The notes under the pieces: generated by a model | The model's database searches: none | What the model saw: the letters and a program-made list of their open reading frames with translations, nothing else | What the model was told of the DNA's origin: nothing | Assembly (NCBI GenBank): GCA_016209105.1 | Contig: JACQWR010000011.1 | Span: 132,216 to 196,215 of the forward strand | DNA: 64,000 bases | Source: Deltaproteobacteria bacterium | GTDB taxonomy: Bacteria > Desulfobacterota > Syntrophia > Syntrophales > JACQWR01 | Direction: 5' to 3' | Made by a program: the position numbers and the translations under genes | Part shown: positions 1 through 64,000 of the stretch, piece by piece | Layout of the letters: each line of letters opens with the position of its first letter | Position numbering within the stretch: the first letter of the stretch is position 1

Positions 1-105
1 TGCGTATATTTATTTATACACATCTTAATTGAGCATTATTTCATATTGTTTATCAAGACTTACCCATCTGCTCGCCCCGTTTTTCGACTCGCGCCTCCCT
101 AATTA

Positions 106-124
106 TGTATAAAAATTTTATACA
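106..124. promoter_or_regulatory. Inverted repeat TGTATA-N7-TATACA, candidate enhancer-binding-protein (UAS) site upstream of fdh
   Basis: Read directly: tgtataaaaattttataca, about 120 bp upstream of the sigma54-like promoter at 241. A looser copy (cgtata-N6-tataca) lies at 3..20. The same half-sites recur at 38386..38404. Confidence 0.3.
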
Positions 125-240
125 TAATCGCCATTGTATAGCCTCCTCCCCTATCCTGTCTTATTACAAAAACAAACCAATTACACCATAAACAAACTAA
201 TTATACCACAATACATCGCAAACAGAGACGCCTCCCTTCA

Positions 241-256
241 TGGCATGTCCATTGCA
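241..256 (+). promoter_or_regulatory. sigma54 (-24/-12) promoter candidate TGGCAT-N5-TTGCA
   Basis: tggcatgtccattgca matches the TGGCAC-N5-TTGCW consensus with GG and GC correctly spaced. It lies about 200 bp upstream of the fdhA start at 454. Confidence 0.5.
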
Positions 257-453
257 CAATGGAAGGCGACATTACAGCGCCCTGCGGAAGGCGCGCACGC
301 TGTCGGATCATGAAAATAGCCAACCGGCAAAAGCTAAGGAGATCGTGGGAATAGAGAGAACCCCCTGTTCTGAATAATACCGATGAAACGAGATTAAATG
401 CTCACAGGAATAATTATCAGTAAATAATTCAATAGTGAAAGGAGGATGTAGTA

Positions 454-3400
454 ATGCGTATTACCAGACGAGGGTTTTTGAAAGTCTCGGGAACAGCATT
501 GGCCGCAAGCGGCATCGGCATAAATCTTAAGCCGGTAGCCGCCTATGCGAAACCGCTAAAAATCAAGTACGCGAAAGAAACCACCACCATCTGCCCATAC
601 TGTTCCGTGGGGTGCAGCATCATTGTGTCCACTACCAATGACGGCAAGGTCATCAACACGGAAGGCGATCCCGACAGCCCCATCAATGCGGGCGCCTTAT
701 GCAGCAAGGGTGGTTCCCTTTACCAGATGAATGTCAATGGCAGCCGCCTGGATAAGCCGCTCTACCGGGCGCCTTACGCAAGCGAATGGAAAGAGGTGTC
801 CTGGGAATGGGCGTTGGATAAAATCGCCAAAAATGTCAAGAAAAACAGGGATGAAAGTTTCCATTTGACAAACGCCAAGGGACAGACGGTTAACCGTACC
901 GAGGGTATCGCGTCCGTGGGAAGCGCGGCCATGGATAATGAAGAATGTTATCTGTATCAAAAATTCTTAAGGGGGTTGGGTCTGGTCTATATTGAACACC
1001 AGGCCCGTATCTGACACAGCGCTACTGTAGCGGCTCTGGCAGAGTCGTTCGGACGCGGCGCAATGACGAATCACTGGGTAGATTTTCAAAATAGTGACTG
1101 CATTTTAATTATGGGCAGCAACCCGGCTTCCAATCACCCCATATCCTTCAAGTGGATAACGAAGGCGGTGGAAAAAGGGGCGAAGCTCATCTGTGTTGAC
1201 CCGAGATTTACACAATCAGCAGCCAAGTCGCATATTTACGCCCCCTTGCGTTCGGGGACGGATATCGCCTTTCTGGGCGGCATGATCAAATACATCCTGG
1301 ATAATAACCTTATCCAAGAAGAATATGTGAAAAATTACACGAACGCCACCTTCCTTGTTAATCCGGCCTTAAAGCTCCCCGGCGACAACAGCGGCGTTTT
1401 TTCCGGACTGAAGGGTGAAGCCTATGACAAAACCACCTGGTCCTATCAAACCGATGCCGATGGCAAGATTAAGAAAGACAGCACCTTGCAGGATGCTAAT
1501 TCCGTGTATCAATTGTTGAAAAAACACTACTCGCGCTATACGCCGGAAATGGTATCCAGGATAACAGGTACGCCCAAGGACAAGTTGCTTGAAGTCTATA
1601 AAGAATTCTCAAAAACAGGCCAGCGCGATAAGGCGGGGAACATCCTCTATGCCATGGGTTGGACACAGCATACCGTAGGCACCCAAAACATCCGGGCAAT
1701 GTCCATTATACAATTGCTGCTCGGAAATATGGGAATGGCCGGCGGCGGCGTTCAGGCGCTGCGCGGCGAAGGAAATGTGCAGGGTTCGACGGATTACGGA
1801 CTCCTCTTCCATATCCTCCCGGGCTATCTGGCAACGCCTCTGGCAACCCAAACGACACTGGCACTCTATAATGAGCAGAAGACACCAAAAACCAAAGAGC
1901 CGAACAGTCTAAACTGGTGGAAAAATTACCCCAAATACAGCGCCAGCTTACTGCGTTCCCACTACGGCATGAATGCCTCCCTGGATGAAGCCTACTCCTA
2001 TTTGCCCAAACTGGACCCCGGCGTCAATTACTCATGGCTTGCGCTCTTTGACCAGATGTACAAAGGCAAGTTCACCGGTTTCTTCGCCTGGGGCATGAAT
2101 CCGGCGGGAAGCGGCGCCAATTCCAATAAAGTACGGCAGGCGCTGGCAAAGGTTGACTGGATGGTCAACGTAAACCTTTTCGACAACGAAACAGGCTCCT
2201 TCTGGCACGGCCCCGGCATGGATCCGAAAAAAATCAAGACCGAAGTTTTTATGCTGCCCTGCGCCGCTTCTCTTGAGAAGGAGGGAAGCATTACCAACAG
2301 TGGACGGCTGATGCAATGGCGTTATAAAGCGGTCAACCCGCCGGGAGAGGCCAAGCCGGATGCTGAGATAATGACAGAGCTTTATTTCAAGATTAGGGAT
2401 TTGTATGAAAAAGAAGGCGGCCCCCTCAAAGAAGCCATTACCAAGTTGACCTGGAATTACGGAGAGGCGGGAAGCGACGGCAGGATAAAGCATCTGGATA
2501 TCCACGCGGTGGCCAAGGAGATCAACGGCTATTTTCTTGAAGACAAGGTTGATCAGGGGAGTAAGCGGGCCTTTAAGAAGGGCGATCCCGTGCCCTCCTT
2601 TGCGTTTCTCCAGGACGACGGTTCCACCTCTTCGGGATGCTGGATCTACTGTAATTCCTATGCCGATAAGAACATGGCCGCCAGAAGAGGCACAAAAGAT
2701 CCCTCCGGGCTTGGTCTTTACTCTGAATGGGCATGGAGCTGGCCCGTGAACCGCAGAATCATCTATAACGGCGCCTCCGTTGATCTCAAGGGCAATCCCT
2801 GGGATCCGAAACGCGCAGTGATCGCCTGGGATGGAACCAAATGGGTGGGCGACGTGCCGGATGGCGTCGGCAACCCCGGTTCGGGGAGGCCCCCCTTCAT
2901 CATGAAGCCCGACGGCGTGGCAAGTATTTTCGGGCCGGGTTTAACTGATGGTCCTTTCCCGGAACATTATGAACCGCTGGAAAGCCCCCTGGCAAAAAAT
3001 TTGATGTCGCCTCAAATGGTCAACCCTGCCGTCAAGCGGTGGGATAAGTCGGGGGTGGGAACGAAACTGGATATCGCACGAAGCGGCGATTCCCGTTTCC
3101 CTATCGTCTGCTCTACCTACCGGGTAAGCGAACATTGGCAAAGCGGTGTCCTTACAAGATGGCAACCCTGGCTGGTGGAAATGCAGCCAGCCCTGTTCGT
3201 GGAGATAGGACCGGAATTGGCCAAGGAAAAGAAAATTAAAAACGGAGAGAAGGTCGTTGTTAAATCCGCCCGGGGCGAGGTAGAGGCCGTGGCCATGGTC
3301 ACAGACAGATTCAAGCCTTTTGCCATAGACGGCAAAAAAGTCCACGAAATCGGACTGCCCTGGCATTTTGGCTGGGCAACGTCAGCCGAAAGGAAATACG

Positions 3401-3540
3401 GGGCTAAAGACAAGAAACCGGAGCTGTTCACCCAGGGTGATTCGGCAAATCTTCTTACCCCGACAATAGGGGATGCCAATACCATGATTCCGGAAAGCAA
3501 GGCCTTCATGGTTAATCTCGTCAGGAAGGGGGTGGCTTAA
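454..3540 (+). CDS. fdhA: Formate dehydrogenase catalytic (alpha) subunit, periplasmic, selenocysteine-containing molybdopterin enzyme. ORFs 454..1014 and 1063..3540 are one gene read through UGA at 1012..1014.
   Basis: Twin-arginine signal (MRITRRGFLK). N-terminal Cys cluster CPYCSVGC. Both ORFs are in the same frame. The stop context translates as HQARI-U-HSATVAALAESFGRGAMTNHW, the classical FdnG/FdhA Sec motif. The rest is a molybdopterin oxidoreductase. Confidence 0.93.
1012..1047 (+). other. UGA selenocysteine recoding site plus candidate SECIS hairpin
   Basis: In-frame TGA at 1012..1014 at the conserved Sec position. Downstream, ggctctggcagagtc (1032..1046) can form a short stem-loop with a G-rich apical loop. 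The fold was assessed by eye only. Confidence 0.55.
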
Positions 3541-4296
3541 ATGGCCGAACAAATTCAGCTCATTGACACATCAAAATGTACGGGTTGCCGGGGTTGCCAA
3601 GTTGCCTGCAAGCAGTGGAACCAGTTATCGGCCCGGCAGACAACCAACAAAGGCTCTTATCAGAATCCGCCAGATCTTCAGGAAAATACCTGGACGCTTG
3701 TCCGCTTCCGGGAAGTTTCGGAGCAAGACGGCAGGGTGAAATGGACCTTCCGAAAAGACGGGTGTCTGCATTGCACCGACGCCACCTGCGTAAAGGTGTG
3801 CCCGGCCGGCGCCAGATTTCGTTTGAGTAATGGGGCGATAGGTACGGATAATGAAAAGTGCGTAGGCTGCCAGGCGTGCGTCGCTTCCTGTCCTTTCGAA
3901 AAATCCCGGTACTCGGAGGCGGCAAATAAGGCTTACAAATGCAACCTCTGCGCAGACAGGGTACAGGACGGCCTTCTCCCTGCCTGTGTTAAGGCCTGCC
4001 CCACGGGAGCGCTGAAATTTGGTGAAAGAGGGGAAATGCTCAAGTTGGCATACGCGCGGGTAAAGGAATTAGGAGGAGACGCCTCCGTTTACGGGGATAA
4101 ATTCTTCGGCGGAACGCATCTCATTTTTGTTCTTGAAGAAAAGGTTAATCTCTACGACGCCCTGCCCGCAAAACCAAAGGTCGCCTCTTCCGTTTTGTTC
4201 TGGAAGGATCTGCTGCAACCCTTTGGCTTGTGGGAGGCAGGCGCCGGAGTGGTGGTATCGTTTCTCTCCCGCAGCAGGATACACAGGACGGGATAG
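3541..4296 (+). CDS. fdhB: Formate dehydrogenase iron-sulfur (beta) subunit, 4x[4Fe-4S] ferredoxin type
   Basis: Start abuts the fdhA stop. Four Cys clusters are present: CTGCRGCQVACK, CLHCTDATCVKVCP, CVGCQACVASCP, CNLCADRV..ACVKACP. Confidence 0.9.
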   Translation: MAEQIQLIDTSKCTGCRGCQVACKQWNQLSARQTTNKGSYQNPPDLQENTWTLVRFREVSEQDGRVKWTFRKDGCLHCTDATCVKVCPAGARFRLSNGAIGTDNEKCVGCQACVASCPFEKSRYSEAANKAYKCNLCADRVQDGLLPACVKACPTGALKFGERGEMLKLAYARVKELGGDASVYGDKFFGGTHLIFVLEEKVNLYDALPAKPKVASSVLFWKDLLQPFGLWEAGAGVVVSFLSRSRIHRTG

Positions 4297-4354
4297 CGTT
4301 ACCGATTTATTGGAACACCCCTTGGGGGTAAGGTAGGAATCAGATACAAGAAGA

Positions 4355-4382
4355 GGGGAACCGGGCAGTAGGCCGGTTCCCC
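4355..4382. terminator. Bidirectional rho-independent terminator between convergent fdhB and the minus-strand operon
   Basis: Perfect 10-bp stem GGGGAACCGG / CCGGTTCCCC with an 8-nt loop. Flanked by an A/G-rich run on the left and tcttctctgtt on the right. Confidence 0.6.
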
Positions 4383-4408
4383 TCTTCTCTGTTGATAACG
4401 GAAGGTAT

Positions 4409-5137
4409 TTACTGCCCTCCGGGGCAGCGGGCGGGAAGAAATAGTTCTCTAATTTGTGCGGCAGGCAGCACCGCACCAAAGGAAGCGGCCATTCGGTTCA
4501 GCATCTCCTTGCATATGGGCTCGGTTCCGCTTGCAACCCCGTCGCTCACGACAATGATATCAAAATCCCGGTTGAAGGCATCCCGTGCTGTTGACTCCAC
4601 ACAAACATCAGCCGCGACACCGGTAAGGATAAGGGTGTCAATCCCCCAGCAGCGCAGACGCATCTCCAGGTCCGTCTGGTAAAAGGCGCTGGTGCGTCTT
4701 TTGTAAACCGTATGGGCGCCCGGACCGGGCTCCAGGATATCAACAATTTCCGCACCCCAGGTCCCGCGCAGGGCATTATAGTCGTGGCCGCGGGCCTCTC
4801 CCGTAATCCGCACCCGCTCCGGCAGTATCCGATGAAAGCGCCAGTGGTTGTCGCTGCCGTCAGGCTCACGGACCGTAACCACGTAGATGACTTTCACCTC
4901 CTCCGGGAGACTTCGCAGCAGTTGCTGGATGTTGGGAATGATAAGCTGCAGGGGGCCGCAGGGACGGCCCTGCCGGTGATGATAACCGCCGGGAGAAACA
5001 AAATCGTTCTGCATGTCAATAATCAGGAGCGCCGAGCGCCTCGGATCCAAGACGATATCCTGTTGTTCCTTCTGTTTGTTTCTTTTCGGAGCAATGGCGC
5101 CCCGTTTTATTTCCGGACGCACCGGTTCTCCCCCCAC
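4409..5137 (-). CDS. Isochorismatase-family (cysteine) hydrolase
   Basis: Family triad context: LLIIDMQNDF (Asp), YKRRTSAF (Lys), LTGVAADVCVEST (Cys). Last gene of the operon. GTG start 3 nt after the UbiD stop; the exact start is uncertain. Confidence 0.8.
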   Translation of the reverse strand: MGGEPVRPEIKRGAIAPKRNKQKEQQDIVLDPRRSALLIIDMQNDFVSPGGYHHRQGRPCGPLQLIIPNIQQLLRSLPEEVKVIYVVTVREPDGSDNHWRFHRILPERVRITGEARGHDYNALRGTWGAEIVDILEPGPGAHTVYKRRTSAFYQTDLEMRLRCWGIDTLILTGVAADVCVESTARDAFNRDFDIIVVSDGVASGTEPICKEMLNRMAASFGAVLPAAQIRELFLPARCPGGQ

Positions 5138-5140
5138 GAC

Positions 5141-6571
5141 TCAAATCTTATCAATGCGCAAAATCTTCTTTCCCCACTTTTTCATGATCTCCGCCTTATA
5201 TTCCGGCGTCCGCTCGGTGACCTTCGGAAATTCCTTCAGCTTTTCCCAAGGACGGCAAGCGTCAATGATGGCCCGGGAATTGAACGTCGGCTCGCCGGGC
5301 GTCACCAGGGGATCCAGGTTTGAACTCCAGCAGCGATCCATGGTCACGATGTTCGTGGCCGGATCACAGCGGGTAGCCATGGCCCAGAGTACGGCATCCG
5401 TGTCAAAGGGGTCCACATCCTCATCCACAACGATGGTAAAGCGGTTCATGTAGGCGGCGGAATGAACCTGCGAGGCGATCATGCCCGCCTGCCGCGAGTG
5501 ACCGGCAAACCGTTGTTTAATGGCAATGATATTGATCAGCCGCGTTGACCCCGCCTCATGACACCAGACCCCCTTGACCTCCGGCACTCCCGCCGCTTCC
5601 AGTTCATCCCAGAGCAAAGCCGAGCGGATGTAGGAACGGTAGAGATGTTCCGCCGGAGGGCGATGCCCCACATAGACATGGAGGATAGGTTTATTGCGGT
5701 GATAGACGGCCTTCACCCGAAAGACCGGGCAGGGCATGGAACCGGAAGCATGGTAGCCCGGCCATTCCCCATAGGGGCCTTCGGGAAGCAGATCCCCGGG
5801 AACGCACTCGCCTTCCAACGCGATCTCCGCCGTCGCCGGGATAGGCAGGCCGGTATACGCGCCTTTGATGACCTCAACCGGCTTTCCCTGAAGCCCACCG
5901 GTAAAATCGTATTCTGAAATACCCCAGGGGATTTCCATACTGGAGGCCAGGTACAGGGTTGGATCCTGCCCCAGGGTAATCACGGCGGGACAGGGCTTCC
6001 CTTTATCGAAATATTTTGCCCGCTGGAGGGTGCCGTGCTTCCCCGGCGAGATATACCAACCGATGGATTGTTTATCAATGAGCTGTCCCCGATAGGTGCC
6101 GATGTTGACCCAGCCCTCATCGGGGTCCCGGGTGATGGACATGGCGCCCGTGGCAATGTAACGTCCTCCGTCCAGGTGATGGACCAGCGGAACGGGAAAC
6201 TTCAGGAGATTGATATCCCCGCCCGTAATGACATTCTCCATGACCGGCCCTGTCTTGACAAATTTCGGGGGGGTCAGCTTCAGTTCCTTGGATACCTTCC
6301 TCCATCGGTTAATAAAGTCTACCGGTTTGTAGTCCACCGGGAATCCCGCGGTGAGACAGAGGCGGGGGAGGGAACCGAGCACATTGCTCACAATCCTGTA
6401 TCCCGGAGGGTAATCCTTGATATTATCAAAGAGCAGAGCGGGGCGTTTCCCCGGCCTCTGGGAAACGACTTCCTCAATGCATCCGATTTCCAGATTCCAA
6501 TCGGCATGTTCCAGAGATAAGAGCTCCCCCATATCCTCGACTTTTTTAATCCACTCTCGTAAATCCTTCAT
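5141..6571 (-). CDS. UbiD-family (prFMN-dependent) reversible decarboxylase, substrate unknown
   Basis: 476 aa with typical UbiD features (DGGRYIATG, DPDEGWVNIGTYR, EGPYGEWPGY). Paralogous to 54392..55855. Confidence 0.9.
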   Translation of the reverse strand: MKDLREWIKKVEDMGELLSLEHADWNLEIGCIEEVVSQRPGKRPALLFDNIKDYPPGYRIVSNVLGSLPRLCLTAGFPVDYKPVDFINRWRKVSKELKLTPPKFVKTGPVMENVITGGDINLLKFPVPLVHHLDGGRYIATGAMSITRDPDEGWVNIGTYRGQLIDKQSIGWYISPGKHGTLQRAKYFDKGKPCPAVITLGQDPTLYLASSMEIPWGISEYDFTGGLQGKPVEVIKGAYTGLPIPATAEIALEGECVPGDLLPEGPYGEWPGYHASGSMPCPVFRVKAVYHRNKPILHVYVGHRPPAEHLYRSYIRSALLWDELEAAGVPEVKGVWCHEAGSTRLINIIAIKQRFAGHSRQAGMIASQVHSAAYMNRFTIVVDEDVDPFDTDAVLWAMATRCDPATNIVTMDRCWSSNLDPLVTPGEPTFNSRAIIDACRPWEKLKEFPKVTERTPEYKAEIMKKWGKKILRIDKI

Positions 6572-6633
6572 CTCACGCTCCTCGACAGCTTCGGAAACAG
6601 TAACGGCTCCGCCCTCTGGGCGGGGTCTTCACA

Positions 6634-6717
6634 TTAAAGCTCTCCGCAGCAAGCTGCGGAGAATCCTTGATTCCTAAGGAACAAGAACAGTTAAGCATGC
6701 GCTCGCTACCGAATTCA
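6634..6717. repeat. Intergenic repeat family A, short variant lacking the second hairpin
   Basis: ttaaagctctccgcagcaagctgcggagaatccttgattcctaaggaac...gcgctcgctaccgaattca. Sits between the ligase stop and the UbiD start. Confidence 0.7.
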
Positions 6718-8295
6718 TTATCCCTTTGCTGAACCCTGCCGATAACGATCCCGCAGTTTTTTCTTCTCGATCTTTCCCGATCCGGTCTTGGGAAGCGACG
6801 CGACAAAATCTATCGTTTTGGGCGATTTATACCTGGCGATCCTTTCCTTGCAAAAGCCGACGAGTCCCTCCTCCGTGGCTTCCTGGCCGGACCTCAATAC
6901 CACAACCGCCTTGACCGCTTCTCCCCATTTCTCGTCCGGCACGCCCACGACCGCGCATTCCAGCACGGCCGGGTGCATGTACAGTATGTTTTCCACCTCG
7001 GTGGAATAGACATTTTCCCCACCGGTTACGATCATGTCTTTCCGACGATCAACAATCGTCACGTACCCCTCTGCATCCATAACGGCCATATCGCCGGTGT
7101 AGAGCCAGCCATTCTTAATCGCCTGCCCTGTTTCTTCAGGCAATTTCCAGTAGCCCGGCGTTACCGTATCCCCCTTGACAATGATTTCGCCCACCTCCCG
7201 CTCGTCCGTTCTGATTTCGCGCCCTTCGTCCGTTACAACCTTCAGTTCCACGGCGATAAATTCCCGGCCCGTCTTGGACTTAAATTGCAACTGCTCATCG
7301 CTTGATTTTTTGAGCAGGTGTTCCTTGAGGAGGGAAAGCGTCAGGTAGGGACTCGTCTCGGTCATCCCATAGGTTTGTATGTAATCACATTTAAACGTCT
7401 CCACGATCCTGCGGACCACCTCCGGGGCTATGGGCGCGCCGCCGGAGAGCAACACCCGTAAGCTGCGGTAATCGAACCCACCGGCCCCCGGATGATTCAC
7501 CAGCATATTGAGCATGGTGGGAATCAGGTTGGTAAGGGTGACCTTTTCCTTTTCTATCGCGGACAGAACCGTCGGCGGATCGAAATCGTTTACCAGCACG
7601 TGGGCGCCGCCTACCCAGGTTATGGCCCAGGTTGCCCAGGCATCGGCAAGATGGAAAAGCGGCGCCGCATGCAGCCATACGTCCCGGTCGGTGAGATGTA
7701 ATTCTGCGATGGCGCCCAGGGCATGGGTCATCACGTTTTTATGCGTAAGCATTACTCCCTTGGGACGGCCGGTGGTGCCGCTCGTATAGTAGATCTGGGC
7801 TATATCGTCCTCCCCAACCGGTATATCGGGAAGCCCGGCGGCGCTGCCGGTCTGTATTGTTTCATAGGAGTAATCGCGGCCCCCTTCCGGAAGTTCGCCG
7901 GTATCCGTCCCCGTCCAGATAATTGTTTCAATCCCCGGAATATCGCGACACACTGGCCGGATAAGTTCCCGGAAACGGGGATGCACAACCAATACCTCTG
8001 CCTCGGCATCCTTCAGAATAAAAGCAATCTCACCGCCGGACAGTCGGTGGTTCAGGGGCACGCAAACCGCCCCGATCCATATGACCGCATAGTAGGTTTC
8101 CAGAAAATAATGGCAGTTTTGGTGGAGGATGGCAACCCGATCGCCCTTGCTTACCCCCCGTTCCCGCAAAAAGCGGGATAGGCGGTACACACGGGTAAAA
8201 AATTCGCCGTAGGTCCATCGCTTCCCGCCACAGACAATCGTTTCCTTGTCGGCAAAGAACTTGTGCGCCTTTTTCAGGGTATCAGCCAGCAGCAT
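6718..8295 (-). CDS. AMP-forming acyl-CoA synthetase/ligase (class I adenylate-forming enzyme)
   Basis: Motifs YTSGTTGRPKGV, TYGMTE, YTGD, GGENVYSTEVE and a C-terminal SGKI lysine. Confidence 0.9.
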   Translation of the reverse strand: MLLADTLKKAHKFFADKETIVCGGKRWTYGEFFTRVYRLSRFLRERGVSKGDRVAILHQNCHYFLETYYAVIWIGAVCVPLNHRLSGGEIAFILKDAEAEVLVVHPRFRELIRPVCRDIPGIETIIWTGTDTGELPEGGRDYSYETIQTGSAAGLPDIPVGEDDIAQIYYTSGTTGRPKGVMLTHKNVMTHALGAIAELHLTDRDVWLHAAPLFHLADAWATWAITWVGGAHVLVNDFDPPTVLSAIEKEKVTLTNLIPTMLNMLVNHPGAGGFDYRSLRVLLSGGAPIAPEVVRRIVETFKCDYIQTYGMTETSPYLTLSLLKEHLLKKSSDEQLQFKSKTGREFIAVELKVVTDEGREIRTDEREVGEIIVKGDTVTPGYWKLPEETGQAIKNGWLYTGDMAVMDAEGYVTIVDRRKDMIVTGGENVYSTEVENILYMHPAVLECAVVGVPDEKWGEAVKAVVVLRSGQEATEEGLVGFCKERIARYKSPKTIDFVASLPKTGSGKIEKKKLRDRYRQGSAKG

Positions 8296-8340
8296 GTCCC
8301 TTCATCCCACCGATACAACAATGACCACCCGCGAAAACCT

Positions 8341-9015
8341 TCAGGCGAAAGGAATTTCTTTCAGATCTCCGCTTACCGTAAACGTCGCTTCCGTGAGCGC
8401 CTGGATTTCCTCCGGCGTATACCCCGGCGCCGTCTCGGTGAGCACAAGTCCCGCCGGTGTCACATCCATGACCGCCAGATCGGTCACAATCATATTGACA
8501 ACGCCGCGGGCGGTCACCGGCAGAAGGCATTCCTTCAACACCTTGGGCTTGCCCTTCTTGGTCGTATGGGTCAGCATCGCAATCAGGCGCTTCGCATGAC
8601 CCGTAATATCCATGGCCCCGCCGATGATGGGGCAGTCTCCCGGCAGGAGCCAGTTGGCAATGTCGCCTTTTTCCGACACCTCAAAGGTGCCCAGGACGGA
8701 AAGGTCAATGTGCCCCCCCCTGAGCATGGTAAACGCCTCCACACTGGAAAAACAGGCCGCACCGGGGATAAGAGACAACGGTCTCCTCCCCAATCCCATG
8801 AGGTCGCGGTCCTTCTGGGCATCCGTGGCCACCGTCCCCACTCCCAGAACGCCGTGTTCGATATGCACCATGGACCAGATATCTCTCGATATGTAATTGG
8901 CCACCGGGAAAGGCATGCCGGCGCCCAGATTGACGCAGTAGCCGTCCTTCACCTCCATCGCCACCCGTTTGCACATTTCATTTTCCGTCAGGGGACGTTT
9001 AGAATCTTGGCGCAT
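8341..9015 (-). CDS. Family I CoA-transferase, subunit B
   Basis: ScoB/AtoA-like sequence with a conserved Glu context (HIEHGVLG). Overlaps the subunit A gene by 17 nt. Confidence 0.85.
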   Translation of the reverse strand: MRQDSKRPLTENEMCKRVAMEVKDGYCVNLGAGMPFPVANYISRDIWSMVHIEHGVLGVGTVATDAQKDRDLMGLGRRPLSLIPGAACFSSVEAFTMLRGGHIDLSVLGTFEVSEKGDIANWLLPGDCPIIGGAMDITGHAKRLIAMLTHTTKKGKPKVLKECLLPVTARGVVNMIVTDLAVMDVTPAGLVLTETAPGYTPEEIQALTEATFTVSGDLKEIPFA

Positions 9016-9682
9016 AGCACCCTCCTTTTACTATTCTATCCACATAGATCCCCGGCGTATGAATTTCGTTGGGATTCAAAGCGCCGACCCCGACAATATT
9101 TTCCACTTCCGCGATGACAACCTTCGCCGCCGTGGCCATGGTGGGGTTGAAGTTTTGCCCCGTATACCGGTATTGCAGGTTCCCCCATCTGTCAGCCACA
9201 AAGGCCTTGATGAAGGCAAAATCAGCCTTGAGCGGCGTCTCAAAAACGCAGGGTTTCCCCTCAATGACCTTTTTTTCCTTTTTCTCCGCCAGCAGCGTTT
9301 CCGCGCCCACGTCCGTATAAAACCCGAACAGGCCGTTTCCGCCATGGCGTATCCTCTCCACGAATATCCCCTGGGAGCACACCTCAAACTCCAGTTCGCC
9401 GGCCTTGAATTGCTTGATGAACTCTTGATTCCAGGAGTGGTAGGAGCCGATGAATTTGCGAATCCGCTTCTCTTTAACGAGCGGGTGGCAGCCGTAGATG
9501 ATCCCGTCACGGTCATTGCCCGGATCGCTGGCAATCGCCGTAATATTTCTTGTCCCCTTCGCAACCAGTTCCCGGATCAGGTTTTCTGGATCACCGGTCG
9601 GCCCCCAGCCGCCAAACATGATCGTCGCCCCGTCGAAGACGTCCGCAATCGCTTCCGCACAACTTGCGTAAATCTTGTTCAT
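8999..9682 (-). CDS. Family I CoA-transferase, subunit A
   Basis: ScoA/AtoD-like N-terminus (IADVFDGATIMFGGWG). Paired with subunit B. Confidence 0.85.
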   Translation of the reverse strand: MNKIYASCAEAIADVFDGATIMFGGWGPTGDPENLIRELVAKGTRNITAIASDPGNDRDGIIYGCHPLVKEKRIRKFIGSYHSWNQEFIKQFKAGELEFEVCSQGIFVERIRHGGNGLFGFYTDVGAETLLAEKKEKKVIEGKPCVFETPLKADFAFIKAFVADRWGNLQYRYTGQNFNPTMATAAKVVIAEVENIVGVGALNPNEIHTPGIYVDRIVKGGCYAPRF

Positions 9683-9718
9683 CTATTACACCTCCCCTTG
9701 TCAGCACCATAGGGTTTT

Positions 9719-9843
9719 GCAGGCTGCTCAAAAAGCCCAGATGCAAGGCCCCCGAAATACTTCGCCATGAGGCGTACTGTTGCGTACGTCGAATGGCGAA
9801 GGATGAGGGAAACGCCGCAGATGGGCATTTTTCAGCAGCCTGC
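9719..9843. repeat. Intergenic repeat family B (MITE/REP-like, terminal inverted repeats)
   Basis: Ends gcaggctgctcaaaaa ... tttttcagcagcctgc are inverted, with an internal palindrome cttcgccatgaggcgtac..gtacgtcgaatggcgaag. Homologous copies lie at 43638..43884 and 62268..62393. Confidence 0.7.
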
Positions 9844-11027
9844 TAATCATTTCTCTCCAGGACCATGACGCCCGCCATCGCGGCGGGTCCGCCCAGGCAA
9901 TGGGCAAGCCCCCGGCGCGCGTTCTTCACCTGCCGCTTGCCCGCCTTCTCCTGAAGCTGCTGCGTCACTTCGTACACCATGCGGATACCCGAAGCGCCCA
10001 GCGGATGACCAAAGGCCTTTAAGCCGCCATCGGTGTTTACCGGCAGCTCCCCTCCCAAGGAGGTCACCCCCTCCTCGATCAGCTTCCATCCCTGGCCCTT
10101 CGGGGCAAACCCCAGGTCTTCATAGTTCAGTATCTCCGTAATCGTAAAACAGTCATGACACTCCGCCATGTCGATCTCCCGGCGGGGGTCCTTCACGCCC
10201 GCCTGTTCATACGCCATCCGGGCGGCCGTCTGGGTTACCTTGAAATTGAGAAAATCAAAGCCCGGCTCAAAAATGTTGCGTTCCGTCCCCACCGCAAACC
10301 CGATGCCCGCCACCTTGACGAAGTCGGGATTGAAGTTCTTCGCCATATCGGCGCGGGTAACGATTGCCGCCGCGGCCCCGTCGCAGCTTGCCGTGGAATC
10401 CAGCACGGAAAGCGGTTCTGCAACCCAGGGCGACTTGAGCACGTCTTTCAGGGTGATTTCCCGCTGCATGTTGGCCTTCGGGCTCAGGGTGCCGTGGTGG
10501 TGATTCTTTACCGCCACCTTGGCCAGCGTTTCCCGGCCGATGCCGTATTCATGGAAATACCGATGGGCGCAGCTGGCAAAAAAACTGGGGGCCGTTCGTC
10601 CCTTGCCGATCAGGGGATGGCCGTCGGTACGGTTGGCGAGCATTAGGCTCCGGGAGCCGGCATCGCGCATCTTCTCCACGCCCACAGCCAGGGCAACATC
10701 ATACATGCCGGAAGACACGGCCAGGCAGGCATTCCTGAGGGCATCAATGCCCGTCGCGCAGATATTGGAAATCAGCGTCACCGGCTTGTAGAGGAAACCC
10801 AGCGCCTCGGCCAGAGGGCTGCCGATGTTCCGTTCTCCCGCAATCCAGGGACGATACGATCCCAGCCATGCCGCTTCCACCTCTTTGTGCAGCTCCACGC
10901 CCGCATCGGCGCAGGCCTCAAAGGTAGCATCCACCACGAGGTCGCCCCAGCTTTTGGTGAAATGCTCGCCGAATTTGGTACAGCCCACACCGATAATGGC
11001 AACCGGTTCTTTCATTACACCCGACAT
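9843..11027 (-). CDS. Thiolase-superfamily protein, SCP-x / archaeal acetoacetyl-CoA thiolase / BbsB type
   Basis: Nucleophile context SNICATG. C-terminal GHPLGASG and CLGGP motifs. Confidence 0.85.
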   Translation of the reverse strand: MSGVMKEPVAIIGVGCTKFGEHFTKSWGDLVVDATFEACADAGVELHKEVEAAWLGSYRPWIAGERNIGSPLAEALGFLYKPVTLISNICATGIDALRNACLAVSSGMYDVALAVGVEKMRDAGSRSLMLANRTDGHPLIGKGRTAPSFFASCAHRYFHEYGIGRETLAKVAVKNHHHGTLSPKANMQREITLKDVLKSPWVAEPLSVLDSTASCDGAAAAIVTRADMAKNFNPDFVKVAGIGFAVGTERNIFEPGFDFLNFKVTQTAARMAYEQAGVKDPRREIDMAECHDCFTITEILNYEDLGFAPKGQGWKLIEEGVTSLGGELPVNTDGGLKAFGHPLGASGIRMVYEVTQQLQEKAGKRQVKNARRGLAHCLGGPAAMAGVMVLERND

Positions 11028-11031
11028 ATTC

Positions 11032-12510
11032 CTACCTCCCTATGGCCGGTCTCGCCTTCCAGAAATAATTAGGCAGCTCCTGCCCGTCATGCAGCTTGCG
11101 GAAGCTGAGCTCCACATCCAGGCCGATACGCATATCCTGGGGATTCACATCAGTCACCTGGCAGAAGATGCGCCCGCCCCCTTCCAGATCAACGGCTGCC
11201 AGAGACTCCGGGGGGTCGGGATTGAGATACAGGTAATCATTCGTATAGGTATACACCCTCCCGCGGCGACTGAGCTTAAAATCTTCCATCTGGTCTTTCG
11301 CGCCGCAATGGTGGCAGACCCGGCGACGGGGGAAGGCAAGGGTGCCGCAGGCGGTGCATTTGACCCCGGTAAGCTTCATATTTTGCTTCTCCTCCCGCCA
11401 CAGCAGGGCCATGGAGGTAAAGGCATCGTAGGAACTCTCGCCGATCACATCGCGGAAGTTCAGATATTTCGCATAGCTGGTTAGTGGCCGCTGCCGCTTC
11501 AGGAATTCCGGGACGCCGCGGCAACCTTCCGCCTTGCCGATATTCTCGGTCACCCGAAGCAAGAACGCCTCGGCGCCGTCTCCGTACCCCGCGACAATCA
11601 GCCGCTCTCCCGGTTTTGCCTTGGCGAGCACTGCCGCGAGGCTCAAGAACACCTGCGCATTGCCGGTATCTCCGATGCTTTTCAGGAGGCCATCGGCCAG
11701 TTGCGTCTCCGGATTGAAACCGGCCTTGCGGGCAAGACGGACCGCCAGACGGGCATTGGGAGCATAGACAATCAGTTTGGCCACATCGCCCGCCGCGATT
11801 CCCGCCTTCTTAAGCAGCCCTTTCAACGCCTCATTCATGAGCGGGATATAGCCGTAATCCTCGACAAACCGCGCATCCGTCGTCTGCACGTAGGGATCCT
11901 GTTCGCGCCGCCAGAAGTGGGGAAAATTGGCATTCACGACAACGTGCGCTTCCACACCGGCCAGGACATTTTCCCGTCCCACAAGCACCGCCGCCGCCCC
12001 GTCCCCGAATGCCTGCTCCTCACCGGAAGCGGGGGCAGCCATCCGACGGTCGCTGGCCACGACCAGGGCCGCATCGGCAGGCGAGCCTTCCTTGAGGGCG
12101 CCAACCGCCATGCCGAGAGCCGTCATGCCGCCCCTGAGACTGCCGTTTATGTCCGTCACCAGCGCCGACCGATTCATATCCAAAACGGCAGCCAAAACGC
12201 TGGACGCGTGCTTTTCCCGATAGGGGGAACTGGCGCTGGCAAAAAAAAGGGCCGCCAAGTTCGTCGCGGCAAACGGAATGCCGAACGAGCGCGCATAATT
12301 ATCCGCACATTCCCAGCAAGCATCCACGCCCATCGTCAGGGCGTCCTCGTCGTACTGGGCCACCGCCCTCCCGCCGCCGGACGCCCGCGCCCCCGTTGCC
12401 TGGGCAATGACCTCACGGGACAGGCGATATGCCGGCACATAAACCCCGAAAGCTGAGATTCCTACCACGTTCTTCACCTCACGTTGCTGTTGATAATCCC
12501 TTGTTGACAC
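11032..12510 (-). CDS. Fusion of an HMG-CoA-synthase/KAS-III-like domain (apparently degenerate active site) with a C-terminal DUF35 zinc-ribbon/OB-fold domain
   Basis: The N-terminal ~350 aa look HMGCS-like. The C-terminus has CTACGTLAFPRRRVCHHCG (rubredoxin-like ribbon) plus an OB fold typical of DUF35. It sits next to a thiolase, as in thiolase/HMGCS/DUF35 and BbsAB-type complexes. Confidence 0.75.
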   Translation of the reverse strand: MSTRDYQQQREVKNVVGISAFGVYVPAYRLSREVIAQATGARASGGGRAVAQYDEDALTMGVDACWECADNYARSFGIPFAATNLAALFFASASSPYREKHASSVLAAVLDMNRSALVTDINGSLRGGMTALGMAVGALKEGSPADAALVVASDRRMAAPASGEEQAFGDGAAAVLVGRENVLAGVEAHVVVNANFPHFWRREQDPYVQTTDARFVEDYGYIPLMNEALKGLLKKAGIAAGDVAKLIVYAPNARLAVRLARKAGFNPETQLADGLLKSIGDTGNAQVFLSLAAVLAKAKPGERLIVAGYGDGAEAFLLRVTENIGKAEGCRGVPEFLKRQRPLTSYAKYLNFRDVIGESSYDAFTSMALLWREEKQNMKLTGVKCTACGTLAFPRRRVCHHCGAKDQMEDFKLSRRGRVYTYTNDYLYLNPDPPESLAAVDLEGGGRIFCQVTDVNPQDMRIGLDVELSFRKLHDGQELPNYFWKARPAIGR

Positions 12511-13872
12511 TCACCCTGCCGCTTTAAACGGTCCTCTCGCCAGCATGGCGTTGACATCCTCCGCCCTCATGGCGTAACGGAGCAGAAACTCCTCATCGTC
12601 CATATCGGCGCCGGCCCCGATTTGCCTGCGCAGTTCCGCAATGGACGGCTGGGGAAATTCCTCTGCCATCATTTTCTTCACCTTGGGAACGCTCGTTATC
12701 TTATCCAGGATCGTGGGATCAATCGGCACCGGGGAAGGGCCGAAGTATCCGGCGACATATTCCATAACGCCGCTCGATATCACTTTATACCGCTCCCCGG
12801 ACATGACGTTCATCGTTGCCTGGCTTCCCACCATTTGCGAAAGGGGCGTCACCATGATGGGCCAGCCCAGTTCCTTGCGCACCCGGATGATCTCTTCCAT
12901 GACTTCCGGCAGACGATCCTCCATCTTCCCCTCTTTCAACTGGCGCTTCATGGTGCTTACCATCCCTCCGGGCAGCTGATGCTCGTAAATGGAGATGTCA
13001 TACTCGAACGGCACGCCCCGCGGCTTGCCCGTTTTTGCCGCCACCTCCTCCAGATAGGAAGCCATCGCGGCAAGCGCCTCGGCATTAATCTTGGCCGTAT
13101 ATCCCATATATTTAATGTTGTTCAGGATGTTATATATGGAGGGCTGGGCGGTGCCGTTGGCCACCGGCGGCACACCGGTGTGGACGATGTGGACGCCCAT
13201 GCGAATGGCCTCAAGATAGACGAGCGGCGCCAAGCCGGTATTGCAGTGGGAATGGATTTCCAGTGTCTTGCCGTTCAGGTGGGCCTGCACCGCCGGAACC
13301 AGCGTCTTGATCCGCTCCGGCGTCAGAAGACCTCCCTGATCCTTGATGTATACCGTATTCACGTCGGGATCATGGGTCAGCTCCCCGGTAAGGCGGCCGA
13401 AAAATTCATCGGTATGGACGGGACTGAGCGAAAAGGAGAGGGCGATAACCGTTTCTTCGATGCCGACTGCCTTGCACATGTGCGCCACCTTGAGCAGCGA
13501 TGAAACCTCATGGGCGGCGTCCAGTATCCATACCCGTCTGATGCCGTTGGCCTTCATACGCTTAATCACCAGTGCGAGGATGGAATCGGGCGTCCGCTTG
13601 AATCCGATGAAGCGCCGGCTCGTCGTCCCAAAGCTCAAGGGGGTGTCCGGCATGGCTTGCACGGCCAGGCGCACCCGCTCCCAAGGATTTTCCCGGTGGT
13701 AGCGGACAGCGGTATCCATACCGGAATTGCTGATAAAATCCACCGCCCGGAACCCCACCTTGTTCACCTGGGGGGCAATGGCCAGAACATCGCCCGTGGT
13801 GATTCCCGTGGCATCCCAGAGCGACTGGTTTCCGTCTCTGAGACTGGTGTCAATGAACTGTATTTCTTGCAT
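12511..13872 (-). CDS. Carboxyltransferase of the pyruvate carboxyltransferase / oxaloacetate decarboxylase alpha / transcarboxylase 5S type, without a biotinyl domain
   Basis: IQFIDTSLRDGNQS, YIKDQGGLL (carbamyl-Lys context) and EIHSHCNTG (HxH). Preferred start is ATG at 13872, preceded by AAGGAGAAAACT; the ORF track start is 13893. Confidence 0.85.
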   Translation of the reverse strand: MQEIQFIDTSLRDGNQSLWDATGITTGDVLAIAPQVNKVGFRAVDFISNSGMDTAVRYHRENPWERVRLAVQAMPDTPLSFGTTSRRFIGFKRTPDSILALVIKRMKANGIRRVWILDAAHEVSSLLKVAHMCKAVGIEETVIALSFSLSPVHTDEFFGRLTGELTHDPDVNTVYIKDQGGLLTPERIKTLVPAVQAHLNGKTLEIHSHCNTGLAPLVYLEAIRMGVHIVHTGVPPVANGTAQPSIYNILNNIKYMGYTAKINAEALAAMASYLEEVAAKTGKPRGVPFEYDISIYEHQLPGGMVSTMKRQLKEGKMEDRLPEVMEEIIRVRKELGWPIMVTPLSQMVGSQATMNVMSGERYKVISSGVMEYVAGYFGPSPVPIDPTILDKITSVPKVKKMMAEEFPQPSIAELRRQIGAGADMDDEEFLLRYAMRAEDVNAMLARGPFKAAG

Positions 13873-14090
13873 AGTTTTCTCCTTGGCGACCAACGTGGAT
13901 GAAAGAAAGGCGGGAACGATACGTGCTTACCCCCTGTGCAAGCGCGTCCTCAATATGCATTGGTAAGCACAACACTCGATTGTTTTAGCTACCACACTTT
14001 GCCAAATCAGGCAAATCCGTTTTAACGGGGAAAACGGAGAAGCTGTCTCCCCGGTGGTCTTCACCGGAAGCTTTCGGAAGGCATTTAGTA

Positions 14091-14106
14091 AGCAATATGC
14101 ATGCCA
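14091..14106 (-). promoter_or_regulatory. sigma54 promoter candidate (minus strand) TGGCAT-N5-TTGCT
   Basis: The reverse complement of agcaatatgcatgcca reads TGGCATGCATATTGCT. It lies about 220 bp upstream of the first operon gene and downstream of the sigma54 activator gene. Confidence 0.5.
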
Positions 14107-14400
14107 GCGCCCCGAAACGAGGGGAGCTCCGTCTCAAACACGGCAGCATTGCGGCAAAGAAGACCTCGCCGCACATGGAAAAGCCCATCGGCCTGTGCTG
14201 AAGGAAAAAATATTCTTACGATGAGAACTCAATACGGAGGAACCGAAAAGGAACCCCCACGACCGCGACGGCCTCACCCTACGCCCTCGGCATGCCCCTG
14301 GGGCACTTCCGCACCCGATGAAGTGGAGTGATGTTCGCTTGTTATGATGGCCATCCGTGCCGGGGAACAGGAATATGGATGTTGAGGATAACAGCAAAAT

Positions 14401-14458
14401 AAACACTTGCCGCCGTGTTTACGCCTCTTCTCTTTTCTGGAATATTCCACGGAAGAGA
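14401..14458 (-). terminator. Hairpin pair downstream of the activator gene, a possible terminator
   Basis: Stem cttctctt/aagagaag encloses the palindrome tggaatattcca. It is followed (minus-strand sense) by an aaacac/gtgttt hairpin and then ATTTTGCTGTT. Confidence 0.35.
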
Positions 14459-14469
14459 AGCGCTGCTGT

Positions 14470-15882
14470 TCAGAAATTGGATGTCTTGATACGCTTATAG
14501 AGGGTAGCAAGGGAAATTCCCAGCGCCTCTGCCGCCGCTCGCTTCCCCTTCAGCGTGGTTCCATAAACGGATAGGGCCCGTTGAATCAAGAGGCGCTCCT
14601 GTTCGGTTAAAGACATTATGCCCTGTTCCCTTCCGTCGTCTGCGGGAAAGGCTTTTTTCGCACGCTCCTTTGCCATCATTCCGCCGGGAGGAACTTCCGG
14701 CAACAGCAGGACCTCCGCCGGAATACGCACCGTATCCACCAGATTGGCGGCCCGCTCAAGGACATTTTCCAACTCCCGGATATTGCCCGGCCAGCGGTAG
14801 GCAAGCAGTTTTTTCATCGCCCCCGGCTCTATCCCCGCCAGTTGCTTCCCCAACTCACGATTGAGCCGCTTGAGAATGTGTTTTGTAAGAAGGGGGATAT
14901 CCTGCATCCGCTCGCGCAAGGACGGTATGGCAATATCCACCACATTCACCCGATAGTACAATTCCTCACGGAAAAGGCCTTCCCGAACCATCCGGGGCAA
15001 ATCCCGGTTCGTTGCCACAATGACCCGCACATCCACCTGTACCGGTTGCCAGCCGCCCAGACGCGTCACCCCGCCATCTTCCAGCACCCGGAGCAGCTTG
15101 CTCTGGAGGGAAAGACTCATGTCGCCGATCTCATCCAGAAAAATCGTCCCGCCGTCGGCGCGCTCGAAGAGGCCCATCTTGCGCGCCACGGCGCCGGTAA
15201 ACGCCCCTTTTTCATGGCCAAAAAACTCGTTCTCCAGCAAATTTTCGGGAATGGCGGCGCAGTTGATCTTCAGGAACGGCTGTCCGGCCCTGGGCCCGGC
15301 ATTGTGCATGGCATGGGCAAACAGCTCTTTTCCCGTACCGCTTTCGCCCGTAAGGAGCACCGTGGAAGCGCCGGCAGCAGCCTTCCTCGCTATTTCCAAC
15401 ACCTTCCGCAATTTCGATGAAGTGCCGATGATATTATCGAAAGAATATCGGGCGCCGCACAGACCGGCAAGCTTCTCCGTCAACGACTCTACGAGAAGAT
15501 TTCTCTGCGACAATTTTCTGGTGAGTTCCAGAACATCGGAAATGTCCTGGCAGAAGGAAACCCCTCCCCTGATTCTTCGCTCCACGATCAGGGGGGAGGC
15601 ATTCACGATCAGCTCTGCTTTCGAGCCTTCCGGCTGATACCGGTAACCGTAGACCGGCTTGCCGGTGCCGATTGCCTGGCGGAGCGGCCCAAAGGGGGGC
15701 TCCGGCTTGAGCAGCCGGCTTATTTCCTTTTTGGCATTCCGGCCGGTCATCTTTACATAAGCCGGGTTTACATAACAGACCATGCAGCCGGCATCCGCAA
15801 TCATGATGCCTTCCAGGGCGCAATCAAGAATGGCCAGGATCTCCGGCGTCAGGCTCTTCAGACTGTTCTTCAGAAGGGACAC
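14470..15882 (-). CDS. sigma54-dependent transcriptional activator (PAS sensor + AAA+ + Fis-type HTH)
   Basis: GESGTGKE Walker A, GAFTGA loop (EKGAFTGA) and a C-terminal HTH (AAEALGISLATLYKRIK). Confidence 0.9.
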   Translation of the reverse strand: MSLLKNSLKSLTPEILAILDCALEGIMIADAGCMVCYVNPAYVKMTGRNAKKEISRLLKPEPPFGPLRQAIGTGKPVYGYRYQPEGSKAELIVNASPLIVERRIRGGVSFCQDISDVLELTRKLSQRNLLVESLTEKLAGLCGARYSFDNIIGTSSKLRKVLEIARKAAAGASTVLLTGESGTGKELFAHAMHNAGPRAGQPFLKINCAAIPENLLENEFFGHEKGAFTGAVARKMGLFERADGGTIFLDEIGDMSLSLQSKLLRVLEDGGVTRLGGWQPVQVDVRVIVATNRDLPRMVREGLFREELYYRVNVVDIAIPSLRERMQDIPLLTKHILKRLNRELGKQLAGIEPGAMKKLLAYRWPGNIRELENVLERAANLVDTVRIPAEVLLLPEVPPGGMMAKERAKKAFPADDGREQGIMSLTEQERLLIQRALSVYGTTLKGKRAAAEALGISLATLYKRIKTSNF

Positions 15883-15930
15883 GGCATCTCCTTCTCCGAA
15901 GCTGCCTTCAAAGTAGAACCCGCAGGGGGA

Positions 15931-17046
15931 TCAGGAAAGCGGCGGCAGGTCGGCTTTTTCGACCTCGTACACCGATTCCATCTTGGGCGTAAGGCCGCGC
16001 TTCGCCAGCTCCGCGGCAAAGGTCTCCCGGATGAAGGCATCCTCATCGGCGTAATCAATCTGGGCTCCGCCAAGGCGCCTGCTGATCCAGCACAGCGGCA
16101 CCCCCTGCTCATTGCGGGCCGATACCCCCGCGAACTTGAACGCCAGATAGCTCGCCGGCGTGGTGCCGGTATTGAAGTGCTGATGGTACCATCCCTCGGG
16201 CGGCACGATCAGGCTGCCCTCTTTCCAATCGTAACGGTTGGGCTTGCCGCCTTCCGGCCACATGAGGCTGTATCCTTCCCCGTTCAAGACCATGACGTGG
16301 GCGCCGGGCCCGTGGGCATGCGCCTTTTTATACGTTGCGACGGGGAACTGGGAGATATGGCTGGGCAGAGACCCCTTGGCCAGGTTGAACCGGATATGGC
16401 CGCCGCCGCCGCCCCGTTCCTTGGTGAACACCAGGGGCAGATTGACGGCATCGGCAACAAAGTTTGTTTCCAGAAGCAGCCCCTTCTGTTCACCCTTTTT
16501 GCTGAAATAGTCCCGTTCGCCGGCGAAACGCTTCGGGAAATCGCGGGCGGTATTGAAGACGAAATCCACGTCATCGTAGAGATTCATCACCTGGGGGGCG
16601 TTCGTCACGCCCACATAGCGGGCCGCCGACTTTCCGGAAACGTTGAAATGCTGGTGCCAGGCATTGAGCGGTATGGCAAACAGCGCCCCCGCCTTCCACT
16701 CGAAGGTCACGCGCTGGCCCGCATCGTTCCATACGGATGTGGACCCGCGCCCGTCCAGGATATAGACCAGCTCTTCAAAGAGCTGCCGCTGCGGTTCGAG
16801 CTGCTTGCCCGCCGGGATCTCACAGATATAGCAGTCATTGGAATAATTCGACGCCTCGTGGTTGATGTAAACGCCGTAACCGCCGCGTCGGGCCCAGGGC
16901 TTCAGCCCCACCGTATGGAGATTCGGGATGTAGTGGCCGCTGATGATATCAAGCCCTTCCCCCCTGACCCAGGCCTTGTAAACGGAGTCTTTCTCCGTGG
17001 CGAATTTTTTTGCGAATTCTTCCGATACGACGATGTTATTTGCCAT
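15931..17046 (-). CDS. Bicupin protein, gentisate-1,2-dioxygenase-like fold family, function unknown
   Basis: Two cupin barrels, each ending in a W(H/Y)HQHFN motif. The C-terminal barrel has HAHGPGAH. Preferred start is ATG at 17046 (MANNIVV) behind GAGGGAGG. Paralog of 18925..20052. Confidence 0.75.
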   Translation of the reverse strand: MANNIVVSEEFAKKFATEKDSVYKAWVRGEGLDIISGHYIPNLHTVGLKPWARRGGYGVYINHEASNYSNDCYICEIPAGKQLEPQRQLFEELVYILDGRGSTSVWNDAGQRVTFEWKAGALFAIPLNAWHQHFNVSGKSAARYVGVTNAPQVMNLYDDVDFVFNTARDFPKRFAGERDYFSKKGEQKGLLLETNFVADAVNLPLVFTKERGGGGGHIRFNLAKGSLPSHISQFPVATYKKAHAHGPGAHVMVLNGEGYSLMWPEGGKPNRYDWKEGSLIVPPEGWYHQHFNTGTTPASYLAFKFAGVSARNEQGVPLCWISRRLGGAQIDYADEDAFIRETFAAELAKRGLTPKMESVYEVEKADLPPLS

Positions 17047-17153
17047 AGAAACAGCCTCCCTCGCTTTCAATAAAGATCGCAGCGGCATCTGTCCTGCCGC
17101 ATACCCTTCCCGGCAGCAATCCCCTTTCTCCGTTATCGCCGGACTCAACCGCC

Positions 17154-18695
17154 CTATCTGAAAACCAGGGACTTGACGGTTACGGGCACTGTTTTTGAAG
17201 GTTCCAGCCTGCGGCCGATATCAATAAAATCGAAGTCTTGCAGAATAATGCCGTCAATAACGAGGAGCTCGCTTCTCACGTCTTGGTCTTCGCTCAAGAG
17301 CGCCCCGACGGTCTGCGCCACGTCACCGTCAAATATGATGAAGAGCGGCTTGCCCTGCCGGATCGTCTCGGACAAGCCCCGCTTCAGACCCTCTACAAAA
17401 GCATGTATCCGCGCAAAGGACGGCAGTCCGTGCCAGCGGAACACCAGGGCCACTTCCGCCTCGCCCTCAACGAGATCAAACATGGCAAAGTGATTCCGGA
17501 TGGACTGGGCCACTTTTTCGGGATTGATAGCCTCTTGCAGCTCATTGGAAGGATGCAACACCTGCAGATTCTTCCGGGGGAGCAGGGAAGACCCGGAGAG
17601 GTAAATGGTGTTGCCGCTCACCTGCAGGCTGTAAGACGATGCGCCGATTACCGTGGCCCTGATGCACTCCCCCGCCGGCAAGAGCGGCCAGGGAACGCTG
17701 TCCTCCCTCATCTTTCTGCGCAAAGCGTGCCCCAGCAGTTTTCCCAGGTCGCCGAAATCGCGCGCTTCCCGGTCATAGACGTACTCGCCGACGCCGCCCG
17801 AAAACATGACGCCGGCGATATGTTCCAGATTTTCGAGCGGCGGCGTAAGGAAGAGTTTTTCAATCTCCGCCGGCAGGGGACGCACCGTAACAGCGGTCAG
17901 AATCGCTTGCGCCATCCAGGCCGTGAGACGCTGCATGTCCTCAGGGCTCACCCTGTCACCCAGTTGCCAGTTTAAACCGATCTGACCGGCGAGGTGCTTT
18001 CCGCCGGGATCGAGCCGCACGATGCGCCGCTCTTCATCAATCACCAGGAGGCGTCCGCCGATGTAAACCGCGGCTGTCTCCAGCACCCGCCCGTTTTCCA
18101 CCACCGCCAGTTTCGTGGTGCCGCCGCCGACGTCTATATTCAGGATACGCTCGCCCCTCTCATAGGACGACAAGGCCGCTCCGGATCCATACGCCGCGAG
18201 CAGCGCTTCCATGTTGTGGCCTGCCGCGGCGCACACGAATTCTCCTCCCTGCACCGCCAGAATATCCGCAATGGCCCTCGCGTTATGCCTGCGGATCGCC
18301 TCTCCTGTGAGAATTACCACACCCGTGTCAATGTCCTCCGGCCGCAATCCCGACAAGCGGTAGGCATCGGCAATGATTTTCCCCACCATCTTATCGTCTA
18401 TGCGCTCCTCATCCAGGTAGGGCGTCAGGGAAACAGGCGAATAGTAGAGCGGTTCCCGCGAAATCACCATGTAGCGGCTCGACAGATCTTCCCCCATGCG
18501 TCTTAACTTCAGAAGCGAAAAGGTTACCTGAGTCCCGGCAGAGCCGATGTCAATGCCCACGCTTTTAAGCGCAATATTGTCCATAATCCAAAGGGCGTTG
18601 TCCTCAAGTTTGCCGATCGGTTCGTCATCGTGGTCGTGGTCTATGCCGTGAATGTTGTAGCGGCCGGAGCCGTGATCGTGGAGAATATCATGCAT
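17154..18695 (-). CDS. EutA-family ASKHA ATPase (ethanolamine ammonia-lyase reactivase-like) with a His/Asp-rich N-terminal tail
   Basis: Collinear with EutA by recall: SVGIDIGSAGTQV, ILTGEA, LNIDVGGGTTK, FSGGVGEY, RATVIGASSYSLQVSG, and a C-terminal PVTVKSLVF. The N-terminus MHDILHDHGSGRYNIHGIDHDHDDE carries 6 His. Confidence 0.8.
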   Translation of the reverse strand: MHDILHDHGSGRYNIHGIDHDHDDEPIGKLEDNALWIMDNIALKSVGIDIGSAGTQVTFSLLKLRRMGEDLSSRYMVISREPLYYSPVSLTPYLDEERIDDKMVGKIIADAYRLSGLRPEDIDTGVVILTGEAIRRHNARAIADILAVQGGEFVCAAAGHNMEALLAAYGSGAALSSYERGERILNIDVGGGTTKLAVVENGRVLETAAVYIGGRLLVIDEERRIVRLDPGGKHLAGQIGLNWQLGDRVSPEDMQRLTAWMAQAILTAVTVRPLPAEIEKLFLTPPLENLEHIAGVMFSGGVGEYVYDREARDFGDLGKLLGHALRRKMREDSVPWPLLPAGECIRATVIGASSYSLQVSGNTIYLSGSSLLPRKNLQVLHPSNELQEAINPEKVAQSIRNHFAMFDLVEGEAEVALVFRWHGLPSFARIHAFVEGLKRGLSETIRQGKPLFIIFDGDVAQTVGALLSEDQDVRSELLVIDGIILQDFDFIDIGRRLEPSKTVPVTVKSLVFR

Positions 18696-18747
18696 GGGGA
18701 GTAAACTCTTTCGTTAAAAAAGTGGTTAGGGGATACCCGAACGCGAC

Positions 18748-18780
18748 AACATCTCACGGGTATCAAGCCCGTGAGATGTT
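18748..18780. other. Perfect 13-bp-stem hairpin in the bicupin/eutA-like intergenic region
   Basis: aacatctcacggg tatcaag cccgtgagatgtt. No U-tract on either strand, so it is probably not a simple terminator. Confidence 0.4.
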
Positions 18781-18813
18781 GGAAAAGCTATCACGCACGG
18801 CAAGCAGTGCCGT

Positions 18814-18927
18814 TTAAAGCTCCCCTTGAGCACGCTGCAAAGAATCTTTGGTTCTTAAGAAACACCATCAGCATTCGCTCGCTTACCCCGCGGCTTGCCG
18901 CGGGGAATGCGCTCGCTGCCGAATTCA
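18814..18927. repeat. Intergenic repeat family A, full-length copy
   Basis: ...attcgctcgcttaccccgcggcttgccgcggggaatgcgctcgctgccgaattca. Abuts the stop codon of bicupin 2. Confidence 0.75.
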
Positions 18928-20052
18928 GGCAGTTTTGCCCGGCAGAGGCGGCAGATCGGCCAGTTCCTGCTCATAGGATTTTTCCATCTCCGGCTTCATG
19001 CCGCGCTTCTGCAATTCTTCCACAAAAAGCTTTCTGATGGAGGGATCCTCGTCGGCATAATCAATTTGATCGCCGCCGATCCGCTTGCTGATCCATGCCT
19101 TCGGAACGCCCTGGGCGTTGCGGATGGATACTACCTCATGCTTAAAGGCCATGTAACGGCCGGGGGTAGTCCCCGTATTGAAATGCTGGTGGTACCACAT
19201 GTTCGGCGGAACTATCATGCTGCCTTCCTGCCAGTCGTATTTCCGCGGGGCATCGCCTTCGGGCCACATCAGGCTGTACCCCTCGCCGCTTAAGATAATG
19301 ACGTGGGCGCCTGGTCCGTGGGCGTGCCCCTTCTTGTACGTTTTGACCGGAAACTGGGAAATATGGCTGTTCATGGACCCCTTTGCCAGACTGAACCGGA
19401 TATGGCCGCCGCCGGCCCCGCGCTCCTTGGCGCTGATGAGCTGGAGATTGACGGCATCGGCGACGAAGTTGGTATCGAGCAGAAGCCCCTTCTGCTCTCC
19501 CTTCTTGCTGAAATAGTCCGGCTCGCCGGAAAAACGACTGGTAAAATCAAAAGACGTGTTGAAAACGAATTCGGGGGACTCGTAGAGGTTTATTACCGGA
19601 GGACCGTTCGTCACCGCCACATAGCGCGCCGGTTCCTTTCCCGAACCGTTGAAATGCTGGTGCCAGGCATTGAGCGGTATGGCAAACAGCGCCCCCGCCT
19701 TCCACTCGAAGGTCACGCGATTGCCCTTATCGTTCCATACGGACGTGGAACCCCGCCCATCCAGAACGTAGATCATCTCCTCGAACAGCTGCCGCTGGGG
19801 CTCCAGCTGTTTGCCTGCCGGAATCTCGCAGACGTAGCAGTCGTTGGACGTTCTTGAGGCCTCATGATTAATGTAAACCCCCAAGCCGCCGCGCCTGCGC
19901 CAGGGCTTCACTTCCACCGTATGCAGATTAGGGATGTAGTGGGCGCTGATAATGTCCAACCCCTCTTTTTTGATCCATGCGTCATAGGGGGTGTCTTTTT
20001 CCGATGCAAACTTTTCTGCAAACTCCTTGGGCACTAGTGCATCTTTTGCCAT
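18925..20052 (-). CDS. Bicupin protein, paralog of 15931..17046
   Basis: Same architecture and motifs. Preferred start is ATG at 20052 (MAKDALV) behind AGGAGAGAAG. Shares a 72-bp stretch of 100 percent identical DNA with its paralog. Confidence 0.75.
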   Translation of the reverse strand: MAKDALVPKEFAEKFASEKDTPYDAWIKKEGLDIISAHYIPNLHTVEVKPWRRRGGLGVYINHEASRTSNDCYVCEIPAGKQLEPQRQLFEEMIYVLDGRGSTSVWNDKGNRVTFEWKAGALFAIPLNAWHQHFNGSGKEPARYVAVTNGPPVINLYESPEFVFNTSFDFTSRFSGEPDYFSKKGEQKGLLLDTNFVADAVNLQLISAKERGAGGGHIRFSLAKGSMNSHISQFPVKTYKKGHAHGPGAHVIILSGEGYSLMWPEGDAPRKYDWQEGSMIVPPNMWYHQHFNTGTTPGRYMAFKHEVVSIRNAQGVPKAWISKRIGGDQIDYADEDPSIRKLFVEELQKRGMKPEMEKSYEQELADLPPLPGKTA

Positions 20053-20296
20053 GTTACTTCTCTCCTTTCTGTTATGCACCACGAAGGGGGCTAACGGGTT
20101 TTACGGTATAGATACGCGGGGTTTCCTCTGCTATTTCCGATCGAGTATGGACATGTCTGCCATTTACTGTCAAGCTCTTTTTTATGCGCCCTCCCTTCCG
20201 TGACGAAACAGGACATCAAGAAGACGCACCGTGAAGCTCCCCGCACACAGGGCGGGGCGTGCAGGTGCGCCCCCGGTCAGAGGCCGAGGCGCAATA

Positions 20297-21046
20297 TCAT
20301 TCTTTACCGTTTGTGAAACGGGCAATGATCCCCTGGCAGAAACGGTCAATTTCGTTCCGATCGGGAAGATCAAGAACGGATGGGTTGACGATCTGCCGGT
20401 GGGCGAGAGATGCGAAGGCGGGAATAACGGCCGCACAGGGAGGCAGTCCGGCTATCTCAGGGAGGGTGAACTCATCCGGGGCGCGGTTGATAACGAGCGC
20501 CTGCCGGGAGAGTCCCATATCCTTTGCGAGGGAACTTATCGTGGCGGCCGTCCGCAGGCTTCTCAGGCTCGGTTCGCTGACCACGATCAGACCGTCTACG
20601 GACTGCACCGTCCCCCGCCCCAGATGTTCCACGCCGGCCTCAAGGTCAACGATGACCCACTGCCCGCCTGCAATGATCAGGTGGGCAAGCAAGGCCTTGA
20701 GCAGGGCGTTGGCGGAACAGGCACAGCCGCCGCCTGCGGCGGCGATGCTCCCCATGACGAGCAGCCTCAGATTACCGACCTTCCTGGCGAGCCGCTCCGG
20801 CAGATCTTTTACCTCCGGATTAAGACGGATAAAGCCTTCGCCCACCCGCTCCCGGATAAGCTCCGTATTCTTTACCAGGGGAACGGGGATATCTTCTTCC
20901 GGCAAGCCGAGTGCCTGGCCCAAAGACAGCGCGGTATCCGCATCTACCAGCCATACATCCTCTCCCCGGCGGGCGAGATAATCTCCCAGCCAGGCCGTGA
21001 CGGACGTCTTTCCCACTCCGCCTTTCCCTGCTACCGCAAGCTTCAT
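20297..21046 (-). CDS. CooC/AcsF-like P-loop NTPase (MinD/ParA superfamily) with a CxC motif
   Basis: Deviant Walker A AGKGGVGKTS. GGGCACSANALL resembles the metal-bridging CxC motif of CooC-type Ni-insertion ATPases. Preferred start is MKLAVAGKGG at 21046. Confidence 0.7.
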   Translation of the reverse strand: MKLAVAGKGGVGKTSVTAWLGDYLARRGEDVWLVDADTALSLGQALGLPEEDIPVPLVKNTELIRERVGEGFIRLNPEVKDLPERLARKVGNLRLLVMGSIAAAGGGCACSANALLKALLAHLIIAGGQWVIVDLEAGVEHLGRGTVQSVDGLIVVSEPSLRSLRTAATISSLAKDMGLSRQALVINRAPDEFTLPEIAGLPPCAAVIPAFASLAHRQIVNPSVLDLPDRNEIDRFCQGIIARFTNGKE

Positions 21047-21140
21047 AGGACAAAGTCTTCCCGATGCCTTAAAAAAGCGGGGGACGGGCACTCGACCCAC
21101 CCCCCTCTTATTACTATAACGTTCCTACGCAGGAATTCGC

Positions 21141-21356
21141 TTATTCAAGAACAAGCAGCACCTGTTCGGAATCCACCTTAGCATCCTTCGCAACTTTGAT
21201 TTCTTTTACGACCCCGTCGGCCGGCGCGTAAATGGGATTTTCCATCTTCATCGCTTCGAGGATTACCAGTTCATCGTCTTCACTGACCTTGTCGCCGACT
21301 TTTACCAGTACGTCCATTATTTTCCCCGGCATCGGGGCCACGACATCTATACTCAT
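21141..21356 (-). CDS. Minimal biotin carboxyl-carrier protein (biotinyl domain only, ~71 aa)
   Basis: The EAMKM biotinylation motif sits in a lipoyl/biotinyl hammerhead sequence. Preferred start is ATG at 21356 behind GGAGGTAAGG. Confidence 0.85.
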   Translation of the reverse strand: MSIDVVAPMPGKIMDVLVKVGDKVSEDDELVILEAMKMENPIYAPADGVVKEIKVAKDAKVDSEQVLLVLE

Positions 21357-21418
21357 TTTCCTTACCTCCATTTTGATTGTAGGATGACACCCGCCCCCCA
21401 TGCAGCAGCAGACGTCAA

Positions 21419-21527
21419 TTGAAGCTCTCCGCAGCGCGCTGCGGAGAAGCTTCGATTCTTAAGGAACATTATCGTTCACCATTCGGTCGCTTACCCCGCG
21501 GCAAGCCACGGGGAATGCGTTCCCGAC
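21419..21527. repeat. Intergenic repeat family A, full-length copy
   Basis: ttgaagctctccgcagcgcgctgcggagaagcttcgattcttaaggaac...cgcttaccccgcggcaagccacggggaatgcg. Confidence 0.75.
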
Positions 21528-21539
21528 AAATACCGCGCC

Positions 21540-23315
21540 TTATTCGGCTTCCTTGGAAGGACGCTCAAGCCCTTTCACGATCTGCGCCCTGATCAGCCGG
21601 GGAAGCATCATGTGATGCTGGGGGCAGATTGACCGCGGATTTTGATAAACGCCGTTGGCAAAGGCAACCATATAGTTTCGGATCGCCTCGTACCGCACCA
21701 CTTCATCCACAAAACCCGTTTTGGCGCAATAGAAGGGACGGGACTTGTCGTAGTATTCCTTGGCAAGCTCGTTCATCTTGTCAATGATGGGGCCGAGTGA
21801 CTTGCCGCCTTCCTTCTCTTTTACCAGTCTGCGGGAGAAACTGGCCGTGGAGGCTGTCTCTCCGTGCATGACGTAGATTTCCGTCGTCGCCGTGCCCAGG
21901 GTAAACGCCGTATGGTTGTTCGCCGTGGGGCCGCCCATGATGTAATGGGCCGCAGCCGTCCCCTTCCTGAGGACAACGAGCATCATGGGAACGTTGGTCT
22001 GCTCGATGGAATAGATGAGGGACTGGCCCAGTCCCAGCAGTTCCGCCTTTTCCGCAATATCTCCCACGTCTATGCCCGACGTATCCTGGAACCAGACGAT
22101 GGGCACGCGGTCGCGGCCGCACTGGGTCACGAACTCGTTCATCTTGATGAGGCCCTGACGGTAGAGCTTGCCGCCGATCCCCGTATATTTACTGGTGTAT
22201 TCCGGATAGTTTGCAAACATCCCCATGCGGTTGCCGATGGCGCCCAGGAGAAAGCCGTCCACCTTGACCAGGCCGGTGTAGACCTCAGGACCGAAGTCGG
22301 GGCGGAATTCCAGGTTTTCCGAATTGTCCACCAGGCGCGCCAGGATATTGTCGAAATCGTACCCGGCCTTCTGATTGAAGGAGATGATGGAAGAAATTTC
22401 CGTGGGCGGATACTTCGGTGCGGCGGGCTCGGCAACACGGAAGAACCGCGGATTGTAGGCCGGCATCTCCGCCATATATTGCTTGAGGGCATCAAGGACT
22501 TCCGTTTCCTTTTCAAAAACGGCCCGGAAAAATCCCGTATGGTTGTAATGAATTCCCACGCTGCCCGGCGGCACTTCCTTAAAATGCTTTGTGGCCTCGA
22601 TGATCTGTTCCGCCCCCTCCTCGTCAAAAAAACCTTTGGGGCTCATGCCGCTGACGATGCCGCCGCCGCCCACGGCAATGTTGGCGTCCTTGTGGGCCAG
22701 AAGAATGGTGGGACTGATGCCCTGATAGCCGCCGCCGGCGGGATTGGTTCCATAAATGCCGGCCAGGATGGGAATGCCCCGCTGTTCCAGTTCAGCGTGG
22801 CGGAAGAAGCAGGTGCCGTTGCCGCGGCGGTTGGCATAGACCTTTTCCTGTTCCGTCAGCTTCACTCCGGAACAGTTGACCAGCCACACAAGCGGCAGGT
22901 TCAGGATTTTTGCCATATCGGTTACCCGGAGATTGTTATCCGCCTGTCCGGCGATCCACGCCCCGGCCATGACCTTGTTGTCAAAACCGACAAGCACGCA
23001 CCACTTGCCGTTGATCCGTGCCAGGCCGTCAATGACGCCGGTCATCCCCTCTTCGTTATCGAGGGGGTTGTACAGGGTGTGCAGCGGACAGAAGGTACCC
23101 GCATCAACGAGATATTCAATCCTGTCCCACACCGTCATCTGACCGCGCTTGCGGACCGTCTCCGCCGGGATGCCGGCCTTCTTAACCCGATCAACCTCAG
23201 CCTCGATGCCTTTCAGCACTTCCTCGATCTGGGCTACGTTTTCCTTCATACGCGCAATCTGGGCAGGCTTCAGCGGCTTGCCCAGATCATCCATTTTTGC
23301 AAAATATTGTTTCAT
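21540..23315 (-). CDS. gcdA: Acyl-CoA carboxyltransferase of the glutaconyl-CoA decarboxylase alpha (GcdA) / transcarboxylase 12S type
   Basis: 591 aa. The length and N-terminal region resemble GcdA, and it has two crotonase-like carboxyltransferase halves. Adjacent to an acyl-CoA dehydrogenase and a biotin carrier. Confidence 0.8.
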   Translation of the reverse strand: MKQYFAKMDDLGKPLKPAQIARMKENVAQIEEVLKGIEAEVDRVKKAGIPAETVRKRGQMTVWDRIEYLVDAGTFCPLHTLYNPLDNEEGMTGVIDGLARINGKWCVLVGFDNKVMAGAWIAGQADNNLRVTDMAKILNLPLVWLVNCSGVKLTEQEKVYANRRGNGTCFFRHAELEQRGIPILAGIYGTNPAGGGYQGISPTILLAHKDANIAVGGGGIVSGMSPKGFFDEEGAEQIIEATKHFKEVPPGSVGIHYNHTGFFRAVFEKETEVLDALKQYMAEMPAYNPRFFRVAEPAAPKYPPTEISSIISFNQKAGYDFDNILARLVDNSENLEFRPDFGPEVYTGLVKVDGFLLGAIGNRMGMFANYPEYTSKYTGIGGKLYRQGLIKMNEFVTQCGRDRVPIVWFQDTSGIDVGDIAEKAELLGLGQSLIYSIEQTNVPMMLVVLRKGTAAAHYIMGGPTANNHTAFTLGTATTEIYVMHGETASTASFSRRLVKEKEGGKSLGPIIDKMNELAKEYYDKSRPFYCAKTGFVDEVVRYEAIRNYMVAFANGVYQNPRSICPQHHMMLPRLIRAQIVKGLERPSKEAE

Positions 23316-23369
23316 AAACTTCTTCCTCCAATCCGTTAACCGCTCCCCATTGTTAGGAACGGCAAGAAA

Positions 23370-23452
23370 TTATCAAGGAATGGTACCGCTTCGGCACCCG
23401 CTCGCTTGCCCCGCAGCAGAGTGCGGGAGAATACGCTCGCCGCCTGATTCAG
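23370..23452. repeat. Intergenic repeat family A, degenerate copy
   Basis: ...caaggaatggtaccgcttcggcacccgctcgcttgccccgcagcagagtgcgggagaatacgctcgccgcc... Confidence 0.5.
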
Positions 23453-23461
23453 CGGTTCTTC

Positions 23462-24613
23462 CTATTTCAGGCCAAGTTGCCCCCGGGCAATGATCCACTT
23501 GCAGATGTTGGCCGATCCCTCCACCATGGGATAGGTGGGGGCATCGCGGTAGTATCTCGCCACGGGATACTCGGTGGAGTACCCGTAAGCGCCCAGGATG
23601 CGCATCGCATACATGCTGCTCTTGACGGCTACTTCCCCGGCCAGATATTTTGCCTGAGCCACTTCCATGTTGTTGTCCAGCTTGCCCTGATCCCTCTGCC
23701 ATGCCGCCCGGTAAACGCACAGGCGCGCCGCTTCGATTTCACACGTCATCTGGGCAATCATGTCCTGGATCATCTGAAACTCGCCGATTGCCTTCCCGAA
23801 CTGTTCCCGCTCCTTCGCGTACTTGATGGAAGCATCCAGACAGGCCTGCGCCACACCAATGCCTCCGGCCGCGGCGGACAGACGCGTCCCGTTCAGGGAG
23901 CCGAAGACGATCTTTGCCCCATCGCCCGGTTTTCCCAGGATGTTCTCCTTGGGGACCTTCGTGTTATCCAGGTATATCTCGCCGGTCGGTGAAGAGCGGC
24001 TGCCCATCTTGTCGAGGTCCGTAGTGCGAACGCCGTTGGCATTCTTCAGTTCCACAACGAACGCGGAGAGTCCCTTGGCCTTCGCGGCGCGGTCCGTGTA
24101 CGCGTAGTAGATGATCACATCGGCGACATTAGCGTTGGAAATCCACGTCTTGGAACCGTTCAGTACCCAGTGATCCCCCTTGTCCTCGGCGGTGGACTTC
24201 ATGGACATGACGTCCGATCCCGCGTTGAATTCGGTGATGCCGAACCCGCCTACTAAGTCCGCGTTCACCAGTTTTTGAACGTACTTTTTCTTTGCCTCCG
24301 CGGTGCCGTATTTAAAGATTGTGTACGCGCAGCCCAGGCCTTGCATGTTTATCTGCACGCGGAGAGAACTGGAGCCGCGGGCAACTTCCTCGGTAAGGAT
24401 GATCGCCGCAAGCCAGCCCATCCCATTTCCGCCGAATTCCTCGGGAAGAAGCGTTCCGAAAAAACCCAGTTCCGCCATGGGTTTTACGGCTTCTTTATAG
24501 GGGAAATAGTGTTTTTCATCCCATTCATCTGCAAAGGGAGCTATCTTCTCCGCTGCAAAATCACGGGCCATGCCTCTCAACATCTCGAGTTCGTCAGATA
24601 GAGCAAAATCCAT
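23462..24613 (-). CDS. Acyl-CoA dehydrogenase. Context suggests a glutaryl-CoA dehydrogenase, possibly the non-decarboxylating type.
   Basis: Typical ACAD length and motifs (catalytic Glu in YPMVEGSANI). The specific assignment is inferred only from gcdA adjacency. Confidence 0.85.
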   Translation of the reverse strand: MDFALSDELEMLRGMARDFAAEKIAPFADEWDEKHYFPYKEAVKPMAELGFFGTLLPEEFGGNGMGWLAAIILTEEVARGSSSLRVQINMQGLGCAYTIFKYGTAEAKKKYVQKLVNADLVGGFGITEFNAGSDVMSMKSTAEDKGDHWVLNGSKTWISNANVADVIIYYAYTDRAAKAKGLSAFVVELKNANGVRTTDLDKMGSRSSPTGEIYLDNTKVPKENILGKPGDGAKIVFGSLNGTRLSAAAGGIGVAQACLDASIKYAKEREQFGKAIGEFQMIQDMIAQMTCEIEAARLCVYRAAWQRDQGKLDNNMEVAQAKYLAGEVAVKSSMYAMRILGAYGYSTEYPVARYYRDAPTYPMVEGSANICKWIIARGQLGLK

Positions 24614-24963
24614 AATAAAACCTCCTTAGTCTATATCTTGCCGGAATGAGGGAACAAAATTCCCACCGGGATCCAATATGCCGTCTTCCTCGCGGGGGAC
24701 GGTCTGTCTGTTCTGCAAAGAAATATGTTTGAGACTCTCCTTCAGCAATCTGATGAATTCAGCCCGCACCTACAGCTTCCACAGGTATGCCATGAGTATG
24801 CATTCCTCCGCACTCTTTCCATCAATATCCAAGATGCGATAGTGAATAACGAAAAAAAGGAAGAAACGTTCAGGCAGAACCTCTTCCACCGCTGTCCTGC
24901 CGTCGTCCGTGATGTATTCTTACGTACAAGAGATGAAGTCATTTACCATATATGCCCAAACCA

Positions 24964-25398
24964 CTATTCGAGGCGCTTGTGGAGATTGATAAAGTTGCTC
25001 CTGCTGAAACCCAGAGTTTTAAAAAACGATAACAGATCCGTCGAATCCCACAAGACGGATGTATAAATATCCTTAATGCCCTGCGCCCGGTAATATTTTA
25101 ACGCTTCTCCCGCCAGCATCTCGCCTATTCCCTGGCCCATGAATTTGGGGTCAACACCGAGCATAGCCACCCAGGCACTCTTCTCAATACCGAAGCTGCC
25201 GGAAAGGATATAGCTTATCAAATATCCCACAATCGCACCCTTGATCTCGGCCACAAAACTGGCGTCATCCTTGCTCTGCGTCTGCTTCGCGATAACCTGT
25301 CCGAAATCGGTCATGCAATGGGCACGGGTTATAGACGCAGATATCCTGCTAATGTCACCCGCGTCGCCCGGTTGCAACTTTCTTATAAGAGCTTTCAC
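24964..25398 (-). CDS. GNAT-family N-acetyltransferase
   Basis: Acetyl-CoA-binding motif MGQGIGEMLAGEAL in a 144-aa GNAT-sized protein. Confidence 0.75.
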   Translation of the reverse strand: MKALIRKLQPGDAGDISRISASITRAHCMTDFGQVIAKQTQSKDDASFVAEIKGAIVGYLISYILSGSFGIEKSAWVAMLGVDPKFMGQGIGEMLAGEALKYYRAQGIKDIYTSVLWDSTDLLSFFKTLGFSRSNFINLHKRLE

Positions 25399-25422
25399 CT
25401 GAAACCCCTTTTCAAAGGACTC

Positions 25423-25608
25423 TTAATCAATTCTCACTATTTTTACATGATGGCCTACCCACATAGGGGGAAGGTAAACCCTGCCGCTATTCCCGCTCAA
25501 CTTGACGCTTTTTTCGATCATCTCCTCGCCGAAGATCTCGAATTTAACCTTGGTCTGGGCGGTCTCAGCCGCAAAATCCCTATTGTTCTTCTTAGTCTTT
25601 TTATCCAC
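25423..25608 (-). CDS. Small DUF2080-like / AbrB-SpoVT-like protein
   Basis: 61 aa. GNSGRVYLPPMWVGHHVKIV resembles the conserved core of DUF2080 (putative transposon-encoded protein). Low-complexity, Lys-rich N-terminus. Confidence 0.4.
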   Translation of the reverse strand: MDKKTKKNNRDFAAETAQTKVKFEIFGEEMIEKSVKLSGNSGRVYLPPMWVGHHVKIVRID

Positions 25609-25890
25609 GGTATCCCAAAAAATCTTTTTTAAATGTCCCTCTCCACTCTATCCGCGGTAAAATTCTTTATCACAGATAGCTTTTTAATACAACAACAATG
25701 AGAGGCTCCTGCCGGGAGACGCTCGGAACCGGAGAACGTTTCCATAAATCCATTTTTTCGCCTCTTCAAGCCCATCGCACCGGGCTTACGACAACTTTCT
25801 CTGTTAGTGAAAGGCGTCTTTGGAAATTGCAAGGAACAAAAATCGCTGAACGATCACGAATGGCTTCAAAGAAACAAACTACAGAGAAAT

Positions 25891-26007
25891 TGAAACGCTC
25901 CTAAGATAATCTGCGGAGGATCTCCGATTCTCAAGGAATCATACCGTTTAAACATTCGCTTGCTTACCCCGTAGTTAGTGCGGGGAATACACTCACTCAT
26001 AGGTTCA
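25891..26007. repeat. Intergenic repeat family A, diverged copy
   Basis: ...ctgcggaggatctccgattctcaaggaatc...attcgcttgcttaccccgtagttagtgcggggaatacactcac. Confidence 0.6.
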
Positions 26008-26171
26008 TAACACGGGAGCTATATGTGGTCAAGGCGTTTCTTTACAACGCCGGGATGATACGATTGATTTTTCGCGCAATAAAAAACGATAGCTGGAACA
26101 CTTATCCACGTAACGGCTACCGCGATGTGTTCGCGGCGCCTCCAGCACCACCGTGTAGACGGACAGGCGTC

Positions 26172-26546
26172 TTACGCTTTCCAGAGGCCATGGAGATTAC
26201 AGTGCTCCCGCGCCGTGATCTGCGCCGCTTCCATGGGGAACGTCGCCTCCGGCGCCTGACCGGGCGCGAGAAACTGGCGGTAGGCCCTGCCGTCGGCAAT
26301 AAGCTCGATCCACTCGATGTAGTGCTTCTCCTCCATGGGATGGGCGACGCTTCCCACCTTCACCTTCACGCCGCCCGGCACCTTCTCCACGACCGGCACA
26401 TGTTTTTCCTTTGCCGCATCCGTCGTATTTTCCCTCATGAGTTTCATGGGTTTGCCGCAGCATACCAGTTCTCCCGCCCCTTCGTGCAGGACTTCCACGA
26501 TATTGCCGCATACCTCGCATTTGTAGACTTCCAATCGCTTTGTCAT
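26172..26546 (-). CDS. dfx: Desulfoferrodoxin (2Fe superoxide reductase)
   Basis: N-terminal desulforedoxin CEVCGN..VCCG and C-terminal neelaredoxin domain ([19 protein letters not shown]). The second ATG (26546) has the better RBS spacing. Confidence 0.9.
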
Positions 26547-26682
26547 ATACATCCTCCCGTACCCATGGTTAAAAAAGTCACCCCTATCAAAGTCCGTATC
26601 GTCACGCTCTTTTTATACAAGTAAAGTGAAAAAAGCATCAAAAAGTTATCACAAAACAAGGAGAACAATAGGGACAAAAAAA

Positions 26683-26706
26683 GGAGGGGCTTTCAAAAGC
26701 CCCTCC
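26683..26706 (-). terminator. Rho-independent terminator after the outer-membrane protein gene
   Basis: GGAGGGGC / GCCCCTCC stem, followed on the minus strand by a T7 run. Confidence 0.7.
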
Positions 26707-26736
26707 CCTCGCTGAAACATTTAGGAAACTTCCGGT

Positions 26737-28902
26737 TTAGAATGTGTAACCGGCCATCACGTAGAACAGGTTCACGTTATAGTTCTGGTCGGTGTATGCG
26801 CCCGTGAACCAGTTGTTGGGCTCGGTACCGCTGTACGTTACGTATTTGTAACCATCCATGCTCGGATCGTGGTAGGCATAGTGTTCATAGGAATACCCGA
26901 AGGTCAGATCGAGGTTCTTCACGGCCTTGTAAATTGCCTTGAGATTGACGCTCTGCTTCCGGTAATCGTTAGACTTGAGGGAATCTATATAGGTTGCCGC
27001 CCCCCAATCGTTCGGCGTGCTGTAATCAACCATCCCGTTTGCCTGCTCATACATCCAAGACGCGATAAAATCGAGCTTGTTCTTGATGACCGGCGCCTGG
27101 AGTCCCAGACCATAGGCATAGTTGTTGTCCCGTTGCTCCATATTGATGTTGTAATTGCTGCTGGTGGAAGTTGTCCAAGGGGTAGGTGACCCCGAAGTGC
27201 TTGACCGAAACAGGGATTCCATTCTTACCGTTTCATAATCGAAGAAGGCCGTTAGCTTGGCGCGCTCGGGGATATCATAGGAGATATCCACATAGTATTC
27301 GTTCCGCTTGTCGTTGGTCCGGCCGAACCATAACTCCTGGTAATCGTTGTGCTTATAGGCATACTCCAGCCCCACGGTAAGATTCTCCAGGGGATCAATA
27401 TCCAGCGCCAGCTTGATGGTATCCTGTACCTTGCTCGCCTGATCGTATTTCCGGAGATACCGCCAAGTCGCATTGTCGGCGTTTGCCCCATCCTGAAAGT
27501 CCGTACTTCTCCAGAGACGCTGGTATTTCACCTTTGCCGTCAGCCAGGACAGGGAGCTGTTTTTCACTTCCGCATAGGCGCTGTTGTCCGTGGTGTTGTC
27601 GGCGTCCACCCTCGTCCGGTCCACCTGTTGGAACTCGTAACCCACGGTCGCCTTGGTTTTCGGGGAAAACTTGTATCCCACATCGGCGCCGAAATTGCTC
27701 TTCCGGTAATTGTAAACTTCGGTGCTGACTGAGGTTGTGTTCGTAAAGGTAATGATGTCGGATTTGTTCTCTTTCCGGAGATAATTATAGTAGACCTTCG
27801 TATCCAGCGCCTTCACGGGCTGAGACGTCAGGGCCACCGACGCCGTCTGGTACGTGATGTCACCGGAGAAGGAAGGCTTGTTCGTCGTCAGGGTCACGCT
27901 GCTGTAGGTCGGGTTGGCCGCGCCGTTATTCGTTGACGTACTGAGGGTCGTGGGAAAATTGACATCGTTTTTGAGTTGCGAATATCCCACCTGCAGCGCC
28001 AGCGCGGAGTTCAAGGGGAGCTGCCGCACCGATCCCTGCGCCGAGAGTTTATAGTAGTCGTTGTCCGCGGCCTCCGAGACGTACTCGCTCCAACTTTCCG
28101 ATGATACATAGGGGTTTCTGAAGGTTACGTAGGGGTTCTTGTTGTCAAATTTGCTGAGCGATCCCCCCAGAGAAAGGGTGTACTTCTTCGTGTTGTAGCC
28201 GGCCTTCAGGTTCAGATTGTTGGTGCGGGAATCAATGGGCATGGGCACATCCAGTTGATTGAAGGTGTTGCCGCTGTTAATTTTATCCGACCTGAGGGCA
28301 CTCCGAACGCCCCAGGGAATGACGCCTTTCGACTCGATCTGGTTCGCATCCAGGCTGACGAAAAAGGGTGTGCCGAAGGAGAAGTCCATGGCCGCCCCCG
28401 TGTCTTTTCGCTTCACGGAGTAATCGAAGGTATTCCAGTCGGCGGCGTTCGTGGGAACGGTCGGCGTGTAGGTCGCATTCGCGTCCGACCCGTTCGCATA
28501 CCCGTAAGACAGATTGCTCGAGCCGGGGTTCGCATAGAAGGTCTTGGCCCCAAAGGACAAATTATGGATGATCTCATTATAGTGAACCGAATAGTCGTAG
28601 GAGCCGTACTGTCCACCCTTCACCTCGAAGAACTGGTCGTCGCGCCCCACATTCTCCCCAGTCATGTTCATGTAGTAGGAGCCGTTGTCCCCGCCGAACC
28701 GCATGTTCGTAAAGACGCCCGTCTTCACGTCCCGGTACTCCTGGAATTTGGCGCTGGCGTCGCCTTCCTGGAGGTTCCGGACGCCCAGATCAACGGCGCC
28801 GGTGATGGGAAAATCCTTTGCGTCCGCGGCATATGCGGAACTGCCGATGCCGATAAAGAGCAAAGCCGTCATTATTGTTATGAGTGGTATTGTGCGTCTC
28901 AT
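26737..28902 (-). CDS. MtrB/PioB-family outer-membrane beta-barrel (porin partner of a decaheme cytochrome)
   Basis: Signal peptide. 721 aa of alternating Tyr/Asn/Ser/Thr-rich amphipathic beta-strand sequence with a C-terminal aromatic (YTF). Lies immediately downstream of a decaheme MtrA/DmsE-like gene. Confidence 0.7.
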   Translation of the reverse strand: MRRTIPLITIMTALLFIGIGSSAYAADAKDFPITGAVDLGVRNLQEGDASAKFQEYRDVKTGVFTNMRFGGDNGSYYMNMTGENVGRDDQFFEVKGGQYGSYDYSVHYNEIIHNLSFGAKTFYANPGSSNLSYGYANGSDANATYTPTVPTNAADWNTFDYSVKRKDTGAAMDFSFGTPFFVSLDANQIESKGVIPWGVRSALRSDKINSGNTFNQLDVPMPIDSRTNNLNLKAGYNTKKYTLSLGGSLSKFDNKNPYVTFRNPYVSSESWSEYVSEAADNDYYKLSAQGSVRQLPLNSALALQVGYSQLKNDVNFPTTLSTSTNNGAANPTYSSVTLTTNKPSFSGDITYQTASVALTSQPVKALDTKVYYNYLRKENKSDIITFTNTTSVSTEVYNYRKSNFGADVGYKFSPKTKATVGYEFQQVDRTRVDADNTTDNSAYAEVKNSSLSWLTAKVKYQRLWRSTDFQDGANADNATWRYLRKYDQASKVQDTIKLALDIDPLENLTVGLEYAYKHNDYQELWFGRTNDKRNEYYVDISYDIPERAKLTAFFDYETVRMESLFRSSTSGSPTPWTTSTSSNYNINMEQRDNNYAYGLGLQAPVIKNKLDFIASWMYEQANGMVDYSTPNDWGAATYIDSLKSNDYRKQSVNLKAIYKAVKNLDLTFGYSYEHYAYHDPSMDGYKYVTYSGTEPNNWFTGAYTDQNYNVNLFYVMAGYTF

Positions 28903-28911
28903 TGTCTCCTC

Positions 28912-29832
28912 CTATCGTACGAAGAATCGGCCGGAAGAGTTCTGATTCTGGGGATCCTCCGGATGGTTGCTGCCGTGAATGGCGCTGTGACAGTTGGTGC
29001 AGGATCGCGCCATCACCCTGTTGGACGGTGAACTGCCTAAAAACCCGCCTCTTCCGATGGCAAACGAGGTCGTATGACCGCCGGCGGTAAAATGACACTC
29101 CGCACAGAGGTTGGGCTGTCTTTCCACGAGCAGCTTGGCCGTCCTGGAACCGTGGGCCGTGTGGCAGGTCTGGCAGTTCTCCTCAACGGGGGCATGTTCC
29201 CAGAGCCAGGGTCCCCTCTTGTCCGCATGGCACTTGTAACAGAGCTGATTGGTATTCTCCGCTGTGATCATGCCGTGCGAGAGGGTACCGTGGGGATTGT
29301 GGCAGTCGCCGCATTTCACCTTCCCCTCGACGATGGGATGATGGGACGCCCGGTTGATATCCCTCTTTATATCCTTGTGACAGCCGGTGCAGGTTTCTAC
29401 CTGAGCAATCTTTTTGCCGTGAATGTTGTGACAGGAGGTACAGGCAACGTCGCTTTTCTTGTGCTTCCCCATGTCCCAGAAGGCGAGCTTCCGGGAGGAA
29501 GCATGGCAAGAAAGACACGCGGCATCCTTCGCAGCGGCAGATACGTTTTTGCCGTTTAAGGCCACAATGCCACCGGCGCCCTTGCCGCCGCCGGCTTCCG
29601 CATGGGCGATGCCTTCCCGGTGGCAGGCCATACAGTCCGACTTATTCGCCGGACTATTCGCAAATCCCTTCTTGCTGTGTTTGGATTTACCATAACTGTT
29701 GTACTGGGCCTCGTGGCAATCCTTACACAACTCCGCTCCGGCGGCTTTCGTCTCTCCCCCTGCAACCTTCAGATGAAACGTGACTGTTGCTACGAGAAAA
29801 ACAACCATTACCAATAGCTTCCCCTTTCCCAT
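28912..29832 (-). CDS. Periplasmic decaheme c-type cytochrome, MtrA/DmsE/PioA family
   Basis: Ten CXXCH motifs counted: CKDCH, CMACH, CLSCH, CTSCH, CTGCH, CGDCH, CYKCH, CQTCH, CAECH, CTNCH. Signal peptide from the preferred start at 29832 (MGKGKLLVMVV) behind AAGGAGGAGAGG. Confidence 0.85.
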   Translation of the reverse strand: MGKGKLLVMVVFLVATVTFHLKVAGGETKAAGAELCKDCHEAQYNSYGKSKHSKKGFANSPANKSDCMACHREGIAHAEAGGGKGAGGIVALNGKNVSAAAKDAACLSCHASSRKLAFWDMGKHKKSDVACTSCHNIHGKKIAQVETCTGCHKDIKRDINRASHHPIVEGKVKCGDCHNPHGTLSHGMITAENTNQLCYKCHADKRGPWLWEHAPVEENCQTCHTAHGSRTAKLLVERQPNLCAECHFTAGGHTTSFAIGRGGFLGSSPSNRVMARSCTNCHSAIHGSNHPEDPQNQNSSGRFFVR

Positions 29833-30053
29833 CACGGTCCTCTCCTCCTTCTTTGTAAAATACATAATAAAACATATCCGACGGCTCCATGCGTACCTAC
29901 TAAGGCGCTCGCCGGTGAAAGACAATAGGAATTAAATAGAAGAACACTGGTAGCTGAAATCTACCATTGACGCACTTGTTAACCTCGTCGTTCGCAGCCG
30001 ATAATTTGGCACTCCCGATTGGTTAACTCATGACTGCAAATCTAAGAAGGGAT

Positions 30054-30069
30054 AGCAATGAACATACCA
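30054..30069 (-). promoter_or_regulatory. Weak sigma54 promoter candidate (minus strand) TGGTAT-N5-TTGCT upstream of the decaheme gene
   Basis: The reverse complement of agcaatgaacatacca reads TGGTATGTTCATTGCT. GG and GC spacing is correct, but position 4 of the -24 box deviates. It lies 75-120 bp downstream (in the sense of transcription) of the tandem palindromes at 30144..30177. Confidence 0.3.
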
Positions 30070-30143
30070 AGGCGGATAAATAAAAATATCCATGAAATCA
30101 GAATAGTTATATTTTGAAGGGAATTGGGGAGGGATCGTTCATT

Positions 30144-30177
30144 GGTGATTTCACCATATACCGATGGTGATTTCACC
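30144..30177. promoter_or_regulatory. Two identical palindromes GGTGATTTCACC spaced 22 bp apart, a candidate activator binding site
   Basis: ggtgatttcacc at 30144..30155 and again at 30166..30177 (two helical turns apart). Located between the NtrC-type regulator stop and the decaheme gene. Confidence 0.45.
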
Positions 30178-30202
30178 GTATTGGGGACTTTTTCCTCAGG
30201 GA

Positions 30203-31600
30203 TCACTTCTCTTCCAGGCCGAACTTCTTCAGTTGATACCGGAAGGAATCGTAGCTGACGTTCAGGAGTTTCGCGGCCTTGGTCTTGTTGTGCGCTGATT
30301 TTTCCAGGGCTTGAATAATCAGATCTTTTTCCAATTCATCGAGGGAAATACCCGCCTCCGGCAATACGAACCGCGCGGACGACGCGCTTTCTTGCTGCGA
30401 GGCCAACCCGCTGATTTCCAGCGGCAAGTGCCCCGGCATGATAAACTTACTGTTTTGCAGCACAATCATCCCCCGAATCACGTTTTTCAATTCCCGCACG
30501 TTGCCGGGCCACCGGTAATTTCTCATCAATTCCTCGGTCTCCGGGGCAAATCCTTCCACCGGCTTGTTATATTCCTTTGCAAAAGCTGATAGAAAATGTC
30601 GGGCTAAGGCGGTGATGTCCTCTTTCCGTTCCCGTAAGGGAGGAATCACCAGGGAAAAGGCATTCAGGCGGTAATACAGGTCCGCACGGAAATCTCCCTT
30701 TTCCATCGCATCGAGCAGATTTCTGTTGGTTATCGCAATAACCGTGACATCAACGGAGATTTCTTCCTGACCGCCGATCCTCCTTACCACCCTCTCTTCC
30801 AGTACGCGAAGAAGCTTGCTCTGCAGGCTCGGCTTCATCTCGCCTATCTCATCGAGAAGCAGCGTTCCCCCGTCGGCCACCTCAAACAGTCCCTTCTTGC
30901 TTTTGTGCGCGTCGGTAAATGAACCCTTCTCGTAACCGAACAGTTCACTCTCCAAAAGGGTGTCGGGAAGAGCGCTGCAGTTCACCGCGATGAAGGGAGC
31001 GGAAACGCTTGCCGCCGCGCCATGCATCATCCGGTGGATGTTGCGGGCGATGACATCCTTGCCGACGCCGCTTTCTCCCGTGATAAGGACGCTTGAAACG
31101 CGGGCTTCCGCTATCCGAGCGACTTTTTCCTTCAACTCTTTCCTGGCGCTTGAGATGCCCAGAAAATCTTTTTCAAAAAGGGATGCGCTGATGTTTCTCA
31201 GGTATTCCAGTTCGTTTTTCAGCTTTACGTTTTCAACGGCATTGGCGATGACAATTCTTATTTCATCTATGTTGAACGGTTTGGTCAGATAATTCCACGC
31301 ACCGATCTTCATGGCTTTCACGGCGGTTCCCGCCGTATCGTCGGCAGTCAGCATAATGACTTCCAGAGGCAGTCCTTCTTTTTTCAATTCTTGAAGCATG
31401 TCCATCCCGTTTTGCCCCGGCAGGCCGATGTCCAGCAAAATCACATCGGGATGCCACTGCCTGATCTTTTCCACGAGGGCGGCCCCGCCGGTTGCAGAGC
31501 GCACCTCGTATCGCTCCTTTTTCAGAACACGCGAAAGCACGTCCAGAATTAATTCATCGTCGTCTACGAGATAGATTCTCCCCCGGTTTTTCACATCCAC
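30203..31600 (-). CDS. sigma54-dependent response regulator (REC + AAA+ + HTH), NtrC family
   Basis: REC domain with [19 protein letters not shown] Walker A, EKGSFTDA (GAFTGA-like loop) and a C-terminal Fis-type HTH. Confidence 0.9.
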
Positions 31601-31610
31601 GCCCCTTAAC

Positions 31611-32459
31611 CTATGTTGTGCCTCCGTAACTGTGAAGTCCCGAAAGGATCAGGTTGACCCCAAGATAACAAAAAATGGTTGCCATAAAACCCACAATGGA
31701 AAGCGCCGCCGCCTTTTTCCCCCGCCACCCCCTGGTGATCCTCGCATGCAGGTACGCCGCATAGATGAACCAGACGATAAGCGACCAGGTCTCCTTGGGG
31801 TCCCAGCTCCAGTATGTCCCCCAGGCCACGTTCGCCCAGAAAGCGCCGGTAATGATGCCGATCGTCAGGAGCGGAAAGCCGATGGCGATGGTTTTATAAC
31901 CCACTTCGTCAAGGAGGTCGGAAGACGGCAGGTGCCCCGAAAAAGCGCCCGCTTGTTTTAAGGACCTGTTTTCGGCGTTAACCTTGAACAGGTAAAGCAC
32001 GCTCACGCCAAAGGATACGGCAAAGGCCGCGTATCCCACAAAGCAGGTCACCACGTGGGAAATCAGCCAGTTGCTCTGGAGCGCCGGCACCAACGGCTGG
32101 ATCTCATTGGGATTCAGCGATGCATAGGCCATGATGATGAACGGGAAGGGCGTCACAAATGCCCCGGCCGTCTTGATCCCGAATTTTCTCTCCATGACGA
32201 GGTAGATGATGGCGATCGTCAAGGCGAAAAAAACGAGCGATTCATAGAGATTGGTAAGAGGCGCCCTGCCAATCCCCATCTGGTACGATTCGTACCATCG
32301 TAGCAGTATCGCCGCGGTCTCGATGATCACCCCCGCGAGAAGCGCAAGGGTGCAAATCTTGCCCAGCGTCTCGGATCTGAACGCCAGGTACGATACGTAA
32401 AGCACCATGGAGAAAAAATACACAAATATGGAAATCCCGAACAGTAATGAATTTGTCAT
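31611..32459 (-). CDS. ccsA: Cytochrome c biogenesis System II heme-handling protein CcsA/ResC
   Basis: Polytopic membrane protein with the Trp-rich WWD-like motif [13 protein letters not shown]. Confidence 0.85.
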
Positions 32460-33848
32460 CTAAGAAACCTCCTCCGAAATCTCCCGTAAACTTCTCACCA
32501 ATCGTTCCATCTCGCTGGAAAAAGCTTGTTTATTTTTATTGGTCGTTCCGCCGGTCGTAACTTCCACACGGCCTTTCTTATCCTTCCCTATCCTGATCCA
32601 GAGCTTTTTATGCGCCATAAAAAAAGCCATCATGATGCCTGCCACGAGCATAACGCACCCTGTCCACACGATCCAGACCCCGGGATCCTTGTTGACCTGC
32701 AATCCCGTATATCTTTTTATCTTCATGTCTTTCACCACGAACGAATGCGTACCGTCGCGGTTCAGCCCCGGCTGCGTTCCCACAATCCATATTCCTTCAG
32801 GCGGGGCGCCGGCGCTGTAGATATTCACGCCGATCGCCGGTCCCCCTTCGGAACCGTCAGGCCGGTGAAAATGCTCCTGGTAATCGGCGACCTCGATCCT
32901 GACAATGCCGCCCGGTATGTCCACCTGCTTCCCAAAGGGGGCAAACACCGTGCCCCGTGAAACGCCGTTCCTATCCCTGATCTCAAATGTAACATCGGGA
33001 AATCCGCCGTAACTTGACTGATAGAAGGTTATGCCCTCGTAGCTTAGAGGGTCATTGACGCGGATCGTTTTCCGTATCGCTTCTTTTCCATCCTTTATGA
33101 TGGCAAGGTCGCTCCGGTAATCCTTCGGGGCACCGGTATCATAAAAATCAACGCTGAAGGAATTGCACTTCACGGAGAACCCCAGGGTTCTGGTTTCTCC
33201 CTTCCTGGTCTGAACGGAAGAGATCATTTCTCCTTCATTTATGTTCACATACCCCTTAAACCCGATGAGGGAACCGGTTATGGCGCCGATAAAAATAACA
33301 ATGACGCTTAAGTGCGTTAAAAAGAAAGAAAGCCGGCTATATTTCCCCTTCTCATAGAAAAAGTGCCTTGCATGTTCTTCCTCGGTCACCACGGGACGGC
33401 CGGTGAAATCTTTCCCGGCTATGGCCTTTACCTGTTTTTCCACCGTTTCGGCGGGAAGGTTATATTTCATCTTCGCCAGGTTGGCTAATCCCGCCTCGAG
33501 TTTTTCATCCAGAACGACCTGTTGCGACTTCATCCCCCTCAGGATGAAAGGATAACGCTCCATCGTACAGGCAATGATGTTTAAGGCCAGCAGGGCCAGG
33601 CAGGAAGTAAACCACCAGCTGTGATACATATCCAGTAAACCGAGTTTACTGAACAGTTCAACCGTTTCCGGCCTGAATAAGTTGTAATATTCCGGCAGTG
33701 GTTTATTCTGTTCAATGATGGTGCCCGCCACTGATAAGAGGGAAAGAACAAGCAAAAGAAAAATAAGCAGTTTGAGGGAAGTAAAAAAATCCCAGACCTT
33801 ATCAATACTATCCCTCCCTTTTTTCTCCTGTTTTATTTCCTCCGACAT
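32460..33848 (-). CDS. resB: Cytochrome c biogenesis System II protein ResB/Ccs1
   Basis: ResB-like topology: N-terminal TM helices, a large periplasmic domain and a C-terminal TM helix. Stop abuts the ccsA start. Confidence 0.85.
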   Translation of the reverse strand: MSEEIKQEKKGRDSIDKVWDFFTSLKLLIFLLLVLSLLSVAGTIIEQNKPLPEYYNLFRPETVELFSKLGLLDMYHSWWFTSCLALLALNIIACTMERYPFILRGMKSQQVVLDEKLEAGLANLAKMKYNLPAETVEKQVKAIAGKDFTGRPVVTEEEHARHFFYEKGKYSRLSFFLTHLSVIVIFIGAITGSLIGFKGYVNINEGEMISSVQTRKGETRTLGFSVKCNSFSVDFYDTGAPKDYRSDLAIIKDGKEAIRKTIRVNDPLSYEGITFYQSSYGGFPDVTFEIRDRNGVSRGTVFAPFGKQVDIPGGIVRIEVADYQEHFHRPDGSEGGPAIGVNIYSAGAPPEGIWIVGTQPGLNRDGTHSFVVKDMKIKRYTGLQVNKDPGVWIVWTGCVMLVAGIMMAFFMAHKKLWIRIGKDKKGRVEVTTGGTTNKNKQAFSSEMERLVRSLREISEEVS

Positions 33849-33873
33849 GATAATCTCCTTAAAATACGTATAG

Positions 33874-33992
33874 TTGAAACTCTCCTCGGCAGACCGTGGA
33901 GGATCCTCGATTCTTAAGGAATAGTAATTTTAAGATTCGCCCGCCTACCCCAAAGCCAAGCTCAAGGGGGAATGCGCTCGCTGCCGAATCGA
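33874..33992. repeat. Intergenic repeat family A, diverged copy
   Basis: ttgaaactctcctcggcagaccgtggaggatcctcgattcttaaggaat...ccccaaagccaagctcaagggggaatgcgctcgctgccgaatc. Confidence 0.65.
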
Positions 33993-34101
33993 AGCCGCCG
34001 TTTATTGCAGCAAGCAACTCCCCCCTGTCCAGGGGAAAGGGAACATAATTTATATGCCAACGAAGCCTTGTCAAGGACAATAGCCGAGAATACCGGCAAG
34101 C

Positions 34102-34150
34102 AAAAAAAAGAAAAGCCCCCCGCCAGCACAAAGGGCATGGTGGAGGGCTT
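34102..34150 (-). terminator. Rho-independent terminator after the triheme cytochrome gene
   Basis: On the minus strand, an imperfect GC-rich stem (AGCCCTCCACC ... GGCGGGGGGCT) is followed by TTTTCTTTTTTTT. Confidence 0.5.
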
Positions 34151-34173
34151 CGATAATTACCGTATTTGCGCGC

Positions 34174-34491
34174 TTATTTCTTATGGCACTTGGCGCATTC
34201 AGCGGTGCCAAAGGCCTTCTTGCCGTCATGGCAGACACCGCAGTTCTTACCCGCTTTCATATCGGCCATAGTGATCTTCATCTCTTTTTTCATCTTGAAT
34301 GGAGCGGGATGACAGGCAGCACACTTCACTGTCGCGGGTGCTTTCCCCGCGTGTATTTTCCCGTCGAACACCACCTTTCCCGAACCGCCGCCAGCGTATT
34401 CCACCTTTTTCCCGGGCCCGGAAGCCAGAGAAACACCGGCAAGACCGAGAACAAAAACGGCTACGACTGCAAAAATCAACACCTTCTTCAT
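34174..34491 (-). CDS. Small periplasmic triheme cytochrome, c7 (PpcA-like) type
   Basis: Signal peptide plus three CXXCH motifs (CAACH, CGVCH, CAKCH). The MADMKAGKNCGVCHDGKKAFG module is shared with the nonaheme protein at 41846..42607. Confidence 0.85.
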   Translation of the reverse strand: MKKVLIFAVVAVFVLGLAGVSLASGPGKKVEYAGGGSGKVVFDGKIHAGKAPATVKCAACHPAPFKMKKEMKITMADMKAGKNCGVCHDGKKAFGTAECAKCHKK

Positions 34492-34668
34492 AAATCCTCC
34501 TTTAAATTTTCCAATTTATCGTGGCACTAAACGGCCGGTTACAAGCTTTCAGGGGAACATACGCGATCAGGTTGCCGACTGTCAAGTAAATTTTAGCGGC
34601 CCTCCTATCTTTCCGCTCAACCGGCGGGGTTTCACTTTTTACGAATGTAGCAGATTTTTCGCGAGATA

Positions 34669-34857
34669 TTAAAGATTCCCGCAGCAAGCGTTCACTTCCT
34701 TACCCCAAAACCAAGCTCAAGGGGGTGCGCTCGCTGCTGAATTGAAGCCCTCCGCAGCACACTGCGGAGGGTCTCCGATTTCCAAGGAACATTATTACTA
34801 TCATTCGCTCGCTTACCCCGCGGCTTGCCGCGGGGTAAGCGCTCGCTGACGAATTCA
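34669..34857. repeat. Intergenic repeat family A, tandem: a partial copy followed by a full copy
   Basis: The first unit runs 34669 to about 34746. The second unit, ttgaagccctccgcagcacactgcggagg...cgcttaccccgcggcttgccgcggggtaagcgctcgctgacgaattca, follows directly. Confidence 0.7.
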
Positions 34858-34954
34858 TCTTGACTATATCCTGTCTCATACCATAAAAGATTTACCGTAT
34901 CTTTATAATCATCCAGCGCTGAACCGCTTATTTTTGAAAACGGAAAGGGAAAAC

Positions 34955-36529
34955 GTGCGACTGAAGCTTATCTCCAAACTGACCATATCCGCCAGCGCAG
35001 TGCTGATTATCTTCATGGCCATTTTTGCCTACGTCAACCTCGCTACCATGCGCAAACTCCTCCTGGAAGAGGCTATTTTGGATGCGGACAAGCTGAGTGA
35101 AACCATCATCAAAACAACCCACTACCAAATGCTGGAGGATGACCGGGAACGAGTTTATCAGATGATAAGCGAAGTCGGGACCCAGGCCGACATCGAGAGG
35201 ATACGCCTGATAACGAAGGAGGGAATCACCATTTTTTCCACAGACAAAAATGAGATCGGCGCCTTCCTCGATAAAAAAGCGGCGGCCTGCAACATGTGTC
35301 ACGCCGGTGAGAAACCCCTGCTGCACGCATCTTCCATGAACAGGAGCCGTGTTTTTCGCGTCGGGGAAAATAAAGAAGTCCTCGGCATGGCCAAGGCAAT
35401 CTACACCGAGAAGAAATGCTATACCGCCCCCTGCCATTTCCACCCCAAAGACGCACGGATTCTGGGGGTGCTTGATGTCATAGTTTCTCTCGACGGCATG
35501 CACCGCCAACTCGCTTCTTACCGCAACAAGATAATCGTAGCCGCCATCATTCTGCTGGGGATCACCTCGCTTTGTCTTTCCCTTTCCTTGCGACAGCTCG
35601 TCAGCAAGCCGGTGAAGCAACTGCTCCGGCAAACGGAGAAGCTTTCCCGGGGCGAGATGGACGACAGCATTAATTTCTCCTCCGCCGATGAACTGGGAGA
35701 ACTGGCTAATTCCTTTAATATTATGACGCAAAAGCTGAAGAATGCGAGGAATGAATTGGAAGAATGGGCAAGGACATTGGAAGTGAGGGTTGAAGAGAGA
35801 GGCAGAAAACTCAAGCAGATACAATCCCAACTCGTGCGCTCGGAAAAGCTTGCCTCCCTGGGCAAGCTGGCGGCGGGCGTCGCCCATGAAATCAACAACC
35901 CGCTCACCGGCATATTGATGTTTGCGTCACTGACACGCAAAAACGAAAATCTTGAGCCGTCCGTTAAAAATGACCTGGATATGATCATCACAGAAACACA
36001 GCGCTGCGCCCAGATTGTCAAGGGTCTACTCGACTTTTCCCGGGAATCGGTGCCCCAGAAGAAACCGTCATCCATAAACGCTATCATGGATGCCACGCTG
36101 GCCCTGATTGAAAATCAGTCCCGCTTTCAAAATATAGCCATCACCCGTGAATATAGCCAGGAAATCCCGCACGTTCTTGTTGACCCCAACCAGATAGAAC
36201 AGGTTTTTGTCAATATGCTCTTAAACGCCAGCGATGCCATGCCCAGTGGAGGCAAAATTCTGATAAAAACGGACACACGGGAAAACCATGTCCGCGTAAC
36301 GATAACCGACACCGGAACCGGGATCAGCGAGGAAAACCTGGAGAAAATATTCGACCCGTTTTTCACCACGAAGGATGCCAGGGGAACCGGTCTTGGTCTA
36401 TCCGTTTCCTACGGAATCATTGAAAGCCATGGCGGAAAGATAGAAGTGGAAAGCGCGGTTGGGATCGGAACAACCGTCACGATCATTCTTCCCCTTCCGG
36501 AGGGGAATACCTATGCGGGAAATCCTTAG
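34955..36529 (+). CDS. Sensor histidine kinase with a periplasmic heme-c-motif sensor domain, HAMP, HisKA and HATPase domains
   Basis: TM - periplasmic domain with CNMCH and CYTAPCH - TM - HAMP - H-box VAHEINNPL - N/G boxes. Preferred start is GTG at 34955; the ORF track start 34934 is TTG. Confidence 0.85.
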   Translation: MRLKLISKLTISASAVLIIFMAIFAYVNLATMRKLLLEEAILDADKLSETIIKTTHYQMLEDDRERVYQMISEVGTQADIERIRLITKEGITIFSTDKNEIGAFLDKKAAACNMCHAGEKPLLHASSMNRSRVFRVGENKEVLGMAKAIYTEKKCYTAPCHFHPKDARILGVLDVIVSLDGMHRQLASYRNKIIVAAIILLGITSLCLSLSLRQLVSKPVKQLLRQTEKLSRGEMDDSINFSSADELGELANSFNIMTQKLKNARNELEEWARTLEVRVEERGRKLKQIQSQLVRSEKLASLGKLAAGVAHEINNPLTGILMFASLTRKNENLEPSVKNDLDMIITETQRCAQIVKGLLDFSRESVPQKKPSSINAIMDATLALIENQSRFQNIAITREYSQEIPHVLVDPNQIEQVFVNMLLNASDAMPSGGKILIKTDTRENHVRVTITDTGTGISEENLEKIFDPFFTTKDARGTGLGLSVSYGIIESHGGKIEVESAVGIGTTVTIILPLPEGNTYAGNP

Positions 36530-36600
36530 CAGTCCCCATCTGCGGCTCGGCATACCATCCAAGACAGAAAAAAACAGACCCGGGTGCCATATACTGAGAT

Positions 36601-38049
36601 TTAGTTGCCGTTATGGTTCCGAACAGATATTCCGAGTTTCTTCAGGAGGGCATGAAAATTCGGCCGAAGCATTCCCGTCTCCTCCGCGGCCTTGGTAATG
36701 TTCCAGTTGTTCCTCTCCAAAGCGCTTAAGACAAAAGCTTTTTCTATGTTTTCCACCGCTTGTTCGCGAATTTGACGCTTTGTCTCCTTCAATTCGTCGA
36801 GGTTTTGGGGAACAAAACCAATGGCCTTGAGTTTTTCAGCGGAAAGGGGCAGTTCCAGATCCTGCTTCTGAATAATATCACCCGTACAAAGCACAACCGC
36901 CCGCTCAATGATATTTTCCAACTCGCGCACATTCCCCGGGAAGGGATACTCTTCCAGCAGAGACAATGCCTCCGGATGCACCCCCCGCAGTTCCTTGCCT
37001 GTTTCTTCCGCATATTTCTTCAGGAAGCGACCAATGAGCAGCGGCAGGTCCCCTTTTCTTTCCCGGAGGGGCGGCAATTGAATGGGTATGACGTTGAGAC
37101 GAAAAAAAAGATCCTCCCGGAAACTGCCTTCCGCAACCTGTGTGCGCAGGTTCCTGTTCGTAGCCGCCACCAGACGTATATCTATGGAAATCAACTTCGT
37201 ATCGCCGATCGGCGTAATTACCCGTTCCTGCAGGACACGCAAAAGTTTCGCCTGGGTAGCCAGGCTGATGTTCGCGATCTCATCCAGGAAGAGGGTGCCG
37301 CCGTCGGCCACCTTGAAGAGACCCATTTTGGTCTGGATGGCGCCGGTGAAAGAACCCTTTACGTGCCCAAAAAGCTCGCTCTCCAGCAGGTTTTCGGCCA
37401 GAGAAGTGCAGTCCACCGCAACAAAGGGCTGTTCGCGCCGGTGACTGTTCTTATGAATGGCACGGGCCACCAATTCTTTTCCCGTGCCGCTTTCGCCGCT
37501 GATCAGTACGGTGCTGTCCGTGGGGGCGACCTGGATGATACGATTATATACCTTCTGCATCTCCGGACTTTCCCCCACAAACAAATCAAATCCGTGATGC
37601 TCAATGACCTCTTGCTTCAGATAGATATTTTCCAGGAGCACGGTCTTCTGGGCAATGGCATTTCGGGCCTTTTCACTGATCTGCTCCGCAGTGAAGGGTT
37701 TGGCGATGTAATCGAAGGCGCCGTTTTTCATGGCTTCCACGGCCGTATCAACCGTGGAGTAGCCGGTAATAAGAATGACGGGAACTTCTGGCTGAAGCAC
37801 CTTTATGGCCTTCAGGACCTCGATGCCGTCCATCCCGGGCATTTTCAGGTCCGTGATAACCAGATCAAAGCTCTTCCCCTGTATTGCCTCGATCGCCACA
37901 TAGCCGCTGGCAGAGGTGTCCACAGCGTACCCGTCCGCCTCAAGGATACGGCGCATGCCTTCCCGTATTACGGCTTCGTCATCCACAACCAGGATATTAA
38001 ACCGGTCTCCTGTCTCTGTAACCATTGTTCCGGCAACCCCTTCCGGCAT
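36601..38049 (-). CDS. sigma54-dependent response regulator (REC + AAA+ + HTH), NtrC family
   Basis: REC domain with DLVITDLKMPG, GESGTGKE, VKGSFTGA and a C-terminal HTH. Convergent with the kinase gene. Confidence 0.9.
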   Translation of the reverse strand: MPEGVAGTMVTETGDRFNILVVDDEAVIREGMRRILEADGYAVDTSASGYVAIEAIQGKSFDLVITDLKMPGMDGIEVLKAIKVLQPEVPVILITGYSTVDTAVEAMKNGAFDYIAKPFTAEQISEKARNAIAQKTVLLENIYLKQEVIEHHGFDLFVGESPEMQKVYNRIIQVAPTDSTVLISGESGTGKELVARAIHKNSHRREQPFVAVDCTSLAENLLESELFGHVKGSFTGAIQTKMGLFKVADGGTLFLDEIANISLATQAKLLRVLQERVITPIGDTKLISIDIRLVAATNRNLRTQVAEGSFREDLFFRLNVIPIQLPPLRERKGDLPLLIGRFLKKYAEETGKELRGVHPEALSLLEEYPFPGNVRELENIIERAVVLCTGDIIQKQDLELPLSAEKLKAIGFVPQNLDELKETKRQIREQAVENIEKAFVLSALERNNWNITKAAEETGMLRPNFHALLKKLGISVRNHNGN

Positions 38050-38385
38050 TAGAGTAGAGATCCTCTCCCCCTTAGAGTCGGGATATTAAACGGTACCACT
38101 GGCAGGGGATTTTAGATGAAAGCCACCGATATATCAAGTTAAATCAGCAACCACTCAACCATCATTGTATTATTCATTATTGGCGGCGTATTGCGGTTCC
38201 GGTGGTTTGGAAAAACAAACTTTAGGTGAACCGTAAATCAGAACCTCAGTGCGTTCTTAACCGGCAAGAAAACCGACCCCAAACGTATTTTTTTTCTATA
38301 CACCTTCCTCCTTATGCTAAAGTATTTATTATTAAAGGTATTATAATCCCCCCACCCTGTATCCTCCCCTCTTCGGCCCCGGCTG

Positions 38386-38404
38386 TGTATAGACTTTCTA
38401 TACG
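38386..38404. promoter_or_regulatory. Inverted repeat TGTATA-N7-TATACG, candidate UAS with the same half-sites as 106..124
   Basis: tgtatagactttctatacg lies about 100 bp upstream of the sigma54 promoter candidate at 38501. A looser copy (cgtat-N8-tataca) lies at 38284..38302. Confidence 0.3.
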
Positions 38405-38500
38405 TTTTTCACTCCGCGGGTAATTGGCAGTCCTGGAACTTACAAATATTAACCATGTAATTTCAATAGGTTAAGTTTTATATCCCTATTGTTATCCCCC

Positions 38501-38516
38501 TGGCACAACCTATGCT
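38501..38516 (+). promoter_or_regulatory. sigma54 promoter candidate TGGCAC-N5-ATGCT
   Basis: tggcacaacctatgct, about 70 bp upstream of the ATG at 38585. Confidence 0.5.
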
Positions 38517-38584
38517 TTGTTAAAGAGATAAAAGGAACACAGAACAAAACCATAAATAAACAACACCAAGAAAGGAGGAGAGCC

Positions 38585-38830
38585 ATGAAAACCATCGCAA
38601 GACACATGGTAATGATACTTTCCATAGCTTCCCCGGCACTTGCTGCCAATGGTATCGAACCGGAAGGAAATGGTCTCTTGGTCATCCTTTTTCTGGGCTT
38701 TGGAGCCCTTATCATCGTCTTCCAACTGATCCCCGGGTTGATGCTGTTCGGGTCCATGGTCAAGGGGCTTTTTTGCAAACCCACGAAAACGACGTTTTGG
38801 GCCGGCAGGAAAACGGCTAAAACCAACTGA
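38585..38830 (+). CDS. 81-aa signal-peptide plus single-TM protein, unknown family (paralog of 39312..39557)
   Basis: Strong RBS (aaaggaggagagcc) before ATG at 38585. Signal peptide ending ALA-AN, TM core ALIIVFQLIPGLMLF, basic tail. Confidence 0.55.
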   Translation: MKTIARHMVMILSIASPALAANGIEPEGNGLLVILFLGFGALIIVFQLIPGLMLFGSMVKGLFCKPTKTTFWAGRKTAKTN

Positions 38831-38879
38831 AAACCAAGACACGCCTGGATCTTTGGGAAAGGAGAGCGATAAAGCCATT

Positions 38880-39284
38880 ATGGACCTTCTCATCGCAGAC
38901 AAAGACGTGGACGCCCGCAACCAGATGGCCGATCTTTTTACGGAAGCGGGGTATGATGTCACCGTTGAAAATTCGGCGCTGAATGTATTGTACGACATTC
39001 TGAAAGGAAAAGCCGAGGTGGTCTTGTTGGGGAGTGAGCTGGATGACCTTAAAGCGGGTGATTTGGTGCCCCTTCTAAAAAAATGCAACCGTCACCTGGT
39101 CATCATTCTCGTAGCGGACGATACCCCGCTCCCCCTCATCAGAAAATTCCGCAAGGAGGGAATCTTTTACCACGCCCTGCGGCCCGTTGAACCGGAAGAT
39201 CGGCAAGAAATTCGCGACGTCGTAGAATGCGCCTTCAAAAATCTCCTGAACGCAAAACCACGACGACGCCCAGGATACAACTAA
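38880..39284 (+). CDS. Stand-alone receiver-like (pseudo-receiver) domain protein
   Basis: CheY-like alternating pattern (LLIADKD..., VVLLGSELDD, VIILVADD, ALRPVEP). By eye the phosphoacceptor Asp position reads Gly and the conserved Lys reads Arg. The start is either ATG at 38880 or TTG at 38853. Confidence 0.55.
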   Translation: MDLLIADKDVDARNQMADLFTEAGYDVTVENSALNVLYDILKGKAEVVLLGSELDDLKAGDLVPLLKKCNRHLVIILVADDTPLPLIRKFRKEGIFYHALRPVEPEDRQEIRDVVECAFKNLLNAKPRRRPGYN

Positions 39285-39311
39285 CGGCAACGTTAAACAA
39301 AGGAGTACGCC

Positions 39312-39557
39312 ATGAAAACAACAATAAACAAAACCATGCTCACCTTAATGATTTGGCAGTGCCTGACGATCCCTGCTTATGCAGCCGCCGGCGCCCGGGA
39401 AGACAACAGCAGCATCTTTGTGTGGATTTTCCTCGCCCTCTGCGCCCTGATCATTGTCGGCCAACTTATCCCAGCCCTCCTGGTACTGACCGGTTTTGCC
39501 AAAGGACTTAAAAAGACGGAACCGAAAGAAGCGGCCCCCAAGAATGCTGCCAATTGA
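39312..39557 (+). CDS. 81-aa signal-peptide plus single-TM protein, paralog of 38585..38830
   Basis: RBS aaaggagtacgcc before the ATG. Signal peptide ending AYA-AAG, TM core ALIIVGQLIPALLVL, Lys-rich tail. Same length as its paralog. Confidence 0.55.
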   Translation: MKTTINKTMLTLMIWQCLTIPAYAAAGAREDNSSIFVWIFLALCALIIVGQLIPALLVLTGFAKGLKKTEPKEAAPKNAAN

Positions 39558-39671
39558 ATTCGCTCGCTTGGCATTCCCCGTAGCTTGCTCAAGGGGTAAG
39601 CGAGTGAATGCTGAACAGTATTGTTCCTTAAGAATCGAAGATTCGCCGCAGCAAGCTGCGGAGAGCTTCAA
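39555..39671. repeat. Intergenic repeat family A, full copy in inverted orientation
   Basis: tgaattcgctcgcttggcattccccgtagcttgctcaaggggtaagcgag...ccttaagaatcgaag...ccgcagcaagctgcggagagcttcaa. Starts on the stop codon of the small ORF. Confidence 0.7.
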
Positions 39672-39967
39672 ATAGTTATCCCCAGGGGGAAATAAAGCTC
39701 CCGCTCACCGCTCCGGGGCGCGCCTTGCCTCTCGAAGAATGACAATCTGCAGGCGCCCCCCTCACCCGCCCGCGCGGGGGGACTTGCTTGCACGCGTTCC
39801 CGGTCGGTTTTTCCCGTCTCCCCTGAGCAGGGGAAGGCCATGCGAGGGGAGTTTCTCACCGGAAGGATTATCCCCAGAACGCCGCCGCATGGATATATTT
39901 CCACCGTCCAATAAGCACGTCTGCCGTTTGTTCCCCCTCATACCACACGAAATTCTCAGAGAATCAG

Positions 39968-40075
39968 TTGAAGTTTTTCGCAGTTTACTGTAAAGAATCT
40001 CCGATCCCAACGTAATAGCGCCACGAAGTATTCGCTTGCTTGCACTGCAACTGCGGGGAATGCGCTCACCGCCGC
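39968..40075. repeat. Intergenic repeat family A, diverged direct-orientation copy
   Basis: ttgaagtttttcgcag...aagaatctccgatcccaa...attcgcttgcttgcactgcaactgcggggaatgcgctcaccgcc. Confidence 0.55.
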
Positions 40076-40133
40076 ATCCTCGCACGAACGGGATCAGCCG
40101 AACAATCATAAATATGACAAGGAGGGACATGTT

Positions 40134-41189
40134 TTGAGAGTGCATACCAAGATGCTCATAGTTCTTGTTCTCGCGGTATTCATGGCAGCGACCGAGATAT
40201 CGGCCTCGACCGGGGGAAATTCCCGATGCATTCAATGCCACGGCAATCACGCCATCATAGCAAAAGGGGGTGGACATCTTTACATAGATCCGGCAAAATT
40301 CACCGGTACTACGCATGAAATTATCGGCTGCACGTCTTGTCATGATAAAGTGGGGAAGCGGCATCCTGACGACCGCATTAGGCCGTCACGGGCAAACTGC
40401 AAAGAATGTCACGCAGCAGTATATGAAGAATATGCCCATAGCCTGCATGGCAATAACGCCCGTTGCGCCGACTGCCACAACCCGCATGCGGCAAAACCGT
40501 TGTTGTCCGTGTCTGGACGCGACATTAATGTCCAGTGCGCCAAATGTCACGATGGCGCAAAAACCCTGGCCAGTCACTCCCAATGGCTGCCCCAGGCGGC
40601 GCTGCATATTGACGCCTTGCCCTGCATAACCTGCCATACGGGATCAAAAAATTACGTTATTACCCTCTATATAGAAAAGCGGGAAAAAGACAAACCACAC
40701 CGTGATTTTGAGCCGGCGCGCTATGAGGATCTGGCCAAGCTGTTGCCGGCCGCTAAAAAAACAGGGGCACTGGTGGATAGCAACGAGGACAATTTCATAT
40801 CTCTCGATGAATTGAAAAAATTTAACCGGGGGGCGCGCTACAAAGGTATGCGTCTCTGGGGCATGATGACTCCGGAAGTGGCGACCCACACCTACCAGAT
40901 CCTGGATAACCGTTGGGACTGCACATTCTGTCATGCATCGGGTCCGGAAGCCATGCAAACAAGCTATGTGGCCTTTCCCGATAAGAACGGCACATTCAAC
41001 CGGATACCCGTGGAAAAAGGCGCCATTCTGGACATCCTGTACGGAACCCCGGATTTTTACATGCTGGGTGCCACAAGAAGCGTCACCCTGAATATCATCG
41101 GAGCGATCATCGTGATCGGCGGGCTTCTGGTACCGATTATTCACGGCACGTTCAGGATACTCACCATAAAGAAGAGAAAGGGGCACTGA
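40134..41189 (+). CDS. Membrane-anchored heptaheme c-type cytochrome
   Basis: Signal peptide and seven CXXCH motifs (CIQCH, CTSCH, CKECH, CADCH, CAKCH, CITCH, CTFCH). C-terminal TM helix ([16 protein letters not shown]). TTG start behind AGGAGGG. Confidence 0.8.
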
Positions 41190-41191
41190 TC

Positions 41192-41827
41192 ATGCAACAC
41201 GAAGAGCAAATCTATCTCACCCCCATGCCGGTCAGGATCTGGCACTGGTTGAATGCTTTGGGAATTGTAACGCTCTGCATTACCGGCCTACAGATCAGGT
41301 TCCCGGAGTACGTAAACATATTCGGAACCTACAAGGCGGCCATACGGCTTCACGACACAGCCGGAATAACCGTTTCCATCTCCTACTTTCTCTGGCTGTT
41401 CTACTATATTTTCGTGGGCGGAAACCTGCTGAAAGTGTATTTTCCCAATTTAGACGATATTAAACATGGATTGGTCGTGCAGGCTTTTTTTTACTTCTTT
41501 AATTATTTTCTGGGTAAGCCGAACCCGCATACGGCAACGCCGGACAACAAGTTTAACGCCGTGCAGAAGCTCAGCTATCTGGCGATAATGCTCGCGCTCC
41601 TCCCGCTGGTCATCGTGAGCGGCATCCTGCTCATGAACGTCGCCCCGTTTCGCGGCTGGATCACCATGATCGGCGGGATAAAATTTCTCGTGGGAGCGCA
41701 TTTCCTGATCGCCTGTTCCTTCGTGGCTTTCCTTTTTGTCCACATCTACATGGCAACCATGGGGCATACCCCCTTCGCCCACTTCAAACCCATGTGGACC
41801 GGCTGGGAAAAAGTAACGCATCAATAA
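41192..41827 (+). CDS. Membrane b-type cytochrome (Ni/Fe-hydrogenase / FdnI / PhsC-like cytochrome b family)
   Basis: Four predicted TM helices with conserved His residues (IWHWLNAL, RLHDTAG, GAHFLI, FVHIYMATMGH). Starts 2 nt after the heptaheme gene stop. Confidence 0.8.
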   Translation: MQHEEQIYLTPMPVRIWHWLNALGIVTLCITGLQIRFPEYVNIFGTYKAAIRLHDTAGITVSISYFLWLFYYIFVGGNLLKVYFPNLDDIKHGLVVQAFFYFFNYFLGKPNPHTATPDNKFNAVQKLSYLAIMLALLPLVIVSGILLMNVAPFRGWITMIGGIKFLVGAHFLIACSFVAFLFVHIYMATMGHTPFAHFKPMWTGWEKVTHQ

Positions 41828-41845
41828 TCCATACAGGAGGAAATC

Positions 41846-42607
41846 ATGAAATCCCGCTGGACCCTTCCCATCATCACACTCGCAATTCTTATTCGTTCTG
41901 CGGCATTTGCCGTGGATATCCCGGATGTAACGTTCAAAACCAGAGAAGTAGGCACGGTAATCTTCAGTCACAAGTTTCACATCAAGCAAAAGGGGCTAAA
42001 GGACAACTGCAAGTCCTGCCACAAGGCCATATATGACCTCAGAAAAAAGGTTCCATTTACCATGGCGGACATGAAAAAAGGAAAATCGTGCGGCGCCTGC
42101 CATGACGGGAAAAAAGCATTCGGCATCGCTCAGTGCGTCAGGTGTCACCCGGCGGGCAACGTTATTTTCAAGGTGAAGGAAACCGGTCCGGTGCTCTTTC
42201 GTCACGACAACCACCTCGCCATCTATGCATGCCGCAGCTGCCATACCAAACTGTACGAGGCGGGACCGAACAAAAGAACAACTATGGCACAAATGGAGAA
42301 GGGCAAATCCTGCGGCGCCTGTCACAACGGTAAAAACGCCTTCAGCGCCGGCGAATGCATAAAGTGCCACCCCGTGAAAGAAATCGAGTTCAAGATCAAA
42401 GAGGTGGGAAATGTCACATTCAGTCATACCGCTCACACGGGCATGTATCCCTGCGGCGAATGTCACGACAAACTGTATCTTCCCTCCTCAGGGAACAAGA
42501 GAATATCCATGAGCGATATGGAAAAGGGGAAGTCATGCGGAGCTTGCCATGATGCCGGCAGCGCATTCACGGTCAAGGAGAACTGTGATAAGTGTCACAA
42601 AATGTGA
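41846..42607 (+). CDS. Periplasmic nonaheme cytochrome built from three c7-type triheme repeats
   Basis: Signal peptide and nine CXXCH motifs in three repeats of the pattern V.F.H..H....C..CH......+..M..M.KGKSCGACH.G..AF....C..CH. Confidence 0.85.
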   Translation: MKSRWTLPIITLAILIRSAAFAVDIPDVTFKTREVGTVIFSHKFHIKQKGLKDNCKSCHKAIYDLRKKVPFTMADMKKGKSCGACHDGKKAFGIAQCVRCHPAGNVIFKVKETGPVLFRHDNHLAIYACRSCHTKLYEAGPNKRTTMAQMEKGKSCGACHNGKNAFSAGECIKCHPVKEIEFKIKEVGNVTFSHTAHTGMYPCGECHDKLYLPSSGNKRISMSDMEKGKSCGACHDAGSAFTVKENCDKCHKM

Positions 42608-42717
42608 AGCTTCCCCTCACGGGAAGAGGAGCAGCATCTTTGATAACGCCCTTACGCCCCGCCGGCGGGGCGGGGCCCACGGGGTTGCCCTCCCGGCAAC
42701 TAAAATAGGAGCCGCCC

Positions 42718-43539
42718 ATGCTTAAATCTATCACTGCCAAGGCCATTATACCGGTAACGGTGGCAATCACCGGTTTCGTTATTGTCGGCTGCATTCTCCT
42801 GTATTCGATTATGAAGGCGGACATGATTGCCGATGCCGTTAAGTACGAAACGAACCTGGCAAACACGATCGTAAAATCAACGCGCCATGCCATGTTAAAG
42901 TCCGATCGTGAGACATTGCGAAATATCATTGACAATATCGGCACCCAGGAGGGAGTGGAACATGTAAGAATTTTCAACAAAAAGGGGCTCATCATGTTCT
43001 CAAACAATACCGGTGAGGTAAACCGCTTCGTGGATAAAAAGACTGCCGGCTGTGTGGAATGCCACACGGGGCCCGTGCCATCGGCCACCCTGGGCAATAT
43101 GAAGCAGGCGCGACGATTCGTCAATGAACACGGAGGCGACGTGCTTGCCATAACCGCGCCGATCTACAATGAGCCCGAGTGCTACAATGCCGCCTGCCAT
43201 ATCCATACAGCGGAGCAGAAAATCCTCGGCACGCTCGATATTGGCCTGGATGCGTCACCCTTGTTGAAAAATCTCTCCGTTATGCGCGGCCGAATGGTTG
43301 TTTTCAGCATCATGATCCTGATCTTGACCGTGGGAGGAGTAGCCGCGCTCTTGAAGCGCAGTGTCTTTGATCCCATAAAACGGCTGACCGAGTTTACCGG
43401 GGAGGTGATGGCGGGCAACATCGAGCGAAGCTTTCCGGAAGGAAGCGGCGATATTGAAAGACTTGCGGTAAACTTTCGCGCGATGGCTGCAAAACTGAAC
43501 AGCGCCTCCGAGGAACTGAGAATGCTCAAAGGGAAATAG
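42718..43539 (+). CDS. TM / heme-c-motif periplasmic sensor / TM / HAMP protein with no output domain
   Basis: The periplasmic domain is homologous to that of the kinase at 34955 (CVECH and CYNAACH at equivalent positions). It ends about 50 aa after the HAMP domain, with no HisKA/HATPase/MCP/GGDEF domain. Confidence 0.65.
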   Translation: MLKSITAKAIIPVTVAITGFVIVGCILLYSIMKADMIADAVKYETNLANTIVKSTRHAMLKSDRETLRNIIDNIGTQEGVEHVRIFNKKGLIMFSNNTGEVNRFVDKKTAGCVECHTGPVPSATLGNMKQARRFVNEHGGDVLAITAPIYNEPECYNAACHIHTAEQKILGTLDIGLDASPLLKNLSVMRGRMVVFSIMILILTVGGVAALLKRSVFDPIKRLTEFTGEVMAGNIERSFPEGSGDIERLAVNFRAMAAKLNSASEELRMLKGK

Positions 43540-43637
43540 GCCCCATCGGATAAAAGAGACCAAAGCCCAGATTGCCGGCACAACCCACCCGATTCCTATA
43601 GGACCGTCCCGCGGTAACGTATGCTTCAGCATTTAGC

Positions 43638-43884
43638 GGGTTGCTGAAAAAGCCGTTTTTACCGGCTGCTCAAAAATGTGAAGCTTCCGCCTTCTGAGCG
43701 GGGATTCCCGGCAAGGAAAAGGCCGATTCCTGTTGCACCACCAAATCCCTCCTCACAGCGGGATTTGGTGATGCGCTCCCGGTCTGATCCATGAGGCGTA
43801 CTTGTGCGTACGACGAGTGGCGAAGGAACAGAGCAGCAGACTCCGTCCCCGCGAAGGCGGGGATGGGTATTTTTCAGCAGCCTG
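43638..43884. repeat. Intergenic repeat family B, long variant (~250 bp) with a replaced or inserted internal segment
   Basis: Left end ccggctgctcaaaaa and right end tttttcagcagcctg. The right half (catgaggcgtacttgtgcgtacg...) matches the other B copies. An extra half-end, ttgctgaaaaa, lies at 43641. Confidence 0.6.
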
Positions 43885-43894
43885 TTAGGAAACT

Positions 43895-44437
43895 ATGAAC
43901 GAGACGACTACTACGCCACCGCCGGAAGGGCAGGAAGCCGATCACGACAGCACTGAGCGGATGCGTGGGAAAATCAGGGAAACTATCAGGAGGCTTCATG
44001 GCCGGTTTGATAGAATGCTCCTGGCAATCGCAGCGTTTACCCTTCTCAGCATTTTCGCACGGAGAGATTTCGCCCCCTTCCCCTCGCTTCCGGAAACCGT
44101 CAGGGAAGTTCTCGGACACCCTCCCTCGGTAAACATGATCAACTCGGCACTCGTTGTCTACAGCTTTTCGGCCATACTGCTCATACTGGCAAGAATGATG
44201 GGGGGATATGGAAGTTACAGCGGACTGGTGCACGTCGGTTATCTGGCCTCCTTTTACGGTTTCTATCACTTCTCCGGCACGCTGAATGAAAACTTTTGGG
44301 CCGTTTTTGCCGCCGGCACGACGATCCTCTGTCTGGAGGCCTATCATGTCTGGCTTTACTGTGTGGAGGAAATAAAAAAAGAACAGGAAACACTGGAGGA
44401 AATGGAAAGGAAGTGCGGCGCAGAGGAAAAACGGTAA
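43895..44437 (+). CDS. Hypothetical integral membrane protein
   Basis: 180-aa ORF with about three hydrophobic helices, a charged N-terminus and a Glu/Lys-rich C-terminus. No family recognised. Confidence 0.45.
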   Translation: MNETTTTPPPEGQEADHDSTERMRGKIRETIRRLHGRFDRMLLAIAAFTLLSIFARRDFAPFPSLPETVREVLGHPPSVNMINSALVVYSFSAILLILARMMGGYGSYSGLVHVGYLASFYGFYHFSGTLNENFWAVFAAGTTILCLEAYHVWLYCVEEIKKEQETLEEMERKCGAEEKR

Positions 44438-44488
44438 CGCATCTTTTCACGCGGAACTGCGTACAAGATAACAGGAAAGAGGCGATGC

Positions 44489-44533
44489 AAAAAAAGCTTC
44501 CCCCAGCCAGGCAGGGGGAAGCTTTTCTGTTTG
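44489..44533. terminator. Bidirectional rho-independent terminator
   Basis: Perfect 11-bp stem AAGCTTCCCCC / GGGGGAAGCTT, flanked by A7 on the left and TTTTCTGTTT on the right. Lies between convergent genes. Confidence 0.7.
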
Positions 44534-44551
44534 CTTCACCGATAAACGTCG

Positions 44552-45235
44552 TTACTTTGAAAAGACCTTAATACTTGCCCTCGCATTGAGTTGCCGGAAC
44601 CACTCTTCACGGCTTAAGCCCTGCTGTGCCGCGCCCTTTTCGACAAGCTTGTTTATCAATGTTTCATTTTCAATGCGTTTCTCAAGATTAGCCATACTCA
44701 TGGCGTGGTTTTTTAAAAAAGCCTCAAAATCCTTGTCGGACAGGTTCATGCCCTTCTTTATAGTATCTATGCGGTCCTGAATATCTTTTTTAGAAACAGT
44801 GATATTTTCCCGTTTCGCTTCAGTCAAAAGCACCTTCTCCTGGATCAGGGCACTCAGAACCTGACGCCTGATGGCCTCCTGCATTTTTTTTCCTTCGGGA
44901 GAGGAGGCGTCAGCGTGTCCACCCCCGCTCTGGGCATAAATCTTGGTGTAAATTTCCACTTTCTGTTCCACCTCTTTCCAAGGGATTTTCTCACCATTAA
45001 CAACCGCCGCCACGCCTCGCCCCACAAAAGGATTGGGGATAACTCCCGTAAACAGCATCAGAGCGGCCCCACCCAGCAACACCAGGAGTATCACCAGAAC
45101 GCCGAATAGTTTGCTTCCGCCCTTCTTATCCCCGGTTTGCACCTCTCCGGTTTCCAGTTTCTTGCCACAGGCACCGCACAGAGTTTCTCCCCCTTCAAGC
45201 TGGGCGTCGCAATGAGGACATTTCAAGATTTCCAT
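44552..45235 (-). CDS. Zinc-ribbon / TM / SurA-N-terminal-like chaperone domain protein
   Basis: N-terminal CPHC...CGAC ribbon, one TM helix, then a periplasmic helical domain resembling the SurA/PpiD N-terminal chaperone domain. Confidence 0.6.
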   Translation of the reverse strand: MEILKCPHCDAQLEGGETLCGACGKKLETGEVQTGDKKGGSKLFGVLVILLVLLGGAALMLFTGVIPNPFVGRGVAAVVNGEKIPWKEVEQKVEIYTKIYAQSGGGHADASSPEGKKMQEAIRRQVLSALIQEKVLLTEAKRENITVSKKDIQDRIDTIKKGMNLSDKDFEAFLKNHAMSMANLEKRIENETLINKLVEKGAAQQGLSREEWFRQLNARASIKVFSK

Positions 45236-45505
45236 TTTCTCACCTTTTCAGTAAAATTTGCGCAGCAGGCACGTGTCATTTGGTATGTCCAGTATGTCAC
45301 AGCGGCAATAGAAAGTAAAGTCCCTAAAACTTTTCTCGCCGCTCACAGACTGTCCCTCCCCTGAGGGGCAGCCCTTCCCATTGCCGTCCGGTTGAAAAAT
45401 CAACAGGACTGATGCCGCCCTATCAACGGGGCCGTGGTTCCCACAGCAGTTCCCGTGCTCCCCTCACCCCGCCTTCGAACCGGCGATTGCGGGCTGCACT
45501 CCCGA

Positions 45506-47287
45506 TCAGCGCTTCTGCGTTATCGTATCCACCAGCGCCGGCTGGCCGGCCTTTACCCGCGCAATGGCCCGCTTGAGCGCCGCCTTGACATCTTTCCCCT
45601 GGTCGATTGGGCCTTCGGCGTACCACCCCATGGATCGGGCAAGCCCGGCAAAATCAGGATCGGGATCGCAGAGATCCATGCCGATGTGGGCGCGATTCAC
45701 GGGCGTCCCCCGCAGTTTCGCCATCCGGATCTGATGGTGCCAGTCGTTGTAGTAGGCGCGGTTATTATACATGACAATCAGCATGGGGATCTTGTGTTTC
45801 GCCGCCACCCAGAGCGCGCCGGCATCGAACATCAGGTCGCCGTCGGGCTGCATATCCACCACCAGCCGGCCCTTGTCCCGGTTCGCCAGGGCCACGCCGA
45901 GGGCAATCCCGATCTGGGTGGACGTGCCCAGCGACTTGCCCGGATGGCGGTAGGGCTTGTCGAAATCCCAGAGCTTGCGCGTCCAGTCCTCAAGCGTACC
46001 CGCGGTCAACACCCAGTCTTCATCCTTGATGACATCCCAGACCTCGCTCGCCAGACGGGGAAGGGTTATGGGGCTTGCGTTCCAGTTTTCCTTCGCCTCT
46101 CTGGCCCACTTCGCCCGGAGGGCCTCATGTTTCTTTTTGGTCGCTTCAAACCGCTTCTTTACCACGGGTTGCAGGCGGGGATTTTTCGCCAGCAGGCCGC
46201 GGCATAATTTGGTCAGTGCCGGAATGGCCGTGGCGGTGTCCGCCAGGATACGCAGATCGACGTGGTGCAGGCGCTGGTAATCCATGGCCCAACTGCTGAT
46301 CTCCAGGTCGCCGAAGCCGATATCTATCCATTTACATCCCGCCGGGGCCAGGCTGGTCACCGTGCGGGTCGTACTCACCAGTTCCGTGGTGGGCTTCTCC
46401 CAGTCCCGCGTATCGAGGCACAGGATCAGGTCCGCGTCCCGGAAGACATCTTTTGACATGCTCAGGTTGAGCGGATGACACCCGGGGAAATTCAAGCGGC
46501 TGTTCACATCGAAGACCGGAGCAGCCACCGTCTCGGCAAGCTTCACCAAGGGCTCATAGCCTATTGGCTGGCGCCCGGCAAACTCTGCGAGGATCACGGG
46601 ATGCTTCGCCCTGACCAGCATCTCGGCCGCCTGCGCCAGGGCGTCGGGATCGGCAGCCATAGGAGTCGGCACCTTCATCGCGTGGGCGGGCGGCAGCGCG
46701 ACGGCATGGTTGAGGGGGGCTTCCTGGAGCCATGCATCGTAGCACATGTAGATCGGCCCCTGGGGTTCGGTCATCATGACCCCGTAGGCGCGGGCGAAGG
46801 ATTCGGGCACCCCATCAATGACGGTTGGCTGGTAGTCCCACTTCGTGAAATTCCGGAATGCCTCTCCCTGGGCATTGGCCGTATGCGTCCAGTCTATGCG
46901 GGGACGTCGCTTGGTCTCGTCCATGGGGCCGGTGGCGCCGACGATGAAGACGGGCGCCCGGTCAATGTAGGCATAGTAAACCGCCATGGTCGCATGCAGC
47001 ATGCCCACCAGGTTGTGGAGGATCGCCACCATGGGTTTCCCCGATGCCTTGGCGTAACCGTGGGCGATCTCCACGGCAATTTCCTCATGCTGGCAGAGCA
47101 TCAGGTAGGGAAAATTCTGGCCGTAATTGACGATTGAATCGTGCAGCCCCCGGTAGCTCGCACCCGGATTCATGGACGCGTAGGGGAGATCGTACCGGTG
47201 CAGCATGTCCACGATCACGTCCGATGCCCACCGTTGCTTCGTAGGAACAACCTTCGATTTTTTTGCAACATTTTTCTTTGCTGCCAT
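45506..47287 (-). CDS. Thiamine-diphosphate-dependent enzyme (acetolactate synthase / benzoylformate decarboxylase / diketone hydrolase superfamily)
   Basis: Three-domain ThDP enzyme with a GDG...N(N) ThDP-binding motif (DMQPDGDLMFDAGALWVAAKHKIPMLIVMYNN). Preferred start MAAKKN at 47287 behind GAAGGAGGGAG. Confidence 0.85.
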   Translation of the reverse strand: MAAKKNVAKKSKVVPTKQRWASDVIVDMLHRYDLPYASMNPGASYRGLHDSIVNYGQNFPYLMLCQHEEIAVEIAHGYAKASGKPMVAILHNLVGMLHATMAVYYAYIDRAPVFIVGATGPMDETKRRPRIDWTHTANAQGEAFRNFTKWDYQPTVIDGVPESFARAYGVMMTEPQGPIYMCYDAWLQEAPLNHAVALPPAHAMKVPTPMAADPDALAQAAEMLVRAKHPVILAEFAGRQPIGYEPLVKLAETVAAPVFDVNSRLNFPGCHPLNLSMSKDVFRDADLILCLDTRDWEKPTTELVSTTRTVTSLAPAGCKWIDIGFGDLEISSWAMDYQRLHHVDLRILADTATAIPALTKLCRGLLAKNPRLQPVVKKRFEATKKKHEALRAKWAREAKENWNASPITLPRLASEVWDVIKDEDWVLTAGTLEDWTRKLWDFDKPYRHPGKSLGTSTQIGIALGVALANRDKGRLVVDMQPDGDLMFDAGALWVAAKHKIPMLIVMYNNRAYYNDWHHQIRMAKLRGTPVNRAHIGMDLCDPDPDFAGLARSMGWYAEGPIDQGKDVKAALKRAIARVKAGQPALVDTITQKR

Positions 47288-47393
47288 AACTCCCTCCTTC
47301 AATAATGCCGTTGTAGGTATGCTGCGGTTCAGAGATCGGGGAACACCGGAAAACAGGTAAAGAGGAAACAATCCCCCTGCCGTATTTCCGGAA

Positions 47394-48107
47394 TTATCTG
47401 CGGATTTTTTTCAGAAAGGCAAGCGCCTCGTCCACGAAAACGACATCGGCGTACTTGCAGTTCATGTCGAACAGATTCACCTTGTGGCTCAGCCAGTTCC
47501 GGTCGAATACACATTCCTCGACCACAGTCACGTTAAAACCATGCATGAAACCCTCGATGACGCTGGCCCGGACGCAACCGCTGGTGGAATTGCCGCAGAT
47601 GATCAGCTGATTGACATCCATCTGGGTGAGGTGCGCAATAAGCGCGGTGCCGAAAAAGGCGCTGGCCCGCGTCTTTCTTATTACCAGTTCATCCTTTTCC
47701 GGGGTGAGTTCCGGGAAAAAAGCATGATCCCAGGCAGGATTCGCATCACGCCGTACCCGCTTCGTAGAAGAAAGGCTGCTTCTCGCCGATTGGCTTACGT
47801 CATCGCGGGTCGTATGGATAACGGGGATACCGGCCGCACGCGCCGCCGCCATCAAGCGTTTCGTGGGTTTGAGCGCCTCCCAGGCCGCCAGCCCGCAACT
47901 GCTGGGGAACCGCTTCATAGACTTGAGCACCGCCTCCGGCCGGTCGCCGAAGACCGCGTTGTAGTTGTCGATGCACAGCAGGGCCGGCCGCCTGCGGAAT
48001 CCCCTGCGGGTTTCATAATTGCCGGCTATCGCCCGGATTTCCTTGTCTATGACGTCTTCCCAGGCATGTTTCCTCTTTCCCTTTTTTACCACCGTTTTGC
48101 CCGACAT
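47394..48107 (-). CDS. Isochorismatase-family (cysteine) hydrolase, second copy
   Basis: LLCIDNYN (Asp), IRKTRASAF (Lys), ICGNSTSGCVRAS (Cys). Preferred start at 48107 behind AAAGGGGGG. Confidence 0.8.
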   Translation of the reverse strand: MSGKTVVKKGKRKHAWEDVIDKEIRAIAGNYETRRGFRRRPALLCIDNYNAVFGDRPEAVLKSMKRFPSSCGLAAWEALKPTKRLMAAARAAGIPVIHTTRDDVSQSARSSLSSTKRVRRDANPAWDHAFFPELTPEKDELVIRKTRASAFFGTALIAHLTQMDVNQLIICGNSTSGCVRASVIEGFMHGFNVTVVEECVFDRNWLSHKVNLFDMNCKYADVVFVDEALAFLKKIRR

Positions 48108-48117
48108 CGTCCCCCCT

Positions 48118-49116
48118 TTAATCGTCATTCTTATGGGAACAGGCCACCAGGGGAGCGGCAAACAGGTCATCCACCGCCATTTTCCGGTCGATGAGTCCCT
48201 GATCGAGCGAGTATTCCAGAAACCGCTCCAGGTTCGCCCTGTTCCTTTTTATTCCCAGCGGCCAGGGGTCATTCCCCAGCACGGCGCCCTCTTCTTCAAA
48301 ATAATGGCGACCCCAGGCCAACTGCGACCAGTTGGGATCGTCGTAGTAGCCCCGGTATATCTTCTTCGCCGCTTCGAAAAGCGAAAGAAGCGCCTTGGCC
48401 ACCCAGGGTTCACGGTCCACCAGCTCCTGTTTCAAAGCCAGGATGTGCATGATGGGATAATAACCGTTCTTCCGGTAATACCTGGTCTCTTCCGCCCTGG
48501 CATCAGGGAAGAGGCGCCGGACGCGGGCTCCCGCCTCCAGAATAGCTTTGGGAGGGTGGGGCATGATGAGGGCGTCGATCTCGCCGTCAAGGAGCATCTG
48601 CCCGATTTTCTTGCCTTCGCCTTTCCTTTCCAGGGAAACGCCCTCTTTAAGTTTGAAAGAGACGTTCTCTTCGCGGTTCACGCACCATTTGATTTTTTCC
48701 CAGGGAACGCCGTATTCCCACTTCATATCCCCCTTGGCCAGGACGGAAAGGGTGGTCTGGAACGAGCTCAATCCCACCTTCCTGCCGATCAGATCCGCGG
48801 GCGACGTTATTGTTGCATCGGCCAAGACCCAGGCCTGGGACTGGCTGAACAGTCTCCGGGGAAATACGGGAATGGCCGTCAGGGGCATACCCCGGTTTTT
48901 TGCCATGATATAGGAAGAGAGGGAAACCTCGGCAGCGTCAAATTCCCTCTCGCGGATCATCCGCTCATGCCTGCTTACGCCGTCCTTGAGCGGGGCAGAT
49001 TGCCCGACCTGCACGGTATGGAGTTCGAGCTCTTCCGGTACCGGCAGCGTCCCGTCAAAAAAGGGAACGTGCCGGTCGTAGTTCGACAACGCCAAGATGA
49101 TCTTCAATTTCCCCAT
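48118..49116 (-). CDS. PhtD-like (4,5-dihydroxyphthalate decarboxylase family, periplasmic-binding-protein-like fold) protein
   Basis: By recall it matches the family pattern: N-terminal ..SNYDR..P..DG, E.SLSSY, IPVFPRR.F, GEIDALI.P, PIMH, DPWP.G...N...LE..L.Y...QGL. Assignment is from memory, not a search. Confidence 0.6.
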   Translation of the reverse strand: MGKLKIILALSNYDRHVPFFDGTLPVPEELELHTVQVGQSAPLKDGVSRHERMIREREFDAAEVSLSSYIMAKNRGMPLTAIPVFPRRLFSQSQAWVLADATITSPADLIGRKVGLSSFQTTLSVLAKGDMKWEYGVPWEKIKWCVNREENVSFKLKEGVSLERKGEGKKIGQMLLDGEIDALIMPHPPKAILEAGARVRRLFPDARAEETRYYRKNGYYPIMHILALKQELVDREPWVAKALLSLFEAAKKIYRGYYDDPNWSQLAWGRHYFEEEGAVLGNDPWPLGIKRNRANLERFLEYSLDQGLIDRKMAVDDLFAAPLVACSHKNDD

Positions 49117-49182
49117 CAGAGAGGACCCTTAGTGTTCGGTGCGCTGCAAACGCAAAACCCTGTAAAAAGCGGCTCCGGCAAT

Positions 49183-49213
49183 TTTACGGGCGGGGATGAT
49201 CCCCGCCCGTAAA
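49183..49213. other. Near-perfect 31-bp palindrome/hairpin between tctB and the PhtD-like gene
   Basis: tttacgggcggggat g atccccgcccgtaaa. No clear U-tract. Confidence 0.35.
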
Positions 49214-49240
49214 GCACCGCTTCTAGAGAATGTATCTCCC

Positions 49241-49774
49241 CTACTCCCCCGTCGCCAGAAGTCTGAAGATCAGGGCATCGTACAGCGAAATCTTCGCAAT
49301 CACCACAAAAACCAGGTAAATCGTCGCCCATAATCCGAACGCGGTAGACACGGACGCCACCCAGCCGTCATCCTGGCTGCGCATAAATATAACGGTGAAA
49401 ACGGGAATGGTGATCAAAAATCCGAAGAGGTAAACCATCAGAACATAAAGCATCACCCACCCGGCAGCCTTCAGCAGAGCGATGGCCTCCTCGCGATCCG
49501 TTCTCTTCACCTTCTTTTCTTCCATCACCTCCACATGGATCTTATCCATGGTCTTTTGAAACATCTCGTCTTCTATCGAAATAACCTTCTTCTTCTTTTT
49601 CCCCCGTAAAACGGAAACAAGCTGAATGGAAGCCATGATGATACAGGGGAAGGCGATCACCAACGGCATGAGCCGCGCCTTGGTATTGTACTGGTAGGCC
49701 CCGATGATCACTGCCAGAAAAAAACAAATCAAAACCGAGCCGAAAAAAATTTCCATTTTATCTTTCGTCTTCAT
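49241..49774 (-). CDS. tctB: Tripartite tricarboxylate transporter small membrane subunit TctB, with an unusually long charged loop
   Basis: Four TM segments. 4-nt overlap with tctA. Lys/Glu-rich insert (RGKKKKKVISIEDEMFQKTMDKIHVEVMEEKKVKRTDREE). Confidence 0.7.
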   Translation of the reverse strand: MKTKDKMEIFFGSVLICFFLAVIIGAYQYNTKARLMPLVIAFPCIIMASIQLVSVLRGKKKKKVISIEDEMFQKTMDKIHVEVMEEKKVKRTDREEAIALLKAAGWVMLYVLMVYLFGFLITIPVFTVIFMRSQDDGWVASVSTAFGLWATIYLVFVVIAKISLYDALIFRLLATGE

Positions 49775-51270
49775 GCTGCACCTCCCGTCTGAGCCGCTTC
49801 TCTCTGCAGTCTTCTCGTTCGCCTCATCTGGAAGAATATCGTTACGACAATAATCGAGAACAGCAGCAGGGTGAGGGGGCGAAAGAGGAATTTAAGCCCG
49901 AAGAGGTTCATGGAAAGATGGAGATAGTTTTCCGTCAAGTCCCCCAGCACCGCGCCCAGCACAAAAGGCGCGCGGGGATATTTAAAAACTTTGAAGCCGT
50001 ATCCGAAGGCGCCGATAATGCAGGTGGCGATAATATCCCCGAAGTTGTTGGTGGCGAGAAACGCGCCGATAAAAGCGAAAACGAAAATGAACGGCACGAT
50101 CATCGAGACCTTGACAAAGGTAAGTTTGGCCAGTGGCATGACAAAGAGGAGGCACAGGATGACCCCGACGACATTGGCAAGGGCCAGAACCCAGACCATG
50201 CTGAAGACGACGTCGAGATGTTTGGTGAGCATCTCCTGCCCCGGCACGATCCCGATGATCATGAAGGCGCCGAGCAGAATGGCCATCGCTCCGGACGAGG
50301 GAACGCCGAAACACACCGTCGGAATAAGCCCGCCCCCTTCCTTGGAGTTATTGGCGCTCTCCGGGGCCAGGACGCCCTCTACCGCCCCCTTGCCGAATCG
50401 GGATGGATCTTTGGCGGTCTGCACGGCATGGCCGTAGCAGATAAATGCGGACGCTTCGCCGCCCAGTCCCGGGACCATGCCGATCATGCTGCCGATGACG
50501 CTGCAACGCAGCGTCAGGTTCCAATGGATGAAGGTATCCTTGATGCCCTGCCAAACCCCTGAGCCCGCGACCTGGTCTGCCTTGGTATGGGCAATGGAGC
50601 CGCCTTCCCTAATCATCGTTATTATTTCGGGAATGGCGAAGATGCCGATAGTGATATTCACGATATTCAAGCCGTCAAACAGATAGAGCTGATTGAAGGC
50701 AAAACGGACAACGCCGGTCTGGGGATCCATGCCGACGAAAGCCAGGGTCATGCCGACACCGCCGGCGACCAGGCCCTTCGTGAGGGAGCCGCCGCTCATC
50801 AGGGAGATGAAGGTGATGCCGACAAGCGTCATCATGAAAAATTCCGGCGGGCCGAAGGCCAGAACGACCGGCCTCACCACGGGAATGGTGAGGGCCATGA
50901 AGACCGCACCCACGACCCCGCCGAAACCGGAGGAGGCAAGCGCGGCGCCCAGCGCCCTTCCCGCCTCCCCCTTCTGCGCCATGGGATAGCCGTCAATAAC
51001 GGTTGCCGCCGCAGGACCATCGGGGGTATTGAAAAGAATTGCAGGAACGGGACTCCCCGTATGGACCACCGCATGCATGCCCAAAAGAAAGGCAAAGGCC
51101 ACGGCAGGCTCCATCCCGAAGCAAAAGGGTATCATTATGGCCAGCCCGACCTTTCCGCCGACCCCCGGAAGAATGCCGAGAATGAGGCCGATGGGGATGG
51201 TCAGCGCCAGAATCCCGAACACCTTCCAGTTCAGTATCAGTAATAAACCGCCATATAAAGCTTCTAACAT
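49771..51270 (-). CDS. tctA: Tripartite tricarboxylate transporter large permease TctA
   Basis: 499-aa polytopic permease with typical TctA sequence (GILPGVGG, GVPSSGAMAILLGA). Confidence 0.9.
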   Translation of the reverse strand: MLEALYGGLLLILNWKVFGILALTIPIGLILGILPGVGGKVGLAIMIPFCFGMEPAVAFAFLLGMHAVVHTGSPVPAILFNTPDGPAAATVIDGYPMAQKGEAGRALGAALASSGFGGVVGAVFMALTIPVVRPVVLAFGPPEFFMMTLVGITFISLMSGGSLTKGLVAGGVGMTLAFVGMDPQTGVVRFAFNQLYLFDGLNIVNITIGIFAIPEIITMIREGGSIAHTKADQVAGSGVWQGIKDTFIHWNLTLRCSVIGSMIGMVPGLGGEASAFICYGHAVQTAKDPSRFGKGAVEGVLAPESANNSKEGGGLIPTVCFGVPSSGAMAILLGAFMIIGIVPGQEMLTKHLDVVFSMVWVLALANVVGVILCLLFVMPLAKLTFVKVSMIVPFIFVFAFIGAFLATNNFGDIIATCIIGAFGYGFKVFKYPRAPFVLGAVLGDLTENYLHLSMNLFGLKFLFRPLTLLLFSIIVVTIFFQMRRTRRLQREAAQTGGAA

Positions 51271-51333
51271 AAATATTCACCTCCCTTTCTCCGTCTGATC
51301 TTGTATCGGGATCACCGATACAAGGATCAAACA

Positions 51334-51789
51334 TCAAATCTTTCCGACCCGTGAATAATCTCGAAAATAAAATAATAAGTCCGTGTCTTTCATAGGAGGG
51401 CTCCGCGCTCCCTGAGGCGTTTTTTCCCGATGGGGCCCTTCCATCAGCGGCAGGAGCGCCTTTCCCGCGTTGAATTCAAAACGACTGACCTCCGCAACCC
51501 TTGATATTCCCGAGAAGATGCACTGAGCGGACAGACGCCTTGCATGGACCTTGGTCTTCCTGAAGCCCGAGGTGACGGCAAACAGCACCCTCTTGGCAAC
51601 GGAGGTACGAAAAAGGTGCGTTCCTTCTTCCCGGACCATCCCGACAGGACAATGCTCCCGCCCCGCTCCTCCGGACACAGCGGTCCCTATGAAAGAGGAA
51701 TTTGCGGCATCCGCTAAGAGATTTGGTAAAACTGCCGCGATGGCAAGCAGGAGCAAAACCAACGATATCCGAGCACTAGGGAAACGCAT
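51334..51789 (-). CDS. Hypothetical secreted protein
   Basis: ORF with a signal-peptide-like N-terminus (ISLVLLLLAIAAVLPNLLADA) and a GGGAGAA RBS. No family recognised, and the coding status is uncertain. Confidence 0.35.
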   Translation of the reverse strand: MRFPSARISLVLLLLAIAAVLPNLLADAANSSFIGTAVSGGAGREHCPVGMVREEGTHLFRTSVAKRVLFAVTSGFRKTKVHARRLSAQCIFSGISRVAEVSRFEFNAGKALLPLMEGPHREKTPQGARSPPMKDTDLLFYFRDYSRVGKI

Positions 51790-51893
51790 TTCTCATTTCT
51801 CCCGAAGGGGATCAAAACAGCATACTCGTGAAGCTTTCCCCCGCTTGTTTTTGCAAGACGGAGGGCCGGCTATCCCTTAAGCAGGATCGCCAA

Positions 51894-52448
51894 TCACTTC
51901 CCCTGGTAACCCGGGGCGTTTTCCACCTGTTCCCACCAGTCAAACCCCAACGCTTTCACCAGGCGGCTTGTTGCCGTCACAAAACGGGCCGGATTGGCCG
52001 GACCGGCGTTGAAATGCTGATGGGTGGTATACGGCGGGATATACACAAAATCCCCTTCCTCCCACTCGTACCTCTTGGGCTCCTTCTCCCAATCCCAATG
52101 ATACTTAACATCGAGCGTGAAGGAAGCGTCCCAGTGCAGATCGTAGCCCTTGCCCTCCAGGACGTAAAAAAGCTCTTCCGCCATGTGGCGGTGTTTCCCC
52201 GAACTGCTTCCCGGCGCTATCTCCTGCATGTACATGTCGAGACAGCATTCCACCGTATCCGTCTCTTCGTTCACCAAATGCTTGATCCGGCCCTGCGGCG
52301 AGTTTTCCCAGGGCATTTCCGCCGGGCTCACGGAACGGGCTTTCTTATCATAGTCTTCGCGAAACTTTTTCGACCGCTCCAGCATCCGCCGGTAGTAATC
52401 CGTCTGCAGGGTTCCCTGGGCGGCTACAATTTTTTCTTCGTACGGCAT
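51894..52448 (-). CDS. Monocupin protein, same family as the bicupin halves
   Basis: Canonical cupin motif 1 GKHRHMAEELFYVLEGKG (HxH...E) and motif 2 YIPPYTTHQHFN. Confidence 0.7.
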   Translation of the reverse strand: MPYEEKIVAAQGTLQTDYYRRMLERSKKFREDYDKKARSVSPAEMPWENSPQGRIKHLVNEETDTVECCLDMYMQEIAPGSSSGKHRHMAEELFYVLEGKGYDLHWDASFTLDVKYHWDWEKEPKRYEWEEGDFVYIPPYTTHQHFNAGPANPARFVTATSRLVKALGFDWWEQVENAPGYQGK

Positions 52449-52469
52449 AATAAACCTCCTTGCGGTAAA

Positions 52470-53009
52470 CTATGGTTCTGGATGAAAATGCTCAAACCCG
52501 GGCTTCGCTTCCTTCGGCGGATATTCGACCGTCCTCTGGAACACCAGATGGAAAAAGAGGAACGTGGGCTTAGCCTTGAAGATAACGTAGCGCGCCGGTT
52601 TATCGGGCTTGTCGTTAAAGTGCTGATGGACGCACATATTTTCCACGATACAGACGTCTCCGGACTTCCAGGGATACTTTACTCCATCGTGCACGTCGTA
52701 TCCCTCCCCTTCCAGGATATAGAACACGGCGCTGTTCATATGCCCATGCCTCTGGCCGAAGCTGCCGGGCGCAAGCACGTCAATATGGGCCTCGACGGCC
52801 TGGGTCACCATCGTCCTCTGGGGATTCACGACATTCTTGCCGAATTTCGTCGGCCCTCCCTTCCAGTTCATCTCCTTGCTCTTGTATACCCGGGGTTGTT
52901 TGAGGAGATTTTGGTATACCTCCCCATACTTCCCGATCACTGCCCGGACAAACGTCCGGTCCTTCTGCCAACGGTCCCACTTTTGGTCAGTTTCTTCTTC
53001 TGGTTTCAT
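52470..53009 (-). CDS. Monocupin protein, partner of 51894..52448
   Basis: Motif 1 GQRHGHMNSAVFYILEGEG (HxH, acidic ligand position not conserved) and motif 2 VENMCVHQHFN. Confidence 0.7.
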   Translation of the reverse strand: MKPEEETDQKWDRWQKDRTFVRAVIGKYGEVYQNLLKQPRVYKSKEMNWKGGPTKFGKNVVNPQRTMVTQAVEAHIDVLAPGSFGQRHGHMNSAVFYILEGEGYDVHDGVKYPWKSGDVCIVENMCVHQHFNDKPDKPARYVIFKAKPTFLFFHLVFQRTVEYPPKEAKPGFEHFHPEP

Positions 53010-53034
53010 GGCAACCTCCTCTTGTTTAATTCGG

Positions 53035-53550
53035 TTATATCTCTATACCAAAACCGTTCGTTATTATCTCAGCCATCAAGCCGGCCAAGGGGGGAAGGAT
53101 CAAGCAGGAAATAATCCTGATTTTTACGAAACGCACACCCATCAGGGGAATCTCATACGCAAGCACCCGATGAACGGCAAAGACCGACCAGGCGGTAACG
53201 AAAGAAATCAAAGCCGGAACCGCCGCGCCGGTTTTTAAAAAAACATAGACAATGGGGAAACAGATAACCGGTCCGCCGGGAGTGAGTCCTCCCACCAAGG
53301 AACCGATCACGATGCCCCTCAGTCCCGCATCCTTCCCCAGCCACTCAGCCACCAGCTCCGTAGGAACAATCTGCGCGAAGAAGCCGGAAACCAGAACGGC
53401 CAAAACAATTTTAGGGACGGTACTAAAGGCCTGTTTCCAGGCAATCTGCAACCCCTGACGGAAGCGTCCATCATGACGTAAATAGGCCATGACGCCCAGT
53501 ATCAGCGCGAGGATCCATATGACCAGCGACGCATAATCCAGAACGTTCAC
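53035..53550 (-). CDS. Half-size permease (DUF318/ArsP-like predicted permease family), second half-gene
   Basis: TM-rich with the GGLTPGGPVICFP motif. GTG start overlaps the upstream TGA (AGGAGGTGA), with the RBS inside the upstream gene. Confidence 0.7.
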   Translation of the reverse strand: MNVLDYASLVIWILALILGVMAYLRHDGRFRQGLQIAWKQAFSTVPKIVLAVLVSGFFAQIVPTELVAEWLGKDAGLRGIVIGSLVGGLTPGGPVICFPIVYVFLKTGAAVPALISFVTAWSVFAVHRVLAYEIPLMGVRFVKIRIISCLILPPLAGLMAEIITNGFGIEI

Positions 53551-54110
53551 CTCCTCTCTGTTAATTTTCCGTCCAGATAAGTTACGAGCTTCTGAGCAAG
53601 GATTCCGGCCAACAAGGGAAAGAAGAGCGAGACGGACACCCGCAATACGGTAAAATTGACGCCCATGAGCGGCAGTTCCCAAATCAGGATACGCTGCATG
53701 CCCATGAGTTCCCAGGAAATCAGGTACGCAATCAGGGTGCTGATCGCCGCGCCCATGGAGGAAAGTGCTGAAATCAGGGGGAAAGAAACGATCGGGCCGC
53801 CCGGCGTAAGCATTCCGGCGAAAGTGGCTATCACGAGCCCCCTGAACCCGGCCCGCTCTCCGATCAATTGCATTACCACTTCCCGGGGTAAGAGAACCTG
53901 GACGAATCCGGCCAGAATAATTGCTCCCGCAATTTTGGGAAGTATCTGCATCATCATGACGAGCGAATCGTCTAATCCCTTATCAAAAACAGCCTCCCCC
54001 CTGCTATAACAGATAGCGGCAGTAATAATCACCAGTGCGGCAAAAATAACGAGGGAAGGGTCAATAACAGGCTTCCTTCTTTTTTCTGCCGGTTGCGCCA
54101 TGCTGATCAA
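53547..54110 (-). CDS. Half-size permease (DUF318/ArsP-like predicted permease family), first half-gene
   Basis: TM-rich with the GMLTPGGPIVSFP motif. Paralogous to the downstream half. The start is ambiguous: TTG at 54110 or ATG at 54101. Confidence 0.7.
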   Translation of the reverse strand: MISMAQPAEKRRKPVIDPSLVIFAALVIITAAICYSRGEAVFDKGLDDSLVMMMQILPKIAGAIILAGFVQVLLPREVVMQLIGERAGFRGLVIATFAGMLTPGGPIVSFPLISALSSMGAAISTLIAYLISWELMGMQRILIWELPLMGVNFTVLRVSVSLFFPLLAGILAQKLVTYLDGKLTERR

Positions 54111-54169
54111 ACCATCCTGTCACATGAGGGATGAAAACCGCCATTGCCCTGTTTCAGGCCATAGGAGGA

Positions 54170-54288
54170 TTGAAGCTTTCCATGAACACGCTGCGTAAGA
54201 ATCTCCGATTCTTAAGGAACGAGAACGTTCGGCATTCGCTCGCTTACCGCGCGGCAAGCCGCGGGGAATGCGCTCGCTGCCGAATTGA
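54170..54288. repeat. Intergenic repeat family A, full-length copy
   Basis: ttgaagctttcc...aagaatctccgattcttaaggaac...attcgctcgcttaccgcgcggcaagccgcggggaatgcgctcgctgccgaattga. Confidence 0.75.
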
Positions 54289-54391
54289 CACCCTTTGCCA
54301 TGTCCAGCTTCCGGAAAAGAAGAAATAGCGGCGGTAGGACAAGGCCGCTATTTCTTCTTCAGTATGTTTTCACTGTTTGAGAGCCGCTCTC

Positions 54392-55855
54392 TTACTTGCT
54401 CCCGAAGCCTTTCAGCAAATACCCGTATTTTTCCCGGGCCTTCCTTGCCCGTGCGGGGCTCGGCATGTTGACCAGGGGGAACTGATCGCGCCAGTCATAG
54501 GGACGCGTTGCGTCAATGATGGCACGGGAGTTGACCAGTTTTCCCTTATGCTTGTCATCGGGGTGGATCCGGGGATCAAGCGCCGTTGACCAGGTATTGT
54601 GGATAATATCAATGGATGTCGCCGGATCGGAACGAGTTACCATGGCCCACATCAGCTCATCAAGATTGGAGACATCAATATCGTCGTCCACGACGATGAC
54701 GTACTTGCCGAGATAGGCGCCCACGTGACACTGCGAGGCTACGTGTCCCACCTGGGTGGCGTGGCCGCCGTAGCGCTGATTGATGGCGATGGCGAGGAGC
54801 AGCCTCGAACTGCCGACCTCATGGGCCCAGACGGACTTGATGCCGACAATTCCCGCCGCCTCCATCTGCTGCCTCAAGAGCGCCGAGCGCATGACGGCCC
54901 GGTAGCGCGCAATCTCATCGGGCGGACGGTTCGGGGGACAACCCAGGATAATGGGATCGTTCCGGTGATAAACCGCCTTCACATCCAGGAACGGCTCTTC
55001 CCGCACATCACTGGCATAATAACCCGTCCATTCGCCGAAGGGGCCTTCCTTCCGCTTCTTCTTGGGGTCAACGAAGCCCTCGAATACGATCTCGGCATTG
55101 GCGGGAATGGGAAGCCCCGTCACCTTTCCTTTAATAACCTGGTATGGTTTTCCCCGTAAGCCTCCGGCGAAATCGTATTCGCTGATCCCGTAGGGAACTT
55201 CATTGCACGCCATCAGGTAGAGGAGCGGATCGCCGCCCACCACAATAGCCAGCGGCATGGGTTTGCCGCTCTTAAAGTACTTGTCCCGGTGGACGCGGCC
55301 GTGTTTTCCCGGCGAGATATAGAAGGCGACGGTTTTCTTGTCATGCACCATAACGCGGTAGGTGCCGAGGTTTACCCAGCCCTCATCGGGATCCTGGGTT
55401 ATGTCGTAACTCCCCGTACCGATGTAGCGTCCCCCGTCGTTCTCATGCCAAAAAGGAGTCGGAAAAGAGAGAACATTAATATCCTTGCCCATTTTGACAT
55501 TTTCCGTTACCGGCCCTTTTTCCACGACTTTGTAGGGGATAGGTTTCGATTCCTGAAACGCCTTGAGAAAGGCGTTGGAAAGTTCGACGCGGGAAAGGTC
55601 CGTGGGGAAGCCAAGCGTCATGTTCATCCGCTTTGCACCGAAGAAATTGACCAGCACCCGGTGTCCCTTCGGGTACCCCGGAATCTTGTCAAACAGTGCG
55701 GCGGGAGCGGGATCGGAGGCGTGAAGAAGTTCCGTCGCCATGCCGATATCTTCCTGCCAGCTCGCCTTTTCCACATCCTTCACCTCGCCCAGTTTGCGGG
55801 CCTGATCCAGCCAGCCTCGCAAATCATCGTAAAGAAATTTCTGTTTCATCTGCAT
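54392..55855 (-). CDS. UbiD-family (prFMN-dependent) reversible decarboxylase, second copy
   Basis: 487 aa, collinear with 5141..6571 (DGGRYIGTG, DPDEGWVNLGTYR, EGPFGEWTGYY). Confidence 0.9.
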   Translation of the reverse strand: MQMKQKFLYDDLRGWLDQARKLGEVKDVEKASWQEDIGMATELLHASDPAPAALFDKIPGYPKGHRVLVNFFGAKRMNMTLGFPTDLSRVELSNAFLKAFQESKPIPYKVVEKGPVTENVKMGKDINVLSFPTPFWHENDGGRYIGTGSYDITQDPDEGWVNLGTYRVMVHDKKTVAFYISPGKHGRVHRDKYFKSGKPMPLAIVVGGDPLLYLMACNEVPYGISEYDFAGGLRGKPYQVIKGKVTGLPIPANAEIVFEGFVDPKKKRKEGPFGEWTGYYASDVREEPFLDVKAVYHRNDPIILGCPPNRPPDEIARYRAVMRSALLRQQMEAAGIVGIKSVWAHEVGSSRLLLAIAINQRYGGHATQVGHVASQCHVGAYLGKYVIVVDDDIDVSNLDELMWAMVTRSDPATSIDIIHNTWSTALDPRIHPDDKHKGKLVNSRAIIDATRPYDWRDQFPLVNMPSPARARKAREKYGYLLKGFGSK

Positions 55856-55905
55856 TCTCCTTCGCTATTGAATTTTGTTTCCAATTTTGTTTCCTCTTAC
55901 GCTTG

Positions 55906-56607
55906 TCAATCCCAGAAAATACCCCGCTTTCGTCCTTTTTCCATGAAGTATGCCCAGCTTTTCTGAATGCTTGATGGCTTGAAGGTGCTGGCCGCCGCCC
56001 TTTTCACTTCCTCTTCGGGAAGGGCAATCGGTTCTCCCACAGCGGATGCTTCCACCACCAGCCGGGCGTTTTCCTCCAGGTGCAGAGCGGCTAAAAAAAC
56101 AGCTTCCACATATGCCTCGGCTACCACCGCCCCATGGCCTTTCATCACCACCGCCCTCCCCATACCGAGGATATCGGCCATGCGGTTCGCCTGCGTGAAG
56201 TTCACGATCTTTTCCGAATCGGGATAGAGGGGCACCGCCTGCCCGAAGATACTGCCGTGGTGACAAACCGTAACCAGTTCCCTGCCCACGATGCTCGGGA
56301 TGATCGCATAGTGCGGGTGCATATGAATAACGCTGTTCACATCCGCCCGTTTCTGATACACAGCGGCATGGATCGGTGTTTCCTCAGGTGTTTTTCCCGT
56401 ACCCGTTACATTCTTCCCGCTTAAATCAACCTCGATCATATCATCGGGCCGCACTTCGCTTCTTGCCGTGCTGCCCGGATGAATAAAAAAGGTCTTTCCA
56501 CCGGGGACGCGACCGGAAATGTGACCGGAGAAATCAATCAACCCCACCATCTCGAGCATACGGCAGGCACGGGCCAGCGTGCCTTTCAGTTCCTTTTCCT
56601 GTTCCAT
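55906..56607 (-). CDS. Class II aldolase/adducin-family protein
   Basis: Metal-binding His pattern (IHAAVY..., VIHMHPHYA) in a 233-aa protein typical of the family. Confidence 0.8.
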   Translation of the reverse strand: MEQEKELKGTLARACRMLEMVGLIDFSGHISGRVPGGKTFFIHPGSTARSEVRPDDMIEVDLSGKNVTGTGKTPEETPIHAAVYQKRADVNSVIHMHPHYAIIPSIVGRELVTVCHHGSIFGQAVPLYPDSEKIVNFTQANRMADILGMGRAVVMKGHGAVVAEAYVEAVFLAALHLEENARLVVEASAVGEPIALPEEEVKRAAASTFKPSSIQKSWAYFMEKGRKRGIFWD

Positions 56608-57049
56608 ACTCTCCTCGCATGAAATCCCGACTCCGGCAGCGCACGCTTGCCCCGCAGTTCCCTGCGGAGCGCTTCAGATGACCGCTCTACCACTTAAGAT
56701 ACACCTTTCCCCCGGCGCTGCTTCTTCCCTGTTCCTGTTTTTGTAACGCTGAACTGTTCGGAAAAACGAATCGCTGCGAAGTGCTCGTTACCAAGACGTG
56801 ATGTTGCGGTTACACCTACCGCACTCTGCCGTGGAGCGGATTATCCGTCAGAATACGTTATCCAGCTGATGTATCAAGATTCCACATCTTTTGAAGCGTC
56901 CGGCGACTCCTACTTACGTGACCGCTTATAATATCCTCCGTGTTTTGTCAAACACTTTTGACGTCTCTGGAAAGCCGAAAATAGAAGAGAATTTCCGCTG
57001 CCAGCAGGCCAACATACCATAGCCGTTCACCCGGTACAAGCTCACAAAC

Positions 57050-57832
57050 CTACCGCTGGCAGGAAGGGCAAAAATAGGCGCCCCGGCCGGCCAATTTAGC
57101 CCGCAGGATATCCGCCCGACAGCGACGGCAGGGTTCGCCCGCACGGGCGTACGCCTGGAGATGATTCTGGTACTCCCCCTCATTGCCGAACAAGTCACGC
57201 CAATCCGATACCGTGGTGCCCCGACAGGCAACGGCTTTTCTGATGATTGATACAGCGGCCTTTTTCACTTCCCGCCATTCGGCGGTGGTGAGACTGCCCG
57301 TTTCCCGCCGGGGATTTATTGCTGCCGCATGCAGGATTTCGCAGGCATAAATATTCCCGATGCCGGCAATCACCCGTTGATCCATAAGGAATGATTTCAC
57401 GGAAAGCCGTTTATTCTCCGCCGCCTCTCTGAGCCGGGTTAATGAAAAATCACGGAGCGGATCCATCGCAACCGGAGCCGACCGGACCGGTGTTGCTTGT
57501 ACGCTCACGGTGGCAAAGCGTCGGGGATCCACCAGGACAAGTTCCCCGGCGGAAAACAATACCATGAAGCGACTGTACGGAAGAAGTAGGGGGGAAGCTC
57601 CCCGCCAGCGGAGGCCGCCCGTCATCCGCAGGTGAATCGCCAGCGTCGCCGCACCGTCAAGCTCTATTGCCACGCTCTTGCCGCGGCGAAATACGGAAGA
57701 GACCTTCCGGCCCGCAAGCGGCGGAACAACACCGAGCCTGGAATCCATGACCCTGCTCTCCAGGATTTCCTCACCCGCTATCGTGCGCCGCAGTTGCAGA
57801 CAGAGTGTTTCTACTTCGGGAAGTTCCGGCAC
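57050..57832 (-). CDS. mutM: Formamidopyrimidine-DNA glycosylase
   Basis: PELPEVE at the N-terminus and a C-terminal zinc finger CRRC...CPSCQ. The GTG start at 57832 behind GAAGGAGG gives the obligatory N-terminal Met-Pro; the ORF track start at 57871 would bury the catalytic Pro. Confidence 0.9.
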   Translation of the reverse strand: MPELPEVETLCLQLRRTIAGEEILESRVMDSRLGVVPPLAGRKVSSVFRRGKSVAIELDGAATLAIHLRMTGGLRWRGASPLLLPYSRFMVLFSAGELVLVDPRRFATVSVQATPVRSAPVAMDPLRDFSLTRLREAAENKRLSVKSFLMDQRVIAGIGNIYACEILHAAAINPRRETGSLTTAEWREVKKAAVSIIRKAVACRGTTVSDWRDLFGNEGEYQNHLQAYARAGEPCRRCRADILRAKLAGRGAYFCPSCQR

Positions 57833-58158
57833 CCGGCCTCCTTCGTTCCTGCGCTGTTCCTCGTTGTTCACCGCCGCCGACCGCAGGATGGCGGCAGCAC
57901 AACGGCGATCTTCCCGCCGTCAAAAAGACTCGAACTGCGGGACACGTTTTCGGTCAAGAAAAGTTTTTTGCACTTTTTTTCATTTTTTGTAAAAAAAATA
58001 TTGACATAGATGTGCAAGAAGTGTAAAGCGAAAAAAAGTGCGGCAGCGAACGTAACTGCTCGTTCCCGCTTAAGGAACCAGGCACGACGGCACCCGAGAA
58101 AAAACGGCTTGGCACAGCCTGTAAAATGAGCGTAGTAAAAATCGCAAGGAGGCGCAAG

Positions 58159-59472
58159 ATGGAAAGTGAATCTCTTTTCAATGAGGAGGTGGAACCTCCA
58201 GGTAGTTTGACCGGTATTATCGGTCCTGAACATCAAACCCCCAATAGTTTCCGCCCCTATAAGAAGCCTTCCCATACGTCCCTGTATCTGGCCAAGCCGG
58301 ACCGCGGCGTATTTCCTTTCAAAGACAGCCCGAGGGCAAAAGCCTTCCGTAAACGTTTTTTCCCGGATATCTCCCGCATCGAGTGGTACGACTGGCACTG
58401 GCAGTTCCGCAACCGAATCCGCGATGTTGATATCCTGTCCCAGATGATTGAACTTTCGGAAAATGAGCACAACGCCCTTGTTTACCACTCAGGGAAAATC
58501 CCCCTATCCATAACCCCCTACTATGCGAGTCTGCTGACCGGCAATGACTGTTCCCGGCCGTTGCGCCGCACGGTAGTGCCTGTCGTTGATGAGTGTTTCC
58601 GCATGGAAAACGAGGAAGACGATCCCCTCGGGGAAGAGCACGACAGCCCCGTGCCGGGGATCGTGCACCGTTATCCGGACCGGGTCCTTTTCCTGGTAAC
58701 CGGCCTCTGTTCAACCTACTGCCGTTACTGCACTCGCTCACGCATGGTAGGACGGGACGGCGAGCAGGGGTTTAGCTCCGACCAGTGGGAACAGGCGCTG
58801 GAATATATCTCCGACCGGCCGGAAATACGGGATGTCCTTCTTTCAGGCGGTGATCCGCTCACCCTTTCCGACGAGCAATTGGAATGGTTGTTGTTTCGAT
58901 TAAGAAAAATACCCCACGTGGAACTTTTGCGCATCGGCACCAAGGCGCCCGTGGTAATGCCCCAGCGTATTACCCCTGCGCTTACGCACATGCTCAAGCG
59001 CTATCATCCCCTCTGGATGAGCATTCACGTGACCCATCCGGACGAGTTGACACCGGAAATGAGTCAGGCCTGTATGCGTCTGGCAGACGCAGGCATTCCC
59101 CTCGGCAGCCAGACCGTCTTGCTTACGGGGATCAACGATGACGTGGAGACCATGAAACAACTCATGCAGGGATTGCTCCGGATCCGGGTAAAACCATACT
59201 ATCTCTATCAGTGCGACCCCATCCCCGGTTCGTCGCACTTCAGAACCTCGGTGTCTAAGGGACTGGAAATCATCCAGGGACTGCGCGGGTACACGACCGG
59301 CTATGCGGTTCCCACCTATGTTATAGATGCGCCGGGCGGCGGCGGCAAAATCCCTCTCCTCCCGGAATATTTGGTGGGGCGGGACGGCGATGATCTCGTC
59401 CTCAGAAACTATGAGGGACAGATCTATCGCTATCCCGACCGTGAGACGCCGACAAACAGCGATGTGCACTGA
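58159..59472 (+). CDS. kamA: Lysine 2,3-aminomutase (radical SAM, KamA/AblA type)
   Basis: CSTYCRYCTRS radical-SAM cluster and KamA-family sequence throughout (SGGDPL, YLYQCD, PTYVIDAPGGGGK). Preferred start is ATG at 58159 behind AAGGAGG. Confidence 0.85.
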   Translation: MESESLFNEEVEPPGSLTGIIGPEHQTPNSFRPYKKPSHTSLYLAKPDRGVFPFKDSPRAKAFRKRFFPDISRIEWYDWHWQFRNRIRDVDILSQMIELSENEHNALVYHSGKIPLSITPYYASLLTGNDCSRPLRRTVVPVVDECFRMENEEDDPLGEEHDSPVPGIVHRYPDRVLFLVTGLCSTYCRYCTRSRMVGRDGEQGFSSDQWEQALEYISDRPEIRDVLLSGGDPLTLSDEQLEWLLFRLRKIPHVELLRIGTKAPVVMPQRITPALTHMLKRYHPLWMSIHVTHPDELTPEMSQACMRLADAGIPLGSQTVLLTGINDDVETMKQLMQGLLRIRVKPYYLYQCDPIPGSSHFRTSVSKGLEIIQGLRGYTTGYAVPTYVIDAPGGGGKIPLLPEYLVGRDGDDLVLRNYEGQIYRYPDRETPTNSDVH

Positions 59473-59592
59473 CCAGGAAGTCTGGTTTTCCGGCAGGTAA
59501 GTGAGTCCTCCGCGCAGAGGCGGGACTTGAGAGATTTGTTTCCGGATCGGAGAGGGCGGAAAGAACCGCAGGACAAGGGGGAAGAAAACTTT

Positions 59593-60591
59593 TTGAAGAT
59601 CGGAATTACCTACGACCTTCGTGACGATTATCTCGCAGAAGGATACGGCGAGGAGGAAACGGCCGAATTCGACCGTCCCGACACGATTGATGCCATTGAA
59701 CAGGCGCTTCGGGATTCCGGTTATGAAACCGATCGTATCGGCAATATCAAGTCCCTGGTAAAGCGGCTGGCGGCCGGCCAGTGCTGGGACCTGGTTTTTA
59801 ACATCGCCGAAGGACTGGCGGGATTCGCCCGTGAGGCCCAGGTGCCCGCCCTGCTCGACGCCTACGGCATCCCCTATACCTTCTCCGACCCCCTTCTTCT
59901 CTCACTTGCCCTGCACAAAGGCTTTACCAAACACATCGTACGCGCTCTGGGCATACCCACGCCGGATTTTGCCGTTGTGGAGAATGCCGCCGACGCGGAA
60001 AAGGTGAAACTGCCGTTTCCGCTCTTCGCAAAACCCATCGCCGAGGGAACCGGCAAAGGCGTCACCCCCGCCTCCAAGATCGCCTCCCAATCCCAACTGG
60101 TCTACGTATGCGAGCAACTGCTCGCCGCCTACCGGCAACCCGTGCTGGTGGAAACGTTTCTCCCCGGACGGGAGTTCACGGTAGGGATTGTGGGGACGGG
60201 AAAAGATGCCGGCACCGTGGGCGTAGCGGAGGTCTACCTGAAGGAAAACGCCGAACTCGACGCCTATTCGTATATGAACAAGGAGCGGTGCGAAGAACTC
60301 GTGGAATACCGCAAGGCCACGGACGGAGTGGCGGCGCGGGCGAAGGAAATAGCCCTGGCCGCTTGGCAGGGGCTGGGATGCAGGGATGCGGGCCGGGTTG
60401 ATCTGCGGACCGACGCGCAGGGAATGCCGAAATTCCTGGAAATAAACCCCCTGGCAGGCCTGCACCCGGAGCATTCCGACCTTCCCATCATCTGCACGTT
60501 AAACGACATTCCCTACCGCGAGCTCATCGCCATAATCGTTGATTCCGCGCTGAAACGACTTCCTCATCATCACCGTGGTGGAACGCCATGA
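59593..60591 (+). CDS. ATP-grasp ligase, D-alanine--D-alanine ligase-like family
   Basis: Ddl-like N-terminal and ATP-grasp domains (KPIAEGTGKGV, EVNPLAGL-type C-terminus). The start is uncertain: TTG at 59593 (MKIGITYDL) or the ORF track start 59527. Confidence 0.75.
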   Translation: MKIGITYDLRDDYLAEGYGEEETAEFDRPDTIDAIEQALRDSGYETDRIGNIKSLVKRLAAGQCWDLVFNIAEGLAGFAREAQVPALLDAYGIPYTFSDPLLLSLALHKGFTKHIVRALGIPTPDFAVVENAADAEKVKLPFPLFAKPIAEGTGKGVTPASKIASQSQLVYVCEQLLAAYRQPVLVETFLPGREFTVGIVGTGKDAGTVGVAEVYLKENAELDAYSYMNKERCEELVEYRKATDGVAARAKEIALAAWQGLGCRDAGRVDLRTDAQGMPKFLEINPLAGLHPEHSDLPIICTLNDIPYRELIAIIVDSALKRLPHHHRGGTP

Positions 60592-61583
60592 AAGCGGTAT
60601 TGCTGCACGGACAGGTCTTGGAGGGAGCCGGATGGGATGAACAAGATGTGTTCATCCAGGCTGCCGCCGTTTCCCAGGCGCTTTCCGACCTCGGCTATGA
60701 ACCGGTTATTATGCCCCTCTCCCTGAATATCGCCGAGACAGTAGATGCCCTGCTCTCCTTGGAACCGGCGTTTGTCTTCAATCTCGTGGAAGCAATAAAC
60801 GGCAAGGGCAACCTGATTCACTTCTCGCCGGCCATTCTGGATTCCTTGTGCATACCGTATACGGGCTCGCAAACGGCGGCCATCTTTCTCACCTCACACA
60901 AAGTTACCGCTAAATCGTTCCTCCATGCCCAGGGGATCGCAACGCCGGCATGGTTCCTTCCCGATGCCTGCCCCGCCTCACCCGTAAAAGAAGGCAGGTA
61001 CATCATCAAATCGCTCTGGGAACACGCATCCATAGGCCTTGATGAAGGTTCCGTCGTCTTCACCGACGACAATTCTTTTCTGGACGGGAAAATGAACGCT
61101 TTCAGGAGAAGTTCCGGCGGAGAGTGCTTCGCCGAGGCCTTTATCGAGGGTCGGGAAATCAACGTTTCCCTGCTGGGGGGTGGGGAGGGGCATGAGGTCC
61201 TGCCCCCGGCCGAGATCATATTTGAAGATTACCCGCCGGAAAAACTGAGAGTGCTCGGCTACCGCGCCAAGTGGGTTGAAGATTCCTTCGAGTACCAACA
61301 TACGCCCCGCACCTTCGAGTTTCCGGACAAAGACGGTCGGCTGCTCAAGCAATTGGCGGACATTGCAACTCGGTGCTGGCAGGTATTCAAGCTGCGGGGC
61401 TATGCCCGTGTTGATTTCCGTGTGGATCAGCGGGGAACGCCGTGGGTGCTGGAAGTAAACGCAAACCCCTGCCTGTCCCCGGAGGGCGGCTTCACCGCCG
61501 CGGCAAAGCAGGCGGGGCTGAGCTACAACGACACAATCGAACGGATCATCCGCGCCGTTCCGGGAATGCCTCCCTATGCCTGA
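60588..61583 (+). CDS. ATP-grasp ligase, D-alanine--D-alanine ligase-like family, second paralog
   Basis: ATGA overlap with the upstream gene. ATP-grasp motifs (YIIKSLWEHASIG, RVDFRVD, VLEVNANPCLSPEGG). Confidence 0.75.
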   Translation: MKAVLLHGQVLEGAGWDEQDVFIQAAAVSQALSDLGYEPVIMPLSLNIAETVDALLSLEPAFVFNLVEAINGKGNLIHFSPAILDSLCIPYTGSQTAAIFLTSHKVTAKSFLHAQGIATPAWFLPDACPASPVKEGRYIIKSLWEHASIGLDEGSVVFTDDNSFLDGKMNAFRRSSGGECFAEAFIEGREINVSLLGGGEGHEVLPPAEIIFEDYPPEKLRVLGYRAKWVEDSFEYQHTPRTFEFPDKDGRLLKQLADIATRCWQVFKLRGYARVDFRVDQRGTPWVLEVNANPCLSPEGGFTAAAKQAGLSYNDTIERIIRAVPGMPPYA

Positions 61584-62100
61584 AAAACCACTTCTGAAAT
61601 CGCGACCGCCCGAAGACGGCACGCTGACCTTTCGCCAGGAGGTCCTGCCGTCCGATAAGGGACAGATACGCACCATTGTTGAATCCACGGGTTTTTTCTC
61701 CCGCATCGAAACGGACATCGCCGTGGAGTTGGTCGAAGAAAATCTTGCCAGAGGCAGCGCTGACAGTGGGTACTACTTTCTGTTTGCTGAGGAGAACGGG
61801 GAAGTTGTCGGTTATGCCTGCTTCGGCCCCATACTCGGCACCCAGATGAGCTACGACCTTTACTGGATCGCCGTTCATCCCCGTTTTCATCGCCGTGGTA
61901 TCGGCGCGGAATTGTTGGCAAGGAGCGAGAAGCTGATTTTTCACCAGGGAGGACGCCGCGTTTATATTGATACTTCCTCGCGGCCCCAGTATGAAGCGAC
62001 CAGGGCATTTTACCGCGCCCGGGGATACCGGGAAGAGGCCTTCCTGCAGGATTTTTATGCCGCCGGAGACGGCAAAACCATTTATACCAAGGCCCTTTGA
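61576..62100 (+). CDS. GNAT-family N-acetyltransferase
   Basis: 8-nt overlap with the upstream gene. Acetyl-CoA motif RRGIGAELLARSE. Confidence 0.75.
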   Translation: MPEKPLLKSRPPEDGTLTFRQEVLPSDKGQIRTIVESTGFFSRIETDIAVELVEENLARGSADSGYYFLFAEENGEVVGYACFGPILGTQMSYDLYWIAVHPRFHRRGIGAELLARSEKLIFHQGGRRVYIDTSSRPQYEATRAFYRARGYREEAFLQDFYAAGDGKTIYTKAL

Positions 62101-62267
62101 CTTTAAATCACCGAGAGCACCTGCCCGGATAATCAATCCCGAAACCTATTGCTTTTTTAACGATGATCTGTTAGAAGACGCGCGGCTTCTTAACTCGGCA
62201 CAATGCCGATCAGGGCAGTTCTGCAAGCAGCCATTACTGCCAACTGGTTGTTAAAGAAATCATTTTT

Positions 62268-62393
62268 GTAGGCTGTTCAAAAATGCCCAGATGCAAGGCC
62301 CCTGAAATACTTCGCCATGAGGCGTACTTGTCCGTACGTTGAATGGAGAAGTATGAGGGAAACACAGGAGATGGGCGTTTTTCAACAGCCTAG
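62268..62393. repeat. Intergenic repeat family B
   Basis: gtaggctgttcaaaaatgcccagatgcaaggcccctgaaatacttcgccatgaggcgtac...gggcgtttttcaacagcctag. Near-identical in organisation to 9719..9843. Confidence 0.7.
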
Positions 62394-62416
62394 CCTACTG
62401 ACGGGAGGGCATCGTC

Positions 62417-63037
62417 ATGCGACTCATACCCAGAGAAGAGAAGTTTTTCGATCTTTTTGAAGAACTGGCCGAAAAAATCGAGGAAGGCTCAAAGTTGTTT
62501 CTCGCAATGGTGAAAGAATACCAATATGCCGCAACAATGATCGCCCGACTTAAAGAAATCGAACATGAGGCGGATATAATCACGCACAGAACCTACGAGA
62601 AGATGCACAAGACCTTCCTCACCCCCCTGGACCGTGAAGACATCTATGACCTGGTAAACAAGATGGACAGCATCCTCGACATGATCGAGGCCTCCGCCAC
62701 GCGGTTGAATCTCTATAAAGTCAAAAAACCAGCGGCGGCGATTATTGAACAGGCGGAGATTCTCTGCAAGGCCATCGCCAAGGTAAAAACCATTATCCAC
62801 GCCATGCGGAACCTGAAAAACAAGAAGATGATCCTGGATGCCTGCGTGGAAATCAACACCCTGGAAAACGACGGAGACTTAGTCTTACGTACGACGATTG
62901 CCGGGTTGTTTGAAAATGAAAAGGATGTCTTTGAGCTCATCAAGTGGAAGGAAATATTCGAACGGCTGGAAGAAGCCATTGACGTCTGTGAGGACGTTTC
63001 CAATATTGTGGAAGGCATTGTCTTAAAACATGGTTGA
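62417..63037 (+). CDS. DUF47 / PhoU-like protein (TIGR00153 type) paired with a PiT transporter
   Basis: MRLIPREEKFFDLFEE... is the typical N-terminus of this family. Overlaps the start of the downstream PiT gene. Confidence 0.8.
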   Translation: MRLIPREEKFFDLFEELAEKIEEGSKLFLAMVKEYQYAATMIARLKEIEHEADIITHRTYEKMHKTFLTPLDREDIYDLVNKMDSILDMIEASATRLNLYKVKKPAAAIIEQAEILCKAIAKVKTIIHAMRNLKNKKMILDACVEINTLENDGDLVLRTTIAGLFENEKDVFELIKWKEIFERLEEAIDVCEDVSNIVEGIVLKHG

Positions 63038-64000
63038 TTCCGTCACATTCGTCATCTTCATCTGCCTCGTGGCGCTGGTCTTCGATTTCATCAACGGCTT
63101 CCACGACTCGGCAAATTCCATTTCAACCGTGGTTTCCACCCGCGTTTTGTCCCCGCGTTACGCCGTCATCTGGGCGGCTTTTTTTAACTTCATCGCCGCG
63201 TTTTTCATCGGGACGCAGGTGGCCAAGACGATCGGAACGGGCATTATCCACCCCGACATTGTGGAAAATCACCTGATTCTTGCCGCCCTGAGCGGCGCCA
63301 TCATCTGGAACCTCATCACCTGGTACTTCGGCCTGCCCAGCAGTTCCTCCCATGCACTGATCGGCGGCCTCATCGGCGTGGGCCTGGTGAAAGGGGGGAC
63401 GGACGTACTCGTTGTCAAGGGCATCACCAAGACCACGCTTTTTATCGTTCTCTCGCCCACGATCGGCCTTTTGCTCGGCCTGGCGCTGATGGTCCTGGTC
63501 CTCAATCTGAGCCGCAACTCGAACATGACAAAATCAGACAAGCTATTCCGGAAGCTGCAGCTTTTCTCCGCGGCCATATACAGCCTCGGACACGGCATGA
63601 ACGACGCGCAGAAAACCATGGGAATCATCGCCATCGTTCTCTACAGCCGGGGGCTTCTGGGACCGACCTTTTATATTCCTTTCTGGATCGTTCTTCTCTG
63701 CCACGCCGTTATTGCCCTGGGAACGCTGACCGGCGGCTGGCGCATCGTCAAGACCATGGGCACCAAGATCACCAAGCTCCGCCCCATGGGGGGGTTCTGC
63801 GCCGAAACAGCGGCAGCAATTACCATCATCGGGGCATCTTTGGGCGGCATCCCCGTCAGCACGACTCACACCATCACCGGCGCCATCGTCGGGGTGGGGG
63901 CAACGAAACGGCTCACCGCCGTGCGCTGGGGGGTTGCGGGAACCATCCTCTGGGCGTGGATCCTGACGATACCGGTATCGGCCTTTCTATCAGCATCCAT
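63030..64000 (+). CDS. pit: Inorganic phosphate transporter, PiT family (3-prime end beyond the window)
   Basis: Own translation from ATG at 63030: MVDSVTFVIFICLVALVFDFINGFHDSANSISTVVSTR... with a second GHGMNDAQKTMG signature. The frame is open to the window end and is not in the supplied ORF track. Confidence 0.85.
   Translation, partial: MVDSVTFVIFICLVALVFDFINGFHDSANSISTVVSTRVLSPRYAVIWAAFFNFIAAFFIGTQVAKTIGTGIIHPDIVENHLILAALSGAIIWNLITWYFGLPSSSSHALIGGLIGVGLVKGGTDVLVVKGITKTTLFIVLSPTIGLLLGLALMVLVLNLSRNSNMTKSDKLFRKLQLFSAAIYSLGHGMNDAQKTMGIIAIVLYSRGLLGPTFYIPFWIVLLCHAVIALGTLTGGWRIVKTMGTKITKLRPMGGFCAETAAAITIIGASLGGIPVSTTHTITGAIVGVGATKRLTAVRWGVAGTILWAWILTIPVSAFLSAS

Follow-up and report, generated by a model that had tools for sequence, protein, structure and literature searches.

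The 64,000-nt stretch of DNA analysed here (the window; contig JACQWR010000011.1, from a member of the Desulfobacterota) carries the same inverted repeat upstream of two candidate sigma-54 promoters, one preceding fdhAB and the other preceding a cluster of small-protein and cytochrome genes. This raises the question of whether a formate dehydrogenase and a set of cytochromes are controlled by a single enhancer-binding protein (EBP), as an earlier note on this DNA had proposed. The candidates named there were an NtrC-type regulator encoded divergently from the cytochrome cluster and its heme-motif kinase.

Paired palindromes upstream of two candidate sigma-54 promoters

On re-reading the sequence, the four repeats and the two -24/-12 boxes were all found where the earlier note had placed them. 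The elements are as follows:

3..20 (no strand): putative distal enhancer site, fdh, CGTATATTTATTTATACA; a homologous N6 distal site, CGTATATTTTTTTATACA, aligns with it in locus L084
106..124 (no strand): putative proximal enhancer site, fdh, TGTATAAAAATTTTATACA; 28.0 bits
241..256, plus strand: candidate sigma-54 promoter of fdhAB, TGGCATGTCCATTGCA; near-identical TGGCATGACCATTGCA in L084, L086 and L087
38284..38302 (no strand): putative distal enhancer site, cbc, CGTATTTTTTTTCTATACA; 18.1 bits
38386..38404 (no strand): putative proximal enhancer site, cbc, TGTATAGACTTTCTATACG; near-identical TGTATATACTTTCTATACA in L098 amid diverged flanks
38501..38516, plus strand: candidate sigma-54 promoter of the cbc operon, TGGCACAACCTATGCT; conserved in L004, L005, L008 and L098

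The repeats define a 19-bp consensus, tGTATA-N7-TATACa, upstream of both promoters; position 6 of the motif is an A in 80% of sites. Both proximal sites match the core without mismatch. At fdh the half-sites are perfectly palindromic and the symmetry extends to a 27-bp near-palindrome (102-128). The distal sites are both T-rich, and the copy at 3-20, previously described as looser, is truly so because its spacer measures 6 nt instead of 7; the same T-rich N6 form recurs in L084, L094, L098 and L099. From the distal to the proximal centre the distance is 103.5 bp at fdh and 102 bp at cbc, and the centre of the proximal site lies 127 bp (fdh) or 107 bp (cbc) from the GG of the -24 element. The GG and GC doublets of both boxes are separated by exactly 10 bp within the context TGGCAC-N5-TTGCW, as expected of sigma-54 promoters. 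The pattern TGGCA-N7-TGC occurs three times in the window, at 241 (plus), 38501 (plus) and 14092 (minus), and no palindrome was found near the third. Scans of both regions for sigma-70 promoters yielded nothing above chance except a conserved candidate for the activator gene, described below. The promoter spacers contain no conserved IHF consensus, A/T richness being their only common feature, and an Rfam search of the 190-nt fdh leader gave no match, for example to a Moco riboswitch.

The cytochrome cluster is a cbcBA operon with a BccR-type activator

Genes on either side of the second promoter were assigned from Pfam matches and comparison with related loci:

34934..36529, plus strand: sensor histidine kinase, HAMP-HisKA-HATPase, convergent with the activator gene
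36601..38049, minus strand: BccR-type NtrC-family enhancer-binding protein (Response_reg, Sigma54_activat, AAA_lid_14, HTH_8)
38109..38137, minus strand: candidate sigma-70-like promoter of the activator gene, TTGATA-17-TAAAAT (10/12 positions, a consensus match only)
38585..38830, plus strand: leader gene 1, small membrane protein of 81 aa, GSU0597 counterpart; 52-57% identical to the first module gene of L004, L084 and L086
38880..39284, plus strand: leader gene 2, receiver-like protein of 134 aa, GSU0596 counterpart; weak Response_reg match, 454 homologues
39312..39557, plus strand: leader gene 3, second small membrane protein of 81 aa, GSU3489 counterpart; 61-66% identity with leader gene 3 of L084 and L086
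40134..41189, plus strand: cbcA, seven-heme c-type cytochrome (Pfam cytochrome c families, 7 CXXCH); 57-63% identical to L004 and L005
41192..41827, plus strand: cbcB, di-heme cytochrome b of the FdnI/HybB family (Ni_hydr_CYTB); 71-77% identical to L004 and L005
41846..42607, plus strand: nine-heme cytochrome of three c7-type units (Cytochrome_C7 x3, 9 CXXCH)
42718..43539, plus strand: kinase-less membrane sensor with a HAMP domain and a heme domain (CVECH, CYNAACH) paralogous to the periplasmic one of the kinase

The segment 38585-41827 is the Geobacter cbcBA (Cbc5) operon: its gene order is identical to that of GSU0597-GSU0593 and of G. metallireducens CP000148. The nine-heme cytochrome is syntenic in L004, L005, L008, L094, L096, L098 and L099. 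By alignment, the phospho-acceptor Asp of leader gene 2 is replaced by Gly. The window lacks an internal sigma-54 promoter before cbcA like the one at 4151 in L098, and REP-like elements fill the spacer.

The protein encoded at 36601-38049 has the full anatomy of an NtrC-family EBP. It comprises a receiver with its acceptor Asp, an AAA+ domain with Walker A and B motifs and a GAFTGA-type loop (GSFTGA), and a C-terminal Fis-type helix-turn-helix; among its motifs are DLKMPGMDG, GESGTGKE, ESELFGHVKGSFTGA and LFLDEI. Its gene diverges from an operon made up of a small protein, a receiver-like protein, a second small protein, cbcA (7 hemes) and cbcB (di-heme b), the arrangement characteristic of bccR. 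The protein is 90% identical to the activator of L098, 78% to the syntenic activator of G. metallireducens GS-15 (78-79% when the one on a G. uraniireducens-type contig is included) and 72-76% to activators linked to fdh. From synteny and the comparison with G. metallireducens, the window regulator is of the BccR type and the probable activator of cbcBA. The Geobacter comparators were G. metallireducens GS-15 and the G. uraniireducens-type contig; G. sulfurreducens did not appear among the best 120 homologues listed in either search with the receiver-like protein. The candidate activator promoter at 38109-38137 forms a block shared with L098, whereas the rest of the spacer has diverged.

As the earlier note had recognized, the kinase bears heme motifs. 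It has two transmembrane segments and a periplasmic domain containing the c-type heme-binding motifs CNMCH and CYTAPCH. Kinases that flank the module in L084, L086, L096, L099 and L100 share 59-63% identity with it. No motif lies upstream of the kinase gene in the window, yet one is present there in L004, L008 and L086.

The identity of the cytochrome cluster and its regulator with the published cbcBA/BccR system had escaped the earlier note.

The fdhAB operon belongs to the same module in related genomes

The first promoter precedes two genes:

454..3540, plus strand: fdhA, Tat-exported molybdopterin formate dehydrogenase catalytic subunit (Molybdop_Fe4S4, Molybdopterin, Molydop_binding)
3541..4296, plus strand: fdhB, 4Fe-4S subunit (Fer4_11, Fer4_7)

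FdhA has a Tat signal (RRGFLK) and a single in-frame TGA (1012-1014, codon 187, context HQARI-U-HS) encoding selenocysteine. No gene for a cytochrome b subunit follows fdhB, the next genes (isochorismatase-like, UbiD) being on the opposite strand. The enzyme is thus of the periplasmic selenocysteine type, with a Tat-exported Mo-bisPGD subunit and an Fe-S subunit but lacking a gene for a membrane cytochrome b.

Block by block, the window fdh promoter can be aligned with those preceding the leader-fdhAB operons of L084 and L086. There, the order is kinase, sites and promoter, leader genes, fdhAB and a convergent activator, and the activators are 72-75% identical to the window's. In L100 a single activator gene lies between fdhAB, itself preceded by the kinase, and cbcAB; upstream of fdh this locus has only a weak site (13.9 bits), with a CGGCAT-type -24 box 36 bp away. 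In locus L096 the motif is present in both promoters that flank the single activator gene. Since fdhAB is embedded in the kinase/activator module of relatives, its predicted co-regulation with CbcBA by this activator is well supported by sequence comparison, the orthologous fdh promoters of L084 and L086 and the layout of L100 lending independent support to what the earlier note had predicted. That note had spoken of formate oxidation; a formate dehydrogenase is indeed the predicted co-regulated enzyme, whereas the direction of catalysis is not fixed by its sequence.

The palindrome is not a background feature and travels with the activator gene

Allowing one mismatch at most, GTATA-N7-TATAC has four matches in the window against 0.31 expected, a count reached in none of 100 shuffles. 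Three of the four fall in the two promoter regions; the remaining one, with one mismatch, is inside cbcA (40419). The control consisted of loci of unrelated EBPs, 956 kb in total, with a similar G+C content (55%). The palindrome occurs there at 0.0115 per kb and never with a sigma-54 box 60-160 bp downstream, while every module locus has at least one such pair. The occurrence of the palindrome is far above chance, which disposes of the concern that the motif might simply recur at background frequency.

A matrix was trained exclusively on cbc-type sites of other genomes, leaving out the window and all fdh promoters. With this foreign matrix the window fdh site scores 28.0 bits, above every site of the training set. 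Scores of 16 bits or more occur in the control at 0.004 per kb.

The earlier note had argued that distance, tandem arrangement and dyad symmetry are those of EBP sites. In keeping with this, the pair of sites plus sigma-54 box adjoins orthologous regulators in nine other loci (11 other promoters examined), G. metallireducens GS-15 and the G. uraniireducens-type contig among them. The interval between sites is 102-107 bp in both window promoters and in 8 of the 10 promoters from other genomes that have both sites, the exceptions being L084 (93.5 bp) and L098 (271.5 bp). When the cbc region is compared with L098, the proximal site and the promoter stand out as islands of conservation in otherwise diverged intergenic DNA. 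Four close homologues of the activator (L003, L006, L007 and L010) have no motif in their immediate neighbourhood. In dyad symmetry, enhancer-like distance, conservation with the regulator and absence elsewhere, the sites have the attributes of upstream activating sequences. These data indicate that the palindrome is the predicted binding site of the neighbouring BccR-type activator; therefore, fdhAB and CbcBA are probably switched on together.

One activator or several

We consider it likely that both promoters depend on sigma-54 and are both activated by the BccR-type regulator at 36601-38049. The alternative of most weight, although an unlikely one, is that the motif is common to two regulators. 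In that case a second, fdh-dedicated kinase/activator pair outside the window, for example just upstream of position 1 as in L086, would serve the fdh promoter, and co-regulation would be parallel or a matter of cross-talk. Indeed, the fdhAB operons of L084 and L086, whose promoters are orthologous to the window's, have their own flanking kinase and activator, and the window begins at the distal fdh site, with only 143 bp known further upstream (Logan contig, L001). However, these 143 bp contain a REP-like element only and no kinase 3' end, and no activator follows fdhB in the window, unlike in L083, L086 and L100. Moreover, the recognition region, AAEETGMLRPNF[HYQ]ALLKKL, is common to cbc-linked and fdh-linked activators bar one position; with recognition helices virtually identical, the two kinds of activator would be expected to cross-bind anyway. 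One activator with two flanking targets, as in L100 and L096, would also seem a normal state for this family.

It is very unlikely that a different DNA-binding protein occupies the palindromes, be it a nucleoid protein or an HgtR-like repressor of GTATAC repeats, with an indirect link to the activator gene. The idea draws on Geobacter, where the HgtR operator (GTATAC-N-GTATAC) has the GTATA(C) half-site in common with our motif. In G. sulfurreducens the gltA operator, TTGTATAC-A-GTATACTAA, has been footprinted (PMC2817479), and HgtR expression is linked to BccR, as deletion of bccR derepresses hgtR more than 1000-fold according to the accessible text of the BccR study (bioRxiv 10.1101/2021.04.15.440034). 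HgtR, however, is a repressor of sigma-70 genes: only 1 nt separates its half-sites (GTATA-N3-TATAC), against 7 here, and its operators overlap with sigma-70 promoters or transcription starts (PMC2817479), whereas the present sites are found some 100 bp upstream of sigma-54 boxes. Position 6 of the motif is typically A, not C, and the motif follows the activator gene across genomes well outside Geobacter. An HgtR operator as explanation was rejected on its spacing, its position and the lack of an HgtR-type site at either promoter.

Two other bona fide sigma-54 activators are encoded within the same 64 kb, a receiver-type EBP (30203-31600) and a PAS-type EBP (14470-15882). That either of them controls one or both promoters is extremely unlikely: they share only 39-47% identity with the BccR-type protein, their helix-turn-helix sequences are unrelated to it, neither accompanies the motif in related loci, and the PAS-type EBP adjoins a sigma-54 promoter of its own (14092, minus) that lacks the motif. 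Chance palindromes in A/T-rich intergenic DNA might be invoked given the A/T-rich spacers and the stray match inside cbcA, but the shuffles, the control and the matrix scores, together with the conservation of position, pairing and spacing in about a dozen genomes, effectively refute this explanation.

Activation of both promoters by the BccR-type regulator would proceed as follows. We infer that the kinase, probably in response to a reduced periplasm at low potential, phosphorylates the regulator, dimers of which would bind tGTATA-N7-TATACa through the Fis-type helix-turn-helix. At each promoter the dimers would occupy a proximal site about 105-125 bp upstream of the -24 element and a T-rich distal site some ten helical turns further up. 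The bound regulator would assemble into an active AAA+ ring and reach the sigma-54 polymerase by looping of the A/T-rich spacer, the GSFTGA loop driving open-complex formation. The predicted regulon would include at least two units: the leader genes with cbcA, cbcB, the c7-type cytochrome and the sensor, and the soluble periplasmic selenocysteine FdhAB. Because this enzyme lacks a membrane subunit, a plausible reason for the co-regulation would be that periplasmic cytochromes and CbcAB link it to the menaquinone pool, in either direction.

Relation to known systems

The closest precedent is BccR/cbcBA (Joshi, Chan & Bond 2021), with the same gene order, divergent NtrC-type activator and sigma-54 promoter before the first small gene. 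In G. sulfurreducens, and in that species only, genetic evidence in the accessible text shows that BccR (GSU0598) is needed to induce cbcBA at low redox potential, from a sigma-54 promoter upstream of GSU0597, cbcBA being reported as the main target (bioRxiv 10.1101/2021.04.15.440034). The same portions of the paper give no binding site, no discussion of a kinase and no mention of formate dehydrogenase as a target, whereas a pair of 19-bp palindromes and a second, unlinked target are predicted here. The formate dehydrogenase of G. sulfurreducens is the membrane-bound FdnGHI, unlike the FdhAB of the window. Its gene fdnG (GSU0777) resembles our case in being a formate dehydrogenase gene, in the same bacterial group, with an RpoN-dependent promoter, confirmed by primer extension (Leang et al. 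2009, PMC2725144). It differs in that FdnGHI has its own cytochrome b, and the passages available name no activator (PMC2725144). Both the motif and the module genes are missing from L088, an fdnGHI locus of the Geobacter type.

The octaheme cytochrome complex ohcBAC of Desulfovibrio vulgaris, in the DVU3142 regulon, likewise combines a divergent activator with a sigma-54-driven operon for periplasmic cytochrome, Fe-S and cytochrome b proteins, its sites having been predicted by comparative genomics (Kazakov et al. 2015, PMC4641369). Regulator lineage and cargo are different, however, and in the text available the regulon contains no formate dehydrogenase and the motif sequence is not given (PMC4641369).

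More broadly, NtrC at glnAp2, DctD and ZraR have the same receiver, AAA+ and Fis-type domains and act from palindromic sites, several per promoter, at least about 100 bp upstream of -24/-12. The NtrC site is TGCACC-N5-GGTGCA. The window motif differs from it, and the sites here are about 103 bp apart, not adjacent.

Significance of the shared enhancer

The kind of system is already known; the novelty seems to lie in the binding motif and in fdhAB as a target. CbcBA enables Geobacter to respire close to the energetic limit, BccR is the sole regulator known for this cytochrome, and the searchable literature describes neither a BccR binding site nor a regulon beyond cbcBA. A defined 19-bp motif would make the regulon predictable in any genome of the group. 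The shared enhancer, and the embedding of fdhAB in the module of Syntrophales-like relatives, would tie the formate/CO2 couple to a low-potential branch of electron transport. This bears on the exchange of electrons as formate in syntrophy and on the way in which an anchorless FdhAB connects to the quinone pool.

On a tentative and rather speculative view, heme-sensor kinase, BccR-type activator and enhancer pairs could constitute a low-potential module that is portable and exchanges its cargo from one lineage to another. In organisms such as this one the co-induced parts might form one chain, from FdhAB through c7-type cytochromes and CbcA to the FdnI-like CbcB, in effect a formate:menaquinone oxidoreductase in split form. 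Such a chain may reverse near the thermodynamic limit, passing electrons from respiration to CO2 and supplying a syntrophic partner with formate. The cargoes observed with the module are cbcAB, fdhAB, both together, or Fe-S/NrfD complexes.

A palindrome pair upstream of two sigma-54 promoters

Sequence inspection showed the positions that the earlier note had assigned to four inverted repeats and two -24/-12 boxes (241-256, upstream of fdhAB; 38501-38516, upstream of the leader genes and cbcAB) to be exact. The elements are:

3-20, fdh distal copy, CGTATATTTATTTATACA, with a spacer of 6 nt, not 7
106-124, fdh proximal site, TGTATAAAAATTTTATACA, a perfect match that extends to a near-perfect 27-bp palindrome
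38284-38302, cbc distal site, CGTATTTTTTTTCTATACA
38386-38404, cbc proximal site, TGTATAGACTTTCTATACG

Allowing at most one mismatch, GTATA-N7-TATAC is found four times in the window against 0.31 expected, and none of 100 shuffles got to four. Three of these matches lie within the two promoter regions and the remaining one (40419) within cbcA. The sigma-54 pattern TGGCA-N7-TGC has just three occurrences, at 241 (+), 38501 (+) and 14092 (-). No palindrome is present near the last of these; the motif is therefore specific to two of the window's three sigma-54 promoters. The third promoter (14092-14106, minus strand, TGGCATGCATATTGC) lies downstream of a PAS-type activator (14470-15882, minus strand) and upstream of a cluster of carboxylase, thiolase-like and OB-fold genes (9843-13893); presumably it has a separate enhancer of its own.

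G+C-rich REP-like palindromes of two families, CGCTTACCCCGCGGCTTGCCGCGGGGTAAGCG and TTCGCCGCAGCAAGCTGCGGAG, are also dispersed through intergenic DNA (none expected by chance), including the interval between the leader genes and cbcA within the cbc operon:

6640-6663, 18880-18911, 21425-21519, 34740-34841, 39560-39665 and 54241-54272, REP-like elements in the window
L086 2640-2740 and L001 1-45, REP-like elements in a comparison locus and in the short contig extending the window upstream

The cytochrome operon and its divergent regulator resemble the cbcBA/BccR system

454-3540, fdhA, one gene that encodes a Tat signal and has one in-frame TGA (codon 187) in a classical selenocysteine context
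3541-4296, fdhB, Fe-S subunit
34934-36529, HAMP histidine kinase, its gene converging on that of the activator, with two transmembrane segments and a periplasmic domain carrying CNMCH and CYTAPCH
36601-38049, minus strand, activator with receiver, AAA+ and Fis-HTH domains, Walker A and B motifs and a GSFTGA loop

fdhB is not followed by a cytochrome b gene, and the window's formate dehydrogenase is a soluble periplasmic FdhAB. The fdhA leader spans about 190 nt from the predicted start to the ATG (256-453), a place occupied by three leader genes in relatives; an Rfam search of this leader matched no family.

Downstream of the 38501 promoter, genes for an 81-aa membrane protein, a 134-aa receiver-like protein and a second 81-aa membrane protein precede those for a 7-heme cytochrome c, a di-heme cytochrome b (FdnI/HybB family), a 9-heme cytochrome (three c7 units) and a copy of the histidine kinase's sensor domain that lacks the kinase part. 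The second 81-aa protein was assigned to 39312-39557 in preference to an overlapping ORF at 39227. The order is that of the G. sulfurreducens cbcBA operon (GSU0597, GSU0596, GSU3489, cbcA, cbcB), where BccR (GSU0598) is likewise divergent. For that operon, bioRxiv 10.1101/2021.04.15.440034 reports a sigma-54 promoter upstream of GSU0597 and a need for BccR in cbcBA induction when potential drops below about -0.21 V; the paper's text offers no site for BccR binding, leaves the kinase undiscussed and does not name a formate dehydrogenase as a target. Our literature search found no other paper mentioning GSU0598. A two-component NtrC-family activator acting with dyad enhancer sites and a sigma-54 promoter is a well-known kind of system, and the BccR family and its cbcBA target are already published. 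What appears to be new is the putative binding motif with its conserved two-site geometry, the predicted inclusion of a periplasmic selenocysteine FdhAB in the regulon and the observation of a module with lineage-dependent cargo.

The receiver-like leader protein (38880-39284, the GSU0596 counterpart) is a pseudo-receiver, having Gly in place of the phospho-acceptor Asp in all four homologues aligned; in the same comparison both EBP (enhancer-binding protein) receivers of the window retain the Asp. The last gene of the cluster (42718-43539) encodes a protein with CVECH, CYNAACH and a HAMP domain, a paralogue of the periplasmic sensor of the kinase that lacks the kinase part. The gene holds the same position in L004, L005, L008, L094, L096, L098 and L099, and its product may modulate the kinase.

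The two-site layout is conserved in other genomes

Orthologous activator loci were gathered from genomes and via homologues of the receiver-like gene. The same layout faces the first operon gene in Geobacter sp. AOG1 (L004), a Geobacter MAG (L005), a delta-proteobacterial MAG (L008), a G. uraniireducens-type contig (L094), G. metallireducens GS-15 (L099, CP000148), the nearest relative (L098, activator 90% identical) and two Syntrophales-like contigs (L096 and L100). A proximal palindrome lies 96-119 bp upstream of the GG in TGGCAY-N5-NTGCW, with a second, usually T-rich palindrome further upstream. The inter-site distance, 102 and 103.5 bp at the window's two promoters, is 102-107 bp in 8 of the 10 other-genome promoters having both sites, the exceptions being L084 (93.5 bp) and L098 (271.5 bp). 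The more distant L009 orthologue (59%) has one site only, 93 bp upstream of the -24 box. Comparison with L098 shows the intergenic region to be mostly diverged, the proximal site and the -24/-12 box standing out as conserved islands. Eighteen sites yield the consensus tGTATA-(A/T-rich N7)-TATACa.

As a negative control, 72 loci with unrelated activators (956 kb, 55% G+C) were scanned. They contained 11 one-mismatch matches, none paired with a sigma-54 box; each module locus has at least one pair. The earlier note had raised the question of background frequency: both the excess over shuffles and the lack of paired occurrences in the control place the motif above it. Four close activator homologues (L003, L006, L007, L010) have no motif in their immediate vicinity, and their targets may lie elsewhere.

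Several loci show variations. In L004 (11135), L008 (11051) and L086 (2780) the kinase gene is preceded at 45-160 bp by one palindrome with a high score (up to 24.5 bits), which suggests sensor autoregulation; none is found upstream of the window's kinase (34492-34933). In L008, the cargo behind the first promoter is an Fe-S-type complex instead of cbcAB, and a second enhancer site with CGGCAC-N5-ATGCT (11218-11460) precedes a second copy of the gene for the small leader membrane protein, beyond the kinase gene. In L096/L097 (9526-10713) a perfect palindrome accompanies a separate sigma-54 unit that consists of the three leader genes and carries no cargo, the activator gene lying between this unit and cbcAB; the leader cassette is thus a functional unit in its own right.

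The fdh promoter as a predicted regulon member

A weight matrix built solely from cbc-type and leader-type sites of other genomes, with no site from the window or from any fdh promoter, gives the window's fdh proximal site 28.0 bits, above every training site; scores of at least 16 bits occur at 0.004 per kb in controls. Close fdhA homologues lie within the module in comparison loci L084 and L086 (with L087), in the order kinase, distal and proximal palindromes, TGGCATGACCATTGCA, small, receiver-like and small protein, fdhA (Sec), fdhB and a convergent activator 72-75% identical to the window's; L083 presents this arrangement from the opposite end. The window's fdh upstream region matches the L084 and L086 promoters block for block (distal N6 site, proximal site, TATCCTGYC box, A-rich tract, CATGGCATGNCCATTGCA) and is therefore orthologous to the promoter lying between kinase and activator in these relatives. 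The three leader genes between this promoter and fdhA were lost, or never present, in the window. The TATCCTGYC box, directly downstream of the proximal site (window 150-160), is kept in all three fdh-type promoters aligned (window, L084, L086); a similar sequence, TGTATCCTCCCC, is found at 38358-38370, upstream of the cbc proximal site.

In L100 and L101 a single locus has the order kinase -> fdhAB <- activator -> cbcAB, with a clear two-site sigma-54 promoter upstream of cbcA; the fdh upstream region of L100 has a weak site only (13.9 bits), near a CGGCAT-type box. In L096, motif-bearing sigma-54 promoters flank one activator, one serving the leader genes alone and one cbcAB. Multi-promoter regulons are thus normal for BccR-type activators. 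Regulon membership is not universal among fdhAB loci: neither a Geobacter-type FdnGHI locus (L088) nor an fdhAB locus beside a LuxR-type system (L102) has the motif. Matrix, module linkage, promoter alignment and the L100/L096 loci are four lines independent of the observation in the earlier note; this comparative evidence supports its prediction that a single EBP, with the neighboring NtrC-type activator as candidate, co-regulates fdhAB and the cytochrome cluster.

Alternative binders and proposed mechanism

Chance origin of the palindromes was excluded by shuffles, paired-occurrence controls, matrix scores and conserved geometry. A second, paralogous kinase/activator pair upstream of the window could serve the fdh promoter, as the window starts at the fdh distal site and only 143 bases more were recovered upstream. 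We consider this unlikely: these bases hold a REP-like element instead of a gene end. Even a second activator would probably cross-bind, because recognition helices are the same: the HTH recognition region (AAEETGMLRPNF-x-ALLKKL) differs at one position between cbc-linked and fdh-linked activators. The palindromes might alternatively bind HgtR, whose G. sulfurreducens operator, TTGTATAC-A-GTATACTAA, has a half-site in common with them (PMC2817479); hgtR is also strongly derepressed on bccR deletion in that species, as bioRxiv 10.1101/2021.04.15.440034 reports. Differences in spacing and position, together with the lack of HgtR-type matches here, argue against this.

With the BccR-type activator as binder, the kinase would sense periplasmic redox state, as judged from its heme motifs and from low-potential cbcBA induction in G. 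sulfurreducens, and phosphorylate the regulator. Regulator dimers would occupy both palindromes, which share one face of the helix at a distance of about ten turns, and the AAA+ ring would reach sigma-54 polymerase by looping over the A/T-rich spacer and open the promoter. The spacers showed no conserved IHF consensus, so bending may be intrinsic. Both operons would be induced together. Having no membrane anchor, FdhAB would exchange electrons with periplasmic c7-type cytochromes, which CbcA and CbcB would link to menaquinone; this route is most likely the functional logic of co-induction. The catalytic direction (formate oxidation vs CO2 reduction) is not fixed by sequence.

Directly beside the kinase gene, 30203-34491 (minus strand) holds, all in one direction, a gene for a c7-type triheme cytochrome, a small ORF, the genes for ResB and CcsA, and one for a second sigma-54 activator of the receiver type. 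The BccR module thus has as its neighbor a cytochrome-maturation cluster that carries an EBP of its own.

Follow-up and report, generated by a model that had tools for sequence, protein, structure and literature searches.

The carboxylases of 4-hydroxyacetophenone and acetovanillone (Acv/Hpe/Hac) depend on biotin and use carboxyltransferases (CTs) of the PycB-like family. AcvE, from the acetovanillone carboxylase, is one such PycB-like protein, encoded in the gene order kinase-BCCP-BC-CT-phosphatase, while HpeCBA carboxylates 4-phospho-acetophenones. The Hac/Xcc, Hpe and Acv pathways for these compounds combine a carboxyltransferase with CoA activation and a thiolase (plus DUF35), and the same combination is found in the window (the whole 64-kb stretch of DNA analysed here). 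The thiolase/DUF35 pair, for which the initial annotation could name no pathway, matches this logic. According to a 2026 study, a fused ACAT/HMGS-DUF35 complex of this class performs only thiolysis, and the fused complex of Pseudomonas cleaves acetoacetyl-CoA (PMC12960953). The operon described below has a regulatory parallel in A. aromaticum, where the anaerobic Hac/AcsA1/TioL1 genes come with a sigma54 promoter and with EtpR, a regulator that depends on sigma54. We give roughly even chances to this operon, from an uncultured bacterium, being an anaerobe's version of the methyl-ketone carboxylation route, best known for 4-hydroxyacetophenone/acetovanillone. If true, it would be an oxygen-free cousin of the recently found bacterial pathway for lignin- or bisphenol-derived hydroxyacetophenones.

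Operon layout and regulation

Eight minus-strand genes were identified at 4409-13872. Pfam/NCBIfam domains bore out the gene content proposed initially, as well as the PAS-sigma54 activator upstream. In the direction of transcription, the features are as follows.

21141..21401, minus strand: small biotin carboxyl carrier protein (BCCP) with AMKM motif (Biotin_lipoyl, 83 bits); the window has no second BCCP
15931..17148, minus strand: bicupin, situated between the upstream cluster and the activator gene; its true start is near 17058
14470..15882, minus strand: PAS + sigma54-interaction (AAA+) transcriptional activator (Pfam PAS_8, Sigma54_activat, AAA_lid_14)
14091..14106, minus strand: candidate sigma54 (-24/-12) promoter TGGCATGCATATTGCT, one mismatch to TGGCAC-N5-TTGCW
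12511..13872, minus strand: PycB/5S-type CT without biotin domain, AcvE/HpeB/HacB-like family, 'type I' clade (HMGL-like + PYC_OADA)
11032..12468, minus strand: pseudo-HMG-CoA-synthase (HMGCS-like) domain fused to DUF35 (Zn ribbon + OB fold; alignment to 6ESQ)
9843..11027, minus strand: SCP2/archaeal-type thiolase with full catalytic set
9719..9844, no strand: 126-nt palindromic repeated element, not a gene, with further copies in the window
8999..9682, minus strand: 3-oxoacid CoA-transferase subunit A, family I (CoA_trans; TIGR02429)
8341..9015, minus strand: 3-oxoacid CoA-transferase subunit B, family I (CoA_trans; TIGR02428)
6718..8295, minus strand: AMP-forming acyl-CoA ligase, PRK06187 subfamily (Pfam/NCBIfam)
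5141..6571, minus strand: UbiD-family (prFMN) (de)carboxylase, PhdA/PpcB/VdcC-like (Pfam/NCBIfam; structure-relative bit scores)
4409..5137, minus strand: isochorismatase-family cysteine hydrolase (triad Asp41-Lys146-Cys179)
4352..4385, minus strand: terminator-like G+C-rich hairpin 3' of the last gene, AGAGGGGAACCGG-loop-CCGGTTCCCCTCT, then TCTTGTATCT (read from the sequence)

The CT gene starts at the ATG at 13872, preceded by an AAGGAG ribosome-binding site, and the TTG at 13893 is not the real start. The HMGCS-like/DUF35 gene starts with GTG (ribosome-binding site GAGGTG; homologues have 478 aa). Of the tight packing claimed initially, five junctions hold (42, 4, -17, 45 and 3 nt, the negative value being the overlap of the CoA-transferase A and B genes), and two gaps of about 150 nt do not fit. 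The gap between the thiolase and CoA-transferase A genes (160 nt) is occupied by the palindromic element, which has additional copies at 62270-62391 (88.5%) and 43789-43884 (partial) and is present in the same gap in locus L004. The gap between the ligase and UbiD genes (146 nt) contains a hairpin without a good T-run. The eight genes are presumably co-transcribed.

In the candidate promoter, the GG and GC spacing is correct and the first ATG lies 219 nt downstream. By count alone the motif is not significant, with five matches (at most one mismatch) in the window against 2.0±1.4 expected, and five or more matches in 5 of 100 shuffles. What speaks for the promoter is its position, together with related motifs upstream of the homologous operon in two loci (CGGCATGTATATTGCG in L065 and TGGTATATTATTTGC in L068). 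NCBIfam alignments of the activator to NtrC/AtoC/PrdR-type activators reach residue 466-468 of 470, and this protein would turn on the -24/-12 promoter. The view of the locus as a catabolic operon under sigma54 control, in a strict anaerobe and with no assigned pathway, is supported. In a related MAG (L004), a bicupin gene lies directly 5' of the CT gene.

Carboxyltransferase, thiolase and the proposed route

The window CT scores 217 bits to PycB 5KS8 and retains the metal Asp, the Lys (KCX), His-x-His and PGG-x-x-Ser, with WGGATFD and LLRGQN replaced. Likewise, the catalytic residues are conserved and the pyruvate-binding motifs replaced in all 87 CT-family members examined; the pyruvate pocket of the window CT is remodelled. 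The protein shares 44.6% identity with the CT of a BCCP-BC-CT-HAD cluster on S. bisphenolicum pBAR1, 38% with that of R. oxybenzonivorans pRB98 and 31-32% with true OadA. Clusters like that of pBAR1 sit on plasmids of bisphenol-A degraders. On the Rhodococcus plasmid, DUF35 and thiolase genes follow directly downstream, so that the order CT-DUF35-thiolase is exactly that of the window operon. The link to AcvE/HpeB/HacB is made through these plasmid homologues and published descriptions.

The survey of the CT family covered 80 metagenome loci, retrieved by means of the CT alignment. Among 'type II' relatives with enough flank, a BCCP gene is present 5' in 21/31 and a biotin carboxylase (BC) gene in 15/31. 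Downstream of the CT relatives, three non-homologous options occur, namely BKACE, a family-III CoA-transferase with a thiolase, or HMGCS-like-DUF35 with a thiolase and a family-I CoA-transferase. These are solutions to one and the same task. In the window clade (at least 53% identity), six loci extend far enough upstream, and in all six the CT lacks an adjoining BCCP or BC gene; therefore, the biotin dependence of the clade is only putative. PpsA/PpsB-like kinases and Tm-1-like proteins (UPF0261) are encoded in sister loci of this clade. Neither in the operon nor elsewhere in the 64-kb window was a biotin carboxylase, a kinase or a phosphatase found, which, like the lack of adjoining BCCP or BC genes in the clade, weighs against the methyl-ketone route. 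The small BCCP, which adjoins gcdA 7 kb upstream of the operon, is a possible partner of the CT, and a motif search retrieved no other BCCP in any 'type I' CT locus.

The DUF35 fusion gene lies beside a thiolase gene in nearly all of 61 genome loci. Aligned to 6ESQ, its HMGCS-like domain has lost the catalytic triad (Glu to Ala, Cys to Leu, His to Tyr). A CxxC...CxxC motif in the fusion protein is invariant. The protein, initially called HMGCS-like, is not a synthase, since the triad is gone and the class supports only thiolysis (PMC12960953). By its sequence, the fusion is a non-catalytic scaffold partner of the thiolase. The thiolase itself keeps an intact catalytic set (Cys90, His291 in HDCF, GHP340 and Cys377). 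Its bit scores are 229 for 7YVY, 207 for the thiolase of 6ESQ, 163 for BbsB and 101 for PhlC. It is nearer to acetoacetyl-CoA thiolases than to BbsB, which counts against the methyl-ketone reading. Acid activation, initially placed at the centre, is not what the conserved core represents; carboxyltransferase, 3-oxoacid CoA-transferase and thiolase together mean formation and cleavage of a beta-keto acid.

Under the methyl-ketone reading, the starting compound would most likely be an aromatic methyl ketone or the corresponding beta-keto acid, and the products an aromatic CoA ester and acetyl-CoA. In the first step, for which we infer both the substrate and the direction, the CT would use carboxybiotin as the CO2 donor and carboxylate a ketone at its methyl group; the ketone is most likely an aryl methyl ketone, and the product would be a beta-keto acid (aroylacetate). 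The beta-ketoacyl-CoA would be made by the 3-oxoacid CoA-transferase, or by the acyl-CoA ligase with ATP. The SCP2-type thiolase, complexed by the dead HMGCS-like/DUF35 fusion, would then release aroyl-CoA and acetyl-CoA, the former being taken up by the benzoyl-CoA pathway.

Conserved neighbourhoods and aromatic context

In the gene-neighbourhood comparison that the initial annotation had suggested, the gene order was kept in five other contigs (L001, L004, L065, L066 and L067), with 65-93% amino-acid identity between shared genes. Therefore, the cluster is a conserved unit rather than a chance juxtaposition. L067 has the identical eight-gene order, tightly packed with overlapping junctions, followed by AOR, Fer4 and CCG (BamBCD-like) genes. 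L065 has only the first five (core) genes plus an MFS transporter; in L001 the hydrolase is absent and there is an inserted FecR gene. The hydrolase lies 3' of CoA-transferase B in five further loci (L002, L003, L068, L073 and L099), and in L002 a UbiD gene is placed between the CT and HMGCS-like genes. An HCR-like Mo enzyme is encoded 3' of the module in L002 and L073; it scores 548 bits to the 4-hydroxybenzoyl-CoA reductase 1RM6_A, ahead of a CO dehydrogenase as second-best hit (344) and quinoline 2-oxidoreductase (302). The window also carries acd-gcdA-gcdC, i.e. glutaryl-CoA dehydrogenase and GcdA/GcdC, 7-10 kb upstream of the operon. With HCR-like or BamBCD-like genes abutting orthologous operons and acd-gcdA-gcdC in the window, the proposed tie to aromatic-CoA metabolism stands. 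TRAP/TTT carboxylate transporters and one or two UbiDs occur in related loci, which points to an imported (hetero)aromatic acid and not a neutral ketone.

Competing readings and accessory enzymes

An aliphatic route is unlikely, but survives best among the alternatives. Here, the CT would carboxylate acetone, levulinate or 5-oxohexanoate to acetoacetate, 3-oxoadipate or 3-oxopimelate, which CoA-transferase and thiolase would convert to acetyl-CoA and acetyl-, succinyl- or glutaryl-CoA. UbiD would strip a ring carboxyl and the cysteine hydrolase would open a cyclic beta-diketone, as for 5-oxohexanoate derived e.g. from resorcylate via resorcinol and 1,3-cyclohexanedione. The CoA-transferase, in the PcaIJ/ScoAB 3-oxoacid family, is consistent with this (subunit A, 224 bits to TIGR02429 pcaI_scoA_fam, above cutoff; subunit B, 241 bits to TIGR02428 pcaJ_scoB_fam, at cutoff), as are the thiolase scores and the acetoacetyl-CoA cleavage in Pseudomonas, the TRAP, TTT and MFS carboxylate transporters beside related loci and the reduced L065 locus. 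The upstream glutaryl-CoA dehydrogenase and GcdA/GcdC fit as well, but the benzoyl-CoA pathway predicts acd and gcdA equally. Against the aliphatic route, HCR-like or BamBCD-like genes lie directly 3' of the module in three loci, the nearest CTs of cultured organisms belong to hydroxyacetophenone-type clusters, and no reductase or beta-diketone hydrolase was identified.

The UbiD, which has both the NxGxYR and EGPYGEW motifs, scores 354 bits to its best solved relative, the phenazine-1-carboxylate decarboxylase PhdA, about 290 to the PpcB/VdcC models and 65 to phthaloyl-CoA decarboxylase. It probably has a peripheral part, carboxylating or decarboxylating the ring of a hydroxy- or hetero-aromatic acid. 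As noted initially, the window has a second UbiD paralogue (54392-55855, 49% identity) and no UbiX, with no Flavoprotein domain in the scanned ORFs and a best tblastn E of 2.2 for an approximate E. coli UbiX query. UbiD homologues at 55% identity adjoin xanthine-dehydrogenase-type hydroxylases, amidohydrolases (Amidohydro_1) and ABC transporters, an N-heterocycle-like context that also speaks against the methyl-ketone reading. The hydrolase comes nearest to RutB/BiuH-type amidohydrolases, with scores of 80-100 bits that fall far short of the cutoffs, and has the Asp-Lys-Cys triad of RutB/BiuH/nicotinamidase-type amidases. Together these features suggest an N-heteroaromatic route, in which an imported pyridine or aza-arene carboxylate would be decarboxylated by the PhdA-like UbiD, the ring opened and the amide hydrolysed by the isochorismatase-family amidase, leaving a beta-keto-acid fragment for CoA-transferase and thiolase. 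We consider this distinctly unlikely, as the Mo enzyme of the module is specifically 4-hydroxybenzoyl-CoA-reductase-like, the CT is left without a role and the operon has no ring reductase or ring-opening amidohydrolase. Under the favoured methyl-ketone route, the hydrolase may substitute for the phosphatase, thioesterase or amidase of the known pathways.

It is very unlikely that the CT is a biotin-free beta-keto-acid or oxaloacetate decarboxylase and the genes two or three independent modules (5 + 1 + 2) on one strand. The lack of BCCP or BC in cis in the CT clade, the two wide gaps, one with a hairpin, and the variants L065 and L001 agree with such a mosaic; the eight-gene order of L067, the recurrent CoA-transferase B-hydrolase pair, the UbiD position in L002 and the residues for biotin-linked proton transfer kept by the CT argue against it. 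Least probable of all is the initial phthalate-type model, in which an aromatic di-acid would be converted to a CoA ester by ligase or CoA-transferase and the aryl-CoA decarboxylated by UbiD, as in phthalate, isophthalate or terephthalate degradation: ligase, CoA-transferase and UbiD do co-occur, TTT transporters, often for phthalate isomers, are present in the window (49241-51270) and related loci, and a class II aldolase-family protein weakly similar to 3,4-dihydroxyphthalate decarboxylase adjoins the second UbiD, but the first UbiD is PhdA/PpcB-like, the CoA-transferase is of the 3-oxoacid family I and not the family III succinyl-CoA:phthalate type, and the most conserved core, CT and thiolase complex, is unaccounted for. 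The best solved relatives of the ligase are 8WEU (annotated as fatty-acyl-CoA synthase) and 8WEV (feruloyl-CoA synthetase), both at about 337 bits; with the AMP-binding proteins encoded in the Rhodococcus CT clusters it shares 31-32% identity.

Gene organisation and candidate promoter region of the operon

Domain scans found all eight minus-strand genes, with the domain content that the initial annotation had listed between 4409 and 14106. The operon and the regulator gene upstream of it comprise:

14470-15882, minus strand: PAS-sigma54 activator
12511-13872, minus strand: PycB/5S-type carboxyltransferase (CT) without a biotin domain, first gene of the operon
11032-12468, minus strand: HMGCS-like protein fused to DUF35
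9843-11027, minus strand: SCP2-type thiolase
8999-9682, minus strand: family-I 3-oxoacid CoA-transferase, subunit A
8341-9015, minus strand: family-I 3-oxoacid CoA-transferase, subunit B
6718-8295, minus strand: AMP-forming ligase
5141-6571, minus strand: UbiD
4409-5137, minus strand: isochorismatase-family hydrolase

After refinement, the CT starts at an ATG (13872) and the fusion at a GTG (12468), each with a good RBS and in agreement with the lengths of homologues. The genes had been described as tightly packed, which holds for five tight or overlapping junctions but not for two gaps of about 150 nt. One of these, between the thiolase and CoA-transferase genes, is filled by a 126-nt palindromic repeat, and the second contains a hairpin without a T-run. 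A good hairpin also lies 3' of the last gene. The neighbourhood comparison proposed earlier was carried out, and the same gene order recurs on other contigs, with shared genes being 65-93% identical at the amino acid level. One of these contig loci, L067, carries all eight genes with overlapping junctions. The operon is probably co-transcribed. No paper describing this gene cluster was found, and neither the paper on the benzene 'Magic' cluster nor that on phenol in D. anilini contains related genes.

A sigma54-type motif, TGGCATGCATATTGCT, is located at 14091-14106 on the minus strand, 219 nt 5' of the first ATG and 3' of the PAS-sigma54 activator gene. As a promoter candidate it is rightly positioned, but the number of motif matches alone is not significant (five in the window versus about two expected). 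A strict search for the motif upstream of orthologous operons gave no match, and a relaxed reading upstream of homologous operons yielded related sigma54-like motifs in only two loci.

Several other sequence elements were noted. The repeat of about 126 nt is REP/MITE-like with palindromic ends (AGCAGGCTGCTGAAAAA...TTTTTGAGCAGCCTGC) and has copies at 9719-9844, 62270-62391 and 43789-43884; it also occurs in the thiolase/CoA-transferase gap of a related Syntrophales MAG (L004, 4770-5119). A 34-nt near-perfect palindrome (14427-14460) directly follows the activator stop codon, and a 17-nt inverted repeat with a 20-nt spacer is found at 14340-14393, 240-290 nt upstream of the -24 element. These two may serve as a terminator, as binding sites for the activator, or in both roles. 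An identical 16-mer, TGGCACCAGCATTTCA, at 16644-16659 and 19650-19665 (minus strand) differs by one mismatch from the sigma54 consensus; since it lies within both paralogous bicupin genes and mirrors their paralogy, it is not a promoter. An Rfam scan of window positions 1-26000 identified no RNA family.

Carboxyltransferase family and predicted thiolytic complex

The CT contains an HMGL-like and a PYC_OADA domain. Its metal-binding Asp, carbamylatable Lys, His-x-His motif and Ser/Thr proton shuttle are conserved over 87 family members, whereas none of them retains the pyruvate-binding motifs WGGATFD and LLRGQN, indicating that these proteins are not pyruvate carboxylases. A split pyruvate carboxylase or oxaloacetate decarboxylase was ruled out on the same grounds (87/87) and because the neighbourhoods are catabolic; the identity to true oxaloacetate decarboxylases (OadA) is only 31-32%.

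A search with the CT alignment gave 80 CT loci from metagenome contigs, onto which the window and a few reference proteins were mapped. Among the more distant 'type II' relatives with enough flanking sequence, a BCCP gene precedes the CT in 21 of 31 loci and a biotin carboxylase (BC) gene in 15 of 31, which identifies the family as the CT part of a carboxylase that depends on ATP and biotin. Downstream of the CT relatives, three unrelated gene sets are found: BKACE; a family-III CoA-transferase with a canonical thiolase; or, as in the window, the HMGCS-like/DUF35 protein with a thiolase and a family-I CoA-transferase. What these sets have in common is a beta-keto acid as the carboxylase product.

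Plasmid homologues connect the CT to degraders of bisphenol A and oxybenzone. It is 44.6% identical to a CT on pBAR1 of the bisphenol-A degrader Sphingomonas bisphenolicum (neighbours: carotenoid-oxygenase, aldehyde dehydrogenase, thioesterase, BKACE, Tm-1-like, BCCP, BC and HAD genes) and 43.9% identical to one on a plasmid of Pseudomonas putida YC-AE1 (acetoacetate-CoA-ligase-like, Tm-1-like, BCCP, BC and HAD genes). The CT on pRB98 of Rhodococcus oxybenzonivorans (38%) is preceded by PEP-utilising kinases, an AMP-binding ligase, BCCP and BC, and directly followed by a DUF35 protein, a thiolase and a phosphatase. Like the CT of hydroxyphenylethanone carboxylation pathways, the window CT is a PycB/5S-type subunit with a non-pyruvate substrate pocket, its kinship to AcvE, HpeB and HacB being drawn through these plasmid homologues and through descriptions. 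The thiolase/DUF35 pair had been said to fit no nameable pathway. This no longer applies, as the core logic is that of the Hac, Hpe and Acv pathways and pRB98 carries the combination CT-DUF35-thiolase.

In the nearest sister CT clade (loci L074, L075, L078 and L080; 53-63% identity), BCCP and BC are absent too, and the flanks encode PpsA/PpsB-like kinases, UPF0261 (Tm-1-like ATP-binding) proteins, PaaK-like ligases and an isochorismatase-like protein. This suggests a biotin-carboxylase-free variant of phospho-ketone carboxylation chemistry in that clade.

Next to the CT, the fusion protein and thiolase are encoded, and their genes are neighbours in nearly all of the 61 recovered genome loci. 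Aligned to archaeal HMGCS (6ESQ_I), the catalytic Glu, Cys and His are replaced by Ala, Leu and Tyr in the fusion, and the substituting Leu111 is conserved in at least 90% of the fusion clade. Judged by these residues, the HMGCS-like domain is a pseudoenzyme, and a true HMG-CoA synthase or mevalonate-like function was ruled out. The archaeal thiolase/HMGCS/DUF35 complex differs in this respect, as it contains an HMG-CoA synthase. The thiolase has an intact catalytic set (Cys90, HDCF291-294, GHP340-342 and Cys377) and is nearest to archaeal/SCP2-type acetoacetyl-CoA thiolases (207-229 bits, versus 101 bits for PhlC). For the same reasons, a Friedel-Crafts acyltransferase like PhlACB was excluded: PhlACB is a CoA-independent C-acyltransferase whose thiolase-like subunit lacks HDxF. 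The archaeal complex, PhlACB and BbsAB are all relatives of the bacterial ACAT/HMGS-DUF35 fused complex.

According to a 2026 study (PMC12960953), the fused HMGS-DUF35 plus ACAT architecture occurs in about 1,000 unassigned bacterial loci, and the complex of Pseudomonas fluorescens only catalyses thiolysis of acetoacetyl-CoA. The window pair belongs to this bacterial thiolytic group, sharing with the Pseudomonas complex an HMGS-DUF35 fusion without the catalytic tetrad and a thiolase retaining Cys, HDxF and GHx. The Pseudomonas locus is described as having no neighbouring PKS/NRPS genes and no assigned pathway role, whereas the window pair lies inside a defined catabolic operon.

Proposed pathway and alternative readings

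Lignin, ethylphenols and bisphenol A give rise to aryl methyl ketones, among them 4-hydroxyacetophenone, acetovanillone and acetosyringone. The pathway by which these ketones are carboxylated was elucidated only in 2022, in aerobes or denitrifiers. We propose a related route for the operon, in which the PAS-sigma54 activator would drive the sigma54 promoter. The CT would add a carboxyl group to the methyl carbon of a ketone and so yield an aroylacetate, an aryl methyl ketone being the most likely substrate; both the substrate and the direction of this step are predicted. The 3-oxoacid CoA-transferase or the ligase would form the CoA ester, which the thiolase complex would cleave into acetyl-CoA and an aroyl-CoA that could enter the benzoyl-CoA pathway.

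The enzyme classes for activation of a beta-keto acid and C2 removal are present, namely a 3-oxoacid CoA-transferase, a ligase and a thiolase with its catalytic set intact, all with predicted substrates. Among solved structures, the ligase is most similar to 8WEU, a protein annotated as fatty-acyl-CoA synthase, and to the feruloyl-CoA synthetase 8WEV (about 337 bits each). At two related loci (L002 and L073), genes for a three-subunit Mo enzyme come after the module, and its large subunit scores 548 bits to 4-hydroxybenzoyl-CoA reductase versus 344 for the next match, CO dehydrogenase. In L067, the genes downstream of the same eight-gene operon encode an AOR protein (671 aa), a ferredoxin-like protein (183 aa) and Fer4/CCG proteins, which by size and domains are probably BamBCD of a class II benzoyl-CoA reductase.

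Anaerobic p-ethylphenol/4-hydroxyacetophenone breakdown by Aromatoleum aromaticum EbN1 uses the HacABC carboxylase, the ligase AcsA1 and the thiolase TioL1 to produce 4-hydroxybenzoyl-CoA for HcrABC, and its Hac genes have a sigma54 promoter and the sigma54-dependent regulator EtpR. Compared by description, the window operon shares with such Hac/Xcc systems an anaerobic setting, a candidate sigma54-type promoter with a regulator, a biotin-type CT and, by prediction, CoA activation of a beta-keto acid and thiolytic acetyl-CoA release to an aroyl-CoA; an HCR-type reductase adjoins the module at related loci. It differs in lacking BC and BCCP, in having a family-I CoA-transferase beside a ligase of another subfamily, in a PAS-sensing regulator (EtpR is of the V4R type), and in the added UbiD and cysteine hydrolase. 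Instead of TioL1 it has an SCP2-type thiolase paired with the pseudo-HMGCS/DUF35 fusion.

The acetovanillone carboxylase of Sphingobium sp. SYK-6, with the PycB-like CT AcvE, is encoded in the order kinase-kinase-BCCP-BC-CT-phosphatase, and HpeCBA of Rhodococcus rhodochrous GD02 carboxylates 4-phospho-acetophenones. Both gene sets comprise a PpsAB-like kinase, BCCP-BC-PycB-like CT, a HAD phosphatase, a CoA ligase plus a hydrolase/thioesterase for beta-ketoacyl-CoA. The CT family is the same by description and through the plasmid homologues (38-45% identity), as is the proposed logic from methyl ketone over beta-keto acid and CoA ester to C2 removal, and a PpsAB-like kinase is retained in sister loci of the window clade. 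Unlike these sets, the window operon lacks genes for a kinase, BC, BCCP and a HAD phosphatase, belongs to a strict anaerobe, and would keep the thioester by CoA-transferase and thiolase rather than hydrolysing it.

No biotin carboxylase was found in the 64-kb window, and neither BC nor BCCP occurs in cis with window-clade CTs (at least 53% identity) in any of six loci with enough flank. The sole BCCP of the window (21141-21401) lies 7 kb upstream of the operon, adjoining gcdA, and not next to the CT. A PpsA/PpsB- or Tm-1-like kinase with a phosphatase is likewise absent, as no PEP-utilizers, PPDK_N, UPF0261 or HAD domains were detected among the scanned window ORFs. Such kinase, Tm-1-like and phosphatase-type genes do occur in the sister loci (L074, L075, L078, L080) and on the CT plasmids. 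The gene set around gcdA is:

21141-24613, minus strand: acd-gcdA-biotin carrier (Acd 734 bits to NF045552; GcdA 722 bits to 1PIX; 86-aa carrier with AMKM motif)

Acd is a non-decarboxylating glutaryl-CoA dehydrogenase, and the three genes are situated 7-10 kb upstream of the operon; no membrane GcdB subunit was found in the window. A glutaconyl-CoA:ketone transcarboxylase, in which GcdA loads the small GcdC-like carrier and carboxybiotin is passed to the AcvE-like CT without an ATP-dependent BC, would explain the lack of a BC in cis at window-clade loci. As in propionibacterial transcarboxylase (12S + 5S + 1.3S), a 12S-class CT, a 5S-class CT and a small biotin carrier are found within 10 kb. 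The 12S-class protein of the window, however, is a bona fide alpha subunit of glutaconyl-CoA decarboxylase, the genes form separate transcription units and their arrangement is not conserved at other loci. We regard the glutaconyl-CoA:ketone scheme as a long shot. If true, CO2 from the lower benzoyl-CoA pathway would be re-used on the next ketone molecule, giving an energy-starved syntroph an ATP-free ketone activation.

The UbiD protein has all three family domains (UbiD_N, UbiD and UbiD_C; TIGR00148 284 bits, cutoff 245) and intact motifs for prFMN and catalysis (NIGTYR161 and E264GPYGE269). Its best NCBIfam matches are PpcB (phenylphosphate-carboxylase-beta, 292 bits, cutoff 469) and VdcC (290 bits), each under its cutoff. 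Phenylphosphate carboxylase (PpcABCD + PpsABC) has UbiD-like alpha and beta subunits, a gamma subunit and a HAD delta subunit, whereas the operon has a single UbiD and the window no Pps or HAD genes. As noted initially, no UbiX accompanies the two UbiD paralogs (49% identical) in the 64-kb window, based on Pfam scans and tblastn with an E. coli UbiX query. The hydrolase (PF00857, 139 bits) carries the Asp-Lys-Cys triad known from amidases of the RutB/BiuH type (D41, K146 and C179, in the expected motifs) and reaches no equivalog cutoff (BiuH 100 bits versus 370, RutB 96 versus 378). It follows CoA-transferase B in six loci (L002, L003, L067, L068, L073 and L099), and a UbiD is located within the core module in L002; both are firmly tied to the module. 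The remark that the amidase-like hydrolase fits no named pathway stands. Hac, Hpe and Acv include nothing equivalent to either the hydrolase or UbiD. The hydrolase might take the place of these pathways' phosphatase or thioesterase, or act as an amidase on a substrate that carries an amide. For UbiD, carboxylation or decarboxylation of the ring of an imported hydroxy- or hetero-aromatic acid is a possible role; related modules often have TRAP/TTT transporters nearby.

Three other readings keep some weight because BC/BCCP, kinase and phosphatase are missing in cis, UbiD and hydrolase are unmatched, and transporters and hydroxylases are among the neighbours. An aliphatic oxo-acid route, e.g. from 5-oxohexanoate over 3-oxopimelate to glutaryl-CoA, is unlikely but deserves attention. 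UbiD homologues at 55% identity adjoin xanthine-dehydrogenase-type hydroxylases, which would suit an N-heterocycle route, a reading we consider improbable. That the operon is a mosaic seems more doubtful still. The least supported reading is the phthaloyl-CoA-type model of the initial annotation: phthaloyl- and isophthaloyl-CoA decarboxylase systems also combine UbiD with CoA-activating enzymes in an anaerobic aromatic pathway, but the window UbiD is distant from them (65 bits to phthaloyl-CoA decarboxylase, 8OZ5/8PMK, versus 354 to the phenazine-1-carboxylate decarboxylase PhdA, 7PDA), the CoA-transferase is of another family and the core genes are unmatched, making an aryl-CoA-decarboxylating UbiD very improbable.

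For the ketone carboxylation route, all components of the operon fall into known families, and its core logic matches that of a known pathway. Its novelty lies in a host that is strictly anaerobic, a design that would conserve the thioester, a pseudo-HMGCS/DUF35 scaffold placed within a defined pathway, and an apparent lack of biotin carboxylase, kinase and phosphatase. The operon suggests that uncultured Syntrophales-like fermenters or syntrophs possess a thioester-conserving version, with CoA-transferase and thiolase replacing ligase and hydrolase. If confirmed, breakdown routes for lignin monomers and plastic additives would extend to methanogenic and iron-reducing sediments, and one bacterial HMGS-ACAT-DUF35 locus, out of about 1,000 unassigned ones, would gain a physiological role. 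It would also raise the question of ketone carboxylation without an ATP cost for CO2 activation.

Further genes in the window

Upstream of the activator gene, a bicupin-ATPase set is encoded:

15931-17148: bicupin
17154-18695: EutA-like protein
18925-20082: bicupin
20297-21100: MinD/CooC-like ATPase

The two bicupins are 74% identical, flank the EutA-like ASKHA ATPase and follow the MinD/CooC-like P-loop ATPase. Their family counts more than 6,450 proteins, the best 120 of which are all 71-92% identical and span Deltaproteobacteria, Acidiferrobacterales and Bacillaceae. Elsewhere, the bicupin occurs alongside the EutA-like ATPase and a NicO Ni/Co permease, and in one locus alongside LigXa/LigAB lignin-aromatic genes. 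It directly precedes the CT gene in L004 and is near CT genes in four other loci (L073, L128, L147 and L148). The sole solved relative is gentisate 1,2-dioxygenase, a weak match (22 bits); the AlphaFold model (pLDDT 30) gave no reliable fold, and no paper on the family was found. The bicupin may be an enzyme that depends on a metal and has maturation ATPases of its own, and its novelty may exceed that of the operon.

A second aromatic-acid module (49241-56607) consists of TctB/TctA transporter genes, the second UbiD (54392-55855) and a protein of the class II aldolase family (55906-56607) that weakly resembles 3,4-dihydroxyphthalate decarboxylase. The TctCAB and aldolase-II pairing also adjoins the bicupin/EutA/NicO set in a Bacillaceae genome (L153). 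In L067, the UbiD slot of the operon is taken by a protein of the second UbiD type; such proteins are also encoded upstream of the module in L002, L068 and L099.

Converging on the operon, and functionally unrelated to it, are the formate dehydrogenase genes:

454-4296, plus strand: periplasmic Sec-containing formate dehydrogenase, FdhA split by an in-frame TGA (1012-1014)
3541-4296, plus strand: FdhB-like 4Fe-4S subunit

A gallate, pyrogallol or phloroglucinol transhydroxylase was considered for 454-4296 and rejected, as the protein is a selenocysteine formate dehydrogenase by its in-frame TGA and its 972 bits to the W-FDH of D. gigas (1H0H). A second sigma54-like motif, TGGCATGTCCATTGCA, lies upstream of these genes at 241-256.

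Two further regions (26737-33848 and 40134-42607) constitute an extracellular electron-transfer kit, in a genome whose best matches make it look Syntrophales-like. They encode an outer-membrane porin of the MtrB/PioB type and, next to it, a multihaem cytochrome, ResB/CcsA-type cytochrome c maturation proteins, and further c7-type cytochromes with a cytochrome b561. Finally, a lysine-2,3-aminomutase-like radical SAM gene followed by two ATP-grasp (D-Ala-D-Ala-ligase-like) genes is present at 58126-61583 on the plus strand.

Follow-up and report, generated by a model that had tools for sequence, protein, structure and literature searches.

A conserved bicupin and EutA-like ATPase module that probably encodes a nickel enzyme and its ATP-driven loading factor

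Introduction

EutA carries out ATP-dependent cofactor exchange in its partner enzyme, the ethanolamine lyase EutBC. Other ASKHA (actin/Hsp70-like) ATPases act as ATP-using catalytic subunits in acetone and acetophenone carboxylases. Nickel insertion NTPases and their chaperones (UreG/UreE, HypB/HypA/SlyD, CooC/CooJ and AcsF) combine a His-rich metal-collecting tract with nucleotide hydrolysis and are encoded beside genes for the target enzyme, nickel transporters and NikR. These NTPases belong to the SIMIBI class of P-loop proteins. Every known nickel insertase is either a P-loop NTPase or LarC, and no ASKHA insertase is known.

Among the cupins, gentisate and salicylate 1,2-dioxygenases are Fe2+-dependent bicupins with a three-His site, while MncA and OxdC are Mn bicupins that carry a three-His-plus-Glu site in both barrels and have no accessory ATPase. 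Streptomyces quercetinase QueD, Ni-acireductone dioxygenase (Ni-ARD) and DddK illustrate that a His-rich cupin site can catalyse with Ni2+; they are single-barrel proteins with three His and one Glu and have neither a maturation ATPase nor a linkage to nickel transporters. Ni-ARD is a nickel-dependent cupin dioxygenase. Quercetinase is another (PMC4416304).

Here we describe a bicupin/EutA-like module that is widespread, very conserved and uncharacterised, and of which no description was found in the searchable literature, Pfam, NCBIfam or the PDB. It was analysed in a 64,000-nucleotide stretch of contig JACQWR010000011.1 from a Deltaproteobacteria bacterium (the window) and in 89 fetched loci with a module relative (90 sequences); linkage was counted in the 43 bicupin loci with full flanks, at a distance limit of 10 kb. 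Given that the module lies beside nickel uptake and nickel-sensing genes elsewhere, it probably represents a novel nickel enzyme together with an ATP-driven loading factor of a new type. Our preferred reading, to which we assign a probability of roughly 55%, is that the core unit and two small cupins whose genes lie at a distance of 31 kb form a nickel-dependent multi-cupin enzyme of an aromatic (poly)carboxylic acid pathway that is metallated by the ASKHA ATPase.

Results and discussion

The core of the module is a three-gene unit on the minus strand. It consists of bicupin B (18925-20052 or 18925-20082; 375 aa from MAKDALV; Pfam Cupin_2/Cupin_1), the EutA-like ASKHA ATPase (17154-18695; 513 aa; Pfam EutA match) and bicupin A (15931-17046; 371 aa from MANNIVV), which is 75% identical to bicupin B and shares its motif set. 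The longest open reading frame for bicupin A spans 15931-17148; its true start is likely MANNIVV at 17046, the start annotated on an identical contig. The genes are real. Bicupin B is 100% identical to a 'cupin domain-containing protein' at NCBI from a Deltaproteobacteria MAG and 77-91% identical to the homologues listed. A sequence-only reading of the window had described four consecutive minus-strand genes, this unit plus a CooC-like gene, and all four reading frames are found. It had placed them downstream of a sigma-54 activator; on the transcribed minus strand, the activator (15882 to 14470) is 3' of all four, and the only good -24/-12 site of the neighbourhood, TGGCATGCATATTGCT (14106-14091), precedes the next operon, not these genes. 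As it had stated, the 64 kb contain no eutBC (no tblastn match with E. coli EutB and EutC) and neither a CODH nor an AdoCbl enzyme nor a microcompartment domain turned up in the scanned ORFs, which covered part of the small ones.

The CooC-like gene adjoins bicupin B and is judged to lie outside the module. By sequence, the CooC-type ATPase (20297-21046, minus strand) is a genuine CooC, its best solved relative being CooC1 (3kje, E = 1e-35) with aligned CxC motifs, in line with what had been read from the sequence. The same reading cast it as a second maturation factor that would act on the cupin enzyme together with the EutA-like protein. Such a four-gene system would fit the adjacency of the genes in the window, the nickel insertase role of CooC with its conserved CxC motif and a gap before bicupin B in which no clear terminator was found. 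However, the gene is absent from all 89 other module loci, and in Desulfolutivibrio a 70%-identical homologue adjoins cooS/cooF. In 86%- and 75%-identical relatives CooC is preceded by acd-gcdA-BCCP, in the order found in the window, and is followed by no bicupin in one and by the contig end in the other. In addition, the 244 nt that separate CooC from bicupin B hold a candidate sigma-70-like promoter (20144-20173, minus strand; TTGACA-18-CATACT), a consensus match only, which is the top-scoring site (10/12) between 13.8 and 25 kb. The four-gene system is largely refuted by synteny and we regard it as highly improbable; the sequence evidence places the CooC-like gene outside the module. What stands of the earlier hypothesis is the idea of a metallo-cupin enzyme that has its own NTPase factor and is unconnected to ethanolamine lyase.

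The EutA-like ATPase is a full-length EutA relative with His-rich tails. Its reported collinearity with EutA is borne out by Pfam EutA (PF06277), which matches over positions 3-474 of 475 (404 bits), and the fold is of the ASKHA type. The phosphate-1, phosphate-2 and adenosine motifs are intact and invariant in an alignment of the clade. In an end-to-end alignment, identity to E. coli EutA (b2451) is 33%, compared to 53-83% inside the clade, and the protein scores below all four NCBIfam EutA equivalog cut-offs (338 vs 598). E. coli EutA begins at query residue 38. Residues 1-37 form the His/Asp-rich tail noted earlier (MHDILHDHGSGRYNIHGIDHDHDDE), with DHDHD followed by LEDNALW; at least four His are present in the N-tail of 115/120 homologues and a DHxH motif in 108/120. 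A poly-His C-tail, found in 71/96 homologues including most aerobic ones, contains up to 36 His per 71 residues. In contrast, E. coli EutA has neither tail. C155, H160 and C344, which EutA lacks, are (near-)invariant within the clade, being kept in 39-40 of 40 sequences. In three MAGs the EutA-like protein is fused in frame to an ABC permease, with a poly-His stretch as linker.

EutA-like and bicupin genes co-occur where eutBC is missing. The EutA-like gene lies within 10 kb of the bicupin in 37 of the 43 full-flank loci and closer than 1.2 kb in 16 of these 37, while eutB and eutC occur in none of the 90 sequences. The order bicupin / EutA-like / bicupin is kept in loci L003, L004, L087, L088 and L089, and a second, distant pair (bicupin ~32%, EutA-like ~42% identical) is likewise adjacent. 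This linkage without eutBC, combined with the conserved tails, leaves the proposed pairing of the two proteins standing, with the bicupin rather than EutBC as partner. The database name EutA and the full-length Pfam match would also suit an ordinary EutA for an ethanolamine lyase or AdoCbl enzyme encoded elsewhere, with the cupins as unrelated neighbours. This reading is scarcely credible, being contradicted by the sub-threshold NCBIfam scores, the low identity to EutA, a bicupin adjacency conserved at two levels of divergence and the lack of eutB/C.

Genes for nickel uptake and sensing, not cobalamin or microcompartment genes, surround the EutA-like gene. NikR, NicO or HupE/UreJ genes flank it within 10 kb in 14 of the 43 full-flank loci. 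In Limnohabitans, NikR (Pfam NikR_C, 1e-27) adjoins NicO, which starts 23 nt after the EutA-like gene, and the order NikR-NicO-EutA-like recurs in other Betaproteobacteria. Four Alphaproteobacteria have HupE/UreJ between the bicupin and the EutA-like gene, and three others have it immediately upstream of the bicupin; in locus L002 it lies 3 kb away from the EutA-like gene. NicO and HupE also carry cobalt. The divergent hupE/eutA-like promoter region contains a conserved dyad, GTA(T/A)GA-N16-GCATA(C/G/A). Over all loci, NikR-like boxes were not found above chance (11 matches vs ~59 expected under a uniform base model), and conserved position is the sole argument for the candidate box. The window's own nickel-related gene is CooC only, which is unrelated to the module.

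The EutA-like protein could instead be a catalytic, ATP-using subunit that phosphorylates substrate or bicarbonate, similar to acetone carboxylase, and for which the cupins would be the metal-containing partner; an ATP-dependent phenolic carboxylase converting hydroquinone to gentisate would be an example. Besides the ASKHA precedent in acetone/acetophenone carboxylases, the carboxyltransferase, CoA-ligase and UbiD genes among which the window's genes sit would fit such a role, as would the 4-hydroxybenzoyl-CoA-reductase-like Mo enzymes encoded directly upstream in relatives. A kinase, however, needs no poly-His tails, NikR/NicO linkage or ABC permease fusion, and in many genomes the EutA-like gene is found kilobases from the cupins, inside a transporter/regulator operon. 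We consider this role improbable.

A second part of the module, two small cupins at 51894-53009, had been missed in the sequence-only reading. Small cupin alpha (52470-53009, minus strand; 179 aa; HGH...VHQHFN) is masked by a spurious plus-strand ORF (51828-53114); small cupin beta (51894-52448, minus strand; 184 aa; HRH..E...THQHFN) has gentisate 1,2-dioxygenase 3bu7 as its nearest solved relative (E = 1e-8). Both are 45-58% identical to small cupins adjoining the bicupin in other loci, and small cupins, mostly paired, accompany the bicupin in 39 loci. Recurrent pathway neighbours in the window, all on the minus strand, are a UbiD-family decarboxylase (54392-55855), a PhtC-like class II aldolase-fold protein (55906-56607), a PRK08327-like ThDP enzyme (45506-47371) and a TctB/TctA transporter (49241-51270; TctABC in other loci). 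Of the 43 full-flank loci, 8 have UbiD and 9 have the class II aldolase; the same ThDP family adjoins the module in L002 and the paralogous pair in L094. Pathway neighbours across loci include UbiD/VdcC-like and PhtC-like decarboxylases, TctABC and an isophthalate-dioxygenase-like Rieske protein (9INA, E = 7e-147; PMC12445078). Core partners are Rieske oxygenases in aerobes and Mo hydroxylases or AFOR in the window's closest relatives.

The bicupins possess a four-His site in the C-terminal barrel and an altered N-terminal barrel. Barrel 1 of bicupin B contains Q86-x-Q88...E92 and H131-Q-H133, and barrel 2 H243-x-H245...H250 and H288-Q-H290. In an alignment of 31 sequences these residues are invariant, H243, H245, H250, H288, Q88, E92 and H131 among them, with Q86 nearly so. 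As read earlier, both bicupins carry PQRQLFEE in the first barrel and, in the second, HAHGPGAH together with HQHFN; barrel 1 also retains HQHFN (NAWHQHFN), which that reading had named for barrel 2 only. The AF2 model of bicupin B (pLDDT 77) adopts a bicupin fold with MncA and OxdC as best Foldseek matches (E ~1e-15, TM 0.47-0.50) at 11-14% identity. The described likeness to gentisate dioxygenase holds as a distant resemblance only (NCBIfam 33-35 bits vs a cut-off of 650, Foldseek TM ~0.47).

This resemblance bears on whether the cupins use O2. They may be gentisate/salicylate-type ring-cleaving dioxygenases, or a reductase-fed oxygenase, within a nickel-linked module that the window's organism would use under micro-oxic conditions only. 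O2-dependent gentisate and salicylate 1,2-dioxygenases are the nearest characterised cupin relatives and the nearest solved ones of the small cupins. They share the bicupin fold, aromatic-acid catabolic contexts and a W-H-x-H-x-N second motif (WHEHCN vs WHQHFN). Rieske dioxygenases and BenC-type reductases often adjoin the module, and quercetinase and Ni-ARD set a precedent for nickel. In Betaproteobacteria without a Rieske gene within 10 kb, a BenC-type reductase is encoded in the operon of the EutA-like gene, which hints at redox or oxygenase chemistry. However, the sequences are only weakly similar (E 1e-6 to 1e-11), the three-His site of gentisate dioxygenase is replaced by Q-x-Q...E in barrel 1, and the module adds small-cupin partners, a dedicated ATPase and a nickel context. 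Across the best 80 loci of other lineages, bicupin identity stays at 75-84% from aerobes to genomes with Mo hydroxylase or AFOR partners and an anaerobic, O2-independent glutaryl-CoA lower pathway. Dioxygenase function is a possibility we hold as doubtful, and a non-oxygenase chemistry, unlike that of QueD and ARD, is plausible.

In our preferred reading, the EutA-like protein would be no ethanolamine-lyase reactivase but an ASKHA ATPase whose His/Asp-rich tail gathers Ni2+, supplied in other genomes by NicO, HupE/UreJ or an ABC importer. ATP binding and hydrolysis would open the cupin for loading or re-loading of the metal, most likely at the four-His site, in a possible parallel to the cofactor swap by EutA and to nickel loading by UreG, HypB and CooC; as in EutA, ATP would probably drive a change in the partner's active-site content. 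Bicupins and small cupins may form a hetero-oligomer in which Ni2+ acts as a Lewis acid, the substrate being held via a carboxylate together with an adjacent hydroxyl or oxo group for a decarboxylation, isomerisation or C-C cleavage that needs no O2. Alternatively, the EutA-like protein could be a true reactivase that spends ATP to clear a self-inactivating enzyme of a dead-end product or of metal that is damaged, oxidised or wrong; an adjacent reductase may aid re-reduction, as with RACo-type activators. Full-length homology to EutA, the shared operon of reductase, EutA-like and NicO genes in Betaproteobacteria and the clade-specific C155/H160/C344, which could form a transfer site, are consistent with this. 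The poly-His tails and the importer permease fusion are, however, no better explained by it than by nickel delivery, and we consider it unlikely. Both roles could apply at once.

Directly upstream of the small cupins is a split ArsP_1-family permease (53035-54110, minus strand; two overlapping ORFs; Pfam ArsP_1), a possible metal transporter and tentative module member. It recurs in 7 other module loci, and a homologue weakly matches the SO_0444 Cu/Zn efflux family of NCBIfam.

The bicupins and the EutA-like ATPase form a conserved gene module

The minus strand of the window, read in transcription order from 25 kb to 4.4 kb, starts with the genes for a glutaryl-CoA dehydrogenase (Acd, 23462-24613; 734 bits in NCBIfam), a carboxyltransferase resembling GcdA (21540-23315) and a biotin carrier (BCCP, 21141-21401). 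Next come those for a CooC-type ATPase (20297-21046), bicupin B (18925-20052), an EutA-family protein (17154-18695) and bicupin A (15931-17046). These are followed by a PAS/sigma-54 activator (14470-15882), a carboxyltransferase of the 5S type (12511-13893), a fusion of an HMG-CoA-synthase-like protein with DUF35 (11032-12510) and a thiolase (9843-11027), and then by a CoA ligase (6718-8295), a UbiD decarboxylase (5141-6571) and a protein of the isochorismatase family (4409-5137). The four genes from the CooC-type ATPase to bicupin A, which a sequence-only reading had combined into a metallo-cupin enzyme matured by two NTPases, are present at the positions it assigned. Genes were called with a codon-position GC filter and tblastn; longest-ORF calling picks antisense ORFs and masks real genes, and is unreliable also in high-GC loci. 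Two such spurious plus-strand ORFs, 20231-21181 (316 aa) and 51828-53114 (428 aa), overlie the CooC gene and two small-cupin genes, respectively.

To define the module, we compared the window with loci fetched from other genomes (numbered L002 to L097), 89 of which hold module relatives. All contexts fetched via the EutA-like protein contain an adjoining bicupin of 370-380 aa. Conversely, of the 43 bicupin loci whose flanks extend for 8 kb or more in both directions (hereafter full-flank loci), 37 (86%) have an EutA-like gene of at least 50% identity within 10 kb, with a gap of less than 1.2 kb in 16 of these 37. The closest relatives of the window (EutA-like identity 69-76%) keep the order bicupin / EutA-like / bicupin exactly. 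Searches by tblastn with E. coli EutB and EutC detected neither eutB nor eutC in the window or in the 89 loci. At the level of these loci, the co-occurrence of EutA-like and bicupin genes apart from eutBC, raised by the sequence-only reading, extends across genomes. Two of the six exceptions hold a second, distant pair consisting of a bicupin of about 408 aa (about 32% identity) and an EutA-like protein (about 42%). Limnohabitans, Methylocella and Beijerinckiaceae have this pair as well, as does a Phyllobacterium plasmid (L094 8914-11716). Further positions of the pair are L081 16793-19541, L045 4013-7137 and L061 3499-6336. Because the distant pair is linked as well, the pairing is conserved at two divergence depths. 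A search of a plasmid collection returned distant paralogues only. The EutA-like proteins of the second pair mostly lack His tails and often share a genome with the first pair; their neighbors include TctABC, a 3-hydroxyisobutyrate-dehydrogenase-like reductase, a class II aldolase and the same ThDP enzyme family that is found near the small cupins of the window.

The EutA-like protein is a His-tailed EutA family member that appears distinct from EutA

The EutA-like protein matches Pfam PF06277 with 404.5 bits over profile positions 3-474 of 475, in agreement with the collinearity noted from the sequence. Such a full-length match is what an ordinary EutA, the reactivase of ethanolamine ammonia-lyase, would give. 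The protein nevertheless falls below the equivalog cut-offs of NCBIfam NF007991-NF007994, with a best score of 337.9 bits against 598 and scores of 197-249 bits against cut-offs of 769-952 for the remaining three models, and its genes are not linked to eutBC. Judged by these scores, it is a member of the EutA family yet not EutA. E. coli EutA is 33% identical and its alignment begins at window residue 38; the His/Asp-rich tail preceding this residue is therefore absent from E. coli EutA.

A cut-off of E<=1e-10 yields 7,851 database clusters for the clade; the best 120 of them show 59-99% identity and stem from Delta-, Alpha-, Beta- and Gammaproteobacteria and Firmicutes. The N-terminal tail is conserved: 115 of these 120 homologues carry at least four His ahead of the first ASKHA motif, and 108 of 120 have a DHxH-type motif followed by a conserved L-E-D/E-N-x-L-W. 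A His-rich C-terminal tail is present in 71 of 96 alignable homologues and reaches a maximum of 36 His in 71 residues, while the window protein possesses the N-terminal tail only. The ATP-binding motifs are invariant in the clade, and Cys155, His160 and Cys344 are invariant or nearly so, the corresponding residues in E. coli EutA being Val, Pro and Thr. An AlphaFold model (pLDDT 78) shows an ASKHA fold with a disordered tail. The best fold matches are generic ASKHA proteins (Ppx/GppA, MreB, PilM), and a PDB sequence search returned nothing informative.

Gene context suggests a link to nickel

In Betaproteobacteria, the EutA-like gene forms a unit with genes that encode an IclR regulator, a reductase of the BenC type and a Ni/Co transporter of the NicO family, with a NikR gene alongside (NikR_C, E=1e-27). 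In Limnohabitans sp. 15K, NicO follows the EutA-like gene after 23 nt. In four Alphaproteobacteria, bicupin and EutA-like gene flank a HupE/UreJ gene; in three more, such a gene immediately precedes the bicupin, and in L002 it lies 3 kb away from the EutA-like gene. Overall, NikR, NicO or HupE/UreJ directly adjoin the EutA-like gene or bicupin in 14 of 43 full-flank loci. The most telling evidence for nickel is a single reading frame found in three independent betaproteobacterial MAGs (L033 5206-8802, L048 60-3056, L060 2509-6051) that joins the EutA-like protein, through a poly-His linker of 70-100 residues, to the fused two-domain permease of the adjoining ABC transporter.

The divergent hupE/eutA-like intergenic regions of the four Alphaproteobacteria share a conservation island, GTA(T/A)GA-N16-GCATA(C/G/A), at L018 11831, L027 12106, L043 11948 and L075 7613. 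Read more finely, this AT-rich box is GTA(T/A)GA-N7-(A/G)ATGAATAAGTGCATA, followed by ATGCTAAGGCAAGC in three of four. Its 6-N16-6 spacing is that of the NikR operator. A scan for NikR boxes (GTATGA-N16-TCATAC, up to two mismatches) yielded a total match count not above chance; the four sites are thus only suggestive as candidate NikR operators.

Known nickel maturation systems (UreE/UreG, HypB, CooC/CooJ) combine His-rich tails, linkage to nickel transporters or regulators and an NTPase beside the metalloenzyme. By analogy, the His tails, nickel-gene linkage and adjoining NTPase observed here would together be the signature of such a system. The EutA-like protein shares the conserved His tract and the nickel-gene linkage with His-rich nickel chaperones and insertases, but its fold is ASKHA and not that of their P-loop (G3E or MinD-type) NTPases. 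NicO and HupE transport both nickel and cobalt, and the metal of the module could accordingly be cobalt. A BenC-type Fer2/FAD/NAD reductase (L081 4233-5297, with equivalents in L062-L085) shares an operon with nicO and the EutA-like gene in Betaproteobacteria that lack any Rieske oxygenase gene within 10 kb.

The bicupins are highly conserved and lack the N-terminal-barrel metal site of gentisate dioxygenase

Bicupins A and B share 75% identity. Of a total of 6,781 database clusters, those listed show 77-91% identity to bicupin B, and the 80 top-ranking genome loci show 75-84%. Certain metagenome clusters contain 500-1,300 member sequences, and a one-genome-per-species scan confirmed relatives in at least 588 places. 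Pfam matches are to generic cupin domains alone, and the only match to a curated model is NF049978, 5-aminosalicylate dioxygenase, with 33-35 bits against a cut-off of 650. By these profile searches, no curated Pfam or NCBIfam family covers the bicupin.

The cupins had been described as gentisate-dioxygenase-like, and an O2-dependent dioxygenase of this type is one alternative for their function. The likeness extends to the bicupin fold: an AF2 model (pLDDT 77) shows two beta-barrels, and Foldseek aligned it with MncA, oxalate decarboxylase and gentisate dioxygenase (3bu7, E 4e-13). All of these are generic bicupin matches, with TM values of 0.45-0.50 and identities of 11-16%. The likeness does not extend to curated-model membership or to the metal site. 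Gentisate 1,2-dioxygenase has a three-His Fe2+ site (HxH...H) in the N-terminal barrel, which the bicupin lacks, and phmmer against the PDB returned neither this enzyme nor anything else useful. Across 31 sequences, barrel 1 has (near-)invariant Q86-R-Q88...E92 at the motif-1 positions, so that Q-x-Q...E replaces HxH...E, and retains H131-Q-H133-F-N, while barrel 2 displays a four-His site composed of H243-x-H245-(x)4-H250 and H288-Q-H290-F-N. The assignment of ligands as replaced in barrel 1 and kept in barrel 2 is borne out by these invariant residues.

Small cupins, and exchangeable partners that suggest a possible O2-independent core reaction

In other genomes, two small cupins of about 180-200 aa adjoin the bicupin in 39 loci; each small cupin combines a canonical HxH...E site with the HQHFN motif that the bicupin also has. 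The window encodes its small cupins at a second minus-strand locus (52470-53009 and 51894-52448), where they lay beneath one of the spurious ORFs and were found by tblastn. Beside them are a split ArsP_1 permease, a UbiD decarboxylase, TctA/TctB, a ThDP enzyme (PRK08327 type) and a class II aldolase-fold protein whose top named match is a sub-threshold one to 3,4-dihydroxyphthalate decarboxylase. An assignment of the ThDP enzyme as glyoxylate carboligase was rejected (49-55 bits against a cut-off of 791). The same families recur beside the module elsewhere, and their common theme is aromatic (poly)carboxylic acid catabolism.

Aerobes often add to this set a Rieske oxygenase that closely resembles isophthalate dioxygenase (PDB 9INA, E=7e-147; PMC12445078). 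In the closest relatives of the window, a Mo hydroxylase of the xanthine dehydrogenase type or an AFOR-type enzyme stands in its place. As the core is retained while O2-dependent partners are exchanged for O2-independent ones, the core reaction itself may be O2-independent, which would argue against a gentisate-type dioxygenase. Dipicolinate catabolism (dip cluster) was considered for the isophthalate-dioxygenase-like Rieske neighbor and dropped: dip has the GntR regulator DipR while module loci have IclR-type regulators, and the dip paper names neither EutA nor nickel. Directly 3' of this Rieske gene there is always a gene for a 171-aa protein that matches nothing in Pfam or NCBIfam (13 of 43 full-flank loci, including L061 17417-17932 and L045 17006-17533).

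The CooC-like gene lies outside the module

The product of 20297-21046 resembles CooC1 (3kje, E=1.3e-35), has a MinD-type deviant Walker A motif and carries a GGGCACS sequence that aligns with GSQCYC of CooC1. The CxC motif is conserved in 120 of 120 homologues, as the sequence-only reading anticipated, and on this comparison the protein is a genuine CooC-family member. Its position next to bicupin B would also fit the four-gene version of the system, in which it serves as a second maturation factor. That version fails on distribution: the gene is absent from all 89 other module loci, and in two relatives it goes with acd-gcdA-BCCP instead. Relatives of 86% and 75% identity follow acd / carboxyltransferase / biotin carrier as in the window; the gene after the 75% relative encodes an HflX-like GTPase with no bicupin, and the contig of the 86% relative ends just past the gene. 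In Desulfolutivibrio, a 70%-identical homologue adjoins cooS/cooF, and other homologues occur in unrelated contexts or after acd-gcdA-BCCP. Neither CODH (cooS) nor ACS is encoded in the window. The bicupin unit is simply placed beside the CooC-like gene. The conserved placement of a CooC-type ATPase after acd-gcdA-BCCP, as in the window and in the relatives L095 and L097, is surprising for a cluster of biotin enzymes.

The 244-nt gap 3' of the CooC gene contains TTGACA-18-CATACT (20173-20144), the top sigma-70-like site in the scanned 13.8-25 kb, for the bicupin unit. A sigma-54 promoter was looked for upstream of the bicupins and none was found; -24/-12 matches within the bicupin genes are merely codons of WHQHFN. 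The four genes had been placed downstream of the PAS/sigma-54 activator, but on the transcribed strand the activator gene is downstream of all four. The single good -24/-12 element of the neighborhood, the near-consensus TGGCATGCATATTGCT (14106-14091, minus strand), separates the activator gene from the operon of 5S carboxyltransferase, HMGS-DUF35 and thiolase, which is likely the activator's target.

A proposed nickel-dependent multi-cupin enzyme served by an ASKHA ATPase

We favor, with a probability of about 0.55-0.6, a multi-cupin enzyme that depends on nickel and receives this metal, for the first time or anew, from the EutA-like ASKHA ATPase. The His tails would collect Ni2+ and ATP would drive a conformational step opening the cupin site, parallel to the ATP-driven cofactor exchange of EutA. 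This parallel would also suit a reactivase rather than an insertase, and a catalytic ATP-using subunit is a further, less likely alternative; the His tails and the permease fusions are the features that speak for metal delivery. For the metallated enzyme, Lewis-acid, O2-independent chemistry on a substrate chelated via a carboxylate and a neighboring hydroxyl or oxo group is a tentative proposal. Equally speculative is the full form of the nickel reading: two bicupins and two small cupins would form a hetero-oligomer that acts on aromatic polycarboxylates or hydroxy-carboxylates without O2 and is served by the first ASKHA (EutA-family) ATP-dependent nickel insertase, fed directly by a membrane importer.

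A metalloenzyme with a dedicated NTPase chaperone is a known concept; the novelty lies in the chaperone's fold, in the enzyme that it targets and in its fusion to an importer. The bicupin/EutA-like pairing is not described in 8 million full texts (outside the subscription-only literature), Pfam, NCBIfam (June 2026) or the PDB; in databases its parts are labelled 'EutA' and 'cupin domain-containing protein'. The 'EutA' of ectoine papers is a different protein. To our knowledge, about ten nickel enzymes have been described, each with its own maturation machinery, and we know of no ASKHA fold implicated in metal insertion. If true, this highly conserved cupin family, with its ties to genes of nickel uptake and sensing and to a His-tailed ATPase, would represent a new nickel enzyme and, if confirmed, the ATPase a new class of metallochaperone. 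Thousands of proteins carrying the two labels would be re-annotated, and a nickel need in aromatic carboxylic acid breakdown would be indicated for soils, fresh water and anoxic sediments. Cultured carriers (Limnohabitans sp. 15K, Methylocella sp., Massilia sp., Aromatoleum toluclasticum and Paenibacillus thalictri) make the module testable.

Other gene clusters in the window

The GcdA-like 12S carboxyltransferase, Acd and the free biotin carrier (21141-24613) lie a few kb from the 5S-type carboxyltransferase, which has no biotin domain of its own. No membrane Gcd subunit is seen among the Acd/GcdA/BCCP genes of the window. The 5S protein, the GcdA-like 12S protein and the free biotin carrier together match the composition of a soluble transcarboxylase and not that of a sodium pump. 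At 9843-12510, the HMG-CoA-synthase-like protein fused to DUF35 (zinc-ribbon and OB) adjoins the SCP-x-type thiolase, similar to the archaeal thiolase/HMGS/DUF35 complex but in a bacterial aromatic/glutaryl-CoA setting. An MtrB/PioB-type outer-membrane porin with an adjoining multihaem cytochrome, and further c7-type cytochromes with a cytochrome b, are encoded at 26737-29925 and 40134-42607, together with a ResB/CcsA cytochrome c assembly pair at 31611-33848. The porin and cytochrome genes suggest an extracellular-electron-transfer lifestyle of the organism.
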